Shown: one piece after another, positions 1 through 50,741 of the stretch | How the letters are laid out: the number at the start of each line of letters is the position of its first letter | Numbering within the stretch: the first letter of the stretch is position 1 | From: Acidobacteriota bacterium | GTDB taxonomy: Bacteria; Acidobacteriota; Thermoanaerobaculia; UBA2201 | Assembly: GCA_037441225.1 (NCBI GenBank) | Contig: JBBISU010000020.1 | Coordinates: 1 to 50,741, forward strand | Length of the DNA stretch: 50,741 nucleotides | Direction: 5' to 3' | Program-made: the position numbers and the translations under genes | Notes under the pieces: model-generated | What the model was told of the DNA's origin: nothing | The model's database searches: none | The model's input: the letters and a program-made list of their open reading frames with translations, nothing else

Positions 1-19
1 ATATACAAATAATATATTA

Positions 20-45
20 CGCAGGCTAAAGAACCTGCGGCTACA
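20..45. repeat. GC-rich hairpin element (CGCAGG-CTAAAGAA-CCTGCG followed by GCTACA); an inverted copy lies at the 3' end of the window
   Basis: Perfect 6-bp stem with an 8-nt loop, read directly. The reverse complement of 50722-50741 matches 26-45 at 19 of 20 positions. Confidence 0.5.
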
Positions 46-242
46 ATTTATTTATTTATAAATGACAGGTCGCACAAGGGCGACCCCCACACTGCTGCTC
101 TATTTTATCTCATTTTCACCTGCCTTTTTTAGGCTGATAAGTTTATTTGATTTATTAAAACTTTGGCTTTTTTGGAGTTGTTTTTGGAATTTTTAAATTT
201 TCTATAAAGAATTTAATCAAAATTTTTTTAAATATTTTATTT

Positions 243-995
243 TTAAAATTGAAAATGAACCGGTACATCTGAAAGATTTGTTATTTCTTCTCTTTTCATA
301 TCTTTTGATAAATATACAAGCTCTATTCTAAAAATTTTTTCTTTATATTTATTTGATAACAGCTTAAAATATGGTTCAGAGGAATAGTTGAAACGAAAAT
401 CTTTTGCTTTTGCAAAACCAGCTTTACTGCTTTTAAAAATATTTTTTCCATAATGAGGATAAAGCTGACCATTAGGAACGCACACTAATTTTAATGCCTT
501 TATATCTGGCTTAGCATGTTCATGAACTATTTGTATAATATAATTCAGACAGGGTTTTCTTATTTTTGCAGAAATTTTATAATAATGAGGAAGGTTAGGT
601 AAAAATATCCCTTCTACTCCATAAGATGTTTGATTGATTGCAATATTGATTTTGCCTCTATAATCCGAAGGGTTATCTATTAAAGCAGTCTTAATTTCAA
701 TATGAATAAAAGCATCGGGAACTTCAAACATCAAATCTGACCCCAAAGGTGATGAATTAGGAAATTTTAAAATTGATGCAAAAAAGTGATGAAAAATTCT
801 CTCTGCTCCTGTGTCTAAATCAGATGCTTTATACCCACTTCTTGCTGTTTTTATAAAATTATCATACCAATCATTTAAAATTTTTATCCTCGAATTTAAT
901 CCATTGATTAAGCTATTTAGATCTTGTTTCAAATGTAGAAGAATTAAATCAAAATATTGTCTTTCTTCCCTCTCAAGTTCAAAATCACTTAACAT
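243..995 (-). CDS. Putative type II restriction endonuclease, partner of the adjacent methyltransferase
   Basis: Same strand as the MTase ORF with an 11-nt overlap. Candidate PD-(D/E)XK signature in SDLMFEVPDAFIHIEIK (D-X12-E-X-K). No other family motif recognised. Confidence 0.4.
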   Translation of the reverse strand: MLSDFELEREERQYFDLILLHLKQDLNSLINGLNSRIKILNDWYDNFIKTARSGYKASDLDTGAERIFHHFFASILKFPNSSPLGSDLMFEVPDAFIHIEIKTALIDNPSDYRGKINIAINQTSYGVEGIFLPNLPHYYKISAKIRKPCLNYIIQIVHEHAKPDIKALKLVCVPNGQLYPHYGKNIFKSSKAGFAKAKDFRFNYSSEPYFKLLSNKYKEKIFRIELVYLSKDMKREEITNLSDVPVHFQF

Positions 996-2427
996 AAATT
1001 ATCTCCTTAATATTTTTGCATCTTTTTTTGATGATTTCTAAATACTCAGGAATAAGTTCAATCAATATAGCACTTTTCCCTAAATCTTGGGCTACTTTTG
1101 CTGTTGTTCCCGAACCAGCAAAAGGATCTAATACAATGCCATTCTCAGGACAACCTGCTTCAATACATCTTTTTACTAATTCTTCTGGAAAGGTCGCAAA
1201 ATGAGCCTCAGAAAGGGGCTGAAGTTTTATGTTCCATACATCACCAGGATTTTTGCCCTTGGGGTGTGCCTTTACAGTTTGGAGAATTAAATGGGTTTCA
1301 GTAACCCACCTATCATATATTTCGTCAAATCCCAATATATTTTTTAGCTTAAACCAATCCTCTGGCAAAGGGATGGAACCACCCCTTCCCCAACTTCCCG
1401 TGTCTTTTCTAAACCAATGACTTGCTGTATCCTTATATTCTAATATTTCGTCAATTTTTTTTGTAGTAATATTTTTCTTAGTTTTCCAAAATTTAAGATA
1501 TTTAGCAATTATTGGCTGGAAAATTCTAAATTTCCGTTGTCGGGCTAAATACTCTCCAAAGAGAGATTTTCTTGCTCCCGGAGAAGCTCCTCTATTATCA
1601 GGGTTCAATCTAAATTTACCATTGTATGAATTTTTTCTCGGTTGAGAAAATATGGAAGGAAATAAAAATGATGGCTCTAATTCCCTAATTTCATTTAGGT
1701 TTGGCTCTGGCGGTAAAATTGGTTTTGGAAATCCATTACAACTCAAGTGTTTGTCTATATCTAATTCATTTTTTATAACTCCACCACAATCTGAACAAAT
1801 TAAATCAATTGGTATTTGAGATTCTTTATCAAAATCTTGCACAACCTCAATGGTACTTTTACCATCCTCCCAATTAACTTTGACAAAAATACTTCCTTGA
1901 GAATTTTTAAAAAGGCTTGCTACATAACCAGTAAGTTTTTTATCTTTTAATAAAGAATTCTTAACCTCAATGCCCAATAATTCTTGTGGATTCTTATTAT
2001 AAAGAAAATTTTTAGTAAGTAATCTAAGTTTATCTATTGAAAAATAGTATCTGTATTTACTTTCTTTTTTTACAAGTAAAAATATTGGTTCATAAACATT
2101 TGAAAATCTATTATTTAATGAAGAAGGCATAGCATTTGGTTTATACCAAATTATTTTATTTAAAAGCGTCCATCCATTTTTTTGAAGTTCTATTGCTAAA
2201 ATTTCGGGAATTAGTAATAATTCTTTTTCCAAATATTTATATCCAACATTTAAAAAGAAAGTTCCTGTGGGCTTCAAAACCCTTCTTAACTCATTGAAAA
2301 CCTTTACAAGATTTTTTATGTATTCTTCGTAGGATTTTTCTTGACCAATCTGGTCAGGGGCTTTGTAATCCCTTTGTTTCCAATAAGGAGGACTTGTTAT
2401 AGCACAATCTACAATATTATCAGGCAA
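985..2427 (-). CDS. DNA methyltransferase, beta-class N4-cytosine/N6-adenine family (motif IV precedes motif I)
   Basis: TSPPYW (motif IV, nt 2383-2394) near the N-terminus and DPFAGSGTT (SAM-binding motif I) near the C-terminus. The tracked TTG start is probably artificial because the frame stays open upstream to 2589. Confidence 0.85.
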   Translation of the reverse strand: MPDNIVDCAITSPPYWKQRDYKAPDQIGQEKSYEEYIKNLVKVFNELRRVLKPTGTFFLNVGYKYLEKELLLIPEILAIELQKNGWTLLNKIIWYKPNAMPSSLNNRFSNVYEPIFLLVKKESKYRYYFSIDKLRLLTKNFLYNKNPQELLGIEVKNSLLKDKKLTGYVASLFKNSQGSIFVKVNWEDGKSTIEVVQDFDKESQIPIDLICSDCGGVIKNELDIDKHLSCNGFPKPILPPEPNLNEIRELEPSFLFPSIFSQPRKNSYNGKFRLNPDNRGASPGARKSLFGEYLARQRKFRIFQPIIAKYLKFWKTKKNITTKKIDEILEYKDTASHWFRKDTGSWGRGGSIPLPEDWFKLKNILGFDEIYDRWVTETHLILQTVKAHPKGKNPGDVWNIKLQPLSEAHFATFPEELVKRCIEAGCPENGIVLDPFAGSGTTAKVAQDLGKSAILIELIPEYLEIIKKRCKNIKEIIYVK

Positions 2428-3000
2428 TAATTTTAAGCATTTATTTACATCGCCAATATAAATTATGACATTACCAAAATCATTTAAACTAAAACTCTCC
2501 TTGTATTTTTGAAGGAAATTTAATTGTTCTTTAACAACTAAATTTTCTGAGGTTGTTATAATATGTTCTTTAATTTCTTTATAAAAAAATTATTTTTTGA
2601 AATTGCTCATAGATCAAACAAAGCATTTTAACAAAAGGTATTTCGAATATACTTTCTAAAAAAATTTTTGCAAAATAATGCTCTAAGGCATTATATAATG
2701 TAATTTCAAAGCTTTTGGTTTTTAGATTCATAGTTTTATTATATAATATTTTTATTTAAAATCAAGAAAATTTTTTTCTTAAATTATTTTAAAATTACTT
2801 GCCGAAAAAATTATTATATTTTTAAAGCATCTGATTTTTTCGCTTTTGTATAATAGCATTTTTGGCTTTATGCCAATTCTTTCTCTTGCTATTGCTTATA
2901 TTTTCAGACAAATTTATTATGTGGCTTCTATTAATTTTTTTCCTTAATATCAAAAGAGTTTTTTCTTTTAGCCTTAAAATCTTTATTTTTTTTAGTTGTC

Positions 3001-3591
3001 TTAAAAAATAATTTTATGATAATTCAAAAAATTTTTAAAGAGTTTTTTGCCAAAGGTCTTTGATTCTTCTGGATGAAACTGGACACCAAAAATGGATAAA
3101 TTTCTTGATTCCACTGCCTCTATTCCACCTTCAAAATTTTTTGCAATTATTTTAAAATTTTTCAAAAATTCTTCTGTTTCAAGCACTTCTTCAAAATGGC
3201 TTTCATACATTTCAAATCTTTTAGGAAAACTTTCAAAGATTTCGCTATTATCAATTAAATTTATTTCTTCAAAGCCCTTATGTTTTCTTTTTGCTTTTTT
3301 TACCTCTGCACCAAAATACTTAGAAATTGCCTGATGGCCATAACATACCCCTAAAATTGGAATTTTAAAAGAAAAAATATAATTTAAATAATTTAAATCA
3401 ATTTCCCCATCTCCAACCATCTTTTGGCTTCCTGAAAGGATTATCTTATCTGGCTCGTCTATTTTATCACCTTCATTTTTTATAATTAAATTAAATTTTT
3501 CTTCAACTAAATCCTTTAAAAATTTTGCATATTTATTTATTTTTTCCTCTTTTTTTTCCTTATAAAAATTTATCAAATAGATATTTTTCAT
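3001..3591 (-). CDS. Class I glutamine amidotransferase (GuaA-N/TrpG-like stand-alone GATase)
   Basis: Catalytic Cys motif GVCYGHQ and His-Glu motif FGVQFHPE. Confidence 0.8.
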   Translation of the reverse strand: MKNIYLINFYKEKKEEKINKYAKFLKDLVEEKFNLIIKNEGDKIDEPDKIILSGSQKMVGDGEIDLNYLNYIFSFKIPILGVCYGHQAISKYFGAEVKKAKRKHKGFEEINLIDNSEIFESFPKRFEMYESHFEEVLETEEFLKNFKIIAKNFEGGIEAVESRNLSIFGVQFHPEESKTFGKKLFKNFLNYHKIIF

Positions 3592-4389
3592 TTATGAAAA
3601 TAAAACATCCAAGGACATCATAATTAAAAAGCCCATAATTATTGAAATTGTTGAAAAATCAGAATGGGGCTCTTTTTGAACCTCTGGGATTAATTCTTCC
3701 ACAACTACATATACCATCGCACCTGCTGCAAAGGATAAGGCAAAGGGGAGGATTGAATGGACAAGGATTACAAATAAAGCACCTAAAAGTGCTGCTACTG
3801 GTTCAACAATTGCTGAAAGCTGCCCATACCAAAATGCTTTCCATCTTGAAATCCCTTCCCTCCTCAAAGGACCTGAGACAGCAAAACCCTCTGGAAAATT
3901 TTGTATTCCAATGCCAATTGATAAGGCAATTGCACCTGCCAAAGTATATCCTTCTAATTTCAAAGAAGCAACTGAAAAGCCAACTCCAACAGCAAGCCCT
4001 TCTGGAATATTGTGCAATGTTATTGCCAATATCAAAAGGACAATTCTTTTCCATTTTGTCTTAATCCCTTCACTTTCAAATTTATCTGTAAATAAATGCA
4101 AATGGGGAAGGGTTTTATCAATTAAAAGAAGAAATAAACTTCCAGATAAAAATCCAGAAAAAACAAGATAATATTTTCCTTTTCCCATTTCAATTGCAGG
4201 TAAAAGCAAACTAAAAAATGAGGCAGAAAGCATAATCCCACCTGCAAAAGCCATCATAGAATCCAAAACTTTTTTACTTACTTCTTTTTTAAAAAATATC
4301 AAAGAAGCCCCTAAGGCAGTTAAAAGCCAGTTTATTGTAGCTCCTAAAAATGCCTGAAAGATAGGGTTTAAGGTTTTAAAAAACTCCAT
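3592..4389 (-). CDS. zupT: ZIP-family divalent metal (zinc) transporter, ZupT-like
   Basis: Polytopic membrane protein with the paired HNIPEGLAVG and QNFPEGFAV motifs typical of ZIP/ZupT. Confidence 0.8.
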   Translation of the reverse strand: MEFFKTLNPIFQAFLGATINWLLTALGASLIFFKKEVSKKVLDSMMAFAGGIMLSASFFSLLLPAIEMGKGKYYLVFSGFLSGSLFLLLIDKTLPHLHLFTDKFESEGIKTKWKRIVLLILAITLHNIPEGLAVGVGFSVASLKLEGYTLAGAIALSIGIGIQNFPEGFAVSGPLRREGISRWKAFWYGQLSAIVEPVAALLGALFVILVHSILPFALSFAAGAMVYVVVEELIPEVQKEPHSDFSTISIIMGFLIMMSLDVLFS

Positions 4390-5219
4390 AATTTTTCTTC
4401 ATTTAATTTTCTTTTATAAAGAGGTGTTTTATCTTTTTTGTAAACTGATAATTCTTCTTCAAAAGTTTTTCTTTTTTCATTTTTATAAATTATACCAATT
4501 GGATATTTTTCTAAATTTAAAGTTATTTTTAATGCTTCTTCTTTATTATGAGAATCATAATTTTCTGGAAGATAAAAAGAATTTTCTTTAAACCATTGAT
4601 AGGTATTTAATTTATTGAAACTTACACAGGGTTGTAAAATTAAAATAAAAGAAAAACCTTTATGCTTTACTGCTTCTTTTATAATTTCTTTTGTTTTTTC
4701 TGTATCTGCTGCAAGTGCACAAGCAACAAAAGATGCGTCCTGGGAAATTGCTAAAGATAAAGCATTTAATGGATATTCAATTACTCCTTCCACTTGAAAA
4801 GGTGTCTTAAAACCAACTAAACTTGTAGGGGATGCTTGTCCTTTTGTTAAGCCATAGACCATATTATTATGTAAAAGAAGTGTAATATCTGGATTTCTTC
4901 TAATTGTATGAATAAAATGGTTTCCTCCTTCTGCAAGCATATCCCCATCTCCACCAATAGCAATTACTTTCATTTCAGGATTTACAACTTTTATTGCAGT
5001 TGCAGCAGGGAGGGCTCTACCATGTAAGCCATTGAAAAAATGGCTTTTGAAAAAATGTGGAAGCTTTGCTGCTTGTCCTATGCCTGATACAACTATCAAA
5101 TCTTCTGGTTTTAAATCTAATTCTATTGATGCCTTTTTTAAAGCTGTTAAAATTGGAAAATTTCCACAGCCAGGGCACCAGGTATTTTCAACATAAGGTT
5201 TGTCAAAAATATTTTCCAT
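4368..5219 (-). CDS. 2-oxoacid:ferredoxin oxidoreductase, beta (TPP-binding) subunit, KorB/PorB type
   Basis: N-terminal WCPGCGN and the TPP motif GGDGD...NN. Its start overlaps the stop of the response regulator (TAATG). Confidence 0.85.
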   Translation of the reverse strand: MENIFDKPYVENTWCPGCGNFPILTALKKASIELDLKPEDLIVVSGIGQAAKLPHFFKSHFFNGLHGRALPAATAIKVVNPEMKVIAIGGDGDMLAEGGNHFIHTIRRNPDITLLLHNNMVYGLTKGQASPTSLVGFKTPFQVEGVIEYPLNALSLAISQDASFVACALAADTEKTKEIIKEAVKHKGFSFILILQPCVSFNKLNTYQWFKENSFYLPENYDSHNKEEALKITLNLEKYPIGIIYKNEKRKTFEEELSVYKKDKTPLYKRKLNEEKLWSFLKP

Positions 5220-6556
5220 TAAATCTCCTCCTTATTTATTTTATATTTTTTTATTTTATACCTCAATTTATCTCTTGTTATTTTTAAAACCCTTGCTGCT
5301 TTTGAAACATTATAATTTGTATATTTTAAAGCATTTTTTATTAGTTTTATTTCCATATCTTCAAGGGAATAATAATCTTCTCTCTTTGCTTCACTTTTTT
5401 TGTCCTTGTCAAGGTTTAAATCTTCCAAATCAATGTATTCTTTATTAATTAATATCATTGTCCTTTCTATAACATTTCTAATTTCTCTTACATTCCCATA
5501 CCATTCGTATTCAAGCAAAGATATTTCTGCTTCTTTTGTAAGCCCTAATACCTTTTTATTAAATTTTTTATTATATAAATTAATAAAATGCTTAGCCAAT
5601 GGCAAAATATCTTCTTTTCTTTCCCTTAGGGGTGGTATATATATTGGAAAGATGGAAATCCTATAATATAAGTCTTCTCTGAATAGTTTTTCTTCAACTT
5701 CTTTTTTTAAGTCCCTGTTTGTAGCAGATATAAACATTACATCTGTTTGGATATCCCTCAATCCTCCCAACCTCTTAAAAACCCCATCTTCTAAAAATCT
5801 TAAAACCTTTGCTTGTAAATTTATTTTAAGTTCACCTATTTCATCAAGGAATAAAGTTCCATCATTTGCAAGTTCTAAAAGACCTTTTTTTTGTGTTTTT
5901 GCATCTGTAAAGGCACCCTTTTCATATCCAAAAATTTCACTTTCTAAAAGATTCTCTGGTACTGCTGCACAATTTAAAACCAAAAAAGGATTGTCCCTTC
6001 TTCTTGAGTGCAAGTGGATATATTTTGCTATTAAATCCTTTCCCGTTCCACTCTCTCCTTGTAGCAAGATTGTCCTTGCCTCTGATGTTGCAACAGTATG
6101 GGCTAATCTCAATACTTCTTGCATTTTATTAGAAGAAGCAATAATTTCAATATCCTCTTTATCTCTTTTTTTGTACATTAATAGTTCGTTTTTTAAAATA
6201 ATATGCTCTTCTGCTTTTTTTACATTAATTAATATTTCTTCTGCTTCTATTGGCTTTTCTAAATAATTAAAAGCACCCTTTTTTACACAATTTATGGCAT
6301 CTTTTATTTTTCCATAAGCAGTTAACATAATAAATAAGATATCTGGGTAACCAGAAATAGCCCATTCTAAGAGATCAATTCCAGTTCCATCAGGAAGATT
6401 TACATCCAATAAAACAATATCAGGTTCTTCCTTAATTATAATTTCTTTTGCTTCTTTTATTGTGCTGGATTCAAAGACATTATAACTTTCATTTCTTAAA
6501 AGTTTTGCAATAGAAATTCTAAATAGATTTTCATCATCAACAATTAATATTTTCAT
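5219..6556 (-). CDS. Sigma54-dependent response regulator (NtrC family: REC + AAA+ + Fis-type HTH)
   Basis: REC domain (ILIVDDE...VLLDVNLPD), Walker A GESGTGKD, sigma54-contact motif GAFTDA, Walker B LFLDEIGE and a C-terminal HTH (AARVLKITRDKLRYKIKKY). Confidence 0.9.
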   Translation of the reverse strand: MKILIVDDENLFRISIAKLLRNESYNVFESSTIKEAKEIIIKEEPDIVLLDVNLPDGTGIDLLEWAISGYPDILFIMLTAYGKIKDAINCVKKGAFNYLEKPIEAEEILINVKKAEEHIILKNELLMYKKRDKEDIEIIASSNKMQEVLRLAHTVATSEARTILLQGESGTGKDLIAKYIHLHSRRRDNPFLVLNCAAVPENLLESEIFGYEKGAFTDAKTQKKGLLELANDGTLFLDEIGELKINLQAKVLRFLEDGVFKRLGGLRDIQTDVMFISATNRDLKKEVEEKLFREDLYYRISIFPIYIPPLRERKEDILPLAKHFINLYNKKFNKKVLGLTKEAEISLLEYEWYGNVREIRNVIERTMILINKEYIDLEDLNLDKDKKSEAKREDYYSLEDMEIKLIKNALKYTNYNVSKAARVLKITRDKLRYKIKKYKINKEEI

Positions 6557-6583
6557 TTTAAAAAATTATACCATAAATTCATC

Positions 6584-6600
6584 TGGCATAAGTTTTGCAT
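6584..6600 (+). promoter_or_regulatory. Sigma54 (-24/-12) promoter P1
   Basis: TGGCAT-AAGTT-TTGCAT. GG at 6585-6586 and GC at 6597-6598 give the canonical spacing. It sits in the 52-bp gap divergent from the sigma54 activator gene. Confidence 0.7.
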
Positions 6601-6608
6601 AAAAATAA

Positions 6609-6926
6609 TTGATGAATAAAATTTTAATAATTGGAAGGGATTTAAATTTTGTTTGGGCATTAAAAAAATTGCTAAAAGGTGAAAATATTGAAATTGATCA
6701 TATTTTTACAATATCAGAAGCAAAGGTAAGATTTGAAAAAGGTAGATATGATTTAGTTATATTAGATAATTTAAATTTCTATGAGATGGAAATTTTTTTA
6801 AAAATTAAACCAGAAAATTTAAAAATTTTAACAATTGATATAGAAAATTCTAATTTTATTTCAATTCAGAAAGAAAACCCTTATCAAAATATGCTATTAT
6901 ATCTAAGAAATTTTTTAAGTTTTTAA
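6609..6926 (+). CDS. Stand-alone degenerate receiver (pseudo-REC) domain protein
   Basis: CheY-like pattern KILIIGRD...YDLVILDN. The acidic DD pair is replaced by GR and the phospho-acceptor-position Asp is retained. The likely start is ATG 6612. Confidence 0.5.
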   Translation: MMNKILIIGRDLNFVWALKKLLKGENIEIDHIFTISEAKVRFEKGRYDLVILDNLNFYEMEIFLKIKPENLKILTIDIENSNFISIQKENPYQNMLLYLRNFLSF

Positions 6927-6941
6927 AAAGAGAGGTTTCAA

Positions 6942-8579
6942 ATGGCTTTTTTTATAATTTTAATTCTTTATTTTTCTTCTATTGAAAAAAATCACCCTGC
7001 CCTTTTACAGGCAGAAAAAACAAATTGCAAAATTTGCCATATCAAAATACTTGAAGGAAAAATAAAGCATTCTCCAGTTGAAGAAAATTGCATAACCTGC
7101 CATATATATGAAAAAAAAGAAGGAAAGGATATAATAAAATTAACTAAAGCAATACCAGAACTCTGTTTTTCTTGTCATAGGGAACTTTCAGATTATAAAG
7201 AAAAAAAATCTCATATTGTCCTTGAAGAATGCTCAAGTTGCCATAATTTTCATTCATCAAATTTTGAAAAAATTCTTTTAAAAGAACTCCCAACTCTTTG
7301 TGAAGATTGTCATAATTTAAAGGAACTTAAAGAGAAAAGCCATAAAGGACAACCAATTAATGGAACAAATTGCATTGGTTGTCATAATCCCCATTTTTCA
7401 AAAAATGAAAAGTTGCTCAAAGGTAATTTTTTTCATAAACCCTTCATTGATTTGACCTGTGATGCCTGCCATAACAAAACCCTTACAAAAAATGTAAGGT
7501 TAAAAGCAGATGTGAAAACACTTTGTACTGCTTGCCATAGCAATATAGATTTAGAATTAAAGGAAAAAAGTTTGCATATTCCTTTTAGAGATGGAGAATG
7601 TGTAAGATGCCACAATCCTCACTTATCAGAAGAAAAAAATCTTTTAAAATTTAAGGAAAAAGATTTATGTATATCCTGCCATAAAGTTATTATAAATAAA
7701 AAATATATACATGAACCTTTAAAAGATGGCTGCCTTACCTGTCACAATGCCCATTCATCTCCAAAAGAATATCTTATATCAAAGGATATGATGGAAGATG
7801 AAAAAATATCTTCCTTTTGCTTTTCTTGCCATAATATGGATGAAAATTTAAAAAAAGCACATAGGAATTCAAATTTAAAAGAAATAAAATGTTCCATTTG
7901 TCACAATCCCCATTCTTCAGGTAATGAGAAATTTTTAAATGAAAACTCGGTTCATCCTGTCTTTGAAGATTGTGAAAGTTGCCATACCGAAGGAATAAAA
8001 ACAAGAAAAGAAGATCCAGAACTTTGTTTTGAATGCCATAGTGATTTTAAAGAAAAATTATCTTCTTTTAAGTTTAGCCATTCTGCCATTGAAAATGGAT
8101 GCCTCACCTGTCACACCCCTCATATATCAAATTTTAAACCAATTTTAAAAGGAGAACAAAAGAAAATATGCAATGATTGCCACCAAATCGAATTCCCTTT
8201 TGAGCATAAAGTAATTTCTCTTTTAGGTTGCTCTTCCTGCCATTTGCCTCATGGGGGAGAAAATAATAAATTCTTAAAAACAACTGGAAATGAATTATGC
8301 TTATCTTGCCATTTTTTTAAAGAATCAAAGGAAGAAAAAGAATTGGGATTAAAATTTCCAAAAATAAAATTAGATGATAAGATGGAAAAAGGACATCCTA
8401 CAATAAGCCATATTGTAAAAGGAAAAATGATGAAGAAAAAAGGGTTAACCCCACCAGAAAATATGGAAGAAATTTCCTGCCTTTCCTGCCATAATCCCCA
8501 TGGAGGTCAATCAAAGAACCTTTATTCTTTTGGCAAAAGAAACCAAAATGAGTTATGTCAATTGTGTCATCTCAAATGA
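6942..8579 (+). CDS. Multihaem c-type cytochrome with 21 CXXCH motifs (c7-type triheme repeat polymer-like), probably periplasmic
   Basis: I counted 21 CXXCH in 545 aa. They recur in a period of three, with many in the form CxxCHNPH. Hydrophobic N-terminus. Confidence 0.9.
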   Translation: MAFFIILILYFSSIEKNHPALLQAEKTNCKICHIKILEGKIKHSPVEENCITCHIYEKKEGKDIIKLTKAIPELCFSCHRELSDYKEKKSHIVLEECSSCHNFHSSNFEKILLKELPTLCEDCHNLKELKEKSHKGQPINGTNCIGCHNPHFSKNEKLLKGNFFHKPFIDLTCDACHNKTLTKNVRLKADVKTLCTACHSNIDLELKEKSLHIPFRDGECVRCHNPHLSEEKNLLKFKEKDLCISCHKVIINKKYIHEPLKDGCLTCHNAHSSPKEYLISKDMMEDEKISSFCFSCHNMDENLKKAHRNSNLKEIKCSICHNPHSSGNEKFLNENSVHPVFEDCESCHTEGIKTRKEDPELCFECHSDFKEKLSSFKFSHSAIENGCLTCHTPHISNFKPILKGEQKKICNDCHQIEFPFEHKVISLLGCSSCHLPHGGENNKFLKTTGNELCLSCHFFKESKEEKELGLKFPKIKLDDKMEKGHPTISHIVKGKMMKKKGLTPPENMEEISCLSCHNPHGGQSKNLYSFGKRNQNELCQLCHLK

Positions 8580-8589
8580 GAGGTAAAAT

Positions 8590-9597
8590 ATGAAAAAAAT
8601 TTTATTGTTTTTATTTATTGTTTCTTGTGGAACTTCTTCTATAAATGATCAAAAAAAAGAAATAAATATTTTATGGCCACCTCCTCCAGATGAGCCAAAA
8701 ATTAAATTTATAGAAGTTATAAGCTCAAGCAGAGATGTAGAAGGAAAAAAAGAAAAAAGTTTAAAAGATGTATTGTTAGGGATTGAACCTGAAAAGAGTT
8801 CTGTTTTTTTAGAAAGGCCTATGGATATTGCTGTAAATTCAAAGGGGGAGATTTTAGTGGTAGATGCAAAAGCAAAAGGGATCCATGTCTATGATAAAAA
8901 AAATAAAAAATTTAAACTTTATGGCACTTCTGGTATGGGTTCCCTTGCCTGGCCTAACTCAATTGATGTAGATGAAAATGATAATATTTATGTCTCTGAC
9001 CATTCTAAAAAAAAGGTATTTAAATATGATTCATCCGGTAAATTTCTTTTAAGTTTTGGGGACTTTGAAAACCCTGTCGGTGTCTGTGTTGATAATAAAA
9101 ACAAGAGATTGTTTGTTGTAGATTCAAAAAAGCATAATTTAAATTTATTTGATTTTAATGGAAATTTATTAAAGACAATTGGTGAAAGGGGGATAGAAGA
9201 AGGGCAGTTTAATTTTCCAACCTTTTGTGATGTAGATGAAAAAGGGAATATTTATATTGTAGATACTGGCAATGCAAGAGTCCAAATAATTGACGAAAAT
9301 TTTGAAGTTTTAGGTTCCTTTGGATCAATGGGTGTGCATATAGGTCAGTTTACAAGACCAAAAGGAATAGCTGTTGATAAATATGGAATAATTTATGTTG
9401 TTGATGGCGCTTTCAACAATGTTCAAATGTTTAATTCAGAATTACAATTTTTAATGCCTTTTTGTGAAGCAGGAAAAGAAGAAGGAAAATTAAATCTTCC
9501 TGTTGGCATTGAGATAGACAAAGAAGGATATATTTATGTAGCAGATTTTGGAAATGGAAGGATACAAATTTTTAAAGCTTTATATAAAATTTATTAA
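8590..9597 (+). CDS. NHL-repeat beta-propeller lipoprotein
   Basis: Lipobox FIVS-C at residues 10-13. Repeated NHL-type units (e.g. GQFNFPTFCDVDEKGNIYIVDTGNARVQII and GQFTRPKGIAVDKYGIIYVVDGAFNNVQMF). Confidence 0.85.
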   Translation: MKKILLFLFIVSCGTSSINDQKKEINILWPPPPDEPKIKFIEVISSSRDVEGKKEKSLKDVLLGIEPEKSSVFLERPMDIAVNSKGEILVVDAKAKGIHVYDKKNKKFKLYGTSGMGSLAWPNSIDVDENDNIYVSDHSKKKVFKYDSSGKFLLSFGDFENPVGVCVDNKNKRLFVVDSKKHNLNLFDFNGNLLKTIGERGIEEGQFNFPTFCDVDEKGNIYIVDTGNARVQIIDENFEVLGSFGSMGVHIGQFTRPKGIAVDKYGIIYVVDGAFNNVQMFNSELQFLMPFCEAGKEEGKLNLPVGIEIDKEGYIYVADFGNGRIQIFKALYKIY

Positions 9598-9664
9598 AAT
9601 TGGGCAAAAAACCCATTAGATGGGTGAAATAACCCATAATCTTTAAAATTCTCTCAAAATAACT

Positions 9665-9681
9665 TGGCATAAAAATTGCAT
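9665..9681 (+). promoter_or_regulatory. Sigma54 (-24/-12) promoter P2
   Basis: TGGCAT-AAAAA-TTGCAT. A strong AGGAGG Shine-Dalgarno lies at 9705-9710 and the ATG at 9718. Confidence 0.75.
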
Positions 9682-9717
9682 TATTTTTCTAAAACTTTAA
9701 AGAAAGGAGGTTTATAA

Positions 9718-10380
9718 ATGAAAAGATTATTTGCTTTATTTTTTCTAATTACATCTACCCTGGCATTGGCAGTTGTCCAGAACACTCCTCATGATCTGTC
9801 CGTTGGTTCAACTGGTCCCTTTAATCAAGCTGGATTTCCTGATACAAATGTAACAGCCATTTGTGTTTTCTGCCATACTCCTCACCAACCAAGTGGAGTT
9901 ACAACAGATCCTCTATGGAACCACACTCTTTCATCCACTGCTTCATACGGTGTTTATTCAAGTAACACATTAAATGCAACACCAGCTGACATTGGTGGAC
10001 AGCAAACAGTTTCTAATCTTTGTATGTCTTGTCATGATGGAACTGTTGGTGTTGGTTCCCAGTACAATGAACAAAATGGTGTTCCTGCTCCTTCTACTGC
10101 TGCCATAACAATTTTAAACACAAATCCTGCTTACCTTGGAACAGATCTTACAAATGACCATCCAATTAATTTTACTTACGATGCAGCCCTTGCCACTGCT
10201 GATGGTGAATTAAACACACCTGTTTCTACAAGCTGTGTTGATGCTGCTTGTAATGTTCCTTTATTTGGAGGAACTGTTCAGTGTGCTTCTTGTCATGATC
10301 CCCATGACAATACTTTGGCTCCATTTTTAACGCTTACACAAGTTGATAGTGCCCTTTGTACAACTTGCCATCAAAAGTAA
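9718..10380 (+). CDS. Small secreted tetrahaem c-type cytochrome (220 aa), nearly Lys/Arg-free
   Basis: Signal peptide ending in LALA-VV. Four CXXCH motifs (CVFCH, CMSCH, CASCH, CTTCH) and 9 His in total. After the signal peptide there are 0 Arg and only the C-terminal Lys. Thr/Ser/Asn/Gly/Ala-rich. Confidence 0.9.
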   Translation: MKRLFALFFLITSTLALAVVQNTPHDLSVGSTGPFNQAGFPDTNVTAICVFCHTPHQPSGVTTDPLWNHTLSSTASYGVYSSNTLNATPADIGGQQTVSNLCMSCHDGTVGVGSQYNEQNGVPAPSTAAITILNTNPAYLGTDLTNDHPINFTYDAALATADGELNTPVSTSCVDAACNVPLFGGTVQCASCHDPHDNTLAPFLTLTQVDSALCTTCHQK

Positions 10381-12049
10381 GAAGTTTTTTTTTAAATTTG
10401 GGGGTATAATTTTTTTGTACCCCCTTTTATTTTTTTTATTTCCTTTCAATTTAAAAGCGGAAGAGTTTTTTAAATTTTATGGCATCCTTAGCTATGAATA
10501 TAATAAGAGAAATTTTAATCTTTATTCAAAGTCATTGAAAGATGAAGAAATAAAAAACGCTGGTAGGCTTAGTTTAAATTTTAGTAGCTATTTTTGGAAT
10601 AAGAAATTATTGAAATACAATTTGAGTTTTTCAATTGAAAATGGAAAAATTTATAATAATAAAACTTCAGGGAAGTTAAATAATATTGGTTATGGAATAG
10701 AATTAAATTTTCTGCCCCATTCCAAGGATAAATTTTCTTTATTTTTACTCAAGCAAAATTACAATTATAATAAAATTTATGGCTTTGATTATGATAAAAA
10801 AATTGATGGCTATGGAATAGATATGCTTTATAAAAATTTTTATTCTTATTATAAAAAAACAGAGACAACAGTTCCTTTTTTTGAAGAAGATGAAAGGATT
10901 CAGGAAGAAGGGATTATAAAAAAATTATTTAAATTTAGCAATTTTTCTATTTATTCAGAAATAAGAAAAAATTATTATAATTTCAAATATTTTAAGAATT
11001 CACAGGATATAAATTCTTTTTTATCTTATTTCAATAAAACTGGAGAGGATTCAAGTTATAGTTTAAACTTCCTTTTTCAAAATTATAATTATAAAGATGA
11101 AAATTTCGGTTTAAGCCAGAAAAATAATTTTTTAAATTTATCAGGTGTATGGAATAAAAAAATATCAAATAAAACAGATTCAATTTTTACATTAAAAACA
11201 CATAGAAATTTTGAAGAATTTGAAAATTACAACTTGGAAGAAGTACTTAGAATAAGATTATCAAAAAATTTTAGATTGGAAACAATATCTGGGATTTTAA
11301 AGGTTTCTAAGCTAAATCCTTATATTGGTGGTGGCACAATTTATGAAAAACCTTTTTCACATTTTTCATTTTTTTCAAGGGTAGGTTTTCTTTTAAGACA
11401 AAACAAAGAATATGAGGGAAATGAAATTTCTCCTTATGCTAATTTTTCCTTAAATTTTTCAAAAAATAAAACTTCAACTTCCCTTGATTTTAATTATTAT
11501 GGCTTTTCCTATCAACAAAATGAAGCAAAACAATCTGATCTTCCATCTATTTTGGGAGAGTTTTCTTATAAAACTACAAATGATTTTTCTATTAAACATT
11601 CTTTAAGCTGGAATAATTCAGGGATTTATGGATTTTATTTGAAAAATATTTTTAATAAATATGAAAGAGAAAAGATAGAAGGTAATAAAGCAAATTTTAA
11701 ATCTTTTTTAAATCAAATTGATTTCAAAATTTATTCCTTTGCCTTTGGCTTTACTTTTTATAAGGGAGAGGAATGGGATTTTGAAAGGTTTAAAATTTCA
11801 ACTAAAGAAGCCCATATTTCTTTTACCCTTGGAAAAAACATAAGTTTTCAAGGCTCTTATCTTAAAAGATACAAAGAATTTTCCTCAAAAGGAGAAGAAG
11901 AAGAAGGAAACATTCAATTTGTATATCAAATAGGGAAGTTTAGTTTAAGGATAATTGGACAGAAGTTGAGTTATGATATTTTTGAACAAAAAAAGGATAT
12001 AAATTTTATAAGGATTTTACTTTTAAGGAGTTTTGGAAATGGCTTTTAA
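10343..12049 (+). CDS. Predicted outer-membrane beta-barrel (porin-like) protein
   Basis: Signal-like N-terminus (KSKKFFFKFGGIIFLYPLLFFLFPFNLKA-EE). Tyr/Phe/Asn/Ser/Gly-rich sequence with alternating short amphipathic stretches. C-terminus ...RSFGNGF ends in Phe as in OMP beta-signals. The start codon is uncertain: there is no ATG, and TTG 10343 or GTG 10349 overlaps the upstream gene. Confidence 0.6.
   Translation: MIVPFVQLAIKSKKFFFKFGGIIFLYPLLFFLFPFNLKAEEFFKFYGILSYEYNKRNFNLYSKSLKDEEIKNAGRLSLNFSSYFWNKKLLKYNLSFSIENGKIYNNKTSGKLNNIGYGIELNFLPHSKDKFSLFLLKQNYNYNKIYGFDYDKKIDGYGIDMLYKNFYSYYKKTETTVPFFEEDERIQEEGIIKKLFKFSNFSIYSEIRKNYYNFKYFKNSQDINSFLSYFNKTGEDSSYSLNFLFQNYNYKDENFGLSQKNNFLNLSGVWNKKISNKTDSIFTLKTHRNFEEFENYNLEEVLRIRLSKNFRLETISGILKVSKLNPYIGGGTIYEKPFSHFSFFSRVGFLLRQNKEYEGNEISPYANFSLNFSKNKTSTSLDFNYYGFSYQQNEAKQSDLPSILGEFSYKTTNDFSIKHSLSWNNSGIYGFYLKNIFNKYEREKIEGNKANFKSFLNQIDFKIYSFAFGFTFYKGEEWDFERFKISTKEAHISFTLGKNISFQGSYLKRYKEFSSKGEEEEGNIQFVYQIGKFSLRIIGQKLSYDIFEQKKDINFIRILLLRSFGNGF
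10400..10437 (+). terminator. Candidate intrinsic terminator/attenuator downstream of the tetrahaem gene
   Basis: GGGGGTA(10400-10406) pairs with TACCCCC(10418-10424), followed by TTTTATTTTTTTT. It starts 20 nt after the stop codon of the tetrahaem gene. Confidence 0.55.
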
Positions 12050-12899
12050 TTTTTTTATCTTAATATTTTTTAGTATTTTTGAATTTGAAAAGGTCTTAGA
12101 AAGTCCCTATGATTTTAAAGAAAAAAGCTTTTTAAAAAATTTCTTTTTTGGAAAAGGAAATATAGAAAAATTTTCATCCCCTTATTCAATAGTAATTTTT
12201 GGCAAAAATATTGCCATTTGTGATGGTGAAAGGATTTTTTATGTTTCAAAAAATAAAGTTTTGGAAATAATTTTTCCTTTTAAATCTTTTTGTATGGATG
12301 TTGCTTTAAATGATGAGTATATTTTTGCTTCCTTTCCACAAGAAGGGATTGTGGCTTATTATGATTTAAATAAAAAAAATTGGGAAAAGGTTCCTTTTAC
12401 CTTTGAAAAACCAAATGGCTTATATTATGATTATAAAAATAATGAATTATATGTCGTTGATACGCAAAGTCATAAGATTTATAAAGGATATGAAAAAAAT
12501 TTAATCCCTTTTATAACAGATGGTTTAAACTTCCCAATTGATTTAACTATTTCAAGAAATGGGAGGATTTATATAACAGACAGTTTTGACTATGAAGTTG
12601 AGGTAAGGGATGGGGATGGAAATTTTATTTTTTCTTTTGGTAAAGGAGGTAATAAATTTGGGAACTTTCAATCCTTAAGGGGCATTGCAGTTGATGAAGA
12701 TGAAAGAGTATATGTAAGTGATACACAAAGTAGCTGGATACAGGTCTTTTCAAAAGAAGGAAAGCTTTTATATGTCTGGTCTGACAAAAAGATTTCCCAT
12801 CCAAATTTTTTATCTTATGAAAAAGGAATCCTTTATGTCACTGATTTATTTTCAAAATTAATCTTTTTAATTAAAATTAATATACCAGAAGAAAAATGA
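12033..12899 (+). CDS. NHL-repeat beta-propeller protein (exported)
   Basis: Hydrophobic N-terminus. NHL-type units such as GNFQSLRGIAVDEDERVYVSDTQSSWIQVFSKEGK and IYITDSFDYEVEVRDGDGNF. Confidence 0.75.
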   Translation: MEMAFNFFILIFFSIFEFEKVLESPYDFKEKSFLKNFFFGKGNIEKFSSPYSIVIFGKNIAICDGERIFYVSKNKVLEIIFPFKSFCMDVALNDEYIFASFPQEGIVAYYDLNKKNWEKVPFTFEKPNGLYYDYKNNELYVVDTQSHKIYKGYEKNLIPFITDGLNFPIDLTISRNGRIYITDSFDYEVEVRDGDGNFIFSFGKGGNKFGNFQSLRGIAVDEDERVYVSDTQSSWIQVFSKEGKLLYVWSDKKISHPNFLSYEKGILYVTDLFSKLIFLIKINIPEEK

Positions 12900-14389
12900 A
12901 AAGACTAATATTTTTAATTTTTTTTCCTTCTTTTCTACTTTCCCAATGGGAAGTAAAATATACCTACCACAATCTTTCATCTTCAGGTTTAGGAAAAATT
13001 AAGTCAGAAAAGACAAAGGATATCTGTGGCTTTTGTCACACACCACACAATGCAGATCCAGAAGTACCTCTTTGGGGCTTTAAAATTTCCCCAGCAAATT
13101 ATAACTTATATTTTTCTCCTTCTCTGGATTCTGTATTAGAGCAACCAGGTGGTTCTTCCGTATTATGTCTTTCCTGCCATGATGGAACAATTGCTTTTTT
13201 GAGCAAAAATAATGAAAAAGAGATTTTACCAAAAAGCTTCAAGGGCTCTATGGATTTTGATTTAAGTGGCTCCCATCCAATTTCCTTTTTAATTGATGAT
13301 TCTTTTATAAGCCAAAACAATAAAAAGGATATGCTCTTAAAAAATTTAAAGGAAATTAAAATTTCCTTTGATGAAAAGGCAATAAAAGATGATAATAAAA
13401 TGGAGTGTACAACCTGTCATGATCCCCATAAAAACACCTTTCCTGAAGGGGAAGTGCCTTTTGGCAGAATGGAAAAATTTAATATCCTTTGCACATCCTG
13501 TCATATTTCACAAATTTTAAAACATGAAGACAAATTTTATCTGCCAAAGGAATGCATAACCTGTCATAAAGCACATGGAGAAAAGGGAACAATGCTTTTA
13601 AAAACAAAAGAACCTTCTCTTTGTTTTGAATGCCATGGGAATTCCGTTGATAGAGAAAAGGCATTAAAAGATGGTATGATCTCCTATAATTCTAACCCAA
13701 AAGAAGTTCTGTACTCTTTTTCACTTCCTTATAACCATCCTATATCTAATGGTTGCACAATTTGCCATAAATTGCATAAAGTTGAAAAAGAATATGAAAT
13801 TTGTGAAGAATGCCATAAAAATAATCCTATTTATTCTTCACCAGCATCACAGCATCCAGTATATCCCTCTGAAAATGTATTAAAATGTTCTAATTGTCAT
13901 AGAGGTAGTGACGAAAATTTAGGAAAAGGTGTCCATGGCTCCCTTTATAAAGGGCTTGTCTATAAAAATTATGAAACAGAAGATGGGAAAGGAGAAAGTA
14001 AAGAAACCTATGCTTTTTGCTATTCCTGCCATAAAAGAGAAGAGATATTAGAAAATAGTAAGTTTAGTTTGCATAAAAAACATATTGTTGATGAAAGAAC
14101 CTCTTGCTATACCTGTCATTCAAGCCATGGGTCTATTTTTTTGCCACATCTTTTAACCTTTGAAGATAAAATTAGGGAGGATAGGATAGGACCCACTAGT
14201 GATGGGATTTTAAGATATGAAAAATTTGGGGATGGAAGTGGTGCTTGCTATCTTACTTGCCATAATTTTGAACATAATGGTTTGGTTTATGGAGAAAATG
14301 CTCTTATCAAAAATTCAGAAATTCTAATAAGAACAAAATTTGGAATAAAAAAAACAAAATCCAAATTAAAAATATTAAAAGGGGAATAA
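12896..14389 (+). CDS. Multihaem c-type cytochrome, 11 CXXCH + 1 CX3CH
   Basis: Signal peptide. I counted 11 CXXCH plus CYLTCH (14246-14263). The N-terminal four-haem module is collinear with the 220-aa tetrahaem. Confidence 0.9.
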   Translation: MKRLIFLIFFPSFLLSQWEVKYTYHNLSSSGLGKIKSEKTKDICGFCHTPHNADPEVPLWGFKISPANYNLYFSPSLDSVLEQPGGSSVLCLSCHDGTIAFLSKNNEKEILPKSFKGSMDFDLSGSHPISFLIDDSFISQNNKKDMLLKNLKEIKISFDEKAIKDDNKMECTTCHDPHKNTFPEGEVPFGRMEKFNILCTSCHISQILKHEDKFYLPKECITCHKAHGEKGTMLLKTKEPSLCFECHGNSVDREKALKDGMISYNSNPKEVLYSFSLPYNHPISNGCTICHKLHKVEKEYEICEECHKNNPIYSSPASQHPVYPSENVLKCSNCHRGSDENLGKGVHGSLYKGLVYKNYETEDGKGESKETYAFCYSCHKREEILENSKFSLHKKHIVDERTSCYTCHSSHGSIFLPHLLTFEDKIREDRIGPTSDGILRYEKFGDGSGACYLTCHNFEHNGLVYGENALIKNSEILIRTKFGIKKTKSKLKILKGE

Positions 14390-14393
14390 ATGC

Positions 14394-14410
14394 TGGCATA
14401 AGAATTGCAT
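14394..14410 (+). promoter_or_regulatory. Sigma54 (-24/-12) promoter P3
   Basis: TGGCAT-AAGAA-TTGCAT, starting 5 nt after the upstream stop codon and ending 17 nt before ATG 14427. Confidence 0.75.
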
Positions 14411-14426
14411 ATATTTTTATAGAGAT

Positions 14427-17400
14427 ATGAGATATAAAGTTTTATTTTTGCTGCTTTTTTCTTTTGAAATTTTTGGAAACCAAAATCCAATTATAAATTC
14501 TTTTTCTGCTTCTTCTTATACTCTTTTGCCTGGTGCAACTGCTGATTTAAACTTAGAAGCTTATGACCCTGATTGTCCTTCCAGTTGCACAAGTGGTTGT
14601 GGTCAATATATAAGGGCAGATCTTACAAACTGGTCATCAAATGGAGGAAGTTTTTTAAATATAAATAATGGCACTTCTTCTTCACCTTATAATGCATCTG
14701 CACAATGGCAGGCGCCTTTGCAGGAAGGAACATATAATATTTCTATACAAATCTCTGACAGTGGCACTTTTCTTTGTGGTGGAAGGTTATCTGCTTCTTC
14801 AACAATCCAAATCACTGTAACCCAAAATTTAAACAACCCTCCTGTTATAAATTCATTTTCTATATCAGAAAATCCAATTCTTTTAAATTCTTCTGCAATT
14901 TTAAATGTTTCTGCTTATGATCCTGATGGAGATCCAATATCTTATGAATTTTCAACAAACCTTGGGGAAATTCACCCAATCTCAGAAGGAGTTGCAGAAT
15001 TTATTGCACCTTCCACACCTGGTATTGCAAATATAAGCTGCAAAGTTCAAGACGACAAAGGTGCTTTTACAGTAAAAGATTTAAAAGTTTACATAACAGG
15101 TGTGGTGCCAGAAAAATCTATTAAAATGGAAGGATTAACTAATTATAAAATTTCTTCTGATAATTATGGGTTTGTTTATGTCCCAACAAATAAAAATTTT
15201 ATTTATGTTTACAATTTAAATTATGGAAGTTTATTAAAAAAAATATTAGCTCCTTTTGTTGTTGCTGTTTCAATTGATTGGAATGGAAATATCTTTGCAT
15301 CTTTTGGAAATAATTTAAAATTATTAAGTCGAGAAGGGGATACCATTTTAACATTTAATTTACAAGGAAATTTTGAAGATATAACAGATGTCTTTTCTGA
15401 TAATTTAAACCATAAATATCTTTGCCTTTTATCATCTCAAGGAAAAATTGCAATCTTTGATGAAAATGGAAATCTTGAAAGAATTTTTGGTGGAATAGGT
15501 GATGGAGAAGGAAACTTTAAAAAAGCATCAGGTTTGGCTGTATATCAAAATGAAATTTATGCAGGAGATGTAGGGCATGGAAGGGTAAATGTCTTTGATT
15601 ACAATGGAAATTTTATAAGGTCCTTTGGGCAAAGGGGTGGAGAAGATGGAGAATTTGTGCAAATTAGCAGTTTAGATTTTGATTTGGATGGAAATTTATA
15701 TGTTATTGATACCTTTAAAAGCCAGGCTTCAGTTTTTGATTTTAATGGAAATTTAAAGGAAATTTTTGGGAAATATGGAAATGAAACTGGGAGCTTTATC
15801 CAGCCAATTTCTATTTCTTCTAATAAAAATTTTGGAAAAATTTTAGTTTTAAATTCAGGTAAAAATTCAGTTGAAATTTTTAATTTATATTCTAATTCAA
15901 ATCCTCCTGCAAATAATATACCTTCTGTGCCAGAGCCAATTTCCCCTTTAAATGGAACATCTTTTCCTAAAAATAGCAATGTAGAACTAATTTTAAGGAA
16001 AAGTTTTGACCCTGATTTTCAAGAACTTTATTATTCTTTTGAACTATATGAAGAAAAAAATAACAAAGATGAGCTCCTTGCAAGCTGGTTTATAAAAGGA
16101 GAATCCAATGAAATATCTGTTGATGCAACTCCTTTTTTATCAAAAGCAGGAAATTATAAATGGAGGGGAAGGGCTTTTGATTCAATTGATTGGTCAGAAT
16201 GGTTTGAATTTCAAAGTTTTACAATAAATACAGGCAATCCAAATAATCCACCATCTATGCCAAGTTTGCTTTATCCACAAGAAGGTTCAGAAGTAGATAC
16301 CTTGGAGCCAACCCTTACAATTTCAAATTCTAAAGATCCTGATAATGATCCTTTGTATTACATCTTTGAAATATACTTACACAATGGAACAGAAGGGCTT
16401 TTTATGGTTTATAAATCAGATCCAATTTCTCAAGGAAATGGATTGACTTCTTTTAAAGTTCCAGAAGGGTTACTTTCTTTAAGCCAACAAGTTTTTTGGA
16501 GGGCAGCTGCTTTTGATGGATACCTTTATAGCGAATATACACCTTACTTTACTTTCTTTACGCCACCCCTTCCCATACCTTCAAGTGAAGAAGTTGGCAA
16601 TCTTCCTGAAGGGGATTCTACAAGACCTTATATTTTAAATTTTGAGATAGGACCAAATGGTGAAGATACAAAGGTTTATTTCCAAATTTTTGGAAGTTTT
16701 AATGAAAATGAAATTTTCCTAATTGTAAATAATAATTATAAACATCCTTTAGGTCCTTACAATAATGAAAGCTGGTCTTTTACAGAATCTTTTTTAATTC
16801 CAAAGGAAGAGTTAAAAAATAATGAAAATAATAGGATCTCTTTTGAAAATCAAACAAACAAAAATTGGGGTTTAAGAAAAGTAACTTTAAGTCCACCTGA
16901 TAAAATAACTCTTAATGCAATATATTATAATACTGTGATTGATTTGCAAATCTCAGCAAAGTGCAAAAACTCAGAAAAGATAGAGATTTATAAAGCAATT
17001 GGAGAACCCAATTATTTTAATAAAGTAAATGAAATAAATTGTTTTGAAGGAATATTAAGAGACACAGGGCTTCAAAATGGAATAACTTATTTTTATTTTG
17101 CTATTAAAAAAGATAGCGAGGGCTTTGAATCAGAAAGATCAAATATTGTTTTTGGAATACCACAAGCAACAAGCACAACACCTGTAACTGATTTGAGAAT
17201 TATAAAAGAAGGTAATAATGTGAAAATTTTATGGACACCTATAACAAATGAGCCAGCAATCCAGTATTATGAAATTTATAAGGATGATTTTTCAAACTTT
17301 TTCCCTGATACCCAGAACTTTACAAATCTTTATACAACAAAAAGTCCTTATGAAGGGTCTTTTATTGATTATGATGAATTGTTAAACCCTGAAAATATTT

Positions 17401-17450
17401 GGTACATAATTTATCCCCTTTCTTTAAATGGTGAAAGAGGTATGCCATGA
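14427..17450 (+). CDS. Large secreted modular protein: two Ig/PKD-like modules, central NHL propeller, two ~100-aa FN3-like modules, C-terminal beta-rich region; no haem motif
   Basis: Signal peptide. Repeated INSFS...L..A.L.L.AYDPD modules, NHL units (GEGNFKKASGLAVYQNEIYAGDVGHGRVNVFDYNGN and others), and a repeated P..G......P.L......DPD...LYY.FE.Y module at about 15920-16570. Confidence 0.75.
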   Translation: MRYKVLFLLLFSFEIFGNQNPIINSFSASSYTLLPGATADLNLEAYDPDCPSSCTSGCGQYIRADLTNWSSNGGSFLNINNGTSSSPYNASAQWQAPLQEGTYNISIQISDSGTFLCGGRLSASSTIQITVTQNLNNPPVINSFSISENPILLNSSAILNVSAYDPDGDPISYEFSTNLGEIHPISEGVAEFIAPSTPGIANISCKVQDDKGAFTVKDLKVYITGVVPEKSIKMEGLTNYKISSDNYGFVYVPTNKNFIYVYNLNYGSLLKKILAPFVVAVSIDWNGNIFASFGNNLKLLSREGDTILTFNLQGNFEDITDVFSDNLNHKYLCLLSSQGKIAIFDENGNLERIFGGIGDGEGNFKKASGLAVYQNEIYAGDVGHGRVNVFDYNGNFIRSFGQRGGEDGEFVQISSLDFDLDGNLYVIDTFKSQASVFDFNGNLKEIFGKYGNETGSFIQPISISSNKNFGKILVLNSGKNSVEIFNLYSNSNPPANNIPSVPEPISPLNGTSFPKNSNVELILRKSFDPDFQELYYSFELYEEKNNKDELLASWFIKGESNEISVDATPFLSKAGNYKWRGRAFDSIDWSEWFEFQSFTINTGNPNNPPSMPSLLYPQEGSEVDTLEPTLTISNSKDPDNDPLYYIFEIYLHNGTEGLFMVYKSDPISQGNGLTSFKVPEGLLSLSQQVFWRAAAFDGYLYSEYTPYFTFFTPPLPIPSSEEVGNLPEGDSTRPYILNFEIGPNGEDTKVYFQIFGSFNENEIFLIVNNNYKHPLGPYNNESWSFTESFLIPKEELKNNENNRISFENQTNKNWGLRKVTLSPPDKITLNAIYYNTVIDLQISAKCKNSEKIEIYKAIGEPNYFNKVNEINCFEGILRDTGLQNGITYFYFAIKKDSEGFESERSNIVFGIPQATSTTPVTDLRIIKEGNNVKILWTPITNEPAIQYYEIYKDDFSNFFPDTQNFTNLYTTKSPYEGSFIDYDELLNPENIWYIIYPLSLNGERGMP

Positions 17451-18478
17451 GGTTTTTAATAATTATCCTTTTATTTCCATGTATAATTTTTTCTGTTGAT
17501 CCACCCCATTGGTCTTCTGCTTCCACTTATGAAGATTGTGATTCATCCTGTCATATTGTCCATTCTTCCCTTGGCTCTTCTTTAACTCAAGCAACTTCTA
17601 ATGTAAATTCCTGCCTTGCTTGCCACAATCCCACAGGACAGGCATCAAATCTTCCAATATCCTTAGAAGAAAGAGCAAATCCAAATTTTGGTGGAAGGCA
17701 TCATTCTTTTGATGTAAATGCAGTAAATCTAAGCTATGGGGCTGATTTGCCTCAAAATAATCAAATGCTTCCAAGGATTATGGAATCAAAAATTGTATGC
17801 TCTACCTGCCATAATCAACACACAGCTTCTTCTTCATTAGGTGGAACTGCAAGGATATCACAAGCAAGAAAAATTGCAGGAAGTGGGACTGGTACAATGA
17901 TATCTGGTGGAAATTATACAGGGACAAATGGAATATGGTATTTAATTGAAATTGATTCCCAAGGAAGTCAAGCAACAGCAACTTTTAAATGGTCAAAGGA
18001 CAATGGTTTGACATGGGTTCAACAAAATGTTAATTGTGGTAATGGAAATCCAGTGAATTTAGATAATGGAACACAAGTAACCTTTTCTGGTGGTGCAGGT
18101 GCTTTTCAATTAGGTGATAGGTGGGAATTTTATGCTTCTTATCCTTTTTTAAGAGTAAAATTAGATTCAGGAGATAACATAGCAGGTGATAGGTTTTGCA
18201 GAGATTGCCACAGGTCAATGGTTATGACCCATATGGATGTTGAAAATTATGATGGTACAAAGAAAAGCCATCCCATTGGAATTGTTTTAAATGCAAATGG
18301 AATGGGCTATGATAGGACTTCTCCCCTTGATGGAAATGGAAATCCTCAAGGTGGGCTTGGGGAAGATAATATAAAGTCCAATAACTTAAAATTAGATGGT
18401 AATGGGAATTTGCAGTGTTTAACTTGCCATAATGTCCATTATGCAGATTCAAATACAATAACAGAGGATCTGCCATGA
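17447..18478 (+). CDS. Secreted c-type cytochrome, 4 CXXCH + 1 CX3CH, with a central non-haem beta-rich insert
   Basis: Signal peptide. CLACH, CSTCH, CRDCH and CLTCH plus CDSSCH (17537-17554). Gly/Thr/Asn/Ser-rich. Confidence 0.85.
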   Translation: MRFLIIILLFPCIIFSVDPPHWSSASTYEDCDSSCHIVHSSLGSSLTQATSNVNSCLACHNPTGQASNLPISLEERANPNFGGRHHSFDVNAVNLSYGADLPQNNQMLPRIMESKIVCSTCHNQHTASSSLGGTARISQARKIAGSGTGTMISGGNYTGTNGIWYLIEIDSQGSQATATFKWSKDNGLTWVQQNVNCGNGNPVNLDNGTQVTFSGGAGAFQLGDRWEFYASYPFLRVKLDSGDNIAGDRFCRDCHRSMVMTHMDVENYDGTKKSHPIGIVLNANGMGYDRTSPLDGNGNPQGGLGEDNIKSNNLKLDGNGNLQCLTCHNVHYADSNTITEDLP

Positions 18479-21400
18479 AAAAGTTTTTATTTTTTCTATT
18501 AATTTTCCCTTTACATTCTTTTTCTGATACATTAAATTATACCTTTAATTTTGCTTCTTCTTCTGAAGGTTTTACTGCAACTACTGGCGGACAATCAACA
18601 GCTTCCTTTGATTCAGGAAATGGAAATCCAGCCGGCTCTATTTATACCCAGATTACAGGGAGAAGAAGGACAAATTCAAATTATTGGGAATGGACAGGGA
18701 CTTTTGAAGATTTGGGTGTCCCTTCTTCATCAATTATTACAGCCATCCAGCTTACAGGGGCATATAACAGATGCACAGTTTACTCAACAGGGCAACAATC
18801 CACAGCAGGTCCTTATGAGCTTAGAGATTCAACTGGGGCAACAGTCCTTGCAACTCTATGGGCAGGAAGGGATTTTTCAGCTGTAGATCCCTCTTGGGTT
18901 TTTGTATCTGGTTCAAACCAAATCCTTTCTGATATTCCATCAAATACTACAATTAAAATAAGATTGAACAATACTTTAAGGACTGGAAATTCAAATTCCG
19001 CACGGGTTACCCTTTATGATGACCAAATTTCTTTGACAATTACTTATCAATCAGCAGCAAATAATTATGTAACAATTGGTACAATTTCTGCAAATGTGAA
19101 TAGCTGTACTCAAATAACTGCCCAAGCAACCTTCACAGATGATGCAAATGGTAATAGCACTACAACCTTTGAATATAATACTTCAAACAACTGGCCTGGA
19201 ACAGTTGCTTGTTTAAATTTAACAGGTTCTTCTCCAAGAGAATGTATAATACAAAATTTACAAAATGACACAGATTACTGGATAAGGGTAACTTTTAATG
19301 ATATTGATGGGGTTGTTGGAACAAACCCACAGGTTATAGGACCTTACAGAACATACAATTGCCAAACAGTTGTATCCAGTGCAACAGCAAATGTTAATTC
19401 TTGCAGTCAAATTACAATTTCTGCTCCTTTTTCAGGTGATTGGAACCAAAATAGTTCAACAAACTTTGAAATCCAGCAAAATTGTACTGGAAGTTTTTCT
19501 TCCCTTTGCTCAAATGTTTCAGGTTCAAGTCCAAGGGTTTGTGTTGCAAACTCTTTGATAGAAAATACAAATTATTGCTTTAGAATAACTTTTCAAGATA
19601 CTGATGGAGTTGTTGGTACAAACCCACAAACAATTGGTCCTTATACAACCCCTCCTTGTACACAAACAGGTACAACAATAATTCAAAATAATGTATATAT
19701 AGAAAATTGCAGACAACTTAAAGCCCTTGGATTTTTTTCAGGAGATGGTGATTTAGATGGCTCACTGCTGGTTGAATATAATAACATAAATAACTGGCCA
19801 GGAAACATTGCTTGTAATCAAATAACAGGGATTTCACCAAGGCAATGCTTGATCTCAAACCTTACAGCTGATACTGACTGGTGGGTAAGGTTTACTTATA
19901 CAGACCCTGATGGAGTTTTAGGGACAAATCCAGAAGTTTTGGGTCCTTTCCACACACCCCTTTGTGGGGCAGATCAAGCAAGCCCAACAATTACAGTTCT
20001 TTCTCCAAAAAAGGGAGCTATAATTGGTGGGACAGAAAGGTTAAAAATACAGGCTTATGATGCAGGTGGAATTTCTTCTGTTTCTGTTTCAATAAATGGA
20101 GGATCTTATCAAAGTGCTACCTTAAATGGAAATTATAATTGTGGTACAAATTGTGGAATTTATGAATATGATTTTGATACAACCCTTTTATCAAATGGAG
20201 AAACAACAATAACAATTAAAGCACAAGATACCTCTTCAAATTTAAGTTTTACAAGCATCAGTGTTAATATAAAAAATTCAGGTGGAAAACCCCAAGGCTC
20301 TGGTCTTCTTTTAAGAAGAAGCCATGGGAGCCAAATTTGTATTGATTGCCATAACCTTCCTTCCCATTCCAGCCAACACACTGGCACAAAATATGGTTCT
20401 TGGTCTATTGACTGCTTAACCTGTCATACACCTCATTATACAACAAATATTTACCTTATAAATGAATATATAAGGACACCAAATAGTGGTTTGAAAAATG
20501 TAATTTTCAGAGTAGATGATAAAACAGGTGGAACAAATCCACAATTAAGCTATATTGGTGCTTATGATATAAATGGCATACCTTATGATGATGGTATATG
20601 TGAGGTCTGCCATACAAAAACAAACCATTATAGAAACGATGCATCAGGTGGTGACCATACTCACAATCAAAATTCAAGGTGTGTAAATTGCCATCAACAC
20701 TCAAAGGGGTTTGCAGCAGCAGGTTGTAATGGATGCCATAAAGCACCACCCAGTGTTGGGAAGCATTTAAAGCATGATGAAGTTGGACAAGTTCCTTCAT
20801 CTTATACTGAAACTTCTTCCCATGCAACTCAAACCCAATATGGTTTTTCTTGTGCAAAGTGCCATTCTGGGGCCCATACAAATGATACCCATTCTGGAAC
20901 TATAACAGATCCTTATCAAGTGGAAGTAATTTTTGATTCAACCCAAGACCCAAAAAATCCTTTAGGTACTTATAGCCAAAAATACCCAGATGCTTTAGAT
21001 CAAGGAACTGATACAACAAAATACTGGTCTTGGACCCAATCAATTGCAGGAACTGATGGAAATTGTTCAAACCTTTACTGCCATTCAAATGCAAACCCTG
21101 TGGGTGGAAATGTCTCTTATACAACTGTTAAATGGAATGAAACAAATGCAACAAATTGCCAGTCCTGCCACAATACTATTGCAAGGGATGATAGTGGAAA
21201 TTTGACTGATTTGTCATTAAAACATGGAAAGCATATCTCTTATAATGGCGAAGCTTCAACATATAATTATACCTGTGATGAATGCCATAGCTTAACAATT
21301 GTTGACAATTCAAAAGCTCCTTGGCTTTTAGATTCAAATGATTTAAAGGATAAAAGATACCATGTCAATGGCTTAAAAGATGTCTCCTTTTCTCCAACTG

Positions 21401-24372
21401 CTTTTTCATCAAACATAATTGATCAATCAAGTGGTTCTTATTCAAGTGGTATATGTTCAAATACATACTGCCATTCTAAAGGGACTTCAACTTCTTCTCC
21501 TTTTTCTCCTCCAAATGTAAATCTGGTCTGGAATACAGGAACTTCAAGTTGTGATTCCTGCCATGGAGGAAATGCAACTTCTACAAATATTATAAATACA
21601 AATGCTCACAGTGCCCATATAAACCAAGCAAGTTATTTAGGTTCAAATTTTATGTGTTATATGTGCCATCAAAACACTGTATCTTCTGTTTCTGATAATA
21701 CAATTAATAATTATAGCTTTCATGTAAATGGTTTAAAGGATGTTGTAATTTATAATGGTGGAAACTATAACAGTTATCAATGCACAAACACTTATTGCCA
21801 TTCAAATGGGACAGAGGTAAATGATTATGTAAATCCACCACTATGGAATTCTGGTACAACCCTTCCAAATGATTGCAAACAATGTCATGGAACAGAAGGA
21901 GGATCCATTGCAGGTGAACCAAGGTATGCAAACAATACTGGGTCTTATGATACAAGAAATAGCCACCAAATTTCAGACCATATTTCCTCTTCTTTAAGTT
22001 GCTATAAATGTCATTCAAGCACAGTAAATTCTTCTGGAAATTTAATTTCAGGTGGGTTGCATTTAAATGGCACAAGGGATGTTTCAAATTCAACTTTTAT
22101 TACATCTTATAATGAAACAAATGAAACCTGCCAAAACATTTGCCATTCAAATAACTCAGTTGTATGGGGGGATACAGTTTCTTGCAGGGATTGTCATTTA
22201 AAAACAGGTGCAGGCAATCAAGATGTAAATGATTATACATGGGATAATTTAATGGAAGATGGAACTGGAATAGTTGCAATTATTGATGGAGAGGACTGGG
22301 CAAATTATGGCCATGGAAATTCCACTGGTTTCCCCTTGGAATCTGCAAACTCTGCTCCAAATTTTGATTCTGGGGGAAGGGATGGATGTTTATATTGCCA
22401 TACAAAATCAGTTTCCCATAACAATTCAAATAATCCTTTCAGGTTAGCAAACATTGGAGCAGGAAACACAGCTGCATCAAAAAATGGTGTTTGTACAATT
22501 TGCCATGGTGGAAGTGGCTACAATCCTGGAACTGGCCTTGTTGATTCTTCAAAAGATATAGATTATTACCATTATGGTTTAGACCATGGAACAACAGGAG
22601 GAAAGGGTTTAGGTGGACAGCTTTGCTGGGATTGTCATGATCCCCATGGGGATTATAACTATTCTGCAAATCAAAGACTTGGTTTTATGTTCCAATATGA
22701 ACCAGTTGAAAATCATAATGATGCAGGAGGAAATACAACTGAATGGGGCATTCCAACCCAAATTGCTTCAACACCTGATTTTAGAAGGTTAAGGGATGGA
22801 ATAGATGCTTGGGGATGGGGGGATTATGTAATTAACAACAGTGGTGGGGTCTGTCAGGTCTGCCATGATGCAACAAACCACTTTTTAAAAACAACAAATT
22901 GGGCATCTGATTCAACCCATTTTCCAGGAAACAGATGCACTGAATCTTGTCATAAACACAAAACTGTAACCTTTGCTCAAAATGAAGCTTTCAAACCAGC
23001 AGGTGGAACCTGCAAAGGTTGCCATTCCACAAGGACTGGCAGCATACCAAGAGCACAAATTGTAGGAGGTACAGCTGGTTCTGAAGGTGATGATTTTATA
23101 AGGCCCTCAAGACATGTATCAGATGGGACAACCTCAGAAATTGTAACAGATTTCGATTGTATCGTTTGCCATATGGAAGGGGATCCTTCTTCTACAACAG
23201 GAAATATCCTGACAAATCCAACTTACCATGGTGCTGATGGTGGCTCCACAACAGTTGATTTAAGGAATGTGGACAGCAGAAACTCTGTTGCTTCTGCCTG
23301 GCCTGGAAAGAGATTATCAACTTGGTCTGCTACAACAACTGACAGGGATAATATGGACAATTTCTGTTTAAACTGCCATGATTCTGATAATTCTTCTTCT
23401 ACTTCAAACTGTGGTGGTTCTTGGGATATTGCAGTAAATTCAACAAATTCTGGGCTTTTAACAGGAGGTCCTGTTTCAAGAAGGTTTACACCTTTTAATA
23501 CCCAAGATACACAACAAAATGCCCATGAAATAGATACAGACATAAGGAATGCAAGGGCAAATTCTGGGGTGGTAGATGTAAGGGGACAATTTAATTATCA
23601 AAATTTAACAGGTAAAAACTGGGCAAGCCATCATAATTTAAGACAGTTTACAAAAAGGTATTCTACAAGAAATACAACTTACTGGCCTAATGCTGCCTGG
23701 ACAACTTACACAACAAAGGAAGGGCAAAATATTCAAACAGCAGGTGAGATAGCAGGTCTTCATTGTTCAGATTGCCATTTAAATGAAGCAAATGCCCATG
23801 GTACAAGAAATACACCTTACATCCTTTCAGATATGAATGGAAATGACACAACCTATCAAAATCCTGGTTATACCAATGGAACAGATATTTGTTTTAAATG
23901 CCATAACAGAGCTGTTTATGGAGGAGGAAATTCAGATACTGGAAATTCCAGGACAAGGGCACATAATCAAAGTGGGGCAAGGTGTAATAATTGGTGGAGT
24001 TCTCAAAATAAAGGGGTTGCAACAATGGGTTCCACTTCTCAAATTACAAATAATTCAGGTACAACAAATCTTCCCTGCCTTGGCTGCCATGGTGGAATGA
24101 GTTTTGGAATGATCCATGGGACAAATTCAACTTACAATCCAGGTAAATCCACAACATGGACATCAAAAAGATACAGGTTTATGGGTTCTGGTGGTTCTAT
24201 GAGATGGTATTCTCCAAATAATTCAACAACAGGAAATGATACTTCTTGGGAAGGAACTTCAAATATTGGCTGTTATACTATAAATGCAGTTGATGCCTAT
24301 GGTGGTTGCACTCAACATGGTGGTGGTTTCCAGAATGTAGCAGCAAACAGGGCAAGACCCCTTGAATATTGA
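18475..24372 (+). CDS. Giant (1965 aa) secreted multihaem cytochrome: ~600-aa non-haem N-terminal region (unknown domain, three FN3-like repeats, Ig-like domain) followed by 23 CXXCH + 3 CX4CH + 2 CX3CH
   Basis: Signal peptide MKKFLFFLLIFPLHSFS. Motifs counted by eye. Three copies of the HxNGxxDV...CxNxYCH...W...CxxCH unit known from Geobacter CxxxxCH...CXXCH repeat cytochromes. Confidence 0.9.
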   Translation: MKKFLFFLLIFPLHSFSDTLNYTFNFASSSEGFTATTGGQSTASFDSGNGNPAGSIYTQITGRRRTNSNYWEWTGTFEDLGVPSSSIITAIQLTGAYNRCTVYSTGQQSTAGPYELRDSTGATVLATLWAGRDFSAVDPSWVFVSGSNQILSDIPSNTTIKIRLNNTLRTGNSNSARVTLYDDQISLTITYQSAANNYVTIGTISANVNSCTQITAQATFTDDANGNSTTTFEYNTSNNWPGTVACLNLTGSSPRECIIQNLQNDTDYWIRVTFNDIDGVVGTNPQVIGPYRTYNCQTVVSSATANVNSCSQITISAPFSGDWNQNSSTNFEIQQNCTGSFSSLCSNVSGSSPRVCVANSLIENTNYCFRITFQDTDGVVGTNPQTIGPYTTPPCTQTGTTIIQNNVYIENCRQLKALGFFSGDGDLDGSLLVEYNNINNWPGNIACNQITGISPRQCLISNLTADTDWWVRFTYTDPDGVLGTNPEVLGPFHTPLCGADQASPTITVLSPKKGAIIGGTERLKIQAYDAGGISSVSVSINGGSYQSATLNGNYNCGTNCGIYEYDFDTTLLSNGETTITIKAQDTSSNLSFTSISVNIKNSGGKPQGSGLLLRRSHGSQICIDCHNLPSHSSQHTGTKYGSWSIDCLTCHTPHYTTNIYLINEYIRTPNSGLKNVIFRVDDKTGGTNPQLSYIGAYDINGIPYDDGICEVCHTKTNHYRNDASGGDHTHNQNSRCVNCHQHSKGFAAAGCNGCHKAPPSVGKHLKHDEVGQVPSSYTETSSHATQTQYGFSCAKCHSGAHTNDTHSGTITDPYQVEVIFDSTQDPKNPLGTYSQKYPDALDQGTDTTKYWSWTQSIAGTDGNCSNLYCHSNANPVGGNVSYTTVKWNETNATNCQSCHNTIARDDSGNLTDLSLKHGKHISYNGEASTYNYTCDECHSLTIVDNSKAPWLLDSNDLKDKRYHVNGLKDVSFSPTAFSSNIIDQSSGSYSSGICSNTYCHSKGTSTSSPFSPPNVNLVWNTGTSSCDSCHGGNATSTNIINTNAHSAHINQASYLGSNFMCYMCHQNTVSSVSDNTINNYSFHVNGLKDVVIYNGGNYNSYQCTNTYCHSNGTEVNDYVNPPLWNSGTTLPNDCKQCHGTEGGSIAGEPRYANNTGSYDTRNSHQISDHISSSLSCYKCHSSTVNSSGNLISGGLHLNGTRDVSNSTFITSYNETNETCQNICHSNNSVVWGDTVSCRDCHLKTGAGNQDVNDYTWDNLMEDGTGIVAIIDGEDWANYGHGNSTGFPLESANSAPNFDSGGRDGCLYCHTKSVSHNNSNNPFRLANIGAGNTAASKNGVCTICHGGSGYNPGTGLVDSSKDIDYYHYGLDHGTTGGKGLGGQLCWDCHDPHGDYNYSANQRLGFMFQYEPVENHNDAGGNTTEWGIPTQIASTPDFRRLRDGIDAWGWGDYVINNSGGVCQVCHDATNHFLKTTNWASDSTHFPGNRCTESCHKHKTVTFAQNEAFKPAGGTCKGCHSTRTGSIPRAQIVGGTAGSEGDDFIRPSRHVSDGTTSEIVTDFDCIVCHMEGDPSSTTGNILTNPTYHGADGGSTTVDLRNVDSRNSVASAWPGKRLSTWSATTTDRDNMDNFCLNCHDSDNSSSTSNCGGSWDIAVNSTNSGLLTGGPVSRRFTPFNTQDTQQNAHEIDTDIRNARANSGVVDVRGQFNYQNLTGKNWASHHNLRQFTKRYSTRNTTYWPNAAWTTYTTKEGQNIQTAGEIAGLHCSDCHLNEANAHGTRNTPYILSDMNGNDTTYQNPGYTNGTDICFKCHNRAVYGGGNSDTGNSRTRAHNQSGARCNNWWSSQNKGVATMGSTSQITNNSGTTNLPCLGCHGGMSFGMIHGTNSTYNPGKSTTWTSKRYRFMGSGGSMRWYSPNNSTTGNDTSWEGTSNIGCYTINAVDAYGGCTQHGGGFQNVAANRARPLEY
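19070..19960 (+). repeat. Three tandem ~95-aa coding repeats (FN3/Ig-like) inside the giant cytochrome gene
   Basis: The units ANVNSC.QIT....F..D.N.NS.T.FE......W.G...C.N.TGSSPR.C....L...T.Y..R.TF.D.DGVVGTNPQ.IGPY.T recur three times at the protein level. Confidence 0.65.
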
Positions 24373-25505
24373 TGTTATTCTTAATTCTCTTTTCTTTAAT
24401 AGAAGTTGAAGGTTATTTATCTTTAAATGCAATCCAGGGCTTTATAATTGAAAAGGACTCAAAATTTTACCCATTCATAACAAAGCCCTATACTTTATAT
24501 TTAAATTTTAAAAGCCCCAATGAATTAGAAATTGGGGATAAATTAAAAGTATATTTTAAAGAAGAAAAAGGTGTCCCCATTGCTTTTAAAATTGAAAAAT
24601 TAAAAAAGATTTACATAAATCCAAAATTTGAAATAAAAGAAAGTTTTTTTAAAGAAAATTTAGAAAATTATGAATTGGTTGATTTAAGGGAAGAAGAAGA
24701 ATTTCTCAAAATCAACATTCCTTCTTCAAAAAGAGAGTTTATAAAGAACAATAAAGAAATTATTTTTTATTGCAATGATTATTATGATGAAAAATGTATA
24801 GAAAAATTTCAAAATATTTTAATTAAAGAAAAAGGAAATTTTTTATTTTTTCAAGGTGGGATAAAAGAATGGAATAAAAGGGGAAATTACTTTTATACAG
24901 AGCCAGAAATTTTTTTAAAAAAAGAAAAGATTAATTTTTATCTGGTAGATTTGAGAAATAAGGAAGAAAGGGAAAAGGGGGTTGTGCCTTTTTCTTTTTA
25001 TGCAAATCTGGAAGAAATGGACTGGAGGGATTTTTCATCAGAAGAAGGAATGGTTCCTCTTTTGTTTATAGGAAGAGATGAAAATGATGAAAGACCTGTA
25101 AAAGCAGCAAAAAAGGTTTTAAAGTGGCGATATGATAATAATAAAAATGGATATGTTTCTATTTTAAAGGGCGGGATTGAAGGACTTAAAAAAATTGGCT
25201 TTAATTTAGAAAAAAAAGAAATTTTGTCCTTTAAAGTTTCAAATTTAAAAAAGGAAGGGGAAATTAAATTAGAAGAATTAAAAAAAGAAAATTATTTTGT
25301 TGATTTAAGAGATGAAGGGGATGCAAATTTCAAATCTGCAAAAAATTTAAAACTTTCTGAGTTGGATGAAAAAATTGAAATGCTTCCAAAAGATAAAGAA
25401 ATAATCTTATTTTGTTATGAAGGAAAAAGGGCAGAAGTAGCTTTTCATATTTTAAAAAAATTGGGTTTTGATGTAAAATTTATAAATGAACCACCATTTT
25501 TTTAA
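24369..25505 (+). CDS. Exported protein with three rhodanese-homology domains (only the last has a catalytic-type Cys loop)
   Basis: Hydrophobic N-terminus. Three units of the type Y.LVDLR...E...G.IP..... The third carries the loop CYEGKRA (Cys at 25413-25415). ATG 24372 overlaps the TGA of the giant cytochrome gene. Confidence 0.75.
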   Translation: MMLFLILFSLIEVEGYLSLNAIQGFIIEKDSKFYPFITKPYTLYLNFKSPNELEIGDKLKVYFKEEKGVPIAFKIEKLKKIYINPKFEIKESFFKENLENYELVDLREEEEFLKINIPSSKREFIKNNKEIIFYCNDYYDEKCIEKFQNILIKEKGNFLFFQGGIKEWNKRGNYFYTEPEIFLKKEKINFYLVDLRNKEEREKGVVPFSFYANLEEMDWRDFSSEEGMVPLLFIGRDENDERPVKAAKKVLKWRYDNNKNGYVSILKGGIEGLKKIGFNLEKKEILSFKVSNLKKEGEIKLEELKKENYFVDLRDEGDANFKSAKNLKLSELDEKIEMLPKDKEIILFCYEGKRAEVAFHILKKLGFDVKFINEPPFF

Positions 25506-25980
25506 AATCTTTTTCATAATTTTAATATTTTTTATAATTTCTCTTTTCTTATTTGATAAGGACTGGCTTTTGCAGTTAAATTTTTTGAAAGAGAAAGAAA
25601 AAAAAGAAATAGAAAAAACAATTGAAATTTATAATAAAATTTTAATGGACTTTTATGCTACAAGTGGGAATCCATCTTTAATAGATGAAGTTCCAGCAGC
25701 AAAAATTTTAAAACATGAAATCTTTAAAGAAATTGGATTTTTATCTATGAATGAAAGGGTTCTTGTATGGGATCTGGCAAGTATTAAAATTGAAAAAATA
25801 AGTTTTTATGGATTTAAAAAAGCAAAGGCAAGGGTTTTAGAAGAATGGAACTATCAATTTCAGGATTTATATACAAGAAAGCCCAGTTCAGAAGTAAGGG
25901 GAAAAACAGTTAAAATAGAATATGATTTAAGAAAAGTAAAAAATAAATGGATAATTTTTGAATGGTTTCCATTAAGTTAG
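25486..25980 (+). CDS. Membrane-anchored protein of unknown function (paralogue of 26768-27277)
   Basis: One N-terminal TM helix and a ~130-aa soluble domain. Collinear with the 169-aa protein (I..YN..L...Y...G......PA...LK.E........EEW). Confidence 0.55.
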   Translation: MNHHFFKIFFIILIFFIISLFLFDKDWLLQLNFLKEKEKKEIEKTIEIYNKILMDFYATSGNPSLIDEVPAAKILKHEIFKEIGFLSMNERVLVWDLASIKIEKISFYGFKKAKARVLEEWNYQFQDLYTRKPSSEVRGKTVKIEYDLRKVKNKWIIFEWFPLS

Positions 25981-26771
25981 CACTTTTTTTTATAATTTTT
26001 TTATTTTCAATTTTTAATTATTTTATAAATAAAAATTTTTGGTCTTTAACTTACATTAAAACTTTTTTAATTTTTTATTTTTTATTTATTTTTATATTTT
26101 TACTTTCATCAATCTTAAAGTATTTGAAAAGAGAAAGAATAGCAGGACTTTTTAACCTTTCCATCTTTTTCTTTTCTTCTTTTATTTTTCTTTCTCTATC
26201 CTATTATAACAAAATTGAATTAAGCATTGGAGAAGGTGAAGGTTCTTATAACTTAGAAAAAAATGAAGGGGGGTTTCTTTCGAAAGGAAAAAATTATGAT
26301 TTAAATTTAAAAGAAATTAATGAAAAATCAATAAAGATTTTTTTTGAAAAAAAAGAATTTAATTTAAAAGAAAAGGAAGGAATTTATTTTAAAGATAAAT
26401 ATATTAAATTGAAAGGAATTTTTAAAAGTATTGAGATAAATGTATTTCAAGAAGGGGGATATAGCGAAGGAGTTTTTTTTAAATTAAAAGATGAAGAAAA
26501 CTCTTACTTTCCTTTATCAACCTTGCCATATAGAATTTATATTAAAAATATAAAAGATTTTTATAAGATAAAAATATATAGGAATAAAACTCAAGTTTTA
26601 GAAAAAGAAATTAAATTAGGTGAAATTTTTCCTTTTGATTTTTTAAACCTTAAATTAAATGAAGGTCCCCTTTGGGCTTTGTTAGAGGTAAAAAATTATT
26701 TTTCTTTTTTTTATTTTTTAATACCTTTGATATTTTTTATCCTTTCTTTTTATGATAAACTAAAAAAATGA
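25962..26771 (+). CDS. Polytopic membrane protein, possibly a shortened and degenerate Ccs1/ResB-like protein
   Basis: N-terminal TM helices, a soluble loop starting with SIGEGEG (compare VGEGEE in the 386-aa ResB-like protein) and a C-terminal TM helix. It lacks the TM His seen in both ResB-like proteins (HFSF). Confidence 0.35.
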   Translation: MVSIKLALFFIIFLFSIFNYFINKNFWSLTYIKTFLIFYFLFIFIFLLSSILKYLKRERIAGLFNLSIFFFSSFIFLSLSYYNKIELSIGEGEGSYNLEKNEGGFLSKGKNYDLNLKEINEKSIKIFFEKKEFNLKEKEGIYFKDKYIKLKGIFKSIEINVFQEGGYSEGVFFKLKDEENSYFPLSTLPYRIYIKNIKDFYKIKIYRNKTQVLEKEIKLGEIFPFDFLNLKLNEGPLWALLEVKNYFSFFYFLIPLIFFILSFYDKLKK

Positions 26772-27277
26772 AAGATTTAATTTTAATAATTTTAATTTCA
26801 ACAATTTTATTTTTTACCCTTGCAATAATTGAGGACTGGCAAAACTTTAAATTCCTTTTTTTTAAGCAAGAAATAAAAAAATTGGAATTTTCAGATGAAA
26901 TTTTAAAAACAATAGATAAATACAATACATTATTAGAGCATATATACAGATTTGAAGGTGATGAAAGGTTCCTCCAGCGCCTTCCTGCAAGTGATTTTTT
27001 AAAAGAAGAAACCTTAGAAGATTTATACTATTTAAATTCTTACCAAATAATACAGGAAATTAAATTAAAAAAGATAGAGATTTTAAAGAAAAATTTATTA
27101 AATGAAAACCAGGCAATTGTATCAACCTTAGAAGAATGGGAAATTTTTTATAAAGATAAAACTGGCCATCCCCTTCAAAAAAAGCCAATGATTTTTTCTT
27201 TAAACAATGATTATTATTTAAGGAAAGGGATTTCAGGATGGCTTATAGAAAAAATTGAAATTCCTGATGAAATTTAA
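26768..27277 (+). CDS. Membrane-anchored protein of unknown function (paralogue of 25486-25980)
   Basis: Same architecture and collinear conserved positions as the 164-aa protein. It overlaps both neighbouring genes. Confidence 0.55.
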   Translation: MKDLILIILISTILFFTLAIIEDWQNFKFLFFKQEIKKLEFSDEILKTIDKYNTLLEHIYRFEGDERFLQRLPASDFLKEETLEDLYYLNSYQIIQEIKLKKIEILKKNLLNENQAIVSTLEEWEIFYKDKTGHPLQKKPMIFSLNNDYYLRKGISGWLIEKIEIPDEI

Positions 27278-28508
27278 AAAAATATTTTTTTCTTTAAAAT
27301 TTTCTGCTATCTTAATTTTTCTTTTGGTTTTTTTTCTTTTTTTAAATGTCTTTTTGCCTCAAGAAAGAGTCCTTGGAAAAGAAAAAATCAAAGAAATTGT
27401 AGGAGAAAATAGCTTCTTAAAATTCTTTTTTTACAAACTAAATTTTAAAGATATAACCTCATCGCCATTATTTTTTCTTATTTTATTACTCTTTTATCTA
27501 CAGCTAATTTTTTTTATTTTCAGATATTTTAAGTTAACATTAAAAAGGATAAAAATTAAAGAACCAAATTTTAAAAATTGGAAATCTTTAAAAATAAAAG
27601 GAGAGATAGAAGAAATAAAGAATTTTTTAAAAGAAAAGAGCTGGAAAGAATTTCAAATAAAAGAAAATAAATTATATTATGTTATAAATGAACTTTCCCC
27701 TTTAGGGTTTTTATTTTTTCATTTTTCTTTCCTCTTATATTTGTTGAGTGGATTTTTGTTATATTATACAAGATCTGAAAAGGAATTCTTTTTAGCTTTG
27801 AATCAGACAGTTTCACTGGAAGATGAAAGCTGGGTTTTGCAAAAGAGAAAACCAAAGATAAAAGAAAGTTTAAAAAACCTTAAAGTTTATTTAAAAAATG
27901 TAAATTTAAATCTATATAAGGAAGAACCTCTTTTATTTAAAACAGAAATAGTTTTATGGCATAATAACAAAATGATTAATGGAAATGCTGAAATAAATAA
28001 ACCTTTTAAGTATAAAACTTTAAAAGTTTATCCAGTTTTTCAAGATGATGCTTTTTTAATTCAAGTGGAAGATAAAGAGGGCTATATAATTGAAAAACCA
28101 ATTATTTTTTCTAATTGTTCAAAAAAAATTGGCAGTGCCTATAGAATTTTGGATAAAATAGAAGGAGAAATTGGATGTGAAAAAGTGCCTTATTTAAATT
28201 TATCTTACAATGGAAAAAAAGAAAAACTCCAGATGATAGAAGGAAGGGAAATAAATTTTGGTGACATAAGAGTAAAAATAATAAAAAAAGTTCCTTGGGT
28301 AAAATTTAGGGCAATAAATGAGTCAGGTTCCTTTCCATTATTTCTTGGTTTTATTTTAAGTATTTTAGGTCTCATCTTTAGATTTCTTTTCCCAAATAGA
28401 GAAATTGTTATATCAAATTCTTTAATTTACTATAAAGCAGATTATTTCCCTTCTTCTTTGAAAGAATTAATTGAAAAATTTTGTGAGGTGAAAAATGGAG
28501 CTGGTTGA
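27255..28508 (+). CDS. resB: Cytochrome c biogenesis System II protein Ccs1/ResB (copy 1)
   Basis: ResB-like N-terminus (FSLKFSAILIFLLVFFLFLNVFLPQ), a TM helix with His (FFHFSFLLYLLSG), a large soluble loop and a C-terminal TM helix. It directly precedes ccsA. Confidence 0.7.
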   Translation: MKFLMKFKKIFFSLKFSAILIFLLVFFLFLNVFLPQERVLGKEKIKEIVGENSFLKFFFYKLNFKDITSSPLFFLILLLFYLQLIFFIFRYFKLTLKRIKIKEPNFKNWKSLKIKGEIEEIKNFLKEKSWKEFQIKENKLYYVINELSPLGFLFFHFSFLLYLLSGFLLYYTRSEKEFFLALNQTVSLEDESWVLQKRKPKIKESLKNLKVYLKNVNLNLYKEEPLLFKTEIVLWHNNKMINGNAEINKPFKYKTLKVYPVFQDDAFLIQVEDKEGYIIEKPIIFSNCSKKIGSAYRILDKIEGEIGCEKVPYLNLSYNGKKEKLQMIEGREINFGDIRVKIIKKVPWVKFRAINESGSFPLFLGFILSILGLIFRFLFPNREIVISNSLIYYKADYFPSSLKELIEKFCEVKNGAG

Positions 28509-29277
28509 AGTTTTATCTTTTTATATTTCCCTTTTTCTTTATTTATTTTCAAATATTTATGGTTATTTTAATTATTTTTTTAAAAAAGATTTTAATTTTA
28601 AGAGAATTTATAAAATTACTCTTTTAGCATTCTTTTTTCATTTCTTTACAATAATTTTTAGAACAATCCTTACAAAACATATACCAGTAATAGGAAACTA
28701 TGAAAATATTTTAATGGGTTCTTTCTTTCTTGTAATATTGATTTTCTTTTTCTTTAGGAAAGAAAAATGGTTTTTGCCTTTTCTTTTTAGCTTATCTTTA
28801 AATATTATATTATTAGGTATGGCAATCTTTGCAGATCCTGAAAAAAAACCCTTATTTGCTGCTTTAAAATCCTTCTGGCTTTATATCCATATCCTCTTTG
28901 CCTGGTTTGCTTATGGTTCATTTACAGTAGCAGCAGGGGTAAGTATTACTTATCTTATAAAAAAGGAAGAGTCCTTAGAAGAGTTAATTTTTAAATTAAC
29001 TGCATTTGGGCTTGTGACAGATGCTTTAATGATAATTGCTGGTTCAATTTGGGCAAAGGATTTATGGGGTTCTTATTGGTCCTGGGATCCTGTTGAAACC
29101 TGGTCATTGCTTTCCTTTTTATTATATGGCTTAATATTACACCTTAAAATTACTTTGAAAATAAAAAGAAAAACCTTTGCTTATTTGATTATCTTTTCCC
29201 TCATAACAGTTTTAATTTCTTTTTGGGGTGTAAACTTTTTTATGGAAAAAAGTTTGCATATTTTTAATGTAGGTTAA
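28495..29277 (+). CDS. ccsA: Cytochrome c assembly protein CcsA/ResC (canonical WWD haem-handling motif)
   Basis: Trp-rich motif WAKDLWGSYWSWDPVETWS at 29050-29103, with flanking conserved His residues. Confidence 0.9.
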   Translation: MELVEVLSFYISLFLYLFSNIYGYFNYFFKKDFNFKRIYKITLLAFFFHFFTIIFRTILTKHIPVIGNYENILMGSFFLVILIFFFFRKEKWFLPFLFSLSLNIILLGMAIFADPEKKPLFAALKSFWLYIHILFAWFAYGSFTVAAGVSITYLIKKEESLEELIFKLTAFGLVTDALMIIAGSIWAKDLWGSYWSWDPVETWSLLSFLLYGLILHLKITLKIKRKTFAYLIIFSLITVLISFWGVNFFMEKSLHIFNVG

Positions 29278-29278
29278 A

Positions 29279-30439
29279 ATGTTAAATAGAATTTATAATT
29301 TTATTTCTTCCTTTAAATTATCAATATTTTTAACTATATCCTGTGCCCTTTATTACATTTTTTTATCAATCTGGTCCTTAAAATCACCTTCCATTGTAAT
29401 TCAAAATATATCTAAAATGCTTCCCTTTAAACTGGTATATACTTTTTTACTTATAAATACATTTTTTTGTTTAACTAAAAGGCTTCCAGAACTTTTAAAA
29501 AGCACATCAAAAAATTTAATTTATTTGCCTGAAAACTATGACTGGATTAAGGAAAGAAGAGATGGTAAGATAAAAGAAGGTTTTAAGGTTAAAAAAAGAT
29601 TTTCATCCCTTGGAACAATTTTTTTGCATTTTTCTTTCTTTTTTCTGGCATTGGGATTTTATTTATCCAATCAATCCCACACAACAGGAAAATTTTTAGT
29701 AGGAGAAGGAGAAGAGCTCCTTGTAAATAATGATGAAATAGAAAAGGTTTCACAGCCAAAGCCATTATTTAATGAGTTTCCAGATTTTAAAATAAAATTA
29801 AATAAAATAATTTATAAATTTTGGGGTGAAAAACTCTTATTTAGAGAACTTGAAGGAAAAGGAAAAATAGATGGAAAGGATTTTTCAATAAAGATAAATA
29901 AAATATATCCCTTAAATTTATATAATTTTATAAGAATAACTTCTTTTGGCTATGCTCCATCATACTTACTTTTAATAGAAAATTATCCAAAACCCTTAGA
30001 AGAAGGAGTCATAAAAATTTTTCTTTTTCCTCCTGGTACAAAAAGCTTTTTTAAAACAAAACACTTCCCCCATAAAATTTATTTATCCTTATATCCTGAC
30101 TTTTATGAAGAAAATGGGATTTTCAAAAGCAAATCAATGGAGCCAAAAAATCCAAAAATTTTAATTCAAGTTTATAGAAATAAGGTATTTTTGATGGAAA
30201 AATTAATAAATTTAGGGGATTTAATAAAAATAGAAGAATTTTCAATTGACTTTTTAAATTTATTTCCAATAATAGAAGTGGAAATTGTTCAAGACAAAGG
30301 ATTTTTAATAATATTATTTTCTTTTCTTTTAATTTTAGCTGGCTTACTTTTAAGGTTTTCAGGTAAAAGGGGAGAGATATTGATAAGAAAGGAAGATGGG
30401 GTATATAAAATTTATGGAAAAAATGTAAGGGAGTTTTAA
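29279..30439 (+). CDS. resB: Cytochrome c biogenesis System II protein Ccs1/ResB (copy 2)
   Basis: ResB-like N-terminus (FKLSIFLTISCALYYIFLSIW), a TM His (IFLHFSFFFLALG), a soluble loop and a C-terminal TM helix. It directly precedes the second ccsA-like gene. Confidence 0.65.
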   Translation: MLNRIYNFISSFKLSIFLTISCALYYIFLSIWSLKSPSIVIQNISKMLPFKLVYTFLLINTFFCLTKRLPELLKSTSKNLIYLPENYDWIKERRDGKIKEGFKVKKRFSSLGTIFLHFSFFFLALGFYLSNQSHTTGKFLVGEGEELLVNNDEIEKVSQPKPLFNEFPDFKIKLNKIIYKFWGEKLLFRELEGKGKIDGKDFSIKINKIYPLNLYNFIRITSFGYAPSYLLLIENYPKPLEEGVIKIFLFPPGTKSFFKTKHFPHKIYLSLYPDFYEENGIFKSKSMEPKNPKILIQVYRNKVFLMEKLINLGDLIKIEEFSIDFLNLFPIIEVEIVQDKGFLIILFSFLLILAGLLLRFSGKRGEILIRKEDGVYKIYGKNVREF

Positions 30440-31228
30440 ATGCCTGAATCAAAAATATTTTTATATTTTAGAATTTTTTCTATTTTTTTAAACATCTTTT
30501 CAATATTCTTATTTTTTACAATTAAAGATATAAAAAAGAAAAATCTAATAGGACTCCTAAACTGGCTTTTTTTAATTTTTTTATGGTTTGGGCGACTTTT
30601 TACATCCAAACATTTTCCTTTTTTTGGTGCTTATGAATCCTCTTTAACAATCCTTTTTTTTACAGGAATAATTTTGCTATATTTTAACTTAAAAGAAAAA
30701 CTTCCTTCCTTTTATTTTTACCCCTTCCTATCTTTAGCATTTTTAATCCATTCAGTTTTTTATTCTAAAAATATATGGGCTATGACAATTTCTGAAAAAA
30801 GCATAATAGTATATATACATTTAATTTTTGCTTATCTTTCTTTTGGTTTGAATTTTTTAATCTTTTCATTTTCAATTTTAAAATTAAATAAAAAAGAAAT
30901 AAATTTTTCAATTATAAATAATTTATTAGTTTTTTATTTTTTTTACACTTCAATGCTAATTTTTGGTTTTTTTTATAGATTCTTGCTTTTTGGAAAAGTT
31001 GTTTCTTTTGATCCTGTTGAAACAATACATCTTTCAATGTTTTTGATTTATACAACATTAATTCATATCTCTTATTTTAAAAAGTGGAATGAAGAAAGAA
31101 TAGCAAAATATCAAATCTTTTGTTTTATTTTGTTTTTAATTTCCTATAGAATAATCCTATTTTTCCCTCCAGAGGCAACATATCATATAATAGACATAGA
31201 ATTAAGGATGCATATAATCCCAAAATAA
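30440..31228 (+). CDS. Divergent CcsA-like protein lacking all Trp residues of the WWD motif
   Basis: Same length and TM layout as CcsA, with DPVET conserved. The motif reads YRFLLFGKVVSFDPVETIHL (30974-31033) against WAKDLWGSYWSWDPVETWSL. The flanking His residues are retained (KHFP, YIHLIF, LIHISY). Confidence 0.7.
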   Translation: MPESKIFLYFRIFSIFLNIFSIFLFFTIKDIKKKNLIGLLNWLFLIFLWFGRLFTSKHFPFFGAYESSLTILFFTGIILLYFNLKEKLPSFYFYPFLSLAFLIHSVFYSKNIWAMTISEKSIIVYIHLIFAYLSFGLNFLIFSFSILKLNKKEINFSIINNLLVFYFFYTSMLIFGFFYRFLLFGKVVSFDPVETIHLSMFLIYTTLIHISYFKKWNEERIAKYQIFCFILFLISYRIILFFPPEATYHIIDIELRMHIIPK

Positions 31229-31249
31229 TAGAGTGTTATAATTAAGGGT

Positions 31250-31630
31250 ATGAAGAATTTTTTAAAAATGCTTTTAGTTTTAAATAATTATTCCCATGAT
31301 TTTGCAGCTGCTTTTTTTCTTTCAAGTGCTCTTATCTTATTTTTATTAAAAAAGGAACTGGCAAATCCAGATATCCCAAAAGAATTAAAAACTAAAATTT
31401 TTAACATTTTATCAAAAATTGGTTTAATTTCTTTTTTCTGGATAATTTTAGCAGGTATTATTAGAACTTATTTTTTTAGAAGCTTTGAATTAAACGAAAG
31501 CATAAAAAAAGGAGAAGTTAATATTTTGATTTTCAAGCACATAATTTTCTTTTTAATTACAATTTTAGGGATTTTTTTATGGAAAAGATTAAGAAAAGAA
31601 ATATATAAAAGCAACTTAAAAGCAAATTAA
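31250..31630 (+). CDS. Small integral membrane protein, unknown function
   Basis: Three or four hydrophobic helices. His residues lie in the first (NNYSHDFAAAFF) and last (FKHIIFFLITIL) helices. No family recognised. Confidence 0.5.
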   Translation: MKNFLKMLLVLNNYSHDFAAAFFLSSALILFLLKKELANPDIPKELKTKIFNILSKIGLISFFWIILAGIIRTYFFRSFELNESIKKGEVNILIFKHIIFFLITILGIFLWKRLRKEIYKSNLKAN

Positions 31631-33009
31631 ATTTTTCTTGGAAGTTCAATTATAACTTTAGTTCCTTTATTTAACTCTGAAAAAATTGAGATTTTTCCAT
31701 TCATTTCTTCAACCTTTCTTTTTACAATTGCAAGGCCTAAACCAGTTCCACCAACTTTTGTTGTAAAAAAAGGTTGAAATATTTTATTTATTTTTTCCTC
31801 ACTTATTCCACAGCCATCATCTATTACTTCAAATCTTATAATATTTTCTTCAATATAAACATTTAAAATAATTTTTCCATTATTTGAAATTGCTTGAAAA
31901 CTATTTTGCAAAACATTTAAGAGGATTTGTTTTAAAATATTTGGATCTAAAAACAAAGTAAAGTTTTCTCCATAGATATTTGTAATAAAGTTTGCATTTT
32001 TTTTCTTTAAAGTTAAACTAAACATAGTATTTAAATCCTTTAAAAAGTCTTCAATACTAAATTCAATTGGATTTGGTGGTTTTGGTTTTGCATAATCTAA
32101 GAGCTGATTTAATATGTTTAGAATCCTTTTTACTTCCTCATAAATCTGGTTTATGATTTCCATTTCTTCACTGTCTTTTTTTAACTCCTTTGACAAAACT
32201 TCTAAGGCAGAACTTATTCCAGCCAAAGGATTTTTTACTTCATGGGCAATACCTGAAGCAATTTCACCAACAAGTGCAAGTTGTTCAGCCCTTTCCATTT
32301 CTTTCTTATGAGCTTCTTCCAGTTCCATCTTTGCTTTTTTTAAACTCAAAACAAGTTCATTAAAGTATGAAATTAAAAGTCCAATTTCATCTTCTCTTTT
32401 TATTTCAACCCTAAAATCCAAATTGCCACTTTTAACTTTTTCCATACCATTGATTAATTTTTTTATTGGCTTTGAAAAAAAGTAATAATTAAAAAAGGAA
32501 ATTATCCCAATGATTAAAATTAAAATAAAAGAAATAAAAATGATTACTTTTACTTTTTTTTGACCCAAAAATTTCATTGATTTATCAATTGAAACTTTTG
32601 CTTCGACAAACCCTAAATAATTATCATTTTTTAAATGGCAATTCTGGCATAAAGCATCATTTTTTAAATGAATTTTTAAACTAATATAACTTCCTTTTCC
32701 ATTTTTTTTGCTTTTATCTTTAACCTTTGAAGTAATTAGGTTTTCTTTTTTGTTATATATATTTATCTGGGAAAAATTGTATTTTTCTATAATTTTTTTT
32801 GCAATTTCATCAATCTTCATTTTATTTGAATTAGCCAGATTTAATTTTATTTCTTCTTTTATCTTTTCCATCAAGTTCTCTTCCATAACTTTTATTGATT
32901 GAAAAAGATCATTATCATAAGAAGCAAAAACCCAATATAAAAGAATGGGGATTGCAAGTAAATGAATGAAAAAAATAGAATAGAGAATTTTAAGTTTAGA
33001 CTTTAGCAT
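31627..33009 (-). CDS. Sensor histidine kinase (TM - periplasmic loop with CXXCH - TM - HAMP - HisKA - HATPase_c)
   Basis: H-box GIAHEVKNPLAGI, N-box LLNVLQNSFQA, G-boxes DDGCGI and GTGLGLAIV. CQNCH lies at 32635-32649 between the two TM helices. Confidence 0.9.
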   Translation of the reverse strand: MLKSKLKILYSIFFIHLLAIPILLYWVFASYDNDLFQSIKVMEENLMEKIKEEIKLNLANSNKMKIDEIAKKIIEKYNFSQINIYNKKENLITSKVKDKSKKNGKGSYISLKIHLKNDALCQNCHLKNDNYLGFVEAKVSIDKSMKFLGQKKVKVIIFISFILILIIGIISFFNYYFFSKPIKKLINGMEKVKSGNLDFRVEIKREDEIGLLISYFNELVLSLKKAKMELEEAHKKEMERAEQLALVGEIASGIAHEVKNPLAGISSALEVLSKELKKDSEEMEIINQIYEEVKRILNILNQLLDYAKPKPPNPIEFSIEDFLKDLNTMFSLTLKKKNANFITNIYGENFTLFLDPNILKQILLNVLQNSFQAISNNGKIILNVYIEENIIRFEVIDDGCGISEEKINKIFQPFFTTKVGGTGLGLAIVKRKVEEMNGKISIFSELNKGTKVIIELPRKI

Positions 33010-34438
33010 AGTTTAAAGTTTGAGGGATCTTAATTTTAAAGTCTGGAAACTTCAAAAATTTTGATTTTAAAAAGGAACTTTTCATAATAAGTTTAAAGGA
33101 TTTCAAAATATATTTTCTCTTAAAATCATCTTCTTTTAAATTTTTAAATTTCCATATATAAAAGTCCTTATAAAGTTTTAATAAAAGATAATCTAAGTCT
33201 TTTAAAGTTAATTTTTTTGGTTTAATTATTGGCTCTATTAAATTATACTTTGAATAATCCCAAATATGAATATTTTCCTTTACTTCATTCCATAAATCAG
33301 AATAAGGCCAGGGGGTGATGCATAAAAAATGGGCAAAGTCTGGATTATAATACTTTGCAAGTTCCAGTGTTTTTTTAATTGAGTTTTTCGTATCTTCTGG
33401 AAAGCCAATTACAAAAGAGGTCTCTGATATAAATCCATATTTTCTTAAGATTTCGAGAGCATCTTTTCCCATTTGAACATTTGTATCCTTTTTAATTAAA
33501 TCAAGGGTTTCTTGATTTCCTGATTCAACTCCCACATAAATATGTATTATACCTGCTTTTTTATAAAGTCCCATTATCTTTTCATCCCTTATAATATCAT
33601 CAACCCTTGTTTCCATTAAAAAATATAAATCATTAAATTTCAAGGAAACAATTCTTTCAAGCAATTCTTTCCATCTATCTAAATCTTTTGTTGGATACTC
33701 ATCGGTAAAAAGTATAACTCTTATATTAAATTCTTTATACAATTTTTTAATTTCTTCTACCACATATTTTGGCTCCCTTCCTCTCCAAATTTTTTCCCAG
33801 AATCTTTGTTGTGAACAAAAAGAGCAATTATGGCTACAACCTCTTGATGAAGATATTGCCCCAAGTTTGCTGTTATTTAAAACAAAATATTTATAATCTT
33901 CCCAATTCAAAATTTCAAATGAAGGTTTATATTCCTCTAAATTTTTTAAAAATTCCCTTGGTTTTGTTTTTTTAATCTTTTCGCCTTCCTTAAAAGCAAT
34001 ACCCTTGACAGAATCTAAATCATCTTTTTTTATTGATTTTAAAAGATTATATAGTGTTTCTTCACCCTCTCCAATAACAATAAAATCAATATCATTGGAA
34101 TTCTCAAGTATTTCTTCATACATAAAACTTGGATGGACACCACCAAGAATAATTTTTATATTTTTATTTATTTTTTTTGCAACTTCAGCTATTTTTAAAT
34201 TTTCATTAATTGTTGCTGTTATGGCAGAAAGCCCAATATAATCTGGTTCCAATTCTTTTATTTTAAGAAAAATGTCATTTAAATTCTTCCTTTTACTCAT
34301 TGAATCAAAAATAAATGGCTTAATATTTGCAGATAAAACAGAACTTGCAAGGTAAGCAAAATTTAGTGGCATCCAGTTTCCAGCAACTTCGACAACTCCA
34401 CAATGATAAGGGGCAGTTATAAATAAAATTTTTTCCAT
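32996..34438 (-). CDS. B12-binding-domain radical SAM protein (class B)
   Basis: N-terminal cobalamin-binding-like Rossmann segment (IILGGVHPS...IVIGEGEET) and the radical SAM cluster motif CSHNCSFC. A 14-nt overlap with the kinase start. Confidence 0.8.
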   Translation of the reverse strand: MEKILFITAPYHCGVVEVAGNWMPLNFAYLASSVLSANIKPFIFDSMSKRKNLNDIFLKIKELEPDYIGLSAITATINENLKIAEVAKKINKNIKIILGGVHPSFMYEEILENSNDIDFIVIGEGEETLYNLLKSIKKDDLDSVKGIAFKEGEKIKKTKPREFLKNLEEYKPSFEILNWEDYKYFVLNNSKLGAISSSRGCSHNCSFCSQQRFWEKIWRGREPKYVVEEIKKLYKEFNIRVILFTDEYPTKDLDRWKELLERIVSLKFNDLYFLMETRVDDIIRDEKIMGLYKKAGIIHIYVGVESGNQETLDLIKKDTNVQMGKDALEILRKYGFISETSFVIGFPEDTKNSIKKTLELAKYYNPDFAHFLCITPWPYSDLWNEVKENIHIWDYSKYNLIEPIIKPKKLTLKDLDYLLLKLYKDFYIWKFKNLKEDDFKRKYILKSFKLIMKSSFLKSKFLKFPDFKIKIPQTLNYAKV

Positions 34439-34750
34439 TTAATATTTAATTATTTTTGGCTCCTTTATGGGTTTCCATCTGTGGGAAATAAAACTTTCAA
34501 ATAAATCTTCGCTACTTTTGCTTATAAACTCTTTATAAAAAGGATTTGAAAGCCATTTTTCAATATATTCTTCACTTTCCCATAAAGAAAATACATGATA
34601 TGTATAAGGTTTTCCAATAACTTGACTTGCTTGAAATTCCTTAAGACCTTCAATGATGTTAATATTTTCAAGGGCTTTTTGAAAAATTTGAAGAAATTTT
34701 TTTTCCTTTTCTTTATTTTTTAATGTAATTGTAATTGAAACACCTATCAT
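34439..34750 (-). CDS. Small ABM-like (dimeric alpha+beta barrel) protein
   Basis: 103 aa. The beta-alpha-beta pattern with ...HVFSLWESEEYIEKWLSNPFYKEF... resembles antibiotic-biosynthesis-monooxygenase-fold proteins. Weak call. Confidence 0.4.
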   Translation of the reverse strand: MIGVSITITLKNKEKEKKFLQIFQKALENINIIEGLKEFQASQVIGKPYTYHVFSLWESEEYIEKWLSNPFYKEFISKSSEDLFESFISHRWKPIKEPKIIKY

Positions 34751-34760
34751 TTTTAACCTC

Positions 34761-36431
34761 CTATAATTTAATCAAAAAATCCTTTATTTCTTCAATTGAA
34801 AAAGGAGAACCACTGTACTTTAAAAATTTCTTATCTGCCTTTCTGCCTGTTTCATAATAAAACAATCTTTCAAATTGAGATGTATAATTTCCTTCTATAA
34901 AAATTAATTTATTTGCTTTTTCTGCATATTCCTTTGCTTTTTTGTTTACAGGCCAGAGTTGTTCAAAATGTAAAATTGCTGTTTCCTTCAAATTTAAATT
35001 TTCAAAGGACTCTTTTATTGTATGATATGTTGAGCCCCAGGAAATAATTAAATTTTTATAATTTTTATCTCCAAAAAATATTGGTTCCAATGCCTCATCT
35101 TTTATATATTTTTCCTTTTTATTTCTTTTTTCAACCATTTTTATTCTCAAGTCCTCTTCTTCTGTTATATGCCCTTCTTCTGTATGTTCATGGCTGTCAA
35201 AACAAACAAGCCCTTCTCCAAAGCCAGGCACACCCCTTGGTGAAATGCCATTTTCAGTAAACTTATACCTTAAATAATCCTTTTTTGTTTCTACAATAAA
35301 ATTTTCAATTTTTTCATATTTTATTTCTTCCATAGGATAAAAACTATCCAAAAGATGTTGATCTGTTAAAATAAAGGCAGGTATCTGGAATTTATCAGAA
35401 ATATAAAATGCCTTTTGGGTCAGGTAAAAGCAGGATTCAATTGAAGATGGTGCAAGTATTACCCTTGGGAATTCTCCATGGCCTGCATAAAGGGCTAAAT
35501 TTAAATCTGCTTGTTCTGTCCTTGTAGGAAGTCCTGTTGCAGGTCCAGGCCTTTGTGCCAAATGTATAACAAGGGGAGATTCCATTGCACCTGCCAGGGA
35601 CAGTGCTTCACACATTAAGGCAAAACCACCACCTGATGTTGTAACCATTGCCCTCCCTCCTGCATACCAGGCACCTATTGCCATATTTGCAACAGCAATT
35701 TCATCTTCACACTGGATAGCAACAATATCAAAATCCTTTGAGATTTCTGCTAAGTTTTTAAAAACACCCGTTGATGGGGACATTGGATAGGTTGTTATAA
35801 AATTACAACCACCTGCAAGAGCACCAATTGAAACAGCCATAGAACCATCCCATAAAATCCTTTTCCCTTCCTTTGGCTTTATATTTATCTGGATTTTTAA
35901 ATTTTCTAAAACCTTTTTGCTTTCTTCATAACCCATAATAAATGCTTTCAAATTTTTTTGATATGTTTCTTCTCCTTTTTTTTCAAAAAAATCTTTCAAA
36001 TATTTTTCCCCTTTTTCAATACTGAAAAGATTGCATAAAAAGCCAAGAGCAACTGAGTTTAATCCTTGGGGTATTCCAGCTTCTTTTGCAATTTTTTTTA
36101 AAGGAAATTCTATAAAAGGAATATTTTCTTCTAAAAATTCTTTTTCAGAAAAAATTAATGTATCTTTATCAATTCTATTTTTTAAATGGGGTATTGCTTC
36201 CTTGTCAAAAGGGATTAAAATATCAATTTTTTTTGAAAATCCTTTAATTTCTTTGTTTGAAATTTGAATTGTTGTAGAATTTGAACCACCCCTTACCCTT
36301 GATTCATATTCCTTTGAAGCATAAAAAAGAATTCCCTTTTTATTTAGAAATTTTGTAAAAAGATATTCCACTGTTTGAACTCCCAAACCAGCACCACCAC
36401 ATAAAGTGATATTTACATTTTCATAATTCAT
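34761..36431 (-). CDS. 2-oxoacid:ferredoxin oxidoreductase, fused gamma + alpha subunits
   Basis: N-terminal gamma-type segment (CGGAGLGVQT...RVRGG) followed by an alpha-type segment (GSMAVSIGALAGGCNFITTYPMSPST). No beta subunit gene is adjacent. Confidence 0.8.
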   Translation of the reverse strand: MNYENVNITLCGGAGLGVQTVEYLFTKFLNKKGILFYASKEYESRVRGGSNSTTIQISNKEIKGFSKKIDILIPFDKEAIPHLKNRIDKDTLIFSEKEFLEENIPFIEFPLKKIAKEAGIPQGLNSVALGFLCNLFSIEKGEKYLKDFFEKKGEETYQKNLKAFIMGYEESKKVLENLKIQINIKPKEGKRILWDGSMAVSIGALAGGCNFITTYPMSPSTGVFKNLAEISKDFDIVAIQCEDEIAVANMAIGAWYAGGRAMVTTSGGGFALMCEALSLAGAMESPLVIHLAQRPGPATGLPTRTEQADLNLALYAGHGEFPRVILAPSSIESCFYLTQKAFYISDKFQIPAFILTDQHLLDSFYPMEEIKYEKIENFIVETKKDYLRYKFTENGISPRGVPGFGEGLVCFDSHEHTEEGHITEEEDLRIKMVEKRNKKEKYIKDEALEPIFFGDKNYKNLIISWGSTYHTIKESFENLNLKETAILHFEQLWPVNKKAKEYAEKANKLIFIEGNYTSQFERLFYYETGRKADKKFLKYSGSPFSIEEIKDFLIKL

Positions 36432-36442
36432 TTTTATCTCCT

Positions 36443-38083
36443 TTAAAAAATATTTATATCTTTATATTCCCCATAAACATCTTTTAAACATTGTGTTATC
36501 TCACCAATTGTTGCATAAGCTTCAACTGCTTCAATTATTGGATAAATTAAATTTTTTTCCCTTCTGGCAAATTCCTTCAACATTTCCAATCTTTTTATAA
36601 CAATTTTTTCATCCCTTTTATTCTTTAATTCTTTTATCTTTTGAATTTGTTTTAATTCAACTTCTGGTGGAACTTTTAAAATTGGAATTTCTCTTTTTTC
36701 TTTTTCTTCAAAAAAATTCAAACCCACAATTATCCTTTCTTTTTTTTCTATTTCTTTTTGATATTCATAAGCAGATATGTGTATTTCCTTTTGTTGATAG
36801 CCCGACAAAATTGCTTTCAAAGCACCACCTAAACTTTCAATTTTTTTTAAATAATCAAAGACCTCTTCTTCAATTTCTTTTGTCCATTTTTCAATCAGAT
36901 ATGAGCCAGCAAAAGGGTCAATTGTGTCAGCAGTGCCTGATTCATAAGCTATTATTTGTTGTGTTCTTAAGGCAATTTTTGCTGCTTCTTCTGTTGGAAG
37001 GCATAATGCTTCATCATAGGAATTTGTATGGAGGGATTGGGTTCCTCCTAAGACAGCTGCCAGAGCTTGAATGCATACTCTTACAATATTGTTTTCTGGC
37101 TGCTGGGCTGTCAATGTTGAGCCAGCTGTTTGGGTGTGGAACCTTAAAAGCATTGATTCTTTCTTTTGAGCTTTATATTTTTCTTTCATTATTCTTGCCC
37201 AGACCTTCCTTGCTGCTCTGAATTTTGAAACTTCTTCTAATAAATTATTATGGGAATTAAAGAAAAAAGAAAGCTTTGGCGCAAAGGAATCTATATCCAG
37301 ACCTCTTTTTAAAGCAGAATCAATATATTCAATAGCATTGGCAAAGGTAAAAGCAATTTCCTGTGAAGCAGTTGAACCTGCTTCCCTTATATGATAGCCA
37401 GAGATAGAAATTGGATTAAATTTTGGCATATTATCTTTGCAAAATTCAATTATATCTATACAAAGTTTTAAAGATGGCTCAGGTGGAAAGATATAAGTTC
37501 CCCTTGCAATATATTCTTTTAAAATATCATTTTGAATTGTTCCCCTCAATTCATTTAAATCAACTTTTTGTTTTTCAGCCAAAGCTGTATACATTGCTAA
37601 AATAATAGGAGCAGTTGCATTTATTGTCATTGAAACAGAGGCATCTTTTAAAGGAATACCATCAAATAAAATTTCCATATCTCTTAAGGAATCAATGGCA
37701 ACCCCTACCTTCCCAACTTCTCCTTTTGAAATGGGGCTATCAGAATCATAGCCAATTTGTGTTGGCAGGTCAAAGGCAATTGATAAGCCCGTCTGTCCTT
37801 TTTCAAGCAAAAATTTATATCTTTTATTTGATTCCTCAGGCGTTGAAAAACCAGAATACTGTCTCATTGTCCATAGCCTTCCCCTGTACATTGTAGGATA
37901 TATACCTCTTGTAAAAGGAAATTCACCTGGATAACCAATTTCAAAATCATAATCAATTTTTTCAATATCAAATGGCGTATAAATTTCTTTTATTTCCCTT
38001 TTTGAAGGGGTTGTAAATTTATCCTTCCTTTCTTTTTCCTTTTTATAATTTTCTTTAAAATCTTTTAATTTTTTTTTATTCAT
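36443..38083 (-). CDS. Methylmalonyl-CoA mutase family, large catalytic subunit (no B12-binding domain)
   Basis: Signature [25 protein letters not shown]. At 546 aa it has the length of a split-type catalytic subunit. Confidence 0.85.
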
Positions 38084-38967
38084 TTAAAGATATATGTCCT
38101 TTCATTTTTTATCCATCTTGCTAACTTTTCTCCTTTATTTGAAAAAAATTCAAGCATAAGATAACCCTTTTCCTCTGCCTTTCCTGCTACAATATTCACA
38201 ACTTCCATCTTTTTCTTTTTATTCAAATCTTCCCAAAAATACTCTGGTATTGTAATCTTTAAATTATAATTTCCCCTTTCAATTATAGATTCTTGAGGCA
38301 ATTCTGGAAAATCAGAAATTTTAAAATCGTATTCCACTGGCTTTGTTTTTTTAATAGTTAAAAAAGTATATAAAGCACCAACTATGACAAAAAATAAAGC
38401 AATGAAAAGGATTTCTTTTCCTATTTTTCTTTTTCCTTTTTCAACCCTTTTTATTTTCAGCCCTGCTGTTGCTTCTTCTAATATTTTCTTTTTCTTTTTT
38501 ATCTCTGCTAATTCTTCCTCTTTTTTCTTTTTCAATTCTGTTGGTGTAAGAGAAATTTCAATCTCTTCAATTTTTCCCTTTTTTTCAAAATTTCTCAAGA
38601 AACCAATCTCTTCAAAAAGTTTATAATTAAAATCCTGAAGCTCTTTTGCAATGTTGTTTTTCCCCTGGACTACAAAATTTCCAATCTCCTTTTTTATATC
38701 GCTTTGTATTTGCTGTCCTATTTTTAAACTTTCCAATGCCATTTCCTTATTATTTCCATAAAATTCCTTTTCATCTTTGATCTTCTCAATAATTGAAATT
38801 CCTTCTATCAAATAATCCCATAAAACTTCTTCATTTTTTCCTTCAATCCTTTCTTTTACTGAATTTAAAACTTCTTTGCTAAATTTAAAACCAAAATCTT
38901 CATTTTTTATAATTTTATTCTTTACTATTTCAATATAATCTTTTAAAACTTCAAACCTTAACTCCAT
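38080..38967 (-). CDS. Unknown single-TM, Lys/Glu-rich coiled-coil protein
   Basis: An ORF with one TM helix ([20 protein letters not shown]). I prefer the ATG at 38967, which is preceded by AGGAGG, over the tracked start at 38991. Confidence 0.5.
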
Positions 38968-39025
38968 ACAGTACCTCCTAAATTTTATCAATAAAATAAT
39001 AACAAATTTTTGATATAATTAAAAG

Positions 39026-39799
39026 ATGAATATTTTTAAATATTTTATTTTAGTGATTTTTCTTACTTTTACTTTTTATACAACCCATAAAGTTAAAAAA
39101 GAAATTTTTCTTGAAAGGGAATACAAAGAGGAAATAGGAAAAGAAGCATATAATTTTCATTTAAAAGATTTAGAAAATAAAGAAATTTCATTGCAAAATT
39201 TAAAAGGAAGCGCTGTAATTTTAGTATTTTTTGCAACCTGGTGCGGTCCCTGTAAGCTTGAATTAGAAAAAATAAAAGAAGGAGAAAATTATCTTGCCAG
39301 TTATAATGTAAAGTTATATCTGGTTTCCAAGGAAGAAAAGAATAGGGTTTTAAAATTTATGGAAGAAAATGATTTTGCCTTCAATATACTATTTGATAAG
39401 GAGGGAAATGTGGCAAAAGCTTTTGGTGTAAAATATATCCCAAAAACAGTTATAATAGATGAAAAAGGAAAAATTATTTTTTCAAAAGTAGGTGCTATTT
39501 TAGGCATTCATCAATTGATAGAAAATCTGCCTCACAGGGTTTTTGTGCCAAATAAAGAAAGAAAAATATATAAAGAAGCAGATAAAATACTGGATGAAAT
39601 TCAATGCACTTGCAATTGTGGAAAAACAATTTTAAATTGTGAATGTAAAAATTGTGATTTGATAAAAAAAAGGGAAAATATGAGATATTACATTGTCAGG
39701 TTACTTGAAAAGGAAAAATTTAAAAAGGAACAAGTTATTCAAATTTTAAAATGGAAATATATTGAAAATTTGGGAAAAAATGAAAGCCATAAGGATTGA
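39026..39799 (+). CDS. TlpA/ResA-like membrane-anchored thioredoxin with a C-terminal Cys-rich, CcmH-like extension
   Basis: WCGPC active site in a TlpA-like fold. The C-terminal CTCNCGKTILNCECKNC (39605-39655) is followed by a helix pattern like the CcmH/NrfF core. Confidence 0.75.
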   Translation: MNIFKYFILVIFLTFTFYTTHKVKKEIFLEREYKEEIGKEAYNFHLKDLENKEISLQNLKGSAVILVFFATWCGPCKLELEKIKEGENYLASYNVKLYLVSKEEKNRVLKFMEENDFAFNILFDKEGNVAKAFGVKYIPKTVIIDEKGKIIFSKVGAILGIHQLIENLPHRVFVPNKERKIYKEADKILDEIQCTCNCGKTILNCECKNCDLIKKRENMRYYIVRLLEKEKFKKEQVIQILKWKYIENLGKNESHKD

Positions 39800-40661
39800 A
39801 AATTTAAAAAAAACATATAAAAGTGGTTTTTTTAATAAAAGAAAGATTTTTGCATTAAAAGGGATTTCTTTTGAGATAGAAGAAGGTGAGATTTTTGGCT
39901 TTTTGGGTCCAAATGGTTCTGGAAAAACAACTACAATTTTGTCAATGTTAAATTTGATAAAAAAAGATAGTGGAAAAGTTTTATTTTTTGAAAAAGAATT
40001 GGAAAAGGATTACAAATTATTTAAATATATTGGTTATGTTCCAGAGGATCCATATCTTTATAACAATTTAAAAGTTTTTGAATTCTTATACCTTTCTTCA
40101 AAACTTTCAGAAATAAAAGAGAATAATTTAAAAGAAAAAATTGATTATTATTTAGATTTGTTTGAATTAAATCAGAAAAAGGAAGCTTTAATAAAAAATT
40201 TATCAAAAGGGCAAAAGCAAAGAGTTCTCCTTTCTTTAAACTTTTTAATTGAACCAAAAATTTTAATCCTTGATGAACCCTTTAGAGGACTTGATCCCTT
40301 AGGCATAAAAAATGTAAGGGAAGAAATTAAAAAACTTAAAGAAAAAGGTAAAACAGTTTTTTTAAGTTCGCACATAATATCAGAAGTTGAACAACTTTGC
40401 AAAAAGGTTGCAATTATAAAGGACGGGCTTTTAATCTGGGAAGGAAATCCAAAAGAAATTACAAAAAGTTTTGGTGCTTTTAAAATATTTTATAAATTTA
40501 AAGAGGAGAGATTTGAAAAAAATGTGAATAATCAAGAAGAATTGATAAATTTATTAAATGAAATCAATTTAAAGGGTGGTGAAATAGTTGAAGTATTGAA
40601 GGAAAAAAGTTTAGAAGATTACTTTATTGAAAAAATGGAAAAAAAAGATGGAGAAAATTAA
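39762..40661 (+). CDS. ABC transporter ATP-binding protein (ABC-2 type)
   Basis: Walker A GPNGSGKTT, signature LSKGQKQR, Walker B ILILDEP. The likely true start is ATG 39780 (MKAIRIENL). Confidence 0.9.
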   Translation: MKIWEKMKAIRIENLKKTYKSGFFNKRKIFALKGISFEIEEGEIFGFLGPNGSGKTTTILSMLNLIKKDSGKVLFFEKELEKDYKLFKYIGYVPEDPYLYNNLKVFEFLYLSSKLSEIKENNLKEKIDYYLDLFELNQKKEALIKNLSKGQKQRVLLSLNFLIEPKILILDEPFRGLDPLGIKNVREEIKKLKEKGKTVFLSSHIISEVEQLCKKVAIIKDGLLIWEGNPKEITKSFGAFKIFYKFKEERFEKNVNNQEELINLLNEINLKGGEIVEVLKEKSLEDYFIEKMEKKDGEN

Positions 40662-41442
40662 ATTACTATCCTTTTATTTTTATAAAAATTTCATAAGGTC
40701 TAAAAGTGGAAAAGCAATATTTTTTTCCATATCTGTATTTATTTTGTTTTTTTTCTTGAGTATATTTGCTATTAAAGAAGCAGAAAGAGAATTTTTGAAT
40801 ACAGCTTATGAATTGACAGCATCTGTAATTCTTTTAGTAGCTACAATTGGTAGTTGTGATTTTTTATGCAGTGAAATTAAAGAAAAGACAATTCAGCTCT
40901 TACTTACAAAACCAATTAGAGAAAAAGATATAATAATTTCAAAATGGATAGCCATTAATTTAATTATCTTAACTGCCATAATTTTATATTTTTTTGTTTT
41001 TCATATATTTGGTTTTTTTATTTTTAAAAGATATTTTCCTTCAATGGATATAACCTTTCTTACAATTTTTATTTCTTCCCTTTTAATTTCTTCCTTTACA
41101 TTTTTTTTAACAACTCTTTTCCCAACTATTGCAACAGCTATATTTATTATAATTTTTGGAACAGGCCTTACAAAACTTATTTTAAACTCCCTTTTTGATA
41201 TTAAAACATATAATATTTTTGGATTAATTTCCAAAAAAATCTTAATTTATCTATTTTATTTCTTATTTTATCTTTTTCCTTCTTATTCAAACCTTATAAT
41301 TAAACCAGCTGAAATTTCCTGGAGCAAGACATTTTGGTTAAACTATGTAAAATATTTAATTTATGGAATTTTAATCACAATTTTTTATCTTTTAGCTTCA
41401 ATATATATATTTAAAATAAAAAGAAAATCTTATCTTAAGTAA
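40627..41442 (+). CDS. ABC-2 family transporter permease
   Basis: About six hydrophobic helices. It overlaps the preceding ATPase gene. Confidence 0.6.
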   Translation: MKKWKKKMEKIKLLSFYFYKNFIRSKSGKAIFFSISVFILFFFLSIFAIKEAEREFLNTAYELTASVILLVATIGSCDFLCSEIKEKTIQLLLTKPIREKDIIISKWIAINLIILTAIILYFFVFHIFGFFIFKRYFPSMDITFLTIFISSLLISSFTFFLTTLFPTIATAIFIIIFGTGLTKLILNSLFDIKTYNIFGLISKKILIYLFYFLFYLFPSYSNLIIKPAEISWSKTFWLNYVKYLIYGILITIFYLLASIYIFKIKRKSYLK

Positions 41443-41464
41443 ATTATCAATGGATTTATATTCT

Positions 41465-42433
41465 CTAATTTAAAAGTTCTTTAATTGTGTGAATAGAGGA
41501 TAAGAAAATAATAGGATAAATATCTAAAAAAACCCTTATTTCGCCTGGAATTCCAAAAATTAAATATAAAATAAAATAAATTGGAAAAAGGATTAATCCT
41601 TTTTGAATCCAAAGTGGTTTTTCTTTAAATTTTGCAAAAGCTAAAAGAAAAATTAAAAAATTTGAAAAAAAGGTTTCTAATCTTAAAGGAGATAAGAGGG
41701 TTTGAAGGCGTAAATCAAAATGGAACTCTATTGGCTTGCCAGGATTGTTTATATAAGAAATGAAAAGAATAAAACGGATTAAAAAATATATTAAAATTTG
41801 AGCAATAATCATAATTTTTGAAGTTTTTGTTTTTGGTGGATTTAAAAGGATGTAGAAAAGTAATAAAAAAAGAGAAGTTTCCTTATTATAAGTGCAGAGA
41901 GTAAAGAAAAATAAATAGGAAAAATTTTTGAAATTTATAATTTTATAAAGACAAATAATAAACAAGAATAGGGAAGCAAAATCATAAATATATATAAGAT
42001 TTAAAAAAATTATTAAAGAAAATATAAAAATTAAAGAGATCAAATAATCAGGAATTTTCAAAAAGTTCCCTAATTTTATTATATATATCCCTGAAAATAT
42101 AAGACATAATAAAGAAATAATATTGGCATAGAAAAAAGAAAGGACCCAAGATCTTCCACTTTTCCCTGTAAATTCATTTCCAAAGATACTTGAAAGTCTT
42201 TCTTTTAATGGATTTGCAATGAAATTTGGAGTTAAGAGATCAAAATTCTTAGATAAATCAAGTAAAAATCTTCTTAAAACAAAAGGACGGTGTGCCTCTC
42301 CTTCAATTAAATCAGTAAAAGTTGCCCTTGGATTATTATTAAAAAAAGGATCTTGAAAGAAAAAAGCTAAGTAAATCCAAACTATTAGGATTGAAAAAGA
42401 TAATATTAAAATCAATCTTTTAAATAAGAGCAC
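41465..42433 (-). CDS. Polytopic membrane protein, unknown function
   Basis: 322 aa with about 9 hydrophobic helices. No family motif recognised. Confidence 0.45.
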   Translation of the reverse strand: MLLFKRLILILSFSILIVWIYLAFFFQDPFFNNNPRATFTDLIEGEAHRPFVLRRFLLDLSKNFDLLTPNFIANPLKERLSSIFGNEFTGKSGRSWVLSFFYANIISLLCLIFSGIYIIKLGNFLKIPDYLISLIFIFSLIIFLNLIYIYDFASLFLFIICLYKIINFKNFSYLFFFTLCTYNKETSLFLLLFYILLNPPKTKTSKIMIIAQILIYFLIRFILFISYINNPGKPIEFHFDLRLQTLLSPLRLETFFSNFLIFLLAFAKFKEKPLWIQKGLILFPIYFILYLIFGIPGEIRVFLDIYPIIFLSSIHTIKELLN

Positions 42434-42537
42434 AAAAAAATAATATAAAATAAAAAATAATTTGTCAATTCTTTTAGTTATATTTCAAATTGTTTTTTCC
42501 ATTTGCTAAATTTTTGAAATTTTATTAAACTTTTAAT

Positions 42538-45051
42538 GTGAACTCTGATTTTACGCCTGTAATGAAGCAATATCTTTCTTTGAAAGAAAAAGCAAAGGAC
42601 TGTGTTTTGCTTTTTCGTTTAGGTGATTTTTATGAACTTTTTTTTGAAGATGCAATTGATTGTGCTCCAATTTTGCAGATTGCTTTGACTTCAAGGGATA
42701 AGGAAATACCAATGTGTGGAATTCCATACCATTCCCTTGAAACCTATATTCCAAAGCTTCTAAATTCAGGGAAAAAAATTGCAATTGCAGAACAAATGGA
42801 AGAACCTGGAAAAGGTGGAATTGTAAAGAGAGAAATTGTTCAAATTTTAACACCCGGGCTTTCAATTGAAGAAGAAGAAAGAGTTTTAGTTTCCTTAAAT
42901 TTTTTTGAAAACAATTACTTTCTTGCTTATTTAAACTTTGGTGCAAGGAATTTAAAACTTATTAAATTTAAAGAAAGGGAAGAATTAGAAGATTTTTTTT
43001 TAAATGAACCAATAAAGGAAGCTATTTTTCCAGAAAATTTAAAATTAGAAGAAATTGTTCCAAAAAATATTTCTATAAATAAAATGCCAGTTGATTATTT
43101 TAATTTTCACCTTTCAAAAGAAGAAATAATGAAAACCTTTGATGTTTTAAGTATTAAAGGTTTAAATTTAGAAGATGAATTCATCCCAGTATTTGGTGGA
43201 ATGTTAAAATATGTTAGAGAAACAATAAAAGAAAATTTAAAAAGCTTTGGTGAAATTGAAATAAAAAATGAAGAGGAAGAAGTGCTTCCACCTTCAACTT
43301 TGAGGAACCTTGAAATATTTAAGACAATGGAAGGGGAAAAAGGGGAATCTTTTTTTTATTTTTTTAATAGGACTATCACGCCAATGGGGAAAAGAACTTT
43401 AAAAAACTGGATTATGCATCCTTTAAAAGAAAAGAAAAAAATTTTAATGAGGCAAGAAGCAATATCTTATTTTTTGAAAAATAAAAATATTATTAAAAAT
43501 ATAATGAATATTTTAAAAAATATTCCTGATATTCCAAAGATCTTAGGCAAATTAGAAATTGGTAGGGAGCATCCAAGGGAGATTTTAAGTTTAGGCCAAG
43601 CAGTTGCTAAGTTAAAAGAGATAAATAAACTCATTTTAAACCCTGATTGTGAAATTTTAAAGGAAATTTTAACTTATTTTAAAGAGATACCTGAAGAAAT
43701 ATTTGAAATTGACAAAATTTTAAAAGATGATATTCCTTACCTTTATAAAGAAGGTGGTTTTATAAAAGAAGGAATATCAAAGGAATTGGATGATTTGAAA
43801 AAGTTAAAAAGCAATTCAAGTGAAGCAATTTTTGAGTTTGAAAAAAAAGAAAGGGAAAGGTTAAAAATTCCAACTTTAAAAATAAAATATAATAAAGTTT
43901 TTGGCTATTTTATTGAAGTATCAAAGGGTCAAATTGATAAAGTTCCAAAGGACTATATAAGAAAGCAAACTCTTGTAAATGCAGAAAGGTATTATACAAT
44001 TGAAATAAAAGAATTAGAAGAAAAGATAATGAGTGCAGAAGAAAAGATAATTAAATTGGAACTGGAAATTTATGAAAATTTAAGGGAAAAAATAAAAGAT
44101 AAAATAAAATTTTTAATTGATTTGAGTGAAGCAGTTGGAAAATTGGATGCCCTTCTTTCTTTTGCAAAAGTTGCAGAAGAGGAAGGTTTTACAGCTCCTT
44201 TAATCTCTGAAAAAAGAGAATTAAAAATAATTGAAGGATGGCATCCTGTTGTTTCAAAACTTGTATCTTTGCCTTTTGTTCCAAATGATTGTCATTTGGA
44301 TAGTGAAACAAAACAAATTATGATTATAACTGGTCCAAATATGGGAGGAAAGTCCACATACCTGAGGCAGATTGGCTTAATATGTCTTTTGTCTCAAATT
44401 GGTTCTTATGTTCCGGCAAAGGAAGCAGAAATTCCAATCTTTGATCATATATTTACAAGGGTTGGTTCTGCTGATTTCCTTCACAGGGGAGAATCAACTT
44501 TTATGGTTGAAATGATTGAAATGGCAAGGATTTTAAGGGGAGCAACAGAAGAAAGCCTAATCCTTTTAGATGAAGTTGGAAGGGGAACTTCTACCTTTGA
44601 CGGCTTGTCAATTGCTTGGGCAACAGTTGAATATATGCATAATAAGAATTGTGGACTTGTATTATTTGCAACCCATTACCATGAACTTACAAATTTAAGT
44701 AATGAATTGGAAAGGGTTATAAACAAAACATTTGCAGTAAAAGAATATAAAGATAAGATTATTTTTATGCATAAGTTAATAGATGGTGCAGCAGACAGGT
44801 CTTATGGAATAGAAGTGGCACGCCTTGCAGGTATGCCCAATGCAACAATAGAGAGGGCAAAAGAAATTTTATTTATTTTGGAAAAAGCTGATTTGCTTAA
44901 AGATAAAGACATAAAAAAAACGATGCCAAAACAATTGTTTTTGTTTGAAGAAGAAAATCCAATCTTGGAAGAGTTAAAAAAACTTGAAATAGAAAAGCTT
45001 ACACCTTTGGATGCCTTAAATATAATTGCAAAATGGAAAAAAGAAATTTAA
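42538..45051 (+). CDS. mutS: DNA mismatch repair protein MutS
   Basis: N-terminal TPVMKQYLSLKEK...LFRLGDFYELF, Walker A GPNMGGKST, then DEVGRGTSTFDG and the FATHYHEL motifs. GTG start. Confidence 0.95.
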   Translation: MNSDFTPVMKQYLSLKEKAKDCVLLFRLGDFYELFFEDAIDCAPILQIALTSRDKEIPMCGIPYHSLETYIPKLLNSGKKIAIAEQMEEPGKGGIVKREIVQILTPGLSIEEEERVLVSLNFFENNYFLAYLNFGARNLKLIKFKEREELEDFFLNEPIKEAIFPENLKLEEIVPKNISINKMPVDYFNFHLSKEEIMKTFDVLSIKGLNLEDEFIPVFGGMLKYVRETIKENLKSFGEIEIKNEEEEVLPPSTLRNLEIFKTMEGEKGESFFYFFNRTITPMGKRTLKNWIMHPLKEKKKILMRQEAISYFLKNKNIIKNIMNILKNIPDIPKILGKLEIGREHPREILSLGQAVAKLKEINKLILNPDCEILKEILTYFKEIPEEIFEIDKILKDDIPYLYKEGGFIKEGISKELDDLKKLKSNSSEAIFEFEKKERERLKIPTLKIKYNKVFGYFIEVSKGQIDKVPKDYIRKQTLVNAERYYTIEIKELEEKIMSAEEKIIKLELEIYENLREKIKDKIKFLIDLSEAVGKLDALLSFAKVAEEEGFTAPLISEKRELKIIEGWHPVVSKLVSLPFVPNDCHLDSETKQIMIITGPNMGGKSTYLRQIGLICLLSQIGSYVPAKEAEIPIFDHIFTRVGSADFLHRGESTFMVEMIEMARILRGATEESLILLDEVGRGTSTFDGLSIAWATVEYMHNKNCGLVLFATHYHELTNLSNELERVINKTFAVKEYKDKIIFMHKLIDGAADRSYGIEVARLAGMPNATIERAKEILFILEKADLLKDKDIKKTMPKQLFLFEEENPILEELKKLEIEKLTPLDALNIIAKWKKEI

Positions 45052-45980
45052 GTTTTCTCATTTGTACTGGTTTTTATCAAAAAGAAATTGATAATGCCTT
45101 TAAAGTTTATAAAAAATTCCCACCAGGGATTGTATTGCTTTTTTCTGATAATATAACAGGAGTAGAAGAAGTTAAAGATTTGTGCAAGGAAATAAAAAAA
45201 ATCAAAGGAAAACCATTAATTGCAATTGATATGGAAGGTGGAAAAGTCAATAGATTAAAAAATATTTTTGGTGAAAAGCCAAGCGCAAAAGAATATGGAA
45301 AGTGGGAAGAAGATAAGGTCGAAAAAATGGCTCATCAATGGGCTTGCGAGATGAAAGAGATAGGGATTGATATCGATTTTGCCCCTTGCGTTGATTTAGG
45401 ACCTGTGAAGGGTGGAACTGGCTTGGAAGGTAGGGTATTATCAGATAATTTTGAAGAAGTAATAAGAAAAGGGCTTGCCTTTTTGAAAGGTTTACATAAA
45501 GGTGGGATATTTGGCTGCATAAAACATTTCCCAGGGCTTGGTCCTTCTGAAGTTGATAGTCATTTAAAACTTCCAATTGTAAATTTAAGCAAAAAGGAAC
45601 TTAAAAAACATTTTGAGATTTTCAAAATTTTAAAATCCTATTCACCTATTTTAATGGCTGCCCACTGTATATATAAATCATTTGATGAAAAATTTCCTGC
45701 TTCTTTATCAAAAAAAATTATAAAAAAAATAAAACCCTACAAAGGTTTAGTAATAAGCGATGATTTAGAGATGGGTGCCCTTTCATCTTATGGAAGTGTT
45801 GCAGAAAGAGTTTATCTTTCATTAAAAGCAGGTTGTGATATGGTAATCATAAGCCATAATTTTTATGAAATTGAAATGATCGTGAAAAAATTTGATTTTA
45901 AAGGTAAAATAAATAATTATATTTTATGGAAAAGGAGAACCATCAAAAATGTTGAAAGAACTTTTGCTGCCAGATATTAA
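45033..45980 (+). CDS. nagZ: Beta-N-acetylhexosaminidase, GH3 family (NagZ-like)
   Basis: KHFPGLG and the SDDLEMGA motifs of the GH3 N-terminal domain. Confidence 0.8.
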   Translation: MEKRNLSFLICTGFYQKEIDNAFKVYKKFPPGIVLLFSDNITGVEEVKDLCKEIKKIKGKPLIAIDMEGGKVNRLKNIFGEKPSAKEYGKWEEDKVEKMAHQWACEMKEIGIDIDFAPCVDLGPVKGGTGLEGRVLSDNFEEVIRKGLAFLKGLHKGGIFGCIKHFPGLGPSEVDSHLKLPIVNLSKKELKKHFEIFKILKSYSPILMAAHCIYKSFDEKFPASLSKKIIKKIKPYKGLVISDDLEMGALSSYGSVAERVYLSLKAGCDMVIISHNFYEIEMIVKKFDFKGKINNYILWKRRTIKNVERTFAARY

Positions 45981-47295
45981 AGAATTGCTTCAAGAAAAAA
46001 AATTCCTTGAAATAAAGGAAGGAATAAAGGACTGGGAAGCCCCAGAAGTTGCTGACTTGCTTATGGAACTTGATAAGGATGAACAAGGAATATTTTTTAG
46101 ATTATTGACAAGGGAACAGGCAGCAGAGGTCTTTTCTTATCTTGATTTAGATTCCCAAAAAAATCTTTTAAATTTAATGACACAGGAACATACAAAGCAG
46201 ATCTTAGCAGATTTAACACCTGATGATAGAACAGCTCTCTTGGAGGAACTCCCAGCAGAGGTTACAAGGAATTTGCTTAATTTATTATCGCCAGAGGATT
46301 TAAAAGAAGCAAGAACCCTTTTAGGTTATCCAGAGGATTCTGTTGGAAGGTTGATGACACCTGATTATGTTGCCTTAAAACCATATATTACAGTTGAAAC
46401 AGCAATATATGAGATTAGAATGTCAGGAAAAAATAAGGAAACAATTGATAGAATATATATAGTTGATGATAACTATAAATTGCTTGATGATGTACCTTTA
46501 AAAGATTTGATATTTTCTGAACCAGAGAAAAAAATTTCAGAGATAATGGATTATAATTTTATAGCAATTTCTGCATATAAAGACAAAGAAGAAGCAGTTG
46601 AAATTATGAAAAAATATGATTTGATTGCCCTACCTGTTGTTGACTCAAATGGTCTTTTGGTTGGAATAGTAACCCATGATGATATATTAGATGTTGCAGA
46701 AGAAGAAGCAACAGAAGATATCCAAAAAATTGCAGCTATTGCACCTCTTGATTTGCCTTATGATAAGACAGGTGTTTGGGTATTATTTAAAAAAAGGGTT
46801 TTATGGCTATTTTTTCTTTTAATTGCTTATTTTTTCTCATCTGCTTTAATTTCTCATTACGAAAATCTTTTAAGCAAAATCATTGCCCTTTCATTTTTTT
46901 TACCAATGCTCGTTGGAAGTGGTGGAAATACTGGTTCCCAGTCCTCAACTTTAATTGTAAGAGCTCTTGCTTTAAGGGAAATCTCTTCAAAAGATTGGTT
47001 TAAGATATTTTTAAAAGAGCTTGCTATAGGAATTTTATTGGGCTTTTCATTGAGCATCGTCTTATTTGTTAGAAGCTTTACCTGGCAAGGCTTTGTTATT
47101 GCTTTTATTGTATCTATAAGTTTGATTTTGATAATAACCTGGTCAAACCTTATAGGTGCACTTCTTCCTTTAATTTTAAATAAATTAAAGATAGATCCTG
47201 CTGTCTCCTCAAGTCCTTTTGTTACAACTTTGATTGATGGAACAGGGATATTCATTTATCTTACAATTGCTTCATTAATCTTAAAAAAGGTATGA
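45949..47295 (+). CDS. mgtE: Magnesium transporter MgtE
   Basis: MgtE N-domain, a CBS pair and a TM domain with the GSGGNTGSQS motif. Confidence 0.9.
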   Translation: MLKELLLPDIKELLQEKKFLEIKEGIKDWEAPEVADLLMELDKDEQGIFFRLLTREQAAEVFSYLDLDSQKNLLNLMTQEHTKQILADLTPDDRTALLEELPAEVTRNLLNLLSPEDLKEARTLLGYPEDSVGRLMTPDYVALKPYITVETAIYEIRMSGKNKETIDRIYIVDDNYKLLDDVPLKDLIFSEPEKKISEIMDYNFIAISAYKDKEEAVEIMKKYDLIALPVVDSNGLLVGIVTHDDILDVAEEEATEDIQKIAAIAPLDLPYDKTGVWVLFKKRVLWLFFLLIAYFFSSALISHYENLLSKIIALSFFLPMLVGSGGNTGSQSSTLIVRALALREISSKDWFKIFLKELAIGILLGFSLSIVLFVRSFTWQGFVIAFIVSISLILIITWSNLIGALLPLILNKLKIDPAVSSSPFVTTLIDGTGIFIYLTIASLILKKV

Positions 47296-48722
47296 AAGAA
47301 CCTTTTATTTTATTCATTCATCCACAGGGTTATAACTGGCTTTCAGAAGAGATTGACATTACAAGAATTGCAAACATAATGCCACCTTATGGGCTTTTAA
47401 TTTTAGCTTCTTATTTGGATAAAAAAAATATAAAAAATGAGATAATTGATTTATATGCTTTCCCTGAAAAAAAAGAAAATTTATTAAAAAAAATAAAGGA
47501 CTTAAATCCAACACATATTGGTATAACTTCAACAACTTCTTCTTTTTTTGATGGATATGATATTGCAAAATTAGTTAAAGAAAATTTTAAAGAAATTAAA
47601 ATAATTTTTGGTGGAGTCCATCCAACTTCTGTTTATGAAAGGATCTTAAAAGATTTTAAAGAAATTGATTATATTGTTGCAGGAGAAGGAGAAGAAACAA
47701 TTTATGAAATTTTAACTTCCAATAATTTAGAAAATGTAAAAGGCATTGCCTTTAGAAAAGATGGAGATATTATATTTACCGGAAGAAGAAAACTAATTGA
47801 AGATTTAGATGAATTACCTTTTCCTGCTTATTATAAACTAAAAAATTTTCCTTCAAAATATAAATTGCCAATCTTTAATTACCCAAAATCACCTTCTACA
47901 ACATTCTTGTCAAGCAGAGGATGTCCTTATAGTTGTTCTTATTGTGACAGGTCTGTCTTTGGTCCAACCTTTAGAGCACATTCTTCTGATTATTTGATAG
48001 AACATTTAAAATTTTTAAAGAAATATTATAATATAAGACATATAAATATTTATGATGATAATTTTTTGCTCAAAAAAGAAAGGGTTTTAGATTTTTGTGA
48101 AAAGATTTTAAAAGAAAATTTAAGGATAACTTTTAATTGTATTGGGAGGGCAAACCACTTAGATGAGGAAGTATTAAAATATCTGAAAAAAGCAGGTTGC
48201 TGGATGATAAATATTGGTGTTGAATCAGGTGATGAAGAACTTCTAAAACCCCACAGGGCAAAACCAGAAATTGAAAGGATAAAAGAAATTGTAAGAAAAA
48301 TTAAAGAAAAGGGAATAAGAGTAAAAGGGCTTTTTATGATGGGAATACCAGGGGAGACAAAAGAAACAATTGAAAAGACAATTGAATTTGCTTGCAAAAA
48401 TCCCTTTGATGATTTAAATGTTACAAAGTTTACACCCTTTCCTGGAACTCCAATTTATGAAAAAATAAAGGACTATGGAGATTTTGAAGAAGATTGGTCT
48501 AAAATGAACTGCTTAAATTTTGTCTTTATTCCAAAGGGTTTTACAAAGGAGGAGCTTGAAAAATATTATGATTTATTTTTTAAAAGGTTTTATGGAAGGC
48601 CTGAGATGCTTCTAAAATATTTTTCAATGTTCTGGAAATCACCTGAGAGTGTTTATCGTTTTATAAAGGATCTTCCTTCTTTTTTAAAAGCAAGGAAAAA
48701 TTTAAGGGGTGCCCATGACTGA
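47292..48722 (+). CDS. B12-binding-domain radical SAM protein (class B), paralogue of 32996-34438
   Basis: IIFGGVHPT...IVAGEGEET and the radical SAM motif CPYSCSYC. Same family architecture as the other copy. Confidence 0.8.
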   Translation: MKEPFILFIHPQGYNWLSEEIDITRIANIMPPYGLLILASYLDKKNIKNEIIDLYAFPEKKENLLKKIKDLNPTHIGITSTTSSFFDGYDIAKLVKENFKEIKIIFGGVHPTSVYERILKDFKEIDYIVAGEGEETIYEILTSNNLENVKGIAFRKDGDIIFTGRRKLIEDLDELPFPAYYKLKNFPSKYKLPIFNYPKSPSTTFLSSRGCPYSCSYCDRSVFGPTFRAHSSDYLIEHLKFLKKYYNIRHINIYDDNFLLKKERVLDFCEKILKENLRITFNCIGRANHLDEEVLKYLKKAGCWMINIGVESGDEELLKPHRAKPEIERIKEIVRKIKEKGIRVKGLFMMGIPGETKETIEKTIEFACKNPFDDLNVTKFTPFPGTPIYEKIKDYGDFEEDWSKMNCLNFVFIPKGFTKEELEKYYDLFFKRFYGRPEMLLKYFSMFWKSPESVYRFIKDLPSFLKARKNLRGAHD

Positions 48723-49914
48723 TGTAGTTGTATCTGGCTATGGTGTTATTTGTGCCCAAGGTATGAATTATGAAGAATGTAAAAAAAATATTTATAATTC
48801 TCCAAAAATGCCACTAAAACCCAAAAGATTTGAAACACCAAATATTGATTTTCCAATTTTTGATATTCCAAGAGAAATTGATTTAATTTTTTTAAAGGAA
48901 GCAAAGGAATACAATGTTTTTTTGTCAACGTTGATGGCATTAAAATGTTTAGAAGAAGCAATTGAGATGGCAGGTTTGGATTTGGAATATTTAAAGAAAA
49001 AAAATATACTTGTTTCCATAGGCACTACAATTGCCATTACTTTAAATGATTTTAATTTTCATAAAGAATACATTTTAAGAAAATCGCCAAGAAATGAGCC
49101 CTTTGAAACTTTTTTAAGATCTAATCCTTCTAATTTTATTTCAAATTTTTTAAATAATTTGAATTGCAAACCAATAACAATTGCAACTGCCTGTGCTTCT
49201 GGTTCCGATGCAATTGGAATTGCATATCTTATATTAAAAAGAGATGAAAAAATTGATTTAGCAATATGTGGTGGAGCAGATGAGGCATCAGTTGTAAACC
49301 ATCAGGGTTTTATATCAATGAAAATTTATTCAAAAAACCCCTGCAAACCCTTTGACAAAAAAAGAGATGGTTTAAACTTAGGAAATGGTGCAGGAATACT
49401 AATTTTGGAAAGGGAAAAAGAGGCAATTAAAAGGGGCTTGAAACCAGAGATTTATATCTCTGGCTATGGCTCTTTTCAGGATGGTTATCATTTCACCCAT
49501 CCCCATCCAGAAGGAAAGGGCCTTGAAAAGTCAATTTTAAAAGCTTTATCTTTTAAAAATATCAACTTTAATGAAATTGATTTTATAAATGCCCATGGAA
49601 CTGCAACCCCTGAAAATGATTTAACAGAAGGAAAAGTAATAAAAAGGTTATTCCCAGAAGGAATCAAGTTTTTATCAACAAAGGGTTATACAGGCCATAC
49701 ATTGGGTGCAGCAGGGGCAATTGAGGCAATTTTTACAATAATGGCATTAAAAGAAGAAAAAATTATGAAAAATATTGGTTTTGATGAAATGGACCCTGAA
49801 ATTGGTTTAATCCCGATTATAAAGGAAGAAAGGGTTGAAAAAAGATTTGCACTTTCAAATTCCCTTGGATTTGCTGGTGCAAACAGTGCCCTTCTTTTTG
49901 AGAGGAAAAAATAA
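48709..49914 (+). CDS. Beta-ketoacyl-ACP synthase (KAS I/II, FabF-like)
   Basis: Active-site Cys in ATACASGSDAIG and the two catalytic His in AHGTATPEND and GHTLGAAG. Confidence 0.9.
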   Translation: MPMTDVVVSGYGVICAQGMNYEECKKNIYNSPKMPLKPKRFETPNIDFPIFDIPREIDLIFLKEAKEYNVFLSTLMALKCLEEAIEMAGLDLEYLKKKNILVSIGTTIAITLNDFNFHKEYILRKSPRNEPFETFLRSNPSNFISNFLNNLNCKPITIATACASGSDAIGIAYLILKRDEKIDLAICGGADEASVVNHQGFISMKIYSKNPCKPFDKKRDGLNLGNGAGILILEREKEAIKRGLKPEIYISGYGSFQDGYHFTHPHPEGKGLEKSILKALSFKNINFNEIDFINAHGTATPENDLTEGKVIKRLFPEGIKFLSTKGYTGHTLGAAGAIEAIFTIMALKEEKIMKNIGFDEMDPEIGLIPIIKEERVEKRFALSNSLGFAGANSALLFERKK

Positions 49915-50702
49915 TGGAATATGGAATTATTGATTTTATTGGTTTGTCATCAAAAGGATTGGGAAAGGATGTCTTTTCTTCAAAAATAAAAAGAGAAGAA
50001 ATTTCTTTTATGGAGCTAAAATCAGAAGTGAATGGGAAAAAAAATTTTCCTTACTTAAAAGCAAATATTGATAAATTAAAAGAATATTATTCTTTAAAGG
50101 ATATAAGGCGCCTTGATAAATATGCAAGAATTGTTTTACTCTTATCTGCTGAGATATTAAAAAATATTGATAATAATGAAAAAGAAAATATGGCTGTAAT
50201 CCTTGGCACTTCCTTTGGCTCTTTTAAAACAAATTGTGATTTTTTAGATACAATAATTTTGCAAGGTTTTGAATATTCCTCTCCAATGCTTTTTACTTCC
50301 ACTGTTCACAATTCACCCCTGGCTCCTCTTGGAATTTTTAATAATTTAAAAGGTCCTTCTTATTGTATCTCCAACTTTGAAAAAACTTTTTCAAGTTCTT
50401 TATATCTTGCTGAAATTTTGTTAAATTCAAAGATTTGTGAAAAACTCTTGCTTCTTTTTGCTGATGAGATCTCTGATTTGCTCCTCTATGGTTTTTCAAA
50501 TTTGATTGGAATAAATGAAAATGATTTAAGGACTATTCCACAAGAAGGTGGCTGTGCTTTCCTTTTGGGTTCAGCGAATTTTATTTTACCTTTAAAAGAA
50601 ATTGATAGTTTTTTAAAGAAAAAGGAAAAAAAAGAAGAAAATTATGGCTTTACATATTATCCAGAAGCTCTTGAATTAATCATAAATTTAAATAATTTTT
50701 GA
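49914..50702 (+). CDS. Ketosynthase-like partner protein lacking a recognisable Cys-His-His triad (chain-length-factor-like)
   Basis: Start overlaps the KAS stop (TAATG). KS N-terminal-like segments (ILGTSFGSFKTNCDFLD and TVHNSPLAPLGI), but no ACxSG-type active site. Confidence 0.5.
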   Translation: MEYGIIDFIGLSSKGLGKDVFSSKIKREEISFMELKSEVNGKKNFPYLKANIDKLKEYYSLKDIRRLDKYARIVLLLSAEILKNIDNNEKENMAVILGTSFGSFKTNCDFLDTIILQGFEYSSPMLFTSTVHNSPLAPLGIFNNLKGPSYCISNFEKTFSSSLYLAEILLNSKICEKLLLLFADEISDLLLYGFSNLIGINENDLRTIPQEGGCAFLLGSANFILPLKEIDSFLKKKEKKEENYGFTYYPEALELIINLNNF

Positions 50703-50721
50703 CCAAACAAAATATTCTTAA

Positions 50722-50741
50722 TGTAGTCGCAGGTTCTTTAG
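50722..50741. repeat. Inverted, truncated copy of the hairpin element seen at 20-45
   Basis: TGTAGTCGCAGGTTCTTTAG. Its reverse complement CTAAAGAACCTGCGACTACA differs at one position from 26-45. The window ends inside the loop. Confidence 0.5.

Follow-up and report, generated by a model that had tools for sequence, protein, structure and literature searches.

A contiguous plus-strand block of 19 open reading frames (6609 to 31630), found in the 50,741-nucleotide stretch of acidobacterial DNA that we analysed (the window), is predicted to be a three-operon, sigma-54-activated island for extracellular electron transfer, and its core is, judging from homology and gene order, an enlarged form of a known type of cluster, OmcE-nanowire/"Uet". 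We consider this reading, together with the mechanism proposed below, likely to be correct. A previous sequence-only reading had proposed an undescribed barrel-plus-cytochrome apparatus. The apparatus and its logic hold, and all the features then named were recovered, but "undescribed" is not upheld, because the core matches the omcE cluster as defined in the literature and also the uet set of Ca. Tenderia; the four-haem protein, which had not been recognised as such, is a full-length OmcE homologue.

Organisation and putative sigma-54 control of the island

The genes of the block (Table 1) mostly overlap or abut, as had been noted before, and just two of the internal gaps are longer than 21 bp (120 bp and 37 bp). 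Each of these holds one exact match to the sigma-54 pattern that we used, TGGCAT-N5-TTGCA, and a third match is found ahead of the first island gene, in the stretch that separates it from the divergently oriented activator gene. Control by sigma-54, formerly an inference, is now backed by these three exact sites (6584, 9665, 14394), equivalents of which are conserved across the sister contigs L001 to L004. In addition, the motif precedes OmcE-like genes at 7 other loci, against 0.12 expected, which is an enrichment of about 60-fold.

Table 1. Predicted features of the island and its flanks, in window coordinates
Feature	Position	Strand	Basis
Sigma-54-dependent response regulator	5219..6556	-	PF00158 1e-65, PF00072, PF02954
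Sigma-54 promoter P1, TGGCATAAGTTTTGCA	6584..6599	+	Exact -24/-12 match; precedes transcription unit 1; same position in L001 (5968), L002 (1803), L003 (294)
105-aa cytoplasmic protein, degenerate receiver-like N-terminal half	6609..6926	+	BLASTP
21-haem periplasmic cytochrome, tandem MtrA/DmsE type	6942..8579	+	21 CXXCH; TIGR03508
Six-bladed NHL beta-propeller lipoprotein (lipobox IVSC)	8590..9597	+	Pfam NHL 1e-31
Sigma-54 promoter P2, TGGCATAAAAATTGCA	9665..9680	+	Exact match, 120-bp gap; directly 5' of OmcE-like gene; conserved in L002 (4882), L003 (3366), L004 (166)
OmcE/UetA-type tetrahaem cytochrome, 220 aa, predicted extracellular filament subunit	9718..10380	+	PDB matches
568-aa UetC-type 28-strand outer-membrane beta-barrel	10343..12049	+	AlphaFold2 model, Foldseek, profile search
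Second NHL beta-propeller protein	12033..12899	+	Pfam NHL 4e-17
11(+1)-haem cytochrome, UetJ type	12896..14389	+	OmcE-like N-terminal tetrahaem domain fused to 7-haem MtrA-like unit
Sigma-54 promoter P3, TGGCATAAGAATTGCA	14394..14409	+	Exact match, 37-bp gap; precedes transcription unit 3; conserved in L002 (9664)
1007-aa secreted modular protein	14427..17450	+	PF17170 and ScyF-NHL matches
343-aa cytochrome, 4 CXXCH + 1 CX3CH	17447..18478	+	Motif counts; PF22113
1965-aa giant cytochrome	18475..24372	+	23 CXXCH + 2 CX3CH + 3 CX4CH
Multi-domain rhodanese	24369..25505	+	Pfam Rhodanese in 2 stretches
Three small membrane-anchored proteins, 164, 269, 169 aa	25486..27277	+	Order conserved in L088, L089
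ResB1/CcsA1, canonical System II cytochrome c synthase pair	27255..29277	+	PF05140, PF01578
ResB2/CcsA2, divergent second pair	29279..31228	+	Conserved in L087-L089
126-aa membrane protein, encoded at the 3' end of the block	31250..31630	+	Conserved in L087
HAMP histidine kinase, one CXXCH in periplasmic loop	31627..33009	-	Pfam
BchE-like B12-radical SAM protein and small ABM-fold protein	32996..34750	-	TIGR02026, PF03992

The core runs from the 21-haem cytochrome through the NHL lipoprotein, the OmcE-like protein, the barrel and the second NHL protein to the 11-haem cytochrome, and the same order is found in dozens of genomes from different phyla and, in part, at the omcE locus of Geobacter sulfurreducens. 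For instance, the five genes from the NHL lipoprotein to the 11-haem cytochrome keep their order in 13 loci and the first three of them in 20, while an NHL gene followed by a cytochrome with 8 to 12 haems was found in 59. Of 80 OmcE-like loci, 75 contain NHL genes, and in 69 one of these lies within 200 bp of the OmcE-like gene. The order of the whole island is conserved in L002, L088 and L089.

The block is bracketed, as the sequence-only reading had it, by a sigma-54 activator and a kinase with a haem-c motif. The activator combines a receiver, an AAA+ sigma-54 interaction domain, in which the GAFTGA loop reads GAFTDA, and a Fis-type HTH, and its orthologues adjoin the cluster in L001, L002 and L003. 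The CXXCH of the kinase is kept in its closest relative (L087) and missing from the more distant kinase of L001, where the genes for the B12-radical SAM protein (385 bits against TIGR02026, under the cut-off) and the ABM-fold protein lie between regulator and kinase. The 105-aa protein, whose occurrence is limited to four sister loci, resembles the receiver of the adjacent regulator (38% over 50 aa, E 5e-05); it has no acidic DD pocket, and its match to Pfam Response_reg has an E of 0.097.

The OmcE-like subunit and the beta-propellers

The 220-aa tetrahaem protein matches the OmcE filament (7TFS_A, E 9.4e-41) and the OmcE bundle of D. soudanensis (9YUQ_N, E 1.7e-32) from end to end, and all 16 haem-binding residues (8 Cys and 8 His) are conserved with respect to OmcE. 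Its gene is the most conserved of the island, with 82-90% identity compared to 37-74% for the barrel and around 60% for the regulator. Such conservation fits a filament subunit, in which all surfaces would be interfaces. Lysine and glutamate (K+E) make up just 1.8% of the protein; in the OmcE-like, 343-aa and 1965-aa proteins this share is 2-5%, compared to 17-28% in nearly all other island proteins and around 11% in both membrane-embedded CcsA proteins.

The protein might instead be a monomeric extracellular or periplasmic tetrahaem partner, which would make the island an oversized Mtr-like conduit. OmcE-like tetrahaem cytochromes are indeed widespread, and Petersen et al. limit nanowire candidates by gene context; moreover, sequence alone cannot reveal polymerisation, which we infer here, as we do the localisation of the island proteins and the direction of electron flow. 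Nevertheless, the context that those authors use, a barrel plus a propeller lipoprotein, is present around the 220-aa gene, its four histidines outside CXXCH motifs are kept, one of which must coordinate the haem of a neighbouring subunit in the solved filaments, purifying selection on it is unusually strong, and it has a strong predicted promoter of its own. A monomeric role is thus very improbable in our view.

The NHL lipoprotein matches NHL propellers in the PDB (E 1e-45) and a 361-aa NHL lipoprotein of Geobacter (1.2e-50), and by similarity and position it is the orthologue of the G. sulfurreducens propeller encoded directly 5' of omcE and is of the UetH/I type. The three propellers that had been counted before were recovered, two as NHL proteins by Pfam and one as the propeller core (PF17170, ScyF-NHL) of the 1007-aa protein, which consists of Ig/cadherin-like repeats, a six-bladed propeller of NHL type and FN3-like modules (K+E 11.6%). 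In L006 and L009, this protein is fused with the 343-aa cytochrome encoded by the next gene.

The predicted outer-membrane barrel

The barrel gene begins with TTG and overlaps the OmcE-like gene by 38 nt. Its 568-aa product ends in Phe, has no match in Pfam or NCBIfam and has 13 detectable relatives among 1.84 billion representatives. A beta-barrel of about 560 aa had been proposed, with any other fold named as a refutation, and the protein is indeed predicted to be one: an AlphaFold2 model that depends on a 10-sequence alignment (an earlier one from 5 sequences was poor, with a pLDDT of 50) contains 28 antiparallel strands, without a plug domain of its own (pLDDT 80.7, pTM 0.68), and it retrieves exclusively outer-membrane barrels in Foldseek (top TM-score 0.42, for LptD and MtrB). 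An iterative profile of the barrel picks out a single ORF in each of 57 OmcE loci out of 80. These include the ORFs in the UetC position of L041, L047 and L062, loci with the uet gene order that the OmcE alignment had retrieved, so that they and the window barrel belong to one profile family.

It is possible, if somewhat doubtful, that the barrel is no conduit and acts as an usher-like pore that secretes or anchors the OmcE-like subunits, with the propellers as chaperones and the periplasmic cytochromes feeding the base of the filament. For OmcS and OmcE, the hypotheses in the literature lean towards a porin-like pathway of secretion or anchoring, with the barrel as putative secretion channel or anchor (10.1101/2025.10.22.684050), and the overlapping OmcE-like and barrel genes would share one common promoter. 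The window encodes no other secretion system for extracellular proteins, and the modelled 28-strand barrel lacks a plug; UetC of Ca. Tenderia is also predicted to be 28-stranded, with a predicted pore of around 5 nm (10.1101/2022.05.06.490989). On the other hand, MtrA-like multihaem cytochromes always adjoin the barrel, which is the hallmark of porin-cytochrome conduits, and the two roles are compatible.

Multihaem cytochromes and their maturation

An exact recount of the haem motifs in the five cytochromes reproduced the earlier figures (21; 4; 11+1; 4+1; 23+5), that is, 63 CXXCH plus 7 CX3CH/CX4CH. The label of c7 polymer given to the 21-haem protein has been set aside, as a tandem MtrA/DmsE type fits better: the protein scores 200 bits against the DmsE family TIGR03508 (cut-off 192.2) and matches MtrA (6R2Q_A, E 1.9e-11). 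Pfam finds Paired_CXXCH_1 in 10 stretches of it, and its K+E of 23.5% is usual for the genome. We propose that it is a periplasm-spanning wire.

Residues 19-203 of the 11-haem protein match OmcE (7TFS_A, E 1.5e-16) and keep all its ligand positions, the protein also matches MtrA (6R2Q_A, E 9e-11), and its C-terminal part is related to the 370-aa, 9-haem cytochrome at the Geobacter omcE locus (1e-18). The two parts are encoded separately in L005, L006, L010 and L038, and the 7-haem part alone also occurs elsewhere. Because its N-terminal domain is OmcE-like, this protein could join the filament to the cell. Its ordinary, periplasm-like composition (K+E 19%) means that the domain may be periplasmic rather than located at the cell surface; across other loci, the contrast in charged residues between the subunit (12.4%) and this domain (14.4%) is small.

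The two cytochromes of the third operon are predicted to lie outside the cell. The 343-aa protein (MtrC domain II/IV of PF22113, 30.1 bits; 72% identity in L002; K+E 5.2%) would be the extracellular partner of the 1007-aa protein. The 1965-aa cytochrome, predicted to be surface-located or extracellular, has around 600 aa of non-haem FN3/Big_7-like modules followed by the haem motifs and matches PF22113 (71 bits), PF09698/TIGR01904 and Big_7; it has no relative in the PDB and has orthologues in L002 and L089. Its composition is 4.8% K+E and 47% S+T+G+N+A.

The island carries, as previously described, its own System II maturation genes in the form of two ResB/CcsA pairs, along with duplicated accessory proteins. 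The four conserved His are present in both CcsA proteins. The WWD motif is found in CcsA1 (WGSYWSWDPVETWS) but has lost its tryptophans in CcsA2 (FGKVVSFDPVETIH). The 164-aa and 169-aa proteins are paralogues (28%, E 5e-09), and neither they nor the 269-aa protein have family matches beyond weak ARC6-IMS/NTF2-like ones. By eye, the 126-aa protein has three hydrophobic helices, with weak CopD/MnhB-like similarity at most. The rhodanese, whose position is conserved in L089, had been described as an exported triple-domain protein; Pfam supports two domains, the third was recognised by eye alone, and the protein is at most a candidate for export. Its last domain holds the one canonical active-site loop (CYEGKRA), again recognised by eye.

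Relationship to known systems

By its published definition, an omcE cluster combines the OmcE subunit with a large barrel, a pair of multihaem cytochromes and a pair of beta-propellers (10.1101/2025.10.22.684050). The sequence-only reading had regarded the same gene order in a characterised system as evidence against it, and for the core this order is largely found at the G. sulfurreducens omcE locus, which reads ResB-CcsA-MHC-MHC-NHL-OmcE-large OM protein (752 aa). The island shares with the omcE cluster of Desulfuromonadia (the GSU0612-0619 region of G. sulfurreducens; D. soudanensis WTL) a homologous tetrahaem subunit (43-44% identity, all ligands), an orthologous NHL lipoprotein directly 5' of it, a large haem-free OM protein directly 3' of it, a nearby ResB/CcsA pair and two multihaem cytochromes, of which one has its orthologue in the C-terminal part of the 11-haem protein. 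However, the island barrel belongs to a separate, UetC-like sequence family, with no detectable similarity to the Geobacter 752-aa protein; the MtrA-like cytochrome of Geobacter lacks the OmcE-like N-terminal domain; and the second cytochrome has 8-9 haems there, compared to 21 in the island. The island has no glycosylation gene block and adds sigma-54 control, the third operon with the giant cytochrome and a second, divergent CcsA. Its host phylum (Acidobacteriota; the assembly is labelled Thermoanaerobaculia) is absent from the list in the paper on the omcE cluster (10.1101/2025.10.22.684050).

The likeness to uetABCDEFGHIJ-ccsAB of Tenderiales, taken from its description, covers a UetA-type tetrahaem protein, the 28-strand UetC barrel, the UetH/I NHL proteins, an undecahaem cytochrome of UetJ type and adjacent System II genes. 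In contrast, the island lacks the UetB prolyl isomerase, the c7 trihaem UetD/E/G and the cupredoxin UetF, one 21-haem cytochrome takes the periplasmic place, and the genes are arranged differently, with the barrel gene of the island directly 3' of the tetrahaem gene.

Other conduits share fewer parts. MtrCAB of Shewanella (6R2Q) has a large barrel (26 strands in MtrB compared to around 28 in the island barrel, with a TM-score of 0.42 in Foldseek), MtrA/DmsE-family haem wires and MtrC domain II/IV-like haem modules, which occur here in the giant cytochrome, but the island barrel is no member of the MtrB/PioB family by sequence, and the extracellular partner is of the polymerising tetrahaem type instead of a lipoprotein decahaem MtrC/OmcA. 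The osc (omcS-companion) cluster of G. sulfurreducens, attributed to Shen et al. 2025, reportedly joins a nanowire subunit to beta-propeller-like and channel-like OM components and a folding helper; by this description, a subunit gene is likewise accompanied by propeller, channel and helper. In sequence, OmcS and OmcE are unrelated, and no island cytochrome matched OmcS in the PDB. PCC3, from Gallionellaceae and other Proteobacteria, comprises a porin, a cytochrome of around 21 haems thought to span the periplasm and a very large cytochrome outside the cell, rich in Thr/Ser/Ala/Gly (He et al. 2017, PMC5566968; Hoover et al. 2023, PMC9900912). As described, these resemble the porin-like barrel, the 21 haems and the 28-motif protein with its 47% S+T+G+N+A. 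The descriptions of PCC3 mention no OmcE-type subunit, and its defining ~300-aa inner-membrane protein (five helices, two WX3HX13H motifs; di-haem-b) is absent from the window.

Proposed mechanism and direction of electron flow

We propose that the kinase and the sigma-54 activator would switch on all three operons, and that the two ResB/CcsA pairs would load around 70 haems, with the divergent pair possibly serving the CX3CH and CX4CH sites. The 21-haem protein would bridge the periplasm, receiving electrons from an inner-membrane quinol oxidase; no quinol dehydrogenase is encoded within the 50-kb window, and the sequence-only reading had likewise seen none in the island. The barrel would house a cytochrome that spans the outer membrane, the likeliest candidate being the MtrA-like portion of the 11-haem protein. 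The OmcE-like domain of this protein could dock homotypically on polymerised OmcE-like subunits, so that an unbroken chain of haems would lead out into an extracellular filament. The NHL propellers may be periplasmic scaffolds or chaperones, and the giant surface cytochrome and the propeller-Ig protein with its cytochrome partner may be added terminal contact surfaces.

In this genomic context, which is apparently anaerobic and heterotroph-like, electrons most likely leave the cell, with Fe(III)/Mn(IV) minerals, humics or partner cells as their destination. The reverse, in which minerals, Fe(II), cathode-like surfaces or partner cells would supply the electrons, as has been proposed for the Uet system of Ca. 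Tenderia electrophaga, seems unlikely to us. The core parts do match uetA/C/H/I/J-ccsAB, and the proposed role of Uet clusters is to bring electrons into an aerobic autotroph (10.1101/2022.05.06.490989); OmcE-like loci are also common in sulfur- and iron-oxidisers (Sulfuricella, Sulfurimicrobium, Sedimenticola, Ca. Thiodiazotropha, Chlorobiaceae, Magnetococcales), and multihaem wires are in principle reversible. However, the other functions in the window are of anaerobic, fermentative type (2-oxoacid:ferredoxin oxidoreductase, methylmalonyl-CoA mutase, B12-radical SAM enzymes), no genes for an oxidase, carbon fixation or reverse electron flow are found in these 50 kb, which are only part of the genome, and the OmcE filaments with structures come from metal and electrode reducers.

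What this lineage adds to the OmcE/Uet type is the 21-haem tandem MtrA/DmsE-type wire, the third operon with its 1965-aa predicted surface cytochrome and the second ResB/CcsA pair. Genuinely unusual in the island are the giant-cytochrome operon, the 21-haem wire, the divergent second CcsA and the presence of an OmcE-like domain in the 11-haem protein.

Layout and regulation of the island

The window is a complete metagenome contig (50,741 bp, about 29% G+C), and its plus-strand block consists of 19 ORFs that overlap or abut one another, with only two internal gaps of more than 21 bp (120 and 37 bp). The sequence-only reading had proposed here a candidate undescribed extracellular electron-transfer apparatus. 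The existence of the island with its listed features was confirmed: a motif recount reproduced the haem numbers exactly, and Pfam and NCBIfam profiles found two NHL propellers, the propeller core of the 1007-aa protein, the rhodanese protein, two ResB/CcsA pairs, the sigma-54 activator and the HAMP histidine kinase. The assignment to extracellular electron transfer was retained, but the word "undescribed" was not, because the core of the island belongs to the already described OmcE/Uet type of cluster.

Positions, haem motifs and transcription units (TU) of features in the window and in comparison loci
Feature	Position (strand)	CXXCH	Other haem motifs	TU
N6/N4 DNA methylase and adjoining 250-aa protein	243-2427 (-)
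2-oxoacid:acceptor oxidoreductase, beta	4368-5219 (-)
Sigma-54 sites	6584; 9665; 14394
Island ORFs	6609-31630 (+)
Small receiver-like protein				1
21-haem cytochrome, 545 aa	6942-8579 (+)	21	none	1
NHL lipoprotein	8590-9597 (+)			1
OmcE-like subunit, 220 aa	9718-10380 (+)	4	none	2
Predicted barrel, 568 aa	10343-12049 (+)			2
Second NHL protein				2
11-haem cytochrome, 497 aa	12896-14389 (+)	11	1 CX3CH	2
1007-aa protein				3
343-aa cytochrome		4	1 CX3CH	3
Giant cytochrome, 1965 aa	18475-24372 (+)	23	2 CX3CH + 3 CX4CH	3
126-aa membrane protein				3
G+C-richer stretch (giant cytochrome)	18001-24000
BchE-like protein and ABM-fold protein	32996-34750 (-)
2-oxoacid:acceptor oxidoreductase, alpha	34761-36431 (-)
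ResA-like protein, ABC transporter ATPase and permease	39026-41442 (+)
Second B12-radical SAM protein, FabF-like and truncated KAS-like ORFs	47292-50702 (+)
L001, BchE-like and ABM-fold pair	2839-4636
L006, fused 1007-aa/343-aa counterpart	2-3364 (-)
L009, fused 1007-aa/343-aa counterpart	17-3313 (-)
L027, tandem OmcE-like genes	9056-10684
L085, NHL lipoprotein gene	8338-9423
L086, NHL lipoprotein gene fragments	8340-9423

The consensus of sigma-54 -24/-12 promoters is TGGCAC-N5-TTGC, and the proposed sigma-54 control is supported by three exact, intergenic copies of TGGCAT-N5-TTGCA. One lies before the first island gene and the other two occupy the two sizeable internal gaps, so that three sigma-54 transcription units result, the third running from the 1007-aa protein to the 126-aa membrane protein. 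The same motif stands at equivalent positions in four sister contigs (L001-L004), and in unrelated loci it precedes 7 of 83 OmcE-like genes at a distance of no more than 250 bp, where 0.12 would be expected. The activator (bEBP) carries the AAA+ sigma-54 interaction domain (PF00158, 1e-65), in which the GAFTGA loop reads GAFTDA. For the kinase, which had been credited with a haem-c motif, the CXXCH is present and periplasmic here and is shared with its nearest relative, L087, but it is missing from the L001 orthologue, and the reading as a haem-c sensor was therefore downgraded.

Scans for tRNA genes and Rfam families gave no matches in the window, and no mark of a mobile island (integrase, tRNA) was found for the block. 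Over the giant cytochrome, the G+C content is raised to 0.35-0.39, compared with 0.22-0.31 elsewhere; this rise tracks the composition of the predicted extracellular proteins, which are rich in Ser, Thr, Gly, Asn and Ala and poor in Lys and Glu, and recent horizontal transfer is not required to account for it. A two-subunit 2-oxoacid:acceptor oxidoreductase usually has its beta and alpha genes side by side; in the window the two share a strand but are separated by 29.5 kb, with regulator and island between them and the stop of the regulator overlapping the start of the beta subunit. This arrangement suggests that the operon was interrupted long ago by an insertion or rearrangement.

Several other neighbours merit mention. 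In both the window and L001, the kinase and regulator are accompanied by a BchE-like B12-radical SAM protein (385 bits, below cut-off) and a small ABM-fold protein, and a role for the pair in tetrapyrrole or haem modification is a guess. Further out, a possible lipid-modification cassette is made up of another B12-radical SAM protein (HpnJ/BchE-like, below cut-offs) and, behind it, a FabF-like ketoacyl synthase with a truncated KAS-like ORF, and at the other end of the window the DNA methylase and the 250-aa protein, which has no family match, could be a restriction-modification pair.

An OmcE-like subunit and a predicted barrel

The 220-aa tetrahaem protein aligns end-to-end with the OmcE filament subunit of Geobacter sulfurreducens (7TFS_A, E 9.4e-41, residues 5-220 on 12-232) and with 9YUQ_N (E 1.7e-32), an entry identified as OmcE of D. 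soudanensis (bioRxiv 10.1101/2025.10.22.684050). Petersen et al. named as conserved OmcE features four CXXCH motifs and four further histidines that complete bis-His ligation, and as gene context they used a beta-propeller lipoprotein and a large beta-barrel of the outer membrane close by (10.1101/2025.10.22.684050). In the alignment with 7TFS and 9YUQ, all eight cysteines and all eight histidines that bind the four haems are invariant in the window protein, and its gene has the NHL lipoprotein upstream and a predicted 28-strand barrel downstream. The OmcE-like gene is also the most conserved of the island (82-90% identity, with 37-74% for the barrel). This conservation, the low-charge composition and the gene's own promoter indirectly support its predicted polymerisation into an extracellular filament. 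Lys and Glu together make up only 2-5% of the OmcE-like, 343-aa and 1965-aa proteins, compared with 17-28% of nearly all other island proteins, which suggests an extracellular location for these three.

The 568-aa protein has no match to a curated family (Pfam, NCBIfam) or to a PDB sequence, and it is rare at sequence level: a search of 5.8 billion proteins gave only four others, and one of 1.84 billion cluster representatives gave 13 relatives. The initial AlphaFold2 model, built on five sequences, was unusable (pLDDT 50, TM-scores of about 0.14) and was replaced by one with five added remote homologues (10 sequences), which predicts a plug-free barrel of 28 antiparallel strands (pLDDT 80.7, pTM 0.68). 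Foldseek returned only outer-membrane barrels for this model, with top TM-scores of about 0.42 to LptD and MtrB, both of 26 strands, and the C-terminal residue is Phe. Thus, the earlier prediction of a beta-barrel survived the check. Alignment of the barrel against GTDB species genomes found nothing, a result that we attribute to a family too divergent for fixed peptide patterns and to a lineage without a representative genome there.

Cytochromes and maturation genes

Residues 19-203 of the 11-haem protein form an OmcE-like N-terminal domain (7TFS, E 1.5e-16) in which the same 16 ligand positions are kept, and the seven haems that follow resemble MtrA (6R2Q_A, E 9e-11). Separate OmcE-like and 7-haem genes replace this fusion in L005, L006, L010 and L038, and the 7-haem protein occurs alone in L001 and L004. 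Its composition is ordinary for the window, so that the junction with the filament may be periplasmic, although composition is a weak hint to the compartment of this protein, since other loci show only a small contrast where this genome shows a strong one. The 21-haem protein had been likened to a c7 polymer, a label that we reject: it passes the cut-off of the DmsE/MtrA decahaem family in six stretches (TIGR03508, 200 bits against 192.2) and matches MtrA itself (6R2Q_A, E 1.9e-11), and is thus, as judged from its sequence, a tandem MtrA-type wire.

The third operon encodes the 1007-aa Ig/propeller/FN3 protein, the 343-aa and 1965-aa cytochromes, the rhodanese, three unknown membrane proteins and the two ResB/CcsA pairs. 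The giant cytochrome contains MtrC-like and CX4CH...CXXCH modules (Pfam/NCBIfam), and neither it nor the 343-aa cytochrome has relatives among solved structures. In two Acidobacteriota MAGs (L006 and L009), the counterparts of the 1007-aa and 343-aa proteins are fused as one ORF of more than 1,100 aa, which implies that the two window proteins act as a complex.

The first ResB/CcsA pair is canonical, with a ResB domain and a CcsA that has the WWD motif and the conserved histidines. The second CcsA keeps the four conserved histidines and has lost the WWD tryptophans, with FGKVVSFDPVETIH in place of WGSYWSWDPVETWS; it may be a lyase for the seven non-canonical haem sites. A WWD-less CcsA paralogue beside CX3CH/CX4CH cytochromes is a lead on dedicated haem lyases. 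ResA is the apocytochrome-reducing partner of System II, and a ResA-like thiol-disulfide oxidoreductase lies 7 kb downstream of the island, followed by an ABC transporter ATPase and permease.

Sister loci and the spread of the core

The same barrel family with the same neighbours occurs on the four contigs L001-L004; L002 repeats the window order up to the giant cytochrome, and L087-L089 repeat it from there to the last gene and the kinase. The second NHL gene of sister contig L003 is broken into two ORFs. The window MutS shares 77% identity with a MAG protein that carries the label Thermoanaerobaculia (next matches below 50%), and the best OmcE-like matches in GTDB genomes (55-57%) are likewise from Acidobacteriota or Thermoanaerobaculia MAGs.

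With the OmcE alignment as query, at least 558 matches were obtained in GTDB species genomes; 80 loci from many phyla were retained, and their ORFs were searched with the window proteins. Of these 80, 75 contain an NHL gene, which lies within 200 bp of an OmcE-like gene in 69; in 59, an NHL gene is followed by an 8-12-haem cytochrome whose N-terminus is OmcE-like, and the full order of NHL, OmcE-like, large haem-free protein, NHL and 11-haem genes is kept in 13. Fusion of an OmcE-like domain to an MtrA-like cytochrome was found in 64 of the 80, all outside Desulfuromonadia. An iterative profile built from the window barrel over 7,414 ORFs recovered exactly one ORF per locus in 57 of the 80 loci, which speaks against profile drift. 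The 21-haem tandem cytochrome also occurs in four Acidobacteriota loci; together with the third operon, it is an addition by this lineage. Separately, L027 (Ca. Frackibacter sp. WG13) has two tandem OmcE-like genes with five CXXCH each, matching the 5-haem "OmcE-like" family that Petersen et al. regard as a possible new nanowire type (10.1101/2025.10.22.684050).

Relation to described systems

The minimal omcE cluster comprises two multihaem cytochromes, two beta-propeller lipoproteins, the OmcE subunit and a large beta-barrel, and has been reported in five phyla, Acidobacteriota not among them (10.1101/2025.10.22.684050). The omcE locus of G. sulfurreducens (L085) encodes ppcA, ResB, CcsA, 9-haem and 8-haem cytochromes, an NHL lipoprotein, OmcE and a 752-aa protein without a Pfam hit. 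Its NHL lipoprotein matches that of the window at 1e-50, and its 9-haem protein corresponds to the C-terminal part of the 11-haem protein (1e-18). In contrast, its two cluster cytochromes lack a true OmcE-like domain and gave only short matches around haem motifs. A signal peptide and a C-terminal FF are present in the 752-aa protein, but profile-profile comparison showed no likeness to the window barrel, and iterative searches begun with either protein never reached the other, so that we do not call the two homologues. In L086, from the other of two G. sulfurreducens-like assemblies, the NHL lipoprotein gene upstream of omcE appears as two fragments (148 and 143 aa) in place of the single 361-aa gene of L085, and this strain may carry a disrupted copy.

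The uet cluster of Ca. Tenderia, for which electron uptake was proposed, encodes the tetrahaem UetA, the prolyl isomerase UetB, UetC with a predicted 28-strand barrel and a pore of about 5 nm, the trihaem UetD/E/G, the cupredoxin UetF, the NHL proteins UetH/I, the undecahaem UetJ and ccsAB (bioRxiv 10.1101/2022.05.06.490989). Loci with exactly the uet order (L041, L047 and L062) are among our OmcE-homologue loci, and the likeness was judged through these and the published description. The window has a UetA-type tetrahaem protein, a UetJ-type 11(+1)-haem protein and two NHL proteins, homologous to ORFs of these loci, as well as adjacent ccsA and ccsB genes, in two ResB/CcsA pairs. Its barrel has 28 strands in the AlphaFold2 model, as predicted for UetC, and the UetC-position ORFs of L047 and L062 were pulled into its profile. 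The rotamase, the stand-alone trihaem proteins and the cupredoxin are, however, absent from the window.

The resemblance to other conduits is looser. As in MtrCAB, there is a periplasmic cytochrome of the MtrA/DmsE family, the 21-haem protein, but the barrel has no sequence match to the MtrB/PioB family (Pfam, NCBIfam, PDB) and shares only a generic fold likeness. As for a surface lipoprotein decahaem of the MtrC/OmcA type, inspection by eye showed no lipobox cytochrome, TIGR03507 scored far below its cut-off, and the giant cytochrome gave no more than PF22113 domain matches. The defining part of PCC3 is a conserved five-helix protein of the inner membrane, about 300 aa long, in which the motif WX3HX13H occurs twice (PMC5566968; PMC9900912); no window ORF of at least 100 aa contains this motif, and the di-haem-b-like membrane protein of PCC3 is absent. 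A periplasmic wire of about 21 haems and a huge Thr/Ser/Ala/Gly-rich outer cytochrome recall PCC3 as an analogy of haem number and composition only.

Proposed electron path and significance

From the observed parts list, homologies, promoters and conserved gene order, we infer a path in which electrons would start at a putative quinol oxidase, pass along the 21-haem periplasmic wire and reach the MtrA-like unit of the 11-haem protein, lodged in the barrel. The OmcE-like domain of that protein would dock homotypically onto the filament, and electrons would continue through the OmcE-like polymer, with the giant surface cytochromes acting in parallel. The barrel may instead, or also, be an export and anchor pore; for the omcE cluster, a secretion channel or an anchor has been suggested (10.1101/2025.10.22.684050). 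Outward flow is mildly favoured over uptake, on the basis of 50 kb of sequence in which the neighbouring genes look anaerobic and heterotrophic.

The secretion, anchoring and electron feeding of cytochrome nanowires are an openly stated gap in the field, and Petersen et al. found no OmcE-like initiator or stopper encoded in the OmcE operons of Desulfuromonadia (10.1101/2025.10.22.684050). It is a tentative and rather doubtful possibility that the Uet clusters of uptake bacteria and the OmcE clusters of metal reducers are one ancient machine and that the undecahaem UetJ-type cytochrome is the missing nanowire root. Its OmcE-like domain would then enter the filament as a pseudo-subunit, while its 7-haem MtrA-like tail would thread the barrel to the periplasm-spanning 21-haem wire. 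If true, an unbroken haem chain would link the inner-membrane face to sites micrometres beyond the cell.

The window does not hold a new kind of machine, but rather a compact, self-contained and fully regulated version of the OmcE/Uet type, which brings together regulator, promoters, maturation genes, periplasmic wire, barrel, subunit and subunit-like adaptor in a phylum from which OmcE clusters have yet to be listed. In the literature searched, Uet and OmcE are not discussed together (one review names both, in unrelated passages), and the island links these uptake and export literatures, which searchable papers handle apart. Its main value is this compact regulated arrangement, together with the adaptor lead that came from the comparison: a barrel family beside OmcE homologues in most loci examined, and an OmcE-like domain fused to an MtrA-like cytochrome, are testable candidates for the junction between filament and cell.

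Follow-up and report, generated by a model that had tools for sequence, protein, structure and literature searches.

A predicted sigma-54 regulon for an OmcE-type cytochrome filament cluster in Acidobacteriota

Introduction

A multihaem cytochrome gene cluster of an Acidobacteriota bacterium contains, at three places in the 50,741-nt stretch of DNA analysed here (hereafter the window), nearly identical 17-nt sequences resembling the -24/-12 promoters of sigma-54, and a gene for an NtrC-type activator is located next to the first of them. This arrangement raises the question of whether the three sequences are working promoters, which genes they would command, and whether they divide the locus into three sigma54 regulons, as an initial annotation had proposed, or belong to a single one.

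Results

The motif TGGCATAA-N3-TTGCAT has exactly three matches in the window, all on the + strand, and none in 100 dinucleotide-preserving shuffles. Each is an exact match:

6584..6600, + strand: P1, sigma-54 -24/-12 element TGGCATAAGTTTTGCAT; predicted start ~6610-6612, ATG at 6612
9665..9681, + strand: P2, sigma-54 -24/-12 element TGGCATAAAAATTGCAT; predicted start ~9691, ATG at 9718
14394..14410, + strand: P3, sigma-54 -24/-12 element TGGCATAAGAATTGCAT; predicted start ~14420, ATG at 14427

The three sites have the form (C/T)TGGCATAA-N3-TTGCAT, share the GG-N10-GC spacing, score 7/7 on the non-core positions considered and agree with the sigma-54 consensus mrNrYTGGCACG-N4-TTGCWNNw quoted in PMC2725144. 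They are located in gaps of 55, 120 and 37 bp, respectively, which are the three larger of the five gaps between 6557 and 14426. The positions, the spacing and the direction toward the next gene given in the initial annotation were all borne out. The looser pattern TGGCAY-N5-TTGCW is found four times in the window for 0.13 expected occurrences, the fourth match (47369-47384, - strand) being intragenic. A search for open reading frames with an RpoN box gave none in this lone 50.7-kb contig, nor in 71 loci; the conserved sigma-54 activator described below points to an rpoN gene indirectly.

It is because of the evidence from relatives that we read P1, P2 and P3 as functional -24/-12 promoters. 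In 135 kb of sequence from AT-rich relatives, TGGCAY-N5-TTGCW has 18 matches, and 18/18 are equivalents of P1, P2 or P3. We fetched 60 genome loci with tetrahaem cytochrome homologues (designated by L numbers where needed), 58 of which are covered by the promoter scoring; a promoter scoring at least 6/7 is present at -40 to -120 nt of the tetrahaem gene in 14 of these 58, for an expectation of about 0.0035 per locus. Position and orientation of P1-P3 are kept in the relatives found, including genomes of 64-74% GC; in these GC-rich Acidobacteriota the canonical TGGCACG-N4-TTGCW stands 5' of the pseudo-receiver and tetrahaem genes. An unguided alignment of the P2 gap left GGCA and TTGCAT invariant, with variable spacer and flanks. 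P1 is kept 5' of the pseudo-receiver gene in 16 loci representing five different upstream contexts, with neighbours such as a divergent activator gene, a divergent ABM gene, a co-directional activator gene or the end of a kinase gene. P3 is kept 5' of the homologue of the 1007-aa gene in L001, L002, L005 and L015. The last of these, at 67% GC, displays the order kinase, activator, P1, pseudo-receiver ... P2, OmcE-like gene ... P3, 1025-aa gene, and the circuit is kept among the Acidobacteriota in Thermoanaerobaculia, Holophagales and Aminicenantia. The identification of the three conserved 17-mers, adjoining an NtrC-type activator gene, as sigma-54 promoters is therefore supported at the sequence level.

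The following features are located downstream of P2:

9718..10380, + strand: OmcE-like tetrahaem cytochrome (filament subunit), from PDB profile match and 4 CXXCH
10400..10434, + strand: intrinsic terminator (G+C-rich stem of 10 bp, then a T run), from fold and conservation
10364-12049, + strand: putative beta-barrel of 561 aa, from synteny
12033-12899, + strand: second NHL protein, from Pfam
12896-14389, + strand: 11-haem cytochrome, from Pfam and 11 CXXCH

The tetrahaem cytochrome matched PDB entries 7tfs_A (E 9.4e-41, over residues 5-220) and 9yuq_N (E 1.7e-32). We take 7tfs, named 'Cytochrome c' by its depositors, to be the OmcE filament of Geobacter sulfurreducens. The gene is the most conserved of the cluster, with 82-95% identity among relatives, and its predicted leader of 27 nt contains AGGAGG. 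Directly 3' of it, within the 5' end of the barrel reading frame, the terminator folds with -18 kcal/mol (z = -4.1); hairpin and T run were found in 11/11 relatives, where the sequences of the arms differ yet still pair. The terminator interrupts the P2 unit as first delineated, so that its three further genes (barrel, NHL and 11-haem) would depend on read-through. The putative barrel has no match in Pfam or NCBIfam; together with the second NHL and 11-haem genes it is found in synteny in all loci. The haem numbers previously assigned to the three cytochromes (21, 4 and 11) agree with their counts of CXXCH motifs.

The genes behind P1 and P3 are as follows:

6612..6926, + strand: 104-aa pseudo-receiver (REC-like), first gene of P1, from profile-profile match
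6942-8579, + strand: 21-haem cytochrome, from Pfam and 21 CXXCH
8590-9597, + strand: NHL beta-propeller lipoprotein, from Pfam and lipobox FIVSC
14427..31228, + strand: packed gene run behind P3, from the ORF list and Pfam

In profile-profile comparison the pseudo-receiver matched the REC domains of the activators (probability 97.7%, E 1.6e-12); its match to Pfam Response_reg is weak (E 0.09), and the acidic pair and acceptor Asp are not conserved. P3 begins 5 nt past the stop codon of the 11-haem gene. The run that follows encodes the 1007-aa secreted protein, multihaem cytochromes of 343 and 1965 aa, a rhodanese-domain protein, unknowns and two ResB/CcsA pairs. All gene junctions in it are overlapping or at most 2 nt apart, and no further + strand promoter match scoring 6 or more was found within 14427-31228.

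When the C of the GC dinucleotide is taken as -12, predicted leaders measure ~2 nt at P1 (~6610 to ATG 6612) and ~7 nt at P3 (~14420 to ATG 14427). On this convention the lengths already proposed for the short P1 and P3 leaders are correct, as is the AGGAGG leader at P2 only. The start codons of P1 and P3 lie 13-18 nt past the -12 GC, and the first gene of neither promoter has a Shine-Dalgarno sequence, even on a read-through transcript. The start codon stays 12-14 nt away from the GC at P1 in the AT-rich clade and in L015, and at P3 in L005 and L015; two relatives (L008 and L015) would need a GTG start for the short leader. In GC-rich relatives, P1 has a normal leader containing GGAGG. TATAAT placed 6-8 nt 5' of the ATG, together with the lack of a Shine-Dalgarno sequence, is also seen at three further gene starts of the window. 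In the model organisms studied, leaders of 2-7 nt are a poor substrate for translation. From the short predicted leaders and the lack of a Shine-Dalgarno sequence we infer that the first genes behind P1 and P3 would be translated without a leader or nearly so.

Regulatory genes and signals on the opposite strand are:

5219..6556, - strand: NtrC-family bEBP, a response regulator (REC + AAA+ + HTH_8, GAFTDA loop), from Pfam and translation
6565..6573, - strand: extended -10 (TGGTATAAT), sigma-70-type, promoter of the activator gene, read from the sequence
31627..33009, - strand: sensor histidine kinase HAMP-HisKA-HATPase with one CXXCH in the sensor domain, from Pfam

Pfam matches of the activator (Sigma54_activat 9.8e-66, Response_reg 3.4e-24, HTH_8 1e-12, also AAA_lid_14) and its translation (MKILIVDDE, the acceptor Asp in LLDVNLPD, the Walker A sequence GESGTGK, and GAFTDA) confirmed the NtrC-type activator with intact GAFTDA that had been described divergent from P1. 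It thus has the make-up of an NtrC-family bEBP: an acceptor Asp in the REC domain, Walker A in the AAA+ domain and a Fis-type HTH at the C terminus. GAFTDA is present in 120/120 of the best homologues, and the closest solved structures are the NtrC-family regulators 4l4u, 1ny5 and 3dzd. Against NCBIfam equivalogs all scores were below cut-off (PEP_resp_reg 375/503, ntrC 369/559, AtoC 360/714). Linkage of the activator gene with the pseudo-receiver/cytochrome cluster is seen in at least five gene orders, from 29% to 67% GC.

The histidine kinase is 45% identical to the activator-adjacent kinase of L004, and its CXXCH is kept in 5/6 orthologues. The kinase gene adjoins the activator gene in L004, L010, L011 and L015, and in L008 only ABM and radical SAM genes separate the two. 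A kinase with one haem c motif and the activator hence accompany the cluster through several rearrangements, and the kinase is the probable partner of the activator. The extended -10 is located 8 nt 5' of the activator ATG, and 10 bp separate it from the P1 -24 element. TGnTATAAT is kept wherever a gene diverges from P1 (the window, L001, L002, L004, L010 and L012) and is absent in L005, whose upstream gene is co-directional.

Two candidate binding regions for the activator were identified by conservation:

9601..9636, + strand: candidate enhancer (UAS), tandem palindromes TGGGCAAAAAACCCA (9601-9615) and TGGGTGAAATAACCCA (9621-9636)
14962..14978, + strand: intragenic palindrome TTGGGGAAATTCACCCA, a single candidate activator site

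The centres of the P2 palindromes are at about -83 and -62 from the predicted start, ~21 bp apart. A tandem TGGG-N8-CCCA occurs at the same place in L001, L002, L004, L005 and L012, at -142/-121 in L013 and L015, and in L011 5' of a sigma-54-like site; in the unguided alignment the half-sites show no variation. The number of TGGG-N8-CCCA sequences in the window is not significant (2 vs 0.6 expected), and it is only by its conservation that the pair qualifies as a candidate P2 enhancer. Enhancers are usually 100-150 bp away (PMC7057263); the P2 sites are much nearer to the promoter.

The second candidate lies 569 nt downstream of P3, within the 1007-aa gene. Over the first 2100 nt of this gene it is the longest block identical between the window, L001, L002 and L005 (17 nt vs 10 for the next), for a third-position identity of 36%, and the other genes of the cluster contain no identical run longer than 12 nt. 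The encoded peptide GEIHP is not kept in L015. At P1, no recognisable activator site was found from -350 to +700, and the P1 genes have no conserved block inside. The candidate enhancers are thus a tandem pair at P2 and one palindrome at +569 of P3, with none at P1. The initial annotation had expected the P1 and P3 sites within upstream coding sequence; this does not apply to the window, where P1 has none and the P3 copy is downstream, but it does for P3 in the distant relative L015.

Discussion

Our analyses indicate, with a probability of about 0.8, that the three 17-mers are working sigma-54 promoters of a single regulon controlling an OmcE-type filament cluster for extracellular electron transfer; the three regulons proposed initially become one regulon with three promoters. 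In this regulon, the membrane kinase encoded at 31627-33009, with its one haem c motif, would phosphorylate the NtrC-type activator encoded at 5219-6556. Activator dimers would bind TGGG-N8-CCCA, in tandem at about -62/-83 of P2 and singly at +569 of P3, and the AAA+ ring would remodel closed RNA polymerase-sigma-54 complexes at P1, P2 and P3. With its enhancer, strong Shine-Dalgarno sequence and terminator, P2 would produce a short, abundant transcript for the filament subunit, and read-through past the terminator would supply the barrel, NHL and 11-haem genes. P1 would serve the pseudo-receiver, 21-haem and NHL genes, and P3 a unit of ~17 kb that opens with the 1007-aa protein and extends to the cytochrome-maturation genes. 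The first genes of P1 and P3 would be translated from leaderless or near-leaderless mRNA.

A more tentative reading, to which we give somewhat less than even odds, joins sigma-54 starts at AUG/GUG with an unusual enhancer layout and feedback by the pseudo-receiver. In this lineage sigma-54 promoters may be placed such that the transcript opens with the start codon itself or 1-2 nt ahead of it; the GC-to-AUG/GUG spacing of 12-14 nt is retained from 29% to 67% GC. If so, the mRNAs for the pseudo-receiver and the 1007-aa secreted protein would be leaderless and activator-dependent. The promoters may also share an enhancer layout with a tandem ~60-80 bp from P2 and a coding-embedded site at +569 of P3; the activator would reach P1, which lacks such a site, over ~3 kb or from solution. 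Finally, the pseudo-receiver encoded behind P1 could feed back on the receiver domain of the activator.

It is unlikely, in our estimation, that only P2 is productive, with P1 and P3 as real sigma-54 binding sites at which the closed complex stays and fires inefficiently. P1 would then serve mainly autoregulation, as a roadblock to, or competitor of, the back-to-back sigma-70 promoter from which the activator gene is transcribed, and P3 would be a pause site or insulator. Polymerases at P1 and at TGGTATAAT, 10 bp from its -24 element, would indeed clash, and P1 has no nearby activator site, that of P3 being distant. Leaders of 2-7 nt also appear unfit for translation, and in E. coli sigma-54 sites that are non-productive or intragenic have been described as widespread and conserved (PMC4591121). 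However, the 55-bp gap and the divergent neighbour leave the pseudo-receiver gene no space for another promoter, and the first genes of P1 and P3 would lack a Shine-Dalgarno sequence even when transcribed by read-through. A mere roadblock would not need the conserved spacing between promoter and start codon. P1 is moreover retained where no divergent promoter exists (L005, L008, L011 and L015), and GC-rich relatives provide it with a normal leader containing GGAGG.

Rather less probable still is that an enhancer-binding protein encoded elsewhere serves the sigma-54 promoters, the neighbouring activator regulating other targets or P2 only. That the activator binds the palindromes is our inference, P1 has no palindrome, and the activator fits no named equivalog family; against this stand its linkage to the cluster through at least five gene orders between 29% and 67% GC, and a palindrome motif that travels with the activator gene. 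We regard as very improbable that the 17-mer is a direct-repeat operator (TKGCAT-N5-TKGCAT, period 11 bp) through which a regulator, of the winged-helix or another type, would act on sigma-70 promoters: TGGCAT and TTGCAT have a single mismatch and follow each other at one helical turn, and the AT-rich flanks hold many weak -10-like hexamers (e.g. TTTGCA-N17-TAAAAT overlapping P1), but sigma-70-like matches in the region are at shuffle level (74 vs 67.5), the two halves diverge asymmetrically in GC-rich relatives as -24/-12 elements do (TGGCAC kept; TTGCTG, TTGCAA, TTGCAG), GG and GC are the invariant positions, and the linked regulator is a sigma-54 activator, with no conserved OmpR-type regulator nearby.

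The proposed sigma-54 regulon resembles the NtrC/NtrB system (glnAp2 paradigm; Aquifex NtrC1 and NtrC4 are the closest solved proteins) in its REC, AAA+ and Fis-type HTH domains, partner histidine kinase, GG-N10-GC promoters and dyad-symmetric candidate sites, in tandem on the same helix face. It differs in its targets, which are extracellular electron-transfer genes instead of nitrogen genes, in a GAFTDA instead of a GAFTGA loop, and in candidate enhancer centres at about -62/-83 instead of 100-150 bp upstream. For the intragenic candidate site of P3 there is a precedent in Vibrio cholerae FlrC, whose sites downstream of the start are described as true enhancers (PMC6504787, citing Correa and Klose 2005); here, in contrast, the site is a single palindrome ~570 nt inside coding sequence.

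In G. sulfurreducens the RpoN regulon, with the predicted consensus TTGGCACGGTTTTTGCT, reaches pili and electron-transfer cytochromes (PMC2725144). omcE (GSU0618) is absent from the main text of that article, and our literature search found no link between omcE and sigma-54. By contrast, the locus described here would place a whole omcE-type cluster under a dedicated kinase/activator pair, and in Acidobacteriota. The minimal omcE cluster of Desulfuromonadia consists of two multihaem cytochromes, two beta-propeller lipoproteins, OmcE and a large beta-barrel (bioRxiv 10.1101/2025.10.22.684050). The predicted composition here is alike, with 21- and 11-haem cytochromes, two NHL proteins (a lipobox in the first only), a putative barrel and resB/ccsB maturation genes nearby, to which are added the pseudo-receiver, the 1007-aa protein and the 343-aa and 1965-aa cytochromes. 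The same preprint lists OmcE homologues in five phyla, Acidobacteriota not among them, and its main text mentions neither promoters nor sigma factors.

Leaderless transcripts are known from other promoters: in S. meliloti, all 171 mapped ones start with AUG (PMC3616915). As in leaderless mRNAs of the sigma-70 type, the predicted 5' ends at P1 and P3 are at or a few nucleotides from the start codon and no Shine-Dalgarno sequence is present, but sigma-54 promoters would determine these ends. Our literature search found no description of a leaderless mRNA from a sigma-54 promoter. The conserved near-zero predicted leaders would offer a natural case for asking whether such promoters can make leaderless mRNAs.

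How bacteria control the building of conductive cytochrome filaments is poorly understood. The locus and its relatives provide a testable circuit for this control, made of a haem c kinase, an NtrC-type activator, a 16-bp palindrome and three sigma-54 promoters, and including the gene of the filament subunit, with a strong promoter on one side and a terminator on the other.

Predicted sigma-54 promoters of the cytochrome cluster

Pattern search located the 17-mer TGGCATAA-N3-TTGCAT exactly three times in the 50.7-kb window, as exact matches and all on the plus strand:

6584-6600 (+): 17-mer copy, promoter P1
9665-9681 (+): 17-mer copy, promoter P2
14394-14410 (+): 17-mer copy, promoter P3

No copy appeared in any of 100 dinucleotide-preserving shuffles, and the looser pattern TGGCAY-N5-TTGCW matched the window (about 29% G+C) four times against 0.13 expected. 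There are five gaps between 6557 and 14426, and the sites fill the three larger ones (55, 120 and 37 bp), which bears out the initial annotation's description of three near-identical sites in three of five gaps. The fourth looser match, TGGCATTATGTTTGCA at 47369-47384 (-), lies antisense within a radical SAM gene (47292-48722), facing the mgtE end, and may be due to chance (expectation 0.13 per window) or be a sigma-54 site inside a gene.

The genes behind P1 encode a small 104-aa protein, a 21-haem cytochrome and an NHL lipoprotein, and those behind P2 a 220-aa tetrahaem cytochrome, a 561-aa putative barrel protein without any family match, a second NHL protein and an 11-haem cytochrome. P3 is followed by genes for a 1007-aa secreted protein, multihaem cytochromes of 343 and 1965 aa, a rhodanese-domain protein, unknown proteins and two ResB/CcsA pairs; through 31228, every junction between them overlaps or spans at most 2 nt. 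The tetrahaem protein matched two PDB entries, 7tfs chain A (E 9.4e-41), which we take to be the Geobacter OmcE filament, and 9yuq (E 1.7e-32). Counting the putative barrel, the content of window 6942-14389 would match the composition of the published minimal omcE cluster (bioRxiv 10.1101/2025.10.22.684050). Within the cluster, a weak sigma-54-like site with GG-N10-GC spacing, TGGAAAAAAGTTTGCAT at 29243-29259 (+), stops 19 nt short of the second ResB-like gene (29279), and a perfect 6-bp inverted repeat in the second NHL gene, TGGCAAAAATATTGCCA at 12200-12216, is similar to the sigma-54 pattern whichever strand is read, and it also came up as terminator-like. On the minus strand at the window's left end (243-2427), an N6/N4 DNA methylase gene (480 aa) adjoins an ORF of 250 aa whose match to a BglI-like endonuclease is faint (E 0.06); the two may form a restriction-modification pair.

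Conservation of the promoters and of the cluster

A protein search with the activator returned homologues at 89%, 79% and 54-63% identity, and the cytochrome cluster is shared by all of their contigs. Contigs nearly identical to the window's occur in samples such as SRR11582170 and JGI 3300010938. Scanning species genomes with the tetrahaem alignment gave 60 loci, the closest mostly from Acidobacteriota (Thermoanaerobaculia, Holophagales, Aminicenantia), with 'Thermoanaerobaculia bacterium Uz-U4-48' as the closest named record (85% identity); the same scan with the barrel protein as query recovered no relatives. Among the relatives' loci compared with the window (numbered L001 onwards), the cluster occurs in five gene orders:

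Arrangement 1 (window, L001, L002): activator divergent from the small ORF
Arrangement 2 (L004, L010): activator, then a convergent kinase/radical SAM/ABM set, then the cluster diverging from that set
Arrangement 3 (L005-L007): activator directly upstream, in the same direction
Arrangement 4 (L008): activator, ABM, radical SAM, kinase and cluster, all on one strand
Arrangement 5 (L011): kinase, activator, small ORF, cytochromes

P1 is retained under any upstream neighbour, and in L008 it shares sequence with the final codons of the kinase gene. Over 135 kb of AT-rich relatives, both strands, all 18 TGGCAY-N5-TTGCW matches are equivalents of P1, P2 or P3, with none among housekeeping or other cytochrome genes. 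In L005 (5268-9936, minus strand), L006 and L007, genes for a 915-aa multihaem cytochrome and a 635-aa cytochrome/cytochrome b (Ni_hydr_CYTB) fusion diverge from the activator gene; no TGGCAY-N5-TTGCW precedes them in L005. An unguided MAFFT alignment of the P2 gap left GGCA and TTGCAT invariant and the 5-nt spacer and surroundings variable. For distant relatives, sites were required to have GG and GC and were then scored on seven consensus positions; one reaching 6 or more lies 40-120 nt before the tetrahaem gene at 14 of 58 genome loci, against a background of 0.0035 per such interval. In genomes of 64-74% GC, the textbook form TGGCACG-N4-TTGCW precedes both the small ORF and the tetrahaem gene. 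One of them, L015 (Holophagales, 67% GC), has the order kinase, activator, P1, small ORF, 21-haem, NHL, P2, OmcE-like gene, barrel and, further on, P3 and a 1025-aa protein.

Other origins of the repeated motif were considered. A symmetric direct-repeat operator is argued against by the GC-rich relatives, where TGGCAC is constant whereas the second element drifts among TTGCTG, TTGCAA and TTGCAG; this asymmetry fits a -24 and a -12 element. Chance or duplication of a longer repeat was rejected: the flanks of the three sites are mutually unrelated, and each site is conserved individually. An RpoN-box regular expression run over six-frame translations of the window and all fetched loci found no rpoN.

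The activator and its signalling module

The initial annotation had placed an NtrC-type activator divergently from P1. The gene at 5219-6556 (-) indeed encodes Response_reg, Sigma54_activat, AAA_lid_14 and HTH_8 domains (Pfam), and its translation contains GESGTGK, LLDVNLPD around the acceptor Asp (Asp51) and GAFTDA. GAFTDA is no defect, since it is found in 120 of the 120 best homologues. The closest solved structures are NtrC-family regulators (4l4u, 1ny5, 3dzd); no NCBIfam equivalog cut-off was reached, so the protein is an unnamed member of the family, and an exact database look-up of it returned no record.

The window's sensor kinase gene (31627-33009, minus strand) encodes a single CXXCH (CQNCH, residue 121) in the N-terminal sensor domain, which suggests that a redox signal is sensed through haem c; the motif is kept in five of six orthologues (present in L004, L010, L011 and L015, absent from L008). 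Identity to the counterparts beside the L004 activator is 45% for this kinase and 70% for the window's radical SAM gene, so the two halves of the signalling module flank the island in the window. The neighbouring genes at 32996-34750 (-) encode a BchE-like B12-binding radical SAM enzyme (385 bits to TIGR02026, short of its cut-off) and an ABM-domain protein. Such genes always accompany kinase and activator (L004, L008, L010), and their products may act in tetrapyrrole modification or belong to the signal pathway.

The small ORF behind P1 (6612-6926) is, as judged from sequence comparison, a pseudo-receiver: its family profile matches the receiver domains of the activators (probability 97.7%, E 1.6e-12, profile-profile comparison), and neither the acidic pair nor the acceptor Asp is conserved. 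Pfam gave only sub-threshold Response_reg matches for this family. Feedback of the pseudo-receiver on the activator would be a guess. The two genes diverge from predicted back-to-back promoters:

6565-6573, strand opposite to P1: perfect extended -10 box TGGTATAAT, 8 nt before the activator ATG, with 10 bp between it and the -24 element

TGnTATAAT is kept wherever a gene diverges from P1 and is absent in L005, which has no such gene. The polymerases of P1 and of the activator gene are predicted to overlap, and autoregulation by occlusion would therefore be possible.

Short leaders

Taking the C of GC as -12, transcription is predicted to start at about 6610 from P1 (ATG at 6612) and at about 14420 from P3 (ATG at 14427), in agreement with the very short leaders proposed earlier. 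The spacing from GC to start codon is 13 nt at P1 in the window, L001, L002, L004, L005 and L012, 12-14 nt in L008, L010 and L015, and 13 nt at P3 in L005 and L015; in the GC-rich L016-L032, the P1 leader is about 10-25 nt long and contains GGAGG-like sequence. No Shine-Dalgarno sequence was found at the first genes of P1 and P3 in the window, even on a read-through transcript. The annotated start of the small ORF is credible because its N-terminus aligns with the first strand of receiver domains.

A perfect TATAAT 6-8 nt before the ATG, without Shine-Dalgarno sequence, is the classic leaderless arrangement, and it occurs at three gene starts in the window:

6554-6573 (-): start of the activator gene
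31233-31252 (+): gene start at 31250
39010-39028 (+): gene start at 39026

The organism probably forms leaderless mRNAs from sigma-70-type promoters. With such starts elsewhere in the window, leaderless or near-leaderless translation is plausible, and leaders this short are no argument against the promoters. Among the papers searched, none described leaderless mRNAs driven by sigma-54.

Candidate enhancers

Two TGGG-N8-CCCA palindromes about 21 bp apart are candidate activator sites of P2, and a third palindrome lies within the 1007-aa gene:

9601-9615: candidate enhancer palindrome TGGGCAAAAAACCCA, upstream of P2
9621-9636: candidate enhancer palindrome TGGGTGAAATAACCCA, upstream of P2
14962-14978: candidate intragenic palindrome TTGGGGAAATTCACCCA, 569 nt downstream of P3

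The P2 palindromes have their centres near -62 and -83 relative to the predicted start, much nearer than the 100-150 bp usual for sigma-54 enhancers (PMC7057263). The call rests on conservation, because the counts in the window are not significant (2 against 0.6 expected; 16 against 11.4 with two mismatches allowed). The same tandem pair occurs in L001, L002, L004, L005 and L012 at -65/-44, counted from the T of TGGCAT, and in L013 and L015 at -142/-121; in L011 it precedes a sigma-54-like site before a gene for a 1211-aa cytochrome.

The activator sites of P1 and P3 had been expected inside upstream coding sequence, but nothing comparable to the P2 palindromes lies upstream of either promoter in the window. 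For P1, a search from -350 to +700 gave no palindrome, the pseudo-receiver, 21-haem and NHL genes hold no conserved nucleotide block longer than 12 nt, and no site was detectable in the AT-rich clade; L015 has a candidate site at -45 of its own P1 and a tandem pair at -264/-244 of its own P3. At 17 nt, TTGGGGAAATTCACCCA is the longest block identical in the window, L001, L002 and L005 over the first 2100 nt of the 1007-aa gene (next longest 10), in which only 36% of third codon positions are identical. The other cluster genes contain no identical run above 12 nt, and GEIHP, the peptide encoded at TTGGGGAAATTCACCCA, is not retained in L015 (GAVAP). FlrC is a precedent for downstream enhancers (PMC6504787).

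One regulon with three promoters

Directly 3' of the OmcE-like tetrahaem gene (9718-10380) lies a predicted terminator:

10400-10434 (+): intrinsic terminator, 10-bp G+C-rich hairpin followed by a T run

It folds at -18 kcal/mol (z = -4.1), and a hairpin with T run occupies the same place in all 11 relatives examined, with arms that differ in sequence yet are still complementary. The terminator falls within the 5', signal-peptide-coding part of the barrel ORF (10364-12049), whose start precedes the tetrahaem stop codon in every relative; such overlap with coding sequence is unusual. With its candidate enhancer, P2, a conserved AGGAGG leader and the terminator, the filament-subunit gene looks like a short unit with strong predicted expression. 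An Rfam search of window 5000-16000 gave no match, so the conserved P2 leader is no known RNA family. The barrel, NHL and 11-haem genes would rely on read-through past the predicted terminator. The island, earlier divided into three regulons, is better regarded as a single regulon that has three promoters, with the conserved terminator following the OmcE-like gene.

Discussion

Comparative evidence makes a well-supported case that the locus is an NtrC-type two-component, sigma-54 system with predicted promoters at P1, P2 and P3. In Geobacter, sigma-54 controls electron-transfer genes (PMC2725144); in the papers searched, we found nothing linking omcE-type clusters to sigma-54 or placing them in Acidobacteriota. 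The system would be unusual in having one promoter, P1, without an enhancer of its own, a close tandem enhancer plus an intragenic one (both candidates), and predicted near-leaderless starts.

Follow-up and report, generated by a model that had tools for sequence, protein, structure and literature searches.

The window, by which we mean the whole stretch of 50,741 nucleotides that was analysed, carries a compact cytochrome cluster in which the genes for cyt545, NHL335, OmcE220, OMP568, NHL288 and cyt497 follow one another in this order. It also holds a divergent regulatory gene and, elsewhere, genes for cytochrome maturation and sensing. The genes that bear on our reading are the following.

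5219..6556, minus strand: NtrC-type sigma-54 activator with receiver, AAA+ and HTH_8 domains (Pfam Sigma54_activat, E 1e-65)
6942..8579, plus strand: cyt545, a 21-haem, Lys-rich cytochrome of the MtrA/DmsE type (Pfam Paired_CXXCH_1, 10 stretches)
8590..9597, plus strand: NHL335, an NHL-repeat beta-propeller (Pfam NHL, E 1e-31; lipobox-like N-terminus FIVSC)
9718..10380, plus strand: OmcE220, an OmcE-family tetrahaem cytochrome of 220 aa, putative major nanowire subunit
10343..12049, plus strand: OMP568, a predicted large outer-membrane beta-barrel of ~566 aa, putative secretion, anchor or conduit pore
12033..12899, plus strand: NHL288, a second NHL-repeat beta-propeller (Pfam NHL, E 4e-17; position conserved)
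12896..14389, plus strand: cyt497, an 11-haem cytochrome whose N-terminal ~200 aa are an OmcE-like tetrahaem module with normal Lys/Arg content
27255..31228, plus strand: two ResB/CcsA pairs of System II cytochrome c maturation (Pfam ResB, Cytochrom_C_asm)
31627..33009, minus strand: HAMP/HisKA sensor kinase (Pfam domains; a CQNCH haem-c motif in the periplasmic domain, read from the translation)

OmcE220 has a Sec-like N-terminus (MKRLFALFFLITSTLALA before the cleavage point and VV after it, judged by eye), and divides into a signal peptide of residues 1-18 and a mature part of 202 aa. An earlier note had drawn attention to its unusual make-up, and on this point it was accurate: the mature part has no Arg, a single Lys at the C-terminus (K220) and one Met, while Thr, Ser, Asn, Gly and Ala account for 45% of the whole protein, which is acidic (13 Asp and 2 Glu, pI ~4.4) and has a formal charge of about -14 per subunit. 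Lys and Arg together make up 1.4% of its residues, against 5.8-20.5% in the other 37 open reading frames of at least 150 aa in the window. The GC3 of the gene is 0.195 and that of the rest of the window 0.13-0.25; because the two match, the composition is taken to be selected in a native gene rather than imported, and horizontal transfer is ruled out as its cause.

The control elements in and around the cluster, all on the plus strand, are these.

6584..6599, plus strand: sigma-54 promoter P1, ahead of orf105, cyt545 and NHL335
9601..9636, plus strand: two tandem small palindromes, TGGGC-N6-CCCA and TGGGT-N7-CCCA, 30-65 nt upstream of the -24 element of P2
9665..9680, plus strand: sigma-54 -24/-12 element P2, TGGCATAAAAATTGCA, an exact consensus match
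9703..9710, plus strand: Shine-Dalgarno sequence AAAGGAGG, 7 nt before the ATG and invariant in 5 relatives
10400..10437, plus strand: intrinsic terminator/attenuator, a 10-bp GC-rich hairpin (10400-10424) followed by a T-tract
14394..14409, plus strand: sigma-54 promoter P3, ahead of a 1007-aa propeller protein, a 343-aa cytochrome and a 1965-aa cytochrome

The near-identical elements P1, P2 and P3 are the sole exact sigma-54 matches on the plus strand, and all three are intergenic. P2, which bears out the earlier claim that the OmcE220 gene has a sigma-54 promoter of its own, lies in the only sizeable intergenic gap of the cluster (120 nt). In 5 related contigs its GGCA...TTGCAT core does not vary, although the spacer around it has diverged. 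Sigma-54-like sites also precede 9 of 33 small OmcE orthologues, where ~0.4 would be expected by chance. The ribosome-binding site, which had been called the strongest of the island, has the only AGGAGG found there ahead of a start codon. Downstream of the gene, the hairpin with its T-tract is the best terminator-like site within 6400-14600; the hairpin folds at -17.6 kcal/mol (z = -3.85), none of 200 shuffled sequences folds as well, and a hairpin with a U-tract is present in all 5 relatives, where the inner stem bases have changed in a compensatory way. Promoter, ribosome-binding site and terminator are conserved in 4-5 relatives, and the earlier view that this is the layout of a protein made in excess was right. 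What needs amending is the description of the gene as its own unit, since the terminator lies within the stretch that encodes the signal peptide of the next protein, the barrel; the OmcE220 gene is better described as a strongly expressed first cistron with attenuated read-through than as an isolated unit.

Three related loci (L081, L083 and L084) have the NtrC-type activator gene adjacent to the cluster, as in the window, where it is divergent from it. A homologue of the HAMP/HisKA kinase adjoins the cluster in one of them (L081), and we infer that the kinase is the probable partner of the activator. The palindrome pair is conserved in relatives and, among the three sigma-54 promoter regions searched, was found only upstream of P2 and is absent from the other two; it might serve to bind an activator, or as a weak terminator for the gene before it.

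By sequence, OmcE220 is a clear relative of OmcE and a new member of a known family. OmcE has four haems, and metal-respiring bacteria assemble it into extracellular filaments that conduct electrons. A phmmer search of the PDB sequences aligned it over its full length with chain 7tfs_A (E 9.4e-41; query residues 5-220, chain residues 12-232) and with 9yuq_N (E 1.7e-32). These are OmcE of Geobacter sulfurreducens (7TFS; PMC11936953; PMC12954529) and the OmcE bundle of D. soudanensis (9YUQ; bioRxiv 10.1101/2025.10.22.684050). G. sulfurreducens OmcE shares 42% identity with OmcE220 over the full length (BLASTP), and the pair of proteins proven to form filaments are 41% identical to one another (Petersen et al. 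2025 preprint, bioRxiv 10.1101/2025.10.22.684050). The same PDB search, carried to E values of 10, returned no OmcS, OmcZ or archaeal ECN chain; none of these has detectable sequence similarity to OmcE220. The earlier note had proposed a filament subunit of the OmcE/OmcS class from composition and layout, and had left homology to OmcE or OmcS unjudged; the proposal is supported, and homology to OmcE is now established. The AlphaFold2 monomer, computed from a 61-sequence alignment with the haems left out, reached a pLDDT of 46.9 with almost no regular secondary structure, and Foldseek found no match in the PDB for this low-confidence model. With ~80% coil and a haem-dependent fold such a failure is expected, and the poor model is therefore no evidence against homology.

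The four CXXCH motifs (at C49, C102, C189 and C214) and the total of 9 His, counted earlier and confirmed here alongside 10 Cys, are matched by an alignment in which H25, H53, H56, H106, H148, H193, H196, H218 and K220 are invariant across 61 sequences. The ninth histidine, H69, is Arg in OmcE, so that only eight of the nine are conserved. The four that lie outside CXXCH motifs, H25, H56, H148 and H196, align with His in OmcE, in keeping with the predicted bis-His ligation of all four haems. Among OmcE homologues generally, conservation extends to the four CxxCH motifs and to four further His; their surface loops are poorly conserved (bioRxiv 10.1101/2025.10.22.684050). In OmcE itself, a neighbouring subunit donates the His that ligates one of the haems (PMC12954529).

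The paucity of Lys and Arg is likewise a family trait, of which OmcE220 is the extreme. In other loci the first, major paralogue is poor in both residues and has a net charge of -7 to -17, whereas the second paralogue is not depleted; a net negative charge is common to all solved cytochrome nanowires (PMC11936953). Full-length homologues carry the labels Verrucomicrobiota, Bacteroidota, Ignavibacteriota, Calditrichota, Gemmatimonadota and others, which indicates that the family is broader than reported. Small 5-haem cytochromes occur near barrels in other loci; they are mostly weakly related to OmcE220 and have normal Lys and Arg contents. A few of these 5-haem proteins are true OmcE-like proteins.

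The neighbours of the gene are those expected of an omcE locus. A subunit gene, two multihaem cytochromes, two NHL beta-propellers and a gene for a large outer-membrane barrel make up the smallest published omcE cluster, and the gene order in the window is the same; a beta-propeller lipoprotein is regarded as a hallmark of such clusters (bioRxiv 10.1101/2025.10.22.684050). In 79 of 82 loci, drawn from many phyla, the OmcE homologue has an NHL gene beside it. In the window this place is taken by NHL335, with its lipobox-like N-terminus; NHL288 is without an N-terminal Cys. The 9-gene cluster is conserved whole in three related loci (L083-L085), and a 21-haem homologue of cyt545 occupies the same position in L001, L002, L005, L006, L037 and L081-L085. 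We regard cyt545 as a putative electron feeder, either periplasmic or trans-barrel.

The barrel protein OMP568 has no match in Pfam or NCBIfam. Its AlphaFold2 model, built from only 5 sequences, has a low pLDDT (44.4) and shows ~27 strands. Every Foldseek match to this low-confidence model is an outer-membrane barrel (FimD, OccK, LptD, FhuA), with TM-scores of at most 0.26, a result that we take as pointing to the class of outer-membrane beta-barrels only and not as evidence for an usher. Relatives end C-terminally in ...LRNF. A word-indexed search retrieved just 5 homologous sequences; locally iterated HMMs reached more and placed homologues beside OmcE genes in 23-49 loci. With these HMMs, a 761-aa open reading frame downstream of omcE in a Geobacter metagenome-assembled genome (L023) had no detectable link to the family.

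Taking homology, haem ligands, expression signals and gene neighbourhood together, we consider it likely that OmcE-type cytochrome filaments form outside the cell with OmcE220 as their major subunit. Transcription would start from the sigma-54 promoter once activated by the divergent NtrC-type regulator, probably under the haem-containing kinase, and the strong Shine-Dalgarno sequence and the terminator would yield much subunit and little of the downstream machinery. The precursor would be exported by Sec and, to judge from what is known of the family, would receive its four c-type haems through the window's System II ResB/CcsA proteins. The association of the genes suggests that OmcE220 might cross the outer membrane, or dock at it, via OMP568, with the NHL propellers helping. 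By homology with the solved OmcE filaments, the subunits would join head to tail. The interface between OmcE-type subunits covers ~1100 Å2. One of H25, H56, H148 and H196 would complete a haem of the neighbouring subunit, as in those homologues, to give a continuous insulated haem chain. Electrons could arrive from cyt545 and/or from cyt497, whose OmcE-like module could join the filament base. Near-zero Lys and Arg and the high negative charge would, speculatively as to the reason, set OmcE220 apart as the highly acidic protein of the cluster that lies outside the cell. Even in Geobacter it is contested whether cytochrome filaments serve as long-range conduits (PMC11077965).

The same components could instead build a porin-cytochrome conduit, an arrangement that we judge unlikely. 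OmcE220 would then not polymerise at all and would be a surface cytochrome, monomeric or oligomeric, that docks on a conduit of OMP568 and cyt545 and delivers electrons to minerals at the cell surface in the manner of MtrC within MtrCAB. An MtrA-like cytochrome and a barrel would suit such a conduit equally well: cyt545 scores above the cutoff of the DmsE/MtrA family (TIGR03508, 200 bits against 192.2), and the barrel gene directly follows the OmcE220 gene and overlaps it. Among the 4,547 representatives of the family at 50% identity, moreover, only two members have been shown to polymerise, and in 49 of 82 loci the homologues are fused to long multihaem extensions, so that the OmcE module is not always a free filament subunit. 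Against this, both of the structurally characterised free members of ~200 aa are filaments, and OmcE220 retains all eight ligand His in an architecture in which, in OmcE, one haem needs the His of a partner. The cluster also has the make-up by which nanowire-competent homologues have been selected in the literature (bioRxiv 10.1101/2025.10.22.684050), and the high-expression layout, with its terminator ahead of the barrel gene, implies an excess of subunit over pore for which a 1:1 complex has no need.

That OmcE220 is an ordinary periplasmic tetrahaem shuttle of the c3, c7 or NrfB type is highly improbable, since the weak matches that favour it (Cytochrom_c3_2, 23.2 bits against a cutoff of 25; Cytochrome_C7, 21.9 against 24.8) fall below the curated cutoffs and cover only the last ~35 residues with their paired CXXCH motifs, it is OmcE that OmcE220 matches over its full length, the PDB search at E values up to 10 brought up no c3 or NrfB structure, and the composition is unlike that of the cluster's Lys-rich putative periplasmic proteins. 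The NrfH model scores 24.8 against a cutoff of 134.2, and the one model whose curated cutoff OmcE220 passes is that of the generic Paired_CXXCH_1 motif.

Within the filament reading, cyt497 is a new lead, as an 11-haem cytochrome that starts with an OmcE-like module. Its residues 1-203 align with OmcE220 at 31% identity (BLASTP, E 2e-27) and keep all eight ligand His, so that the protein may, from its sequence, be a minor, anchor or cap subunit. In other loci the paralogue of this type is either separate or fused, and its Lys and Arg content is always above that of the major subunit. It is tempting, though tentative, to imagine a two-subunit filament in which OmcE220 would form the bulk polymer and the OmcE-like module of cyt497 would be built in once, as initiator/anchor or as terminator. 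If so, the 7-haem tail of cyt497 would wire the filament base to the beta-barrel and the periplasmic chain, and each of the two NHL propellers, whose genes precede one paralogue apiece, would act as a dedicated assembly factor for its own type of subunit. An OmcE-like stopper, tip or base protein has been sought in Desulfuromonadia operons and none was found (bioRxiv 10.1101/2025.10.22.684050); cyt497 would supply one within the operon and make nanowire initiation and anchoring directly testable. Fusion of the module to a 7-haem cytochrome makes it a concrete candidate for the part that anchors or caps these filaments.

If OmcE220 does form filaments, OmcE-type nanowires would reach an uncultured, very AT-rich (~29% GC) lineage nearest to Thermoanaerobaculia (Acidobacteriota), a phylum that is not among the five covered by the 2025 survey of OmcE (bioRxiv 10.1101/2025.10.22.684050). 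The locus would also provide a clean regulatory example: a compact cluster served by three sigma-54 promoters and an NtrC-type activator, together with a kinase that has a haem motif, and with a terminator by which the amount of subunit would be set relative to the machinery. With one Lys and no Arg in its mature part, OmcE220 is a variant from nature with which the effect of surface charge on a cytochrome wire could be studied.

The closest known system is OmcE of G. sulfurreducens (GSU0618, PDB 7TFS; Wang et al. 2022, Nat Microbiol, cited in PMC12954529). OmcE and OmcE220 have in common ~200 mature residues, four CXXCH motifs, four extra His and a CH-x-K end, and in the Geobacter genome L023 the OmcE homologue is immediately preceded by the gene for an NHL beta-propeller, as OmcE220 is here. 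They differ in Lys plus Arg (13 in OmcE against 1 in OmcE220) and in an extra Cys pair of OmcE220, C173 and C178, which is not conserved in the family. Geobacter clusters include long sets of glycosylation genes, and OmcE carries putative glycans (bioRxiv 10.1101/2025.10.22.684050), whereas no gene for a glycosyltransferase was noticed beside the window's cluster. The AT-rich, Acidobacteriota-like host is also unlike Geobacter.

DSOUD_2954 of Desulfuromonas soudanensis WTL, the full-length homologue in 9YUQ, resembles OmcE220 in being poor in Lys and Arg (~6 of ~197 residues, counted from the alignment). [quoted passage not shown] The window's cluster differs from it in having an OmcE-like paralogue, cyt497, a kind of candidate reported as lacking from Desulfuromonadia operons (bioRxiv 10.1101/2025.10.22.684050). 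More distant are OmcS (6EF8; 6 haems), OmcZ (8D9M; 8 haems) and the archaeal tetrahaem proteins PcECN and AvECN (8E5F, 8E5G), all of them extracellular, polymerised multihaem cytochromes. An insulated chain of stacked and T-shaped haems is common to OmcS, the archaeal filaments and OmcE (PMC12954529), and the likeness of OmcE220 to OmcS, OmcZ and the archaeal proteins is one of function and not of family membership.

Chaperone-usher pili (FimD/PapC) offer a last parallel, which we use as a working analogy only and which is also raised in the discussion of bioRxiv 10.1101/2025.10.22.684050. There, too, a cluster combines a strongly expressed major subunit, an attenuating terminator, a large barrel gene and minor paralogues, and FimD ushers are among the top Foldseek matches of OMP568, at TM-scores of 0.2-0.26 from a low-confidence model. 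Unlike those pili, the system described here has no periplasmic Ig-like chaperone, and the ligation of haem by the His of a neighbouring subunit would take the place of donor-strand exchange.

We show that OmcE220, the 220-aa tetrahaem cytochrome encoded at 9718-10380 (+), can be placed by homology in the known OmcE family. A phmmer search against all PDB chain sequences returned full-length matches to the filament of G. sulfurreducens OmcE (7tfs_A, E 9.4e-41, query residues 5-220 on chain residues 12-232; PMC11936953; PMC12954529), and to 9yuq_N (E 1.7e-32), from the antiparallel bundle of Desulfuromonas soudanensis WTL OmcE-homologue filaments (bioRxiv 10.1101/2025.10.22.684050). No other PDB chain scored better than E = 0.5, and the OmcS, OmcZ, archaeal nanowire, c3 and NrfB structures gave no match; homology to OmcE or OmcS, which the earlier note considered undecidable by eye, is thus found for OmcE and not for OmcS. 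OmcE220 is 42% identical to G. sulfurreducens OmcE, while the two experimentally proven OmcE filament formers share 41% (bioRxiv 10.1101/2025.10.22.684050). Across a 61-sequence alignment, the His of the four CXXCH motifs, H25, H56, H148, H196 and the C-terminal Lys are invariant, in agreement with the conservation reported for OmcE homologues, which covers the four CxxCH motifs plus four His elsewhere (same preprint). According to sources including PMC12954529, one haem in OmcE takes a ligand His from the neighbouring subunit, and the four extra invariant His fit such inter-subunit ligation. The earlier proposal that nine His suffice for bis-His ligation of all four haems therefore holds for eight of them, the ninth, H69, being unconserved and replaced by Arg in OmcE. 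Pfam and NCBIfam recognised the generic paired-CXXCH motif alone, and the c3 and c7 models scored under the Pfam cutoffs. The structure comparison suggested earlier, made with an unreliable AlphaFold2 model built without haems (pLDDT 47), yielded no structural match.

The gene lies in a cytochrome island with the following features:

5219-6556, minus strand: NtrC-type sigma-54 activator, divergent from the cluster
9665-9680, plus strand: P2, sigma-54 -24/-12 element TGGCATAAAAATTGCA, exact consensus match
9703-9710, plus strand: Shine-Dalgarno of OmcE220, AAAGGAGG
10400-10424, plus strand: hairpin, followed by a T-tract; top terminator-like site within 6400-14600
27255-31228, plus strand: two consecutive ResB/CcsA pairs for System II cytochrome c maturation, 3' of the island
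31627-33009, minus strand: HAMP/HisKA sensor kinase with a CQNCH haem-c motif in a predicted periplasmic domain

After the activator come promoter P1, orf105, a 21-haem MtrA/DmsE-like cytochrome, an NHL propeller, P2, OmcE220 and the terminator, followed by a ~566-aa protein, a second NHL propeller, an 11-haem cytochrome and promoter P3, and then by a 1007-aa propeller protein, a 343-aa cytochrome and a 1965-aa cytochrome. Genes 6942-14389 are the exact counterpart of the smallest omcE cluster of the 2025 preprint, in 79 of 82 homology-fetched loci from many phyla the OmcE homologue comes with an NHL gene, and the nine-gene arrangement is fully conserved in three related loci (L083-L085). The ~566-aa protein has no Pfam or NCBIfam family match, but its low-confidence model (~27 strands, pLDDT 44) matches outer-membrane barrels exclusively in Foldseek, its relatives end in ...LRNF, and iterated HMMs from two independent seeds recover homologues adjacent to genes of the OmcE type at 23 and 49 loci; it behaves like an outer-membrane beta-barrel. 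Between P1 and the 21-haem cytochrome, orf105 (6609-6926, +; 105 aa) has no Pfam or NCBIfam match, and its place and size (103-116 aa) are kept in L081 and L083-L085.

Homology and gene context together support the interpretation of OmcE220 as a nanowire subunit, and back the original argument that its composition, size and haem number fit that class. The neighbouring putative barrel and MtrA/DmsE-like cytochrome would also suit a non-polymerising surface cytochrome seated on a porin-cytochrome conduit, a reading that we consider unlikely given full-length matches to two filament structures. How much cytochrome filaments matter physiologically is itself debated (PMC11077965).

As a nanowire subunit, OmcE220 is unusual in composition. 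By script count it has four CXXCH motifs, with nine His and ten Cys in total; after a putative Sec-type signal called by eye (MKRLFALFFLITSTLALA, followed by VV), the 202-aa mature protein lacks Arg and has a single Lys, at its C-terminus (K220), a single Met and 15 acidic residues (13 Asp, 2 Glu; pI ~4.4), which confirms the acidic, Arg-free protein described before. The contrast drawn with Lys-rich neighbours also stands: in a window of 29% G+C encoding Lys-rich proteins, Lys plus Arg (K+R) makes up 1.4% of OmcE220 versus 5.8-20.5% of each of the 37 other ORFs of at least 150 aa. Since the GC3 of the gene (0.195) matches the remainder of the window, this composition reflects selection on a native gene and does not point to recent transfer. 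C173 and C178 (STSCVDAACNV), an extra Cys pair outside the CXXCH motifs that is not conserved in the family, may form a disulfide particular to this sublineage.

Lys/Arg depletion extends beyond this genome. For the best 120 homologues, from many phyla, the median K+R of the mature protein is 4 (range 1-12); the count is 13 in G. sulfurreducens OmcE and ~6 in the D. soudanensis protein, as read from the phmmer alignment. At loci with two paralogues, the first OmcE-like copy, flanked by the NHL and barrel genes, is low in Lys and Arg (net charge -7 to -17), and the second has a K+R of 8-19. Elsewhere in the window, K/R-poor, Thr/Ser/Asn/Gly-rich proteins are encoded by the P3 operon alone (14427-24372, +), a likeness to OmcE220 that suggests a set of extracellular proteins. 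All three have 5.8-6.9% K+R; the 1007-aa propeller protein is also Ig-like, the 1965-aa cytochrome carries ~28 haem motifs with Ig (Big_7) and fn3 matches, and L083-L085 keep the operon, with a giant cytochrome of 2222 aa. We infer that K/R-poor composition may mark the extracellular members of this cytochrome system. It is tempting to speculate that avoiding Lys and Arg makes the protein resist proteases, repels it from the anionic surface of the cell or helps it bind Fe(III) oxides, which are positively charged.

The expression signals indicate that OmcE220 is a predicted strongly expressed first cistron followed by a predicted attenuator. The only other exact plus-strand sigma-54 matches, at 6584 and 14394, are near-identical to P2, and all three are intergenic and face cluster genes. 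The three near-identical promoters (CTGGCATAAnnnTTGCAT; 6584-6599, 9665-9680 and 14394-14409, +) divide the island into three units, with P3 beginning only 5 nt past the 11-haem cytochrome stop codon. OmcE220 follows the cluster's one sizeable gap (120 nt) and has the sole AGGAGG ahead of any start codon within the island; the promoter and the strongest Shine-Dalgarno noted earlier are both borne out. The hairpin (-17.6 kcal/mol, z = -3.85) and T-tract are likewise present, but they lie within the frame of the barrel gene, where they encode Gly-Gly and the poly-Phe core of its signal peptide (10343-10440), a dual use also seen in four related contigs; OmcE220 is therefore better described as a first cistron with an attenuator than as the isolated unit first proposed. 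The barrel gene itself has no visible Shine-Dalgarno and a TTG or GTG start within the 3' end of the OmcE220 gene. Relatives with 82-85% protein identity (L081, L083, L084, L085) keep the GGCA...TTGCAT core, the ribosome-binding site and the GC-rich hairpin with U-tract amid diverged spacers, and the inner stem bases covary in a compensatory manner (GUAU/GUAC, GCAC/GUGC, GUAAA/UUUAC, GCUU/AAGC). Sigma-54-like sites precede 9 of 33 small OmcE orthologues, including Acidobacteriota, Nitrospirae and a Geobacter MAG, against ~0.4 expected. Two small tandem palindromes just 5' of P2 (TGGGC-N6-CCCA and TGGGT-N7-CCCA, 9601-9636, +), conserved in relatives and absent from the P1 and P3 promoter regions, might bind an activator or weakly terminate the NHL gene.

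The CQNCH sensor kinase, whose homologue directly adjoins the OmcE cluster in L081, may be a redox sensor feeding the NtrC-type activator. A B12-binding radical SAM gene (32996-34438, -) adjoins the kinase, and in L081 (2839-4636) B12-binding radical SAM and ABM-domain genes lie between activator and kinase, directly 5' of the OmcE cluster.

The 11-haem cytochrome (12896-14389, +) has a signal peptide followed by a ~200-aa OmcE-like module that aligns end to end with OmcE220 (31% identity, E 2e-27) and has lost none of the eight ligand His, not even the one close to the start of the mature chain; its Lys content is normal (10.6%). At other loci the corresponding paralogue comes after the second NHL gene, either as a separate ~230-aa tetrahaem protein preceding a 7-haem cytochrome (L001, L006, L038, probably L005) or fused to it (the window, L003, L004, L043, L044); in L002 and L018 the ~230-aa protein is the last gene covered by the locus summary. 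We hypothesize that this cytochrome may be a minor subunit acting as filament base, anchor or cap.

The window's MutS shares 77% identity with the MutS of a Thermoanaerobaculia-labelled MAG (next tier at most 49%), and among species-level genomes the nearest homologues of OmcE220 come from Thermoanaerobaculia or Acidobacteriota (55-57% identity). The family comprises 6,688 matches at E ≤1e-3 among 90%-identity clusters and 4,547 representatives at 50% identity, many fused to longer cytochromes. Small OmcE-related five-haem proteins (L052 3553-4221, L057 2272-2904, L076 755-1414; E 1e-23 to 1e-30), Lys/Arg-poor and ending in CH-x-K, probably belong to the proposed '5-haem OmcE-like' family (bioRxiv 10.1101/2025.10.22.684050). 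That preprint lists OmcE homologues in five phyla, Acidobacteriota not among them, and a 2026 peat preprint reports 'OmcE-like' cytochromes in Acidobacteriota/Verrucomicrobiota electron-transfer clusters.

Relative to known systems, three features are of modest added interest. The surface of OmcE220 is Lys/Arg-free to an extreme degree; a sigma-54 promoter, a strong ribosome-binding site and an attenuator occur in a conserved arrangement; and the cluster holds an OmcE-like paralogue. Solved cytochrome nanowires are all net negative, with formal charges of -3 to -11 per subunit (PMC11936953), compared with ~-14 for OmcE220. The ResB/CcsA pairs are predicted to supply System II haem attachment, and the Desulfuromonadia omcE cluster is likewise inserted beside resB/ccsB (bioRxiv 10.1101/2025.10.22.684050). 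The same preprint asks what starts, stops or tips the OmcE filament; the Desulfuromonadia operons it examined encode no OmcE-like candidate for these roles, whereas the window cluster encodes an OmcE-like paralogue that could fill this gap as anchor or cap.

Follow-up and report, generated by a model that had tools for sequence, protein, structure and literature searches.

Giant multihaem cytochromes are thought to enable bacteria to respire solids that they cannot take up. To our knowledge almost none of them has been characterized. The locus described here encodes such a protein and raises the question of where it works, how its parts divide the task and in which direction it carries electrons. 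It lies on contig JBBISU010000020.1 of the Acidobacteriota assembly GCA_037441225.1. The whole stretch analysed, 50,741 nucleotides, is called the window. A sequence-only reading, made from the letters of the window, had picked out the gene as a secreted cytochrome fused to surface modules. The features of the gene and its cluster are listed in Table 1.

Table 1. Features of the giant cytochrome gene and of the surrounding cluster in the window
Feature	Position	Strand	Basis or remark
21-haem cytochrome, ordinary Lys/Glu-rich composition	6942..8579	+	N-terminal hydrophobic segment
Porin-cytochrome-type module	8590..14389	+	NHL lipoprotein, 4-haem cytochrome, beta-barrel-like protein, NHL protein, 12-haem cytochrome
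Sigma-54-type promoter TGGCATAAGAATTGCA	14394..14409	+	Upstream of the operon holding the giant gene
1007-aa secreted NHL beta-propeller/Ig-like protein	14427..17450	+	Lys/Glu-poor, co-conserved with the giant gene
5-haem cytochrome, Lys/Glu-poor	17447..18478	+	Most consistent upstream partner across phyla
Giant multihaem cytochrome gene	18475..24372	+	1965 aa, 28 haem motifs
Sec-type signal peptide MKKFLFFLLIFPLHSFS/DT	18475..18525	+	Read from sequence
D1, jelly-roll beta-sandwich of about 175 aa	18526..19050	+	AF2 model and homology searches
Three tandem FN3-like domains	19060..19965	+	aa 196-296, 297-395 and 396-497; conserved Cys in each
Big_7 bacterial Ig-like domain and disordered linker	19984..20271	+	Big_7 aa 504-581; linker aa 600-620
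First haem block, 6 CXXCH	20332..20889	+	Cytochrome c7 and MtrC-MtrF domain II-IV-like matches
Four three-haem CxxxxCH...CXXCH units, variable-length "wire"	20842..22203	+	TIGR01904/PF09698; fourth unit with CX3CH
Conserved C-terminal module, about 6-7 haems	22939..24369	+	Family alignment
Exported rhodanese-domain protein	24369..25505	+	Active-site-like loop C-Y-E-G-K-R; conserved downstream neighbour
Three small membrane proteins, two ResB/CcsA pairs, 126-aa membrane protein	25486..31630	+	Block conserved downstream of homologues

The giant gene, its integrity and its composition

The ORF and all motif counts were as the sequence-only reading had given them, with 23 CXXCH, 2 CX3CH and 3 CX4CH motifs, the first at aa 622. 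The same counts were found in the close homologues P0002-P0005, and shuffled sequences of the protein averaged 0.1 CXXCH. The haem region contains 69 His, sufficient for bis-His ligation at all 28 haems. The stop codon of the gene overlaps the start of the next gene.

It was considered extremely improbable that the ORF arose in assembly, whether by chimeric joining of an adhesin gene to a cytochrome gene or by collapse. The junction between head and haem region is marked by the motif G-x-G-x-LLRR-x-HGSQ in the linker, and more than 35 homologues, drawn from independent assemblies, share this motif. The locus L001 is fully syntenic with the window, and the GC3 of the gene (0.21) is that found elsewhere in the window. 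One observation pointed the other way. All six closest relatives (74-86% identity) contain a 255-aa segment, made up of an Ig-like and an FN3 domain, that is missing from the protein at the boundary of aa 191 and 192. This could be an assembly or strain artefact, but the difference is in frame and lies exactly at domain boundaries.

The composition was as had been described, with T, S, N and G at 10-11% each and K at 2.6%. Four proteins of the cluster (those at 9718, 14427 and 17447 and the giant cytochrome) have 2-12% K+E and 33-42% N+S+T+G. The remaining ORFs have 11-32% K+E, the 21-haem and 12-haem cytochromes included. GC3 is uniform across the ORFs (0.16-0.22), so the Lys/Glu-poor composition is a signature at the protein level and not one of foreign DNA. 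A foreign origin, suggested by the higher GC of the giant gene, was ruled out since its GC3 matches that of its neighbours; the excess is in GC2 and is due to amino-acid composition. A low K+E content with abundant N, S, T and G is typical of exported, cheaply built proteins. It would be compatible as well with any exported protein under cost selection. The abundance of N-x-S/T sequons had been taken as a hint of glycosylation. It did not survive a composition control, as 46 sequons were observed and 42.6 ± 5.2 were expected from composition alone. Sequon density is therefore no evidence of glycosylation, and that inference was dropped.

The non-haem head

The N-terminal 600 or so residues are free of haem motifs and consist of beta-sandwich modules, in line with the earlier description. 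The AF2 model of this head had a mean pLDDT of 87 and contained five beta-sandwiches, in the order jelly-roll, three FN3-like domains and Big_7 Ig domain. The three tandem repeats (aa 196-497, about 100 aa each) share conserved Cys, SPR and DGV-GTNP motifs in their alignment and fold as FN3-like beta-sandwiches in the model. The Pfam fn3 match was weak and under its cut-off; the fold is supported by the model and by Foldseek matches to FN3 arrays with E-values down to 1e-14. The Ig-like domain was recovered by Pfam as Big_7 (37.7 bits, cut-off 24.1). The top structural matches of the head were receptor ectodomains, for example those of RPTPmu (MAM-Ig-FN3) and of Eph receptors, together with phage tail and FN3 proteins. 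A check of the N-terminal modules against characterized cytochrome families returned matches to uncharacterized relatives only.

The jelly-roll domain, D1, is a member of an undescribed domain family. No sequence relatives of it were found in Pfam or the PDB. The D1 profile gave only chance matches to allophycocyanin in the PDB (a 20-residue stretch, E 0.04), Pfam gave no meaningful match on 29 members, and PHROGs gave none for D1 or for most D1-bearing proteins. The family comprises at least 387 representative proteins, mostly non-cytochrome and without a signal peptide. Among the best 149 of the 387 relatives there were no cytochromes, and 130 of the 149 had no signal peptide. The gene for one relative, P0046, lies amid terminase, portal and tape-measure genes, making at least one member of the family phage-encoded. 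The link to phages is drawn from loci L077-L079 and L082 and from the signal-peptide-less architecture of those 130 relatives. A tblastn search with two versions of D1 against 50,697 GenBank phage records found no match, and a pattern scan of IMG/VR returned one viral contig only.

The haem region and the C-terminal module

The Pfam match of the first haem block to MtrC/MtrF domain II-IV covers aa 620-805 and is local. Together with the FN3/Ig part of the head, this block is the most widely shared in the family (query aa 262-757).

The CX4CH repeat noted earlier was recovered as a three-haem unit, CXXCH ... H-x-NG-x-x-DV ... CX4CH ... W ... CXXCH, present in four copies. The CX4CH/CXXCH pairs begin at aa 864/895, 994/1026 and 1103/1134, a spacing of about 30 aa, and the fourth copy is a CX3CH variant at 1219/1237. 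The second CX3CH is at aa 1488. PF09698 matched three stretches (64 bits, curated cut-off 21.7) and TIGR01904 matched four (80.8 bits in NCBIfam, curated cut-off 27). The dense central region has about one haem per 39 aa, compared to about 78 aa in the C-terminal module.

The C-terminal module is marked by the invariants NAHG, IHGT, YRF, C-x11-C-T-x-H and a terminal R-P-[LI]-x-Y, and it is kept in short family members that have no wire. Two apparent stand-alone copies were rejected as pieces of longer genes. P0210 follows cytochrome ORFs of 1968 and 505 aa on the same strand, and P0226, which is without a signal peptide, comes after an Ig-plus-haem ORF. The AF2 model of the module (aa 1489-1965, 18-sequence alignment) had a pLDDT of 30 and was unusable, so a docking role and a polarity for the protein are guesses.

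Gene cluster and synteny

The giant gene lies within an electron-transfer cluster. Sister sites of the sigma-54-type promoter upstream of its operon are present at 6584 and 9665, and the promoter motif is conserved in three lineages (the window, L001 and L002). In the porin-cytochrome-type module the 4-haem cytochrome is Lys/Glu-poor and the 12-haem cytochrome, at 12896, is DmsE/MtrA-like. The 568-aa protein at 10343-12049, which ends in GNGF, is a candidate beta-barrel, judged by the character of its sequence, and this porin-like gene indicates a diderm host.

ResB and CcsA form System II of cytochrome c biogenesis. Synteny with the 5-haem partner, the rhodanese and ResB/CcsA extends over loci of Acidobacteriota, Myxococcota and Nitrospirota, the last with part of the set. 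Loci L002, L003, L005 and L015 contain the giant gene, the 5-haem partner, the NHL/Ig protein and ResB/CcsA in the same order. The rhodanese has an ordinary composition. Its conservation as a neighbour could hint at sulfur chemistry instead.

Spread and modularity of the family

The size and architecture of the protein had been called unusual for bacteria. This did not hold, as the same architecture of head plus haem region is present in dozens of proteins, some of them larger (3035-3305 aa). Full-length relatives were found in Acidobacteriota and Myxococcota, with up to 3305 aa and 46 haem motifs, one of the carriers being the culturable Anaeromyxobacter oryzisoli (L004), and the haem core alone was found without the head in relatives from Nitrospirota and Geobacter. 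Published bacterial multihaem cytochromes go up to 33-63 haems (PMC5566968, PMC7399161). The family of the giant cytochrome is already widespread among metal-cycling bacteria, and the protein is thus a good example and not an oddity. Both ends of the family are conserved while the middle carries 0 to 8 CX4CH motifs (3 here, besides a fourth unit with CX3CH), which implies that the length of the wire is set by evolution.

The design is unusually legible, with a confidently modelled non-redox head, a variable wire built of repeats, a conserved tail and fixed partner and maturation genes. This makes the family a practical target for the export and anchoring of very long cytochromes, and for asking whether adhesion domains give substrate specificity and whether CX4CH sites have a haem lyase of their own. 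A literature search for a CX4CH-specific haem lyase or for the head architecture of the protein found no paper.

Location and function

The protein is secreted, as the sequence-only reading had it, being a non-lipoprotein multihaem cytochrome with a Sec signal. The signal peptide (MKKFLFFLLIFPLHSFSDT) contains no Cys, and hence no lipobox, and no twin arginine; AF2 pLDDT was below 50 over aa 1-14. No TM-like segment was found besides the signal peptide, and a C-terminal TM helix is absent. No lipid anchor, known sorting signal, secretion system or other anchor was identified for the protein. The best reading of its composition, head modules and synteny is that it sits at the cell surface or is extracellular. 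The claim that it is the terminal cell-surface element is accordingly kept in part: its place in an electron-transfer cluster with a porin-like gene stands, and the surface role is the best reading.

If the protein were instead periplasmic, serving as a wire across the periplasm or as an electron store (capacitor), this would explain why the Sec signal is the sole recognizable targeting feature, with no lipobox or known surface-sorting motif, and a periplasm-spanning arrangement has been proposed for cytochromes of 21-27 haems (PMC10734462). We regard a periplasmic location as quite unlikely, as it is not obvious what the five adhesin-type domains, one of them otherwise known from phage proteins, would do there. 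The composition of the protein also sets it apart from the 21-haem and 12-haem cytochromes of the cluster, and by a rough estimate a chain of 28 haems and five domains would far exceed the length of the periplasm. The direction of flow is a separate matter. Haem chains are reversible in principle, and electrons could be drawn inward from Fe(II) minerals, reduced sulfur, a cathode-like surface or a partner cell. Similar giant-cytochrome clusters (PCC3, Uet) occur in iron and cathode oxidizers (PMC5566968, PMC10734462), and the first half of the cluster corresponds to the Uet parts list as given there (4-haem cytochrome, porin, NHL proteins, 11-12-haem cytochrome). However, the window has no component specific to inward flow, for instance Cyc2 or an MtoD-like cytochrome, and the carriers of full-length homologues with known physiology are mostly metal reducers or their kin (Anaeromyxobacter, Thermoanaerobaculum-type loci; 10.1101/2020.10.01.322446), which makes an inward conduit unlikely.

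It is also conceivable, though very improbable, that catalysis takes place in the C-terminal module, perhaps on sulfur compounds with the adjacent exported rhodanese as partner, and that the remainder of the protein feeds or drains the catalytic site. The module has a lower haem density, many invariant non-haem residues and the invariant C-x11-C-T-x-H, and in several phyla the rhodanese, which has an active-site-like Cys loop, is kept as a neighbour. Against this, the module matched no enzyme family in Pfam, NCBIfam or the PDB. The rhodanese lies in the ResB/CcsA biogenesis block and is of ordinary composition, so it may serve maturation instead.

The preferred reading, with a probability of roughly 0.6, is that the giant cytochrome is a Sec-exported, non-lipidated haem wire of a single polypeptide and the distal element of extracellular electron transfer, with outward flow favoured. 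It would work outside the outer membrane. The C-terminal module with R-P-L-x-Y would be the cell-proximal end and would receive electrons from the 5-haem cytochrome and the porin-cytochrome module. The dense central region with its four three-haem units would pass the electrons along the protein, and the five beta-sandwich domains would form a non-redox stalk and adhesive tip holding the wire on a solid surface. Maturation of the CX4CH and CX3CH sites probably falls to the ResB/CcsA pairs just downstream. The operon would be transcribed from the sigma-54 promoter and is probably controlled by the flanking two-component system. Adhesion, the polarity of the protein and the specificity of the haem lyases are what we infer from this arrangement, and the favoured outcome would be reduction of Fe(III)/Mn(IV) or other solids.

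A bolder proposal, put forward tentatively and itself rather unlikely, concerns the family as a whole. Its members may be adhesin-tipped, length-adjustable single-chain wires in which D1 was recruited as a targeting head, the number of CX4CH motifs sets the reach and the R-P-L-x-Y module is a new docking or export determinant. ResB/CcsA, the rhodanese and the small membrane proteins would then be a dedicated CX4CH/CX3CH maturation set. D1 would in that case attach the wire to one specific surface, which could be that of a mineral, an exopolysaccharide or a partner cell.

Comparison with known systems

MtrC and OmcA of Shewanella are 10-haem outer-membrane lipoproteins with two pentahaem and two split-barrel domains. 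They share with the giant cytochrome the proposed role as terminal surface reductase and the local Pfam match, but the giant cytochrome differs in its 28 haems and its head, is without a lipobox and gave no PDB match at E ≤ 1. The PDB sequence search was made with the whole protein, and the solved filaments were among the structures that gave nothing at this threshold. The nanowires OmcS, OmcE and OmcZ are built of small polymerizing subunits of 4-8 haems, with haem ligation or stacking between subunits.

The CxxxxCH/CxxCH-domain cytochromes (TIGR01904/PF09698) were first catalogued in Geobacter sulfurreducens. This class includes long predicted "wires" of the GSU2884 type and a 27-haem protein of G. 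metallireducens (10.1101/2024.01.05.574438). Common features are CX4CH...CXXCH repeats above the curated cut-offs, many haems and a predicted extracellular elongated wire. The relatives from Geobacter, Desulfuromonadales and Nitrospirota align over roughly aa 610-1640 at about 30% identity and differ in being without the jelly-roll/FN3/Ig head and the R-P-L-x-Y C-terminal module.

The large cytochromes of ANME-2 and ANME-3 have 1200-3200 aa, S-layer domains and transmembrane helices (10.1101/2024.05.23.595608). The size class and the fusion of haem arrays to non-redox surface modules are shared. Unlike the ANME proteins, the giant cytochrome has no S-layer family match in Pfam or NCBIfam and no TM anchor. 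The bacterial cytochrome Ga0056053_03448 of Geoalkalibacter ferrihydriticus (1208 aa, 24 haems; PMC12016550) likewise combines many haems with FN3 "adhesion" domains, of which its published description gives two at the N-terminus. It is smaller, and neither a jelly-roll nor Big_7 is reported for it.

The PCC3 clusters of iron oxidizers encode a very large extracellular cytochrome rich in Thr, Ser, Ala and Gly with internal repeats, a 21-haem periplasmic cytochrome and a porin (He et al. 2017, PMC5566968). The window likewise has a porin-like gene, a 21-haem cytochrome and a very large cytochrome, a likeness in the kinds of gene. PCC3 is defined by an inner-membrane protein of about 300 aa with five TM helices and two W-x3-H-x13-H motifs (PMC5566968). 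Neither H-x13-H nor W-x3-H was found in the candidate membrane ORFs of the window, and membership in PCC3 was therefore rejected. The Uet undecahaem complex of Ca. Tenderia, as summarized in PMC10734462, combines an extracellular 4-haem cytochrome with the parts matched at 8590-14389 and is without a giant CX4CH cytochrome, and its likeness to the window is one of composition.

A precedent is the set of syntenic "extracellular cytochrome-rich loci" described in Acidobacteriota MAGs and in the Fe/Mn reducer Thermoanaerobaculum aquaticum, which were proposed as metal-reduction machinery via porin-cytochrome clusters (Flieder et al. 2020, 10.1101/2020.10.01.322446). Homologous cytochromes in conserved gene order were found in L003, L002, L005 and L015. 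L003 comes from MAG AM4 of that study (Ca. Polarisedimenticola svalbardensis) and has a homologue spanning aa 197-1951, the 5-haem partner and the ResB/CcsA pairs. In the passages of that source that were consulted, the loci are treated whole, and the head, C-terminal module, phage-type domain and biogenesis genes are not dissected. The window comes from a lineage of far lower GC (28%) than those loci. It holds no new kind of system. Its value is that the terminal element of an electron-transfer cluster is now cleanly annotated, with good support, in a lineage of low GC that has been poorly sampled. Newly noted here are the D1 family, the modular build of head, wire and C-terminal module, and operon synteny across phyla behind a conserved sigma-54 promoter.

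Giant cytochrome gene

The ORF at 18475-24372 (+) was translated to a product of 1965 aa. Motif counting gave 23 CXXCH, 2 CX3CH and 3 CX4CH motifs, the earliest at residue 622; shuffling predicts 0.1 CXXCH per sequence. The ORF, its length, the 28 motifs and the haem-free first ~620 aa of the sequence-only reading were all reproduced. The same 23/2/3 count was found in the close homologues P0002-P0005, so the CX3CH and CX4CH motifs are conserved sites and not accidents. Residues 620-1240 matched cytochrome c7, MtrC-domain II-IV and CxxxxCH-CxxCH families above curated cut-offs (Pfam, NCBIfam). The repeat unit described around CX4CH was recovered as a three-haem unit (CXXCH ... H-x-NG-x-x-DV ... 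CX4CH ... W ... CXXCH) in four copies, with CX3CH replacing CX4CH in the fourth. As had been stated, the protein is rich in N+S+T+G (42%) and poor in Lys (2.6%). It was also described as full of N-x-S/T sequons. The 46 counted are no enrichment over composition (42.6 ± 5.2 expected), and are uninformative as a glycosylation hint. The gene is real, and the sequence-only reading of it was accurate and careful.

An assembly chimera had been raised as a possibility. Between the Ig domain and first haem, the linker carries the motif G-x-G-x-LLRR-x-HGSQ-x-C-x-x-CH, which is kept in >35 homologues from independent assemblies. A Thermoanaerobaculia MAG (L001) has a 76% identical giant protein with gene-for-gene synteny. 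GC3 of the giant gene is 0.21, within the range of all window genes (0.16-0.22), and the chimera was dismissed on these three grounds. Foreign origin was also rejected on GC3; the higher overall GC of the gene is due to GC2, which mirrors amino-acid composition. At 2210-2222 aa, the six closest relatives (74-86% identity) are longer; all carry 255 extra residues (Ig-like and FN3) exactly between aa 191 and 192. A real deletion is likely, since the gap is in frame and its site coincides with domain boundaries; an assembly artefact is the alternative.

Head domains

Residues 1-620 were modeled with AlphaFold2 using an alignment of 20 rows of homologous segments (mean pLDDT 86.9). The model has five beta-sandwich domains followed by a disordered linker. 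The beta-rich domain, three FN3/Ig repeats and Ig domain read from the sequence were modeled as a jelly-roll (D1), three FN3-like domains and Big_7. Foldseek matched the head to similarly built receptor ectodomains in the PDB, namely RPTPmu (MAM-Ig-FN3), Eph receptors and FN3 arrays, and among viral models to actinophage minor tail proteins and FN3 proteins. These matches are at the level of architecture and TM-scores were low because inter-domain angles are free.

No sequence relatives of D1 were found in Pfam, PHROG or the PDB, profile search included. HMMER, run exhaustively over 1.84 billion representatives, gave 387. Among the best 149 of these none has ≥3 haem motifs, 130 lack a hydrophobic N-terminus and D1 typically starts at residue 3 (MAT[VL]...). 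A further relative, the 1364-aa protein P0046 from the first homologue search, is 43% identical to D1 over its first 190 residues. On three metagenomic contigs its gene lies between those for terminase, portal, protease/capsid and tape-measure proteins, a setting consistent with tailed phage. D1 was also found on one IMG/VR contig; GenBank phage genomes gave no match at tblastn sensitivity. On these searches D1 is therefore classed as an undescribed domain family of at least 387 representatives, present mostly in signal-peptide-less proteins and in at least one case phage-encoded. A small subset of these cytochromes has D1 at the tip.

Coordinates of features in the window, the giant protein and homologous contigs
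Feature	Position	Strand	Remark
Sigma-54-type promoter	6584-6599	+	Gap before 6612
Sigma-54-type promoter	9665-9680	+	Gap before 9718
Sigma-54-type promoter	14394-14409	+	Gap before 14427
Sigma-54 activator response regulator	5219-6556	-	Flanks cluster
HAMP histidine kinase	31627-33009	-	Flanks cluster
Uet-like parts	8590-14389		NHL lipoprotein, 4-haem cytochrome, beta-barrel-like, NHL, 12-haem DmsE-like cytochrome
Lys/Glu-poor proteins	9718-10380, 14427-17450, 17447-18478, 18475-24372		Composition
Jelly-roll (D1)	aa 18-192		AlphaFold2 model
Three FN3-like domains	aa ~199-493		AlphaFold2 model
Big_7 domain	aa 505-599 (504-581 by family match)		AlphaFold2 model; Pfam/NCBIfam scan
Site of absent 255 residues	19048-19051 (aa 191/192)		Clean, in frame, at domain boundaries
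C-x11-C-T-x-H and terminal R-P-[LI]-x-Y-COOH	24271-24369 (aa 1933-1965)		Invariant family-wide
Exported rhodanese and small membrane proteins	24369-27277 and 31250-31630	+	Beside ResB/CcsA pairs
Two ResB/CcsA (System II) pairs	27255-31228	+	3' of giant gene
mutS	42538-45051	+	Relatives compared
Gene of 1364-aa D1 protein	6583-10677 in L077-L079; also L082		Contigs with terminase, portal, tape-measure

Family spread and modularity

The proposed search for orthologues gave 50 protein relatives and, with each GTDB species represented by a single genome, 76 loci, covering several phyla. Architectures running from the FN3/Ig head to the C-terminal module were found in Thermoanaerobaculia, Holophagales, Polarisedimenticola, Sulfomarinibacteraceae, Anaeromyxobacter and other Myxococcota, the largest reaching 3305 aa and 46 haem motifs. 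The arrangement had been called unusual for a bacterium, which does not hold: the protein joins a known, database-populated, experimentally uncharacterised family. Relatives in Nitrospirota, Geobacter and Desulfuromonadales have only the haem core in common.

Residues 262-757 (FN3 repeats, Big_7 and first five haems) form the block with the widest distribution, which starts many 1200-2000-aa proteins with 10-14 haems. Another conserved block is the C-terminal ~470 aa, with invariant NAHG, IHGT, YRF, C-x11-C-T-x-H and terminal R-P-[LI]-x-Y. Neither of the last two matched known haem motifs or sorting signals. Long members have up to eight CX4CH motifs; in short members (P0018, P0022, P0024, P0037, L080) the head is joined straight to the tail with none. 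By this comparison the family is built of a conserved head, a variable wire and a conserved tail.

Gene cluster and host

The cytochrome cluster spans 6942-31630. Its first product is a 21-haem cytochrome, followed in gene order by an NHL lipoprotein, a 4-haem cytochrome, a beta-barrel-like protein (568 aa, C-terminal GNGF), an NHL protein and a 12-haem DmsE/MtrA-like cytochrome. Next come the 1007-aa NHL/Ig protein, the 5-haem cytochrome and the giant cytochrome, and after these an exported rhodanese, three small membrane proteins and two ResB/CcsA pairs. The 5-haem partner has a beta-rich insert with an Asp-box-like motif (SKDNGLTW) between haem sites. This partner, NHL/Ig, rhodanese, two small proteins and ResB/CcsA recur at Acidobacteriota and Myxococcota homologues. 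At Nitrospirota loci ResB/CcsA recurs, in one case with a small membrane protein. Recurrence downstream of CX4CH cytochromes in several phyla suggests that ResB/CcsA, rhodanese and the small membrane proteins form a maturation system devoted to CX4CH/CX3CH haem sites.

Four cluster proteins have 2-12% Lys+Glu and 33-42% Asn+Ser+Thr+Gly, against 11-32% Lys+Glu in the remaining ORFs of this AT-rich window, including the 21-haem and 12-haem cytochromes. As GC3 is uniform, this is a protein-level signature. The split possibly separates outside from inside members, the four being extracellular.

Three near-perfect sigma-54 motifs (TGGCAT-N5-TTGCA) were found, each intergenic and directly 5' of an operon; base composition roughly predicts ~0.03 chance sites per window. 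The NHL/Ig gene is also preceded by one in L001 (2663) and in a 69%-GC Holophagales locus (L002, 4755).

MutS falls in a tight clade of ~12 relatives at 68-84% identity, with none further above 50%. One member of this clade carries a Thermoanaerobaculia label, so the host (28% GC) seems to come from a deep lineage with sparse sampling. A single 94.7-kb contig of one relative apparently carries both the giant gene and mutS (80% and 74% identity, respectively), which fits vertical inheritance under constraint. An N6/N4 DNA methyltransferase gene (985-2427, -) adjoins a 250-aa ORF without family match, and the two are possibly a restriction-modification pair.

Proposed function

The best-supported reading is that the giant cytochrome acts as an extracellular single-chain electron conduit. 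The C-terminal module, for which AlphaFold2 gave no usable model, would be the cell-proximal end, with the 5-haem partner and the porin-cytochrome module as its electron donors. Electrons would then pass along the dense CX4CH wire, and the five-domain head would fix the far end onto a solid substrate. Sequence inspection found no anchor or sorting signal. The downstream ResB/CcsA would probably mature the non-canonical haem sites.

Inward electron uptake by the same protein is unlikely. A periplasmic wire or capacitor is less likely again; the Lys/Glu-poor composition possibly marks an extracellular protein. A catalytic role for the C-terminal module, linked to the rhodanese, is improbable. 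Least probable is an assembly artefact, given the conserved linker and synteny. The features most worth pursuing are the head domain with its phage link, the modular build of head, wire and tail, the invariant C-terminus, and the conservation of both the maturation genes and the sigma-54 context.

Comparison with published cytochromes

Flieder et al. (10.1101/2020.10.01.322446) described extracellular-cytochrome loci with shared synteny in MAGs of Acidobacteriota, including the MAG that is the source of homologous locus L003, and in Thermoanaerobaculum aquaticum, an Fe/Mn reducer. The extracellular cytochromes reported by He et al. (PMC5566968) have a median of 34 and a maximum of 63 haems, and Arbour et al. 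(PMC7399161) reported 33-49-haem proteins from several phyla. Geobacter 27-haem 'wires' were modeled by Soares et al. (10.1101/2024.01.05.574438), and Geoalkalibacter has a 24-haem cytochrome fused to FN3 (PMC12016550). The Uet complex of cathode-oxidising Tenderia (PMC10734462) has the same parts list as the Uet-like section of the cluster, a likeness by parts list alone.

Follow-up and report, generated by a model that had tools for sequence, protein, structure and literature searches.

Why does an operon that encodes a ResB/CcsA pair with a canonical motif carry a second pair whose CcsA has lost every tryptophan of the haem-handling WWD motif? The question is raised by a window of 50,741 nt (the whole stretch of DNA analysed here) from an Acidobacteriota bacterium, in which the two pairs are arranged head to tail on the plus strand within an island of multihaem cytochrome genes (Table 1). 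The initial annotation of this DNA took pair 2 for a possible lyase dedicated to the atypical CX3CH and CX4CH sites of the island's cytochromes, and named a decaying or regulatory paralogue as the alternative.

Table 1. Position and description of the features of the cytochrome island in the window
Feature	Position	Strand	Description
Multihaem cytochrome	12896..14389	+	11 CXXCH and one CX3CH (CYLTCH, 14246-14263)
Cytochrome	17447..18478	+	4 CXXCH and one CX3CH (CDSSCH, 17537-17554)
Giant multihaem cytochrome	18475..24372	+	1965 aa; 23 CXXCH, 2 CX3CH, 3 CX4CH; CxxxxCH/CxxCH domain repeats (PF09698 / TIGR01904)
CX3CH sites	14246-14263, 17537-17554, 22129-22146, 22936-22953		
CX4CH sites	21064-21084, 21454-21474, 21781-21801		
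Rhodanese-domain protein	24369..25505	+	378 aa; Pfam PF00581 E 2.4e-17
s1	25486..25980	+	164 aa; s3 paralogue (s1/s3 HMMs cross-match, E 1e-12)
s2	25962..26771	+	269-aa membrane protein, zero His/Cys; distant ResB-like paralogue
s3	26768..27277	+	169 aa; membrane-anchored periplasmic protein; ARC6-like_IMS E 0.0066, a weak ARC6-IMS / NTF2-like hint
ResB1	27255-28508	+	417 aa; CcsA1 partner; Pfam PF05140 51.7 bits
CcsA1	28495-29277	+	260 aa; canonical motif; Pfam PF01578 113.3 bits
CcsA1 canonical motif	29050-29109	+	WAKDLWGSYWSWDPVETWSL (translation)
ResB2	29279-30439	+	386 aa; ResB/CcsB-type CcsA2 partner; Pfam PF05140 34.3 bits (gathering score 24.6)
CcsA2	30440-31228	+	262 aa; 8 predicted TM helices; class II, Trp-free WWD loop; Pfam PF01578 37.1 bits (gathering score 29.9)
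CcsA2 remodelled WWD motif	30974-31033	+	YRFLLFGKVVSFDPVETIHL (exact translation)
'tail'	31250..31630	+	126 aa; small CopD-like membrane protein; invariant NNxxHD ... G..R ... E ... KH (alignment)
BchE-like B12-binding radical SAM enzyme	32996..34438	-	480 aa; TIGR02026 BchE 385 bits, E 4e-115, full length, cut-off 481

The presence of a second pair was borne out: ResB2 and CcsA2 both exceed the gathering scores of their Pfam families, and CcsA2 is a true CcsA-family protein. It is 32% identical to CcsA1 across 248 residues (BLASTP) with the motifs in register, its start codon abuts the stop codon of ResB2, and a natural ResB2::CcsA-II fusion (P0037) exists. The AF2 model of CcsA2 (pLDDT 90.4) has CcsBA (7S9Y) as its best PDB match (TMq 0.65), with low confidence in the C-terminal segment containing His249 (pLDDT about 50-60). 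A profile of class II, the clade to which CcsA2 belongs, matches 7S9Y with E 2e-17; the Trp-less profile by itself gave no match in the PDB. CcsA1 shares 45% identity with the corresponding protein of L029, a 69%-GC locus; it reaches 134 bits on TIGR03144, under the equivalog cut-off of 187.6, and the TM histidine of ResB1 is kept in orthologues.

Translation placed the remodelled loop of CcsA2 exactly where it had been annotated; the canonical motif of CcsA1 likewise starts at the annotated position, and its end was corrected from 29103 to 29109 (a slip of 6 nt). The loss of all WWD tryptophans in CcsA2 also stood, except that five and not four (as F, V, F and I) are replaced, the changes from CcsA1 to CcsA2 being W186Y, W191F, W195V, W197F and W203I. 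The protein as a whole is not Trp-free and retains four tryptophans outside the loop. By transfer through the class II profile alignment to 7S9Y, CcsA2 Y179, F184, V188, F190 and I196 correspond to W828, W833, W837, W839 and W845 of Helicobacter hepaticus CcsBA. As annotated, the D-P-x-E element is kept despite the Trp loss (D191, P192 and E194, by translation and alignment); His197 is new. His127, His209 and His249 of CcsA2 align with CcsA1 His132, His216 and His255 and are invariant among relatives, the three CcsA histidines being kept in 195/203 family sequences, and ResB2 His117, the counterpart of the transmembrane histidine TM-His1, is invariant in 18/18 diverse ResB2-type proteins. Base composition can be ruled out as the cause of the Trp loss, since the five tryptophans are all present in CcsA1 of this 28%-GC genome, and relatives of 57-72% GC have lost four of the five. 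According to a summary of Hamel 2003 and of studies in H. hepaticus and W. succinogenes (PMC6299221), changes of the WxWD tryptophans abolish or strongly reduce the attachment of haem by canonical enzymes, so that a Trp-less synthase must hold haem in a different way. Cys substituted for W828 or E843 of CcsBA forms a cross-link with haem (PMC6299221), which shows that the WWD loop touches the haem periphery.

Inside class II, tryptophans were lost in steps, from five to two, one and finally none, and CcsA2 stands at the end of this series. Class II is a large and cleanly separated sister clade of canonical CcsA that has apparently not been described before: a neighbour-joining tree, with class II sampling biased toward sequences resembling the query, places 100 of 103 class II sequences and 0 of 100 canonical ones on one side of the split, and so agrees with the expectation that Trp-poor CcsA proteins group as a clade. 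The 0-Trp clade is nested within the 1-Trp clade, which itself lies within the 2-Trp clade; in the base state of class II the first, second and last WWD tryptophans are gone, and the window lineage then lost the remaining two. Class II proteins are always paired with a ResB2-type protein, and loci with common partners were found in Betaproteobacteria, Deltaproteobacteria, Bacillota, Actinomycetota and Nitrospirota.

Missing hallmark tryptophans and weak family scores (37 bits on PF01578; 32 bits on TIGR03144 vs the cut-off of 187.6) are what a decaying or non-functional duplicate might display, but we regard decay of CcsA2 as barely conceivable, and the conservation data already refute it. No orthologue has a broken reading frame, eight proteins of 56-85% identity share 91 invariant columns, and the motif is invariant across relatives as distant as 56% identity, the pattern YRFxLFG[KS]xxSFDPxExxHx being kept in 10/10 clade members (the window and P0002-P0010). 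dN/dS was 0.16 for CcsA2 and 0.125 for both ResB2 and CcsA1; values of 0.16-0.36 speak against decay of CcsA2, as do the better conservation of ResB2 than of ResB1, the confident AF2 model and the age and wide distribution of the clade. These data support pair 2 as a conserved and, as annotated, strongly remodelled haem-handling paralogue under purifying selection within the cytochrome island.

The usual order of the class II operon is s3, ResB1, CcsA1, ResB2, CcsA2, the small CopD-like membrane protein ('tail') and a BchE-like B12 radical-SAM enzyme. This operon is present in the window clade, in L029, in L031 and in about 20 metagenome contigs of 52-72% GC, and it adjoins the giant multihaem cytochrome family in host organisms ranging from 28% to 72% GC; ResB2 and CcsA2 make up half of this conserved maturation operon, which travels with the family. 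Giant cytochrome orthologues in L029, L035 and L042 are 36-44% identical across 1250-1780 aa. 'Tail' comes after class II CcsA in many loci; 3/11 members match Pfam CopD (best E 1.5e-5), and NCBIfam CopD gave E 0.0017. The window has its radical SAM gene behind a histidine kinase and in the opposite orientation; in most related operons the orthologous gene comes directly after 'tail', and more than 25 loci of several phyla have orthologues of 40-51% identity adjoining class II CcsA. The gene was not found within 10 kb in L001, L002 and L035. A custom HMM located s3 before ResB in L011, L021, L024, L029, L035, L038, L041, L042, L044, L055 and L059, s1 is conserved in L002-L004 and L035, and the s2 HMM cross-matches ResB2-type proteins in L026 and L042. 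The rhodanese-domain gene, which sits between the giant cytochrome and the maturation genes, is conserved in the window clade and L035 (synteny).

Is pair 2 dedicated to the CX3CH and CX4CH sites? All seven annotated sites are present, four CX3CH and three CX4CH vs 0.45 of each expected from residue shuffles of the five cytochromes, and the five in the giant cytochrome are kept in its orthologues. In Wolinella succinogenes, System II isoenzymes serve special motifs, NrfI the CXXCK and CcsA1 the CX15CH of MccA, and a lyase isoenzyme akin to these would fit the position of pair 2 beside cytochromes bearing seven such sites. It would also fit the 0-1-Trp clade, which adjoins orthologous giant cytochromes with conserved C[ST]NxYCH in four divergent lineages (window clade, L029/L030, L035 and L042), while most 2-Trp relatives examined adjoin CXXCH-only cytochromes. 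This co-occurrence is not independent evidence, since it reflects the synteny of one orthologous cluster. Moreover, the proposed coupling of Trp-poor CcsA to CX4CH cytochromes holds in the window clade, L029, L035 and L042 but fails in L038, L044 and L059; in these the module is complete, its CcsA2 is of the 1-Trp kind, and the giant cytochrome is a 10-haem version (10 CXXCH), which has zero CX3CH or CX4CH sites because the entire CX4CH repeat region is missing. Spacing also switches at orthologous sites among module-bearing genomes (1488 CX3/CX2, 1219 CX3/CX4, 1513 CX2/CX4), and the 2-Trp members have the same partners, with a single CX3CH each in three small neighbouring cytochromes (L066/L068, L073). 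General maturation systems attach haem to both spacings, e.g. in Desulfovibrio cytochrome c3, and such a lyase would leave the conserved BchE-like and CopD-like partners unexplained. In the literature, CX3CH and CX4CH count among the ordinary minor haem motifs (10.1101/2024.01.05.574438; PMC10734462). A dedicated CX3-4CH lyase is not supported by these comparisons and seems to us improbable; the special substrate of ResB2-CcsA2 appears not to be tied to this spacing.

As the best explanation, held with about even confidence, we propose that ResB2-CcsA2 handles haem as a complex of the System II (CcsBA-like) type, strongly diverged yet functional, and that it serves specifically to mature the cytochromes of the island. 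The two proteins would form a complex, bind haem and fill a non-redundant role in maturation. Haem would enter between the TM histidines ResB2 His117 and CcsA2 His209 and pass to an outer site with CcsA2 His127 and His249 as predicted ligands. This site would be a Trp-free aromatic and aliphatic platform of Y179, F184, V188, F190, D191-P-x-E194, I196 and His197, from which the cytochromes of the island would receive haem; the neighbouring canonical pair would not carry out this step. The substrate may involve radical-SAM-modified haem.

Carried further, this last point leads to a reading that we consider unlikely: class II complexes would export, and perhaps attach, an altered haem or other tetrapyrrole made in the cytoplasm by the BchE-like enzyme, with the WWD loop remodelled to fit. 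The substrate of BchE is a porphyrin, and the BchE model gives all the radical SAM orthologues 383-438 bits, against about 150 bits for the next family. In more than 20 contigs they come directly after CcsA-II and 'tail', and at least four phyla have them beside class II CcsA; the modules of L026, L028 and L072 contain a second B12 radical SAM gene, 'tail' weakly matches the CopD family, and the W828/E843 cross-links place the loop at the haem periphery (PMC6299221). The argument is, however, one of guilt by association only, the scores fall under the BchE equivalog cut-off of 481 bits, Actinomycetota class II loci have no radical SAM gene within 8 kb, and the window is the one member of its clade in which the gene is adjacent. 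B12 radical SAM enzymes also methylate peptides, lipids and phosphinates, and we know of no modified haem c of such kind. Distinctly improbable, in our view, is that ResB2-CcsA2 no longer attaches haem and instead assists pair 1 by binding it, as a relay, reservoir, sensor or scaffold, in the manner of System I with its two WWD proteins in series. Such a role would suit the low-Trp clade, in which a canonical-motif CcsA invariably accompanies the pair, and betaproteobacterial loci, where class II CcsA is directly followed by a canonical-type CcsA with one ResB visible; it would also suit the retention of the histidines next to the loss of tryptophans that canonical enzymes require for attachment (PMC6299221). 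Many class II loci nevertheless have no canonical pair in the available sequence, the P0037 fusion resembles a self-contained CcsBA, and the invariant loop D-P-x-E and periplasmic histidines are consistent with an active outer haem site.

Compared with known systems, pair 2 resembles the System II holocytochrome c synthase CcsBA / ResB-ResC (7S9Y, 7S9Z, H. hepaticus) in its two protein families and predicted fold, its four histidines (TM-His1 in ResB; TM-His2, P-His1 and P-His2 in CcsA), the retained D-P-x-E, the natural fusions and the association with c-type cytochrome genes. It differs in the five replaced tryptophans, the extra conserved histidines His104, His197 and His258, the short ResB2 (340-450 aa), a TIGR03144 score far under the cut-off and the conserved CopD-like and BchE-like partners. 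The radical SAM enzyme of the module in turn shares its B12-binding and radical SAM domains and a full-length match with BchE, the anaerobic Mg-protoporphyrin IX monomethyl ester cyclase, but scores under the equivalog cut-off and sits in haem-handling operons. Zero photosynthesis genes were found in the radical-SAM-bearing module loci, whose hosts, as a further difference from BchE, are labelled Thermoanaerobaculia, Actinomycetota, Bacillota, Betaproteobacteria and Deltaproteobacteria.

Like pair 2, the Wolinella isoenzymes are extra paralogues that supplement a canonical synthase and are encoded next to particular multihaem cytochromes; unlike them, pair 2 has no atypical motif consistently accompanying it. 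They retain the WWD tryptophans, and AAXA mutants of W. succinogenes CcsA1 and CcsA2 are inactive (PMC6299221). Anammox bacteria, themselves rich in multihaem cytochromes, have a second, adjacent CcsA-CcsB pair in which the haem-binding motif is modified (Ferousi et al. 2013, PMC4222556). That motif, WGXXAWGXYFLWDAK(V/L)(V/L)W, keeps 4-5 tryptophans and differs in sequence from class II, and no radical SAM or CopD-like partner has been reported for the pair. The uet cluster of Tenderiales, for which a single ccsAB pair and neither a Trp-poor paralogue nor a radical SAM gene are described, resembles the island in combining multihaem cytochromes, NHL-repeat beta-propeller proteins and dedicated System II genes in one conserved block, and thus provides a precedent for dedicated ccsAB genes within extracellular-electron-transfer cytochrome clusters (10.1101/2022.05.06.490989).

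CcsA2, the CcsA of the second ResB/CcsA pair in the window (pair 2, ResB2-CcsA2), belongs to the CcsA/ResC family by its match to PF01578 (37.1 bits, E 3.3e-9, gathering score 29.9) and aligns over its whole length with CcsA1 of pair 1 at 32% identity. Its AF2 model (pLDDT 90.4, pTM 0.89) has eight TM helices, and the best Foldseek match of this model was the H. hepaticus CcsBA structure 7S9Y (E 1.8e-4, TMq 0.65, 262 aligned columns), the predicted fold being polytopic like the CcsA half of CcsBA. A profile of class II, as we call the sister clade of canonical CcsA with two, one or no Trp in the WWD loop, was needed to reach CcsBA by sequence: it matched 7S9Y (E 2e-17), and the narrower profile of the Trp-less sequences found no match in the PDB. 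His127 and His249, periplasmic and flanking the WWD loop, and the TM residue His209 are invariant among the close Trp-less relatives of CcsA2, and the three CcsA histidines are kept in 195 of 203 family sequences. When residues are transferred from the class II profile alignment to 7S9Y, His127 corresponds to P-His1 and His209 to TM-His2, with His249 at the expected position of P-His2. The WWD motif itself (WAxxxWGxxWxWDxxE.W) is not present: the loop of CcsA2 reads YRFLLFGKVVSFDPVETIHL and has none of the five Trp. In the same mapping Y179, F184, V188, F190 and I196 take the places of W828, W833, W837, W839 and W845, and D191 and E194 those of D840 and E843. The adjoining ResB2 matches PF05140 (34.3 bits), and all 18 relatives compared keep its TM histidine, His117. 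Both CcsA proteins score below the cut-off of the housekeeping System II CcsB(A) equivalog TIGR03144 (187.6 bits), CcsA1 with 134.2 bits and CcsA2 far under it with 32.3 bits. The motif coordinates of the initial annotation were right, except that the CcsA1 motif was given an end 6 nt off.

Coordinates of features in the window and in related loci
Feature	Locus	Position	Strand	Remarks
Region upstream of giant cytochrome	window	6942-17450	+	
Giant cytochrome, 1965 aa	window	18475-24372	+	23 CXXCH, 2 CX3CH, 3 CX4CH; CxxxxCH/CxxCH domain repeats (PF09698 / TIGR01904)
Giant cytochrome, site 1219	window	22129-22146	+	CX3 in window; CX4 in L029, L035, L042
Giant cytochrome, site 1488	window	22936-22953	+	CX3 in window and L035; CX2 elsewhere
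Giant cytochrome, site 1513	window	23011-23025	+	CX4 in L042 alone; CX2 in all others
Giant cytochrome, C1933, C1945, H1948	window	24271-24318	+	C-x11-15-C-[ST]-x-H
s1	window	25486-25980	+	small membrane protein
s2	window	25962-26771	+	small membrane protein
s3	window	26768-27277	+	small membrane protein
ResB1	window	27255-28508	+	pair 1
CcsA1	window	28495-29277	+	pair 1
ResB2	window	29279-30439	+	pair 2
CcsA2	window	30440-31228	+	pair 2
Tail	window		+	126-aa membrane protein, end of the plus-strand row
BchE-like B12-binding radical SAM enzyme	window	32996-34438	-	behind histidine kinase; B12-binding and Radical_SAM domains
AhpC/TSA-redoxin	window	39026-39799	+	thioredoxin-like
Second B12 radical SAM	window	47292-48722	+	
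Beta-ketoacyl synthase	window	48709-49914	+	
BchE-like enzyme	L029	11192-12685		
BchE-like enzyme	L042	11217-12659		
BchE-like enzyme	L024	5973-7430		
BchE-like enzyme	L017	5909-7417		
Second B12 radical SAM	L026	7577-8947		
Second B12 radical SAM	L028	7304-8686		
Second B12 radical SAM	L072	7292-8680		
Short giant cytochrome	L044	155-4681		10 CXXCH
Short giant cytochrome	L059	3-4601		10 CXXCH
Short giant cytochrome	L038	3-1892		10 CXXCH

A profile search of 1.84 billion representative proteins yielded only 300 matches, and the best of these form a graded Trp series: canonical sequences with five Trp (WAxxxWGxYWxWDPxETW), a large group with two (Yxxx[LI][FYH]GxWWxWDPxE), sequences with one (Y[KR]F[LM]LFGxAWSFDP) and the window clade, i.e. 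the closest relatives of the window, with none. Neighbour joining of 203 sequences placed 100 of the 103 non-canonical ones on one side, where no canonical sequence is found, and nested the 0-Trp clade within the 1-Trp clade and the latter within the 2-Trp group. The Trp-poor CcsA proteins do form a clade, a point which the initial annotation had proposed to test; CX4CH cytochromes are not constantly found beside it (loci L038, L044 and L059, see below). Class II is further marked by GHPPxFG and PLTISE[RQ]SxWVDxH, and by [ST][YF]HxFD...H at the C-terminus. No NCBIfam model names the class, a scan of genome contigs with the Trp-less alignment found no relative, and our literature searches found no description of a Trp-poor CcsA or of the operon. 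Membership of CcsA2 in the anammox-type 'modified motif' group was ruled out by comparison with the text of PMC4222556, the motif there being WGXXAWGXYFLWDAK(V/L)(V/L)W and that of CcsA2 differing in sequence and having no Trp. Two more Trp-free relatives in the representative library, P0018 and P0053, carry a different loop, FRL[RH]x[YF]GxxGPLDPxExxHL; they also have the new His after E-x-x, and one of the two has no TM-His2 equivalent.

The initial annotation had considered a decaying paralogue as an alternative, which is excluded: against L004, an 85% identical relative, dN/dS is 0.16 for CcsA2, 0.125 for ResB2, 0.125 for CcsA1 and 0.24 for ResB1, values that rule out pseudogene status, and all ten close relatives of CcsA2, the only ones among 5.8 billion proteins, carry YRFxLFG[KS]xxSFDPxExxHx. 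ResB2 is more conserved than ResB1 at all distances sampled. The genes abut, with TAA-A-ATG at the CcsA1/ResB2 and TAA-ATG at the ResB2/CcsA2 junction. The window has a GC content of 28%. Its MutS shares 77% identity with one labelled as from a Thermoanaerobaculia MAG, further matches falling below 50%, and the source is probably an uncultured relative of this class of Acidobacteriota. A biased base composition was ruled out as an explanation for the missing Trp, since CcsA1 of the same genome keeps its Trp and high-GC relatives are also Trp-poor.

From 6942 to 31630 every gene of the window lies on the plus strand, among them those for a 21-haem cytochrome, NHL-repeat propeller proteins, smaller cytochromes, the giant cytochrome, a rhodanese protein, s1, s2, s3, ResB1, CcsA1, ResB2, CcsA2 and the tail. 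Pair 2 shares this row with five cytochrome genes and the synteny is conserved, so that it is encoded beside its candidate substrate cytochromes. The region upstream of the giant cytochrome comprises the 21-haem cytochrome, two NHL-repeat propellers, a 1007-aa propeller/cadherin-like protein, and a 568-aa protein that lacks Cys and matches no family, a layout which recalls porin-cytochrome and uet-type extracellular electron transfer clusters. Regarding the small genes, s2 is a ResB-like membrane protein with neither His nor Cys, and s1 and s3 are paralogues of each other, both periplasmic with a membrane anchor, s3 having an invariant GHPL; s-type genes are found upstream of ResB genes in many related loci.

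We scanned species-representative genomes with a hand-made degenerate DNA pattern for PLTISE[RQK]SxW[VI][DE]xH and obtained 21 loci, labelled by their depositors as Actinomycetota, Betaproteobacteria, Deltaproteobacteria, Nitrospirota, Bacillota and Thermoanaerobaculia. Context was read from contig fragments of 1-20 kb with mechanically called ORFs, and neighbours were found with HMMs built from the few sequences of the window clade. In these 21 loci a ResB2-type gene is almost always located upstream of the class II CcsA, tail is often found downstream, an s1/s3-type gene sometimes upstream, and a canonical pair and multihaem cytochromes are often nearby; one protein, P0037, is a natural fusion of ResB2 and class II CcsA. 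The tail protein is CopD-like, its invariant residues being NNxxHD, R, E and KH, and its profile found no match in the PDB and only weak matches to CopD. A metagenome scan with the low-Trp alignment added 43 loci. About 20 contigs (52-72% GC; also L029-L031) carry a giant cytochrome followed by s3, ResB1, CcsA1, ResB2, a 1-Trp CcsA2, tail and the BchE-like radical SAM gene, and L035 (53% GC) has the rhodanese, s1 and s2 genes too, as in the window. Over 1250-1780 residues the giant cytochrome of the window shares 36-44% identity with its counterparts in L029, L035 and L042, and between the window and L029 CcsA1 is 45% and the radical SAM enzyme 49% identical. The whole operon is ancient. In four betaproteobacterial loci (L010, L012, L017, L020) the class II CcsA is directly followed by a canonical-motif CcsA with no ResB between them, leaving one visible ResB for two CcsA paralogues.

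BchE is the chlorophyll ring-E cyclase. The BchE model TIGR02026 gave 385 bits for the window enzyme and 383-438 bits for its orthologues, below the equivalog cut-off of 481, with the next-best family at about 150 bits. These orthologues are 40-51% identical, and their genes directly adjoin that of class II CcsA in Betaproteobacteria, Deltaproteobacteria, Bacillota, Actinomycetota and many metagenome contigs. Class II CcsA thus has this unexpected partner nearby in almost every case, whatever the phylum; the copy of the window has changed strand and lies behind a sensor kinase.

The initial annotation had proposed pair 2 as a lyase dedicated to the CX3CH and CX4CH sites. The window has four and three of them, with 0.45 of each expected after residue shuffling, and the co-occurrence with the Trp-less pair is real, with C[ST]NxYCHS sites kept in the window clade, L029, L035 and L042. 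Several observations speak against dedication to these sites. In L038, L044 and L059, judged from the neighbouring giant cytochrome in the 8-20 kb visible per locus, the module is complete beside a short 10-haem cytochrome which has no CX3CH or CX4CH site and no counterpart of the repeat region (window residues about 780-1375); the CxxxxCH/CxxCH repeat block was either deleted or never inserted. The orthologue alignment further showed switches between CXXCH, CX3CH and CX4CH at three sites (see table), and spacing is therefore evolutionarily fluid at a given site. Finally, the cytochromes adjoining 2-Trp class II genes mostly have 6-23 CXXCH and no atypical site; exceptions include L066 and L068, where small cytochromes have one CX3CH each. 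The co-occurrence therefore reflects the synteny of one old cluster, not a motif-specific requirement, and a motif-specific lyase is a quite improbable reading of ResB2-CcsA2. In the literature CX3CH and CX4CH are treated as ordinary minor motifs (10.1101/2024.01.05.574438; PMC10734462), and the eLife 2021 CcsBA reconstitution paper makes no mention of CX3/4CH substrates. With isoenzymes of the NrfI and CcsA1 type known from Wolinella, pair 2 has in common the adjacency to a candidate substrate cytochrome; a constant cognate motif is absent from its loci.

Purifying selection, the fusion form and the retention of the histidines and of the D-P-x-E core argue together for a specific haem-handling model, in which ResB2-CcsA2 would still take haem across the membrane and present it at an outer site. 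The platform beneath the haem edge would be a rebuilt one of Tyr, Phe and aliphatic residues, to which the 0-Trp clade adds a new His197. That the pair is an accessory or relay is less probable still than the dedicated lyase. Because the BchE-like enzyme is conserved, a changed tetrapyrrole as substrate of class II is a serious possibility, if an unlikely one. Somewhat more doubtful is the fuller proposal that ResB2, class II CcsA, the CopD-like protein and the BchE-like enzyme form an unrecognised route, in which the radical SAM enzyme would alter haem in the cytoplasm and the class II complex, with its Trp-free haem-edge WWD loop, would export the altered haem and place it at selected positions in giant extracellular cytochromes of the multihaem kind.

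The WWD Trp residues are regarded as the defining haem-contacting element of CcmC, CcmF and CcsA. A natural Trp-free CcsA2 is unexpected because changes of the WxWD Trp in model enzymes destroy or cripple haem attachment (PMC6299221). A widespread, selected clade which keeps four His and is without three, four or all five Trp suggests that the haem site can be built differently, and the natural series of 5, 2, 1 and 0 Trp is a resource for dissecting Trp function. The fixed partnership with BchE-like and CopD-like proteins beside giant multihaem cytochromes hints at a maturation step, so far unstudied, of cytochromes that presumably transport electrons outside the cell; this step may involve new haem chemistry, and heterologous expression of giant cytochromes may need the module.

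Near its C-terminus the giant cytochrome carries a C-x11-15-C-[ST]-x-H pattern, which differs from standard haem motifs and is present in 10 of 10 aligned orthologues including the short 10-haem form; it could serve as a site for an unusual cofactor, or as a disulfide combined with a distal ligand. The window's other B12 radical SAM gene was rejected as part of the module: its product is only 32% identical to the first and has HpnJ and BchE as best family matches (about 220 bits), and the gene overlaps that of a beta-ketoacyl synthase. A role in lipid metabolism, with no relation to the cytochrome module, is probable for it. Three class II loci of the YSSRLHG type (L026, L028, L072) have inside their module a further B12 radical SAM gene, which differs from the BchE-like one (22-25% identity). 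In L026 there are, besides, two copies of the tail gene and a thioredoxin-like gene. The latter is similar to the redoxin gene of the window, which adjoins ABC transporter genes and lies 8 kb beyond the module on its downstream side, and the window redoxin could be a candidate thiol-reducing partner, ResA/CcsX-like.
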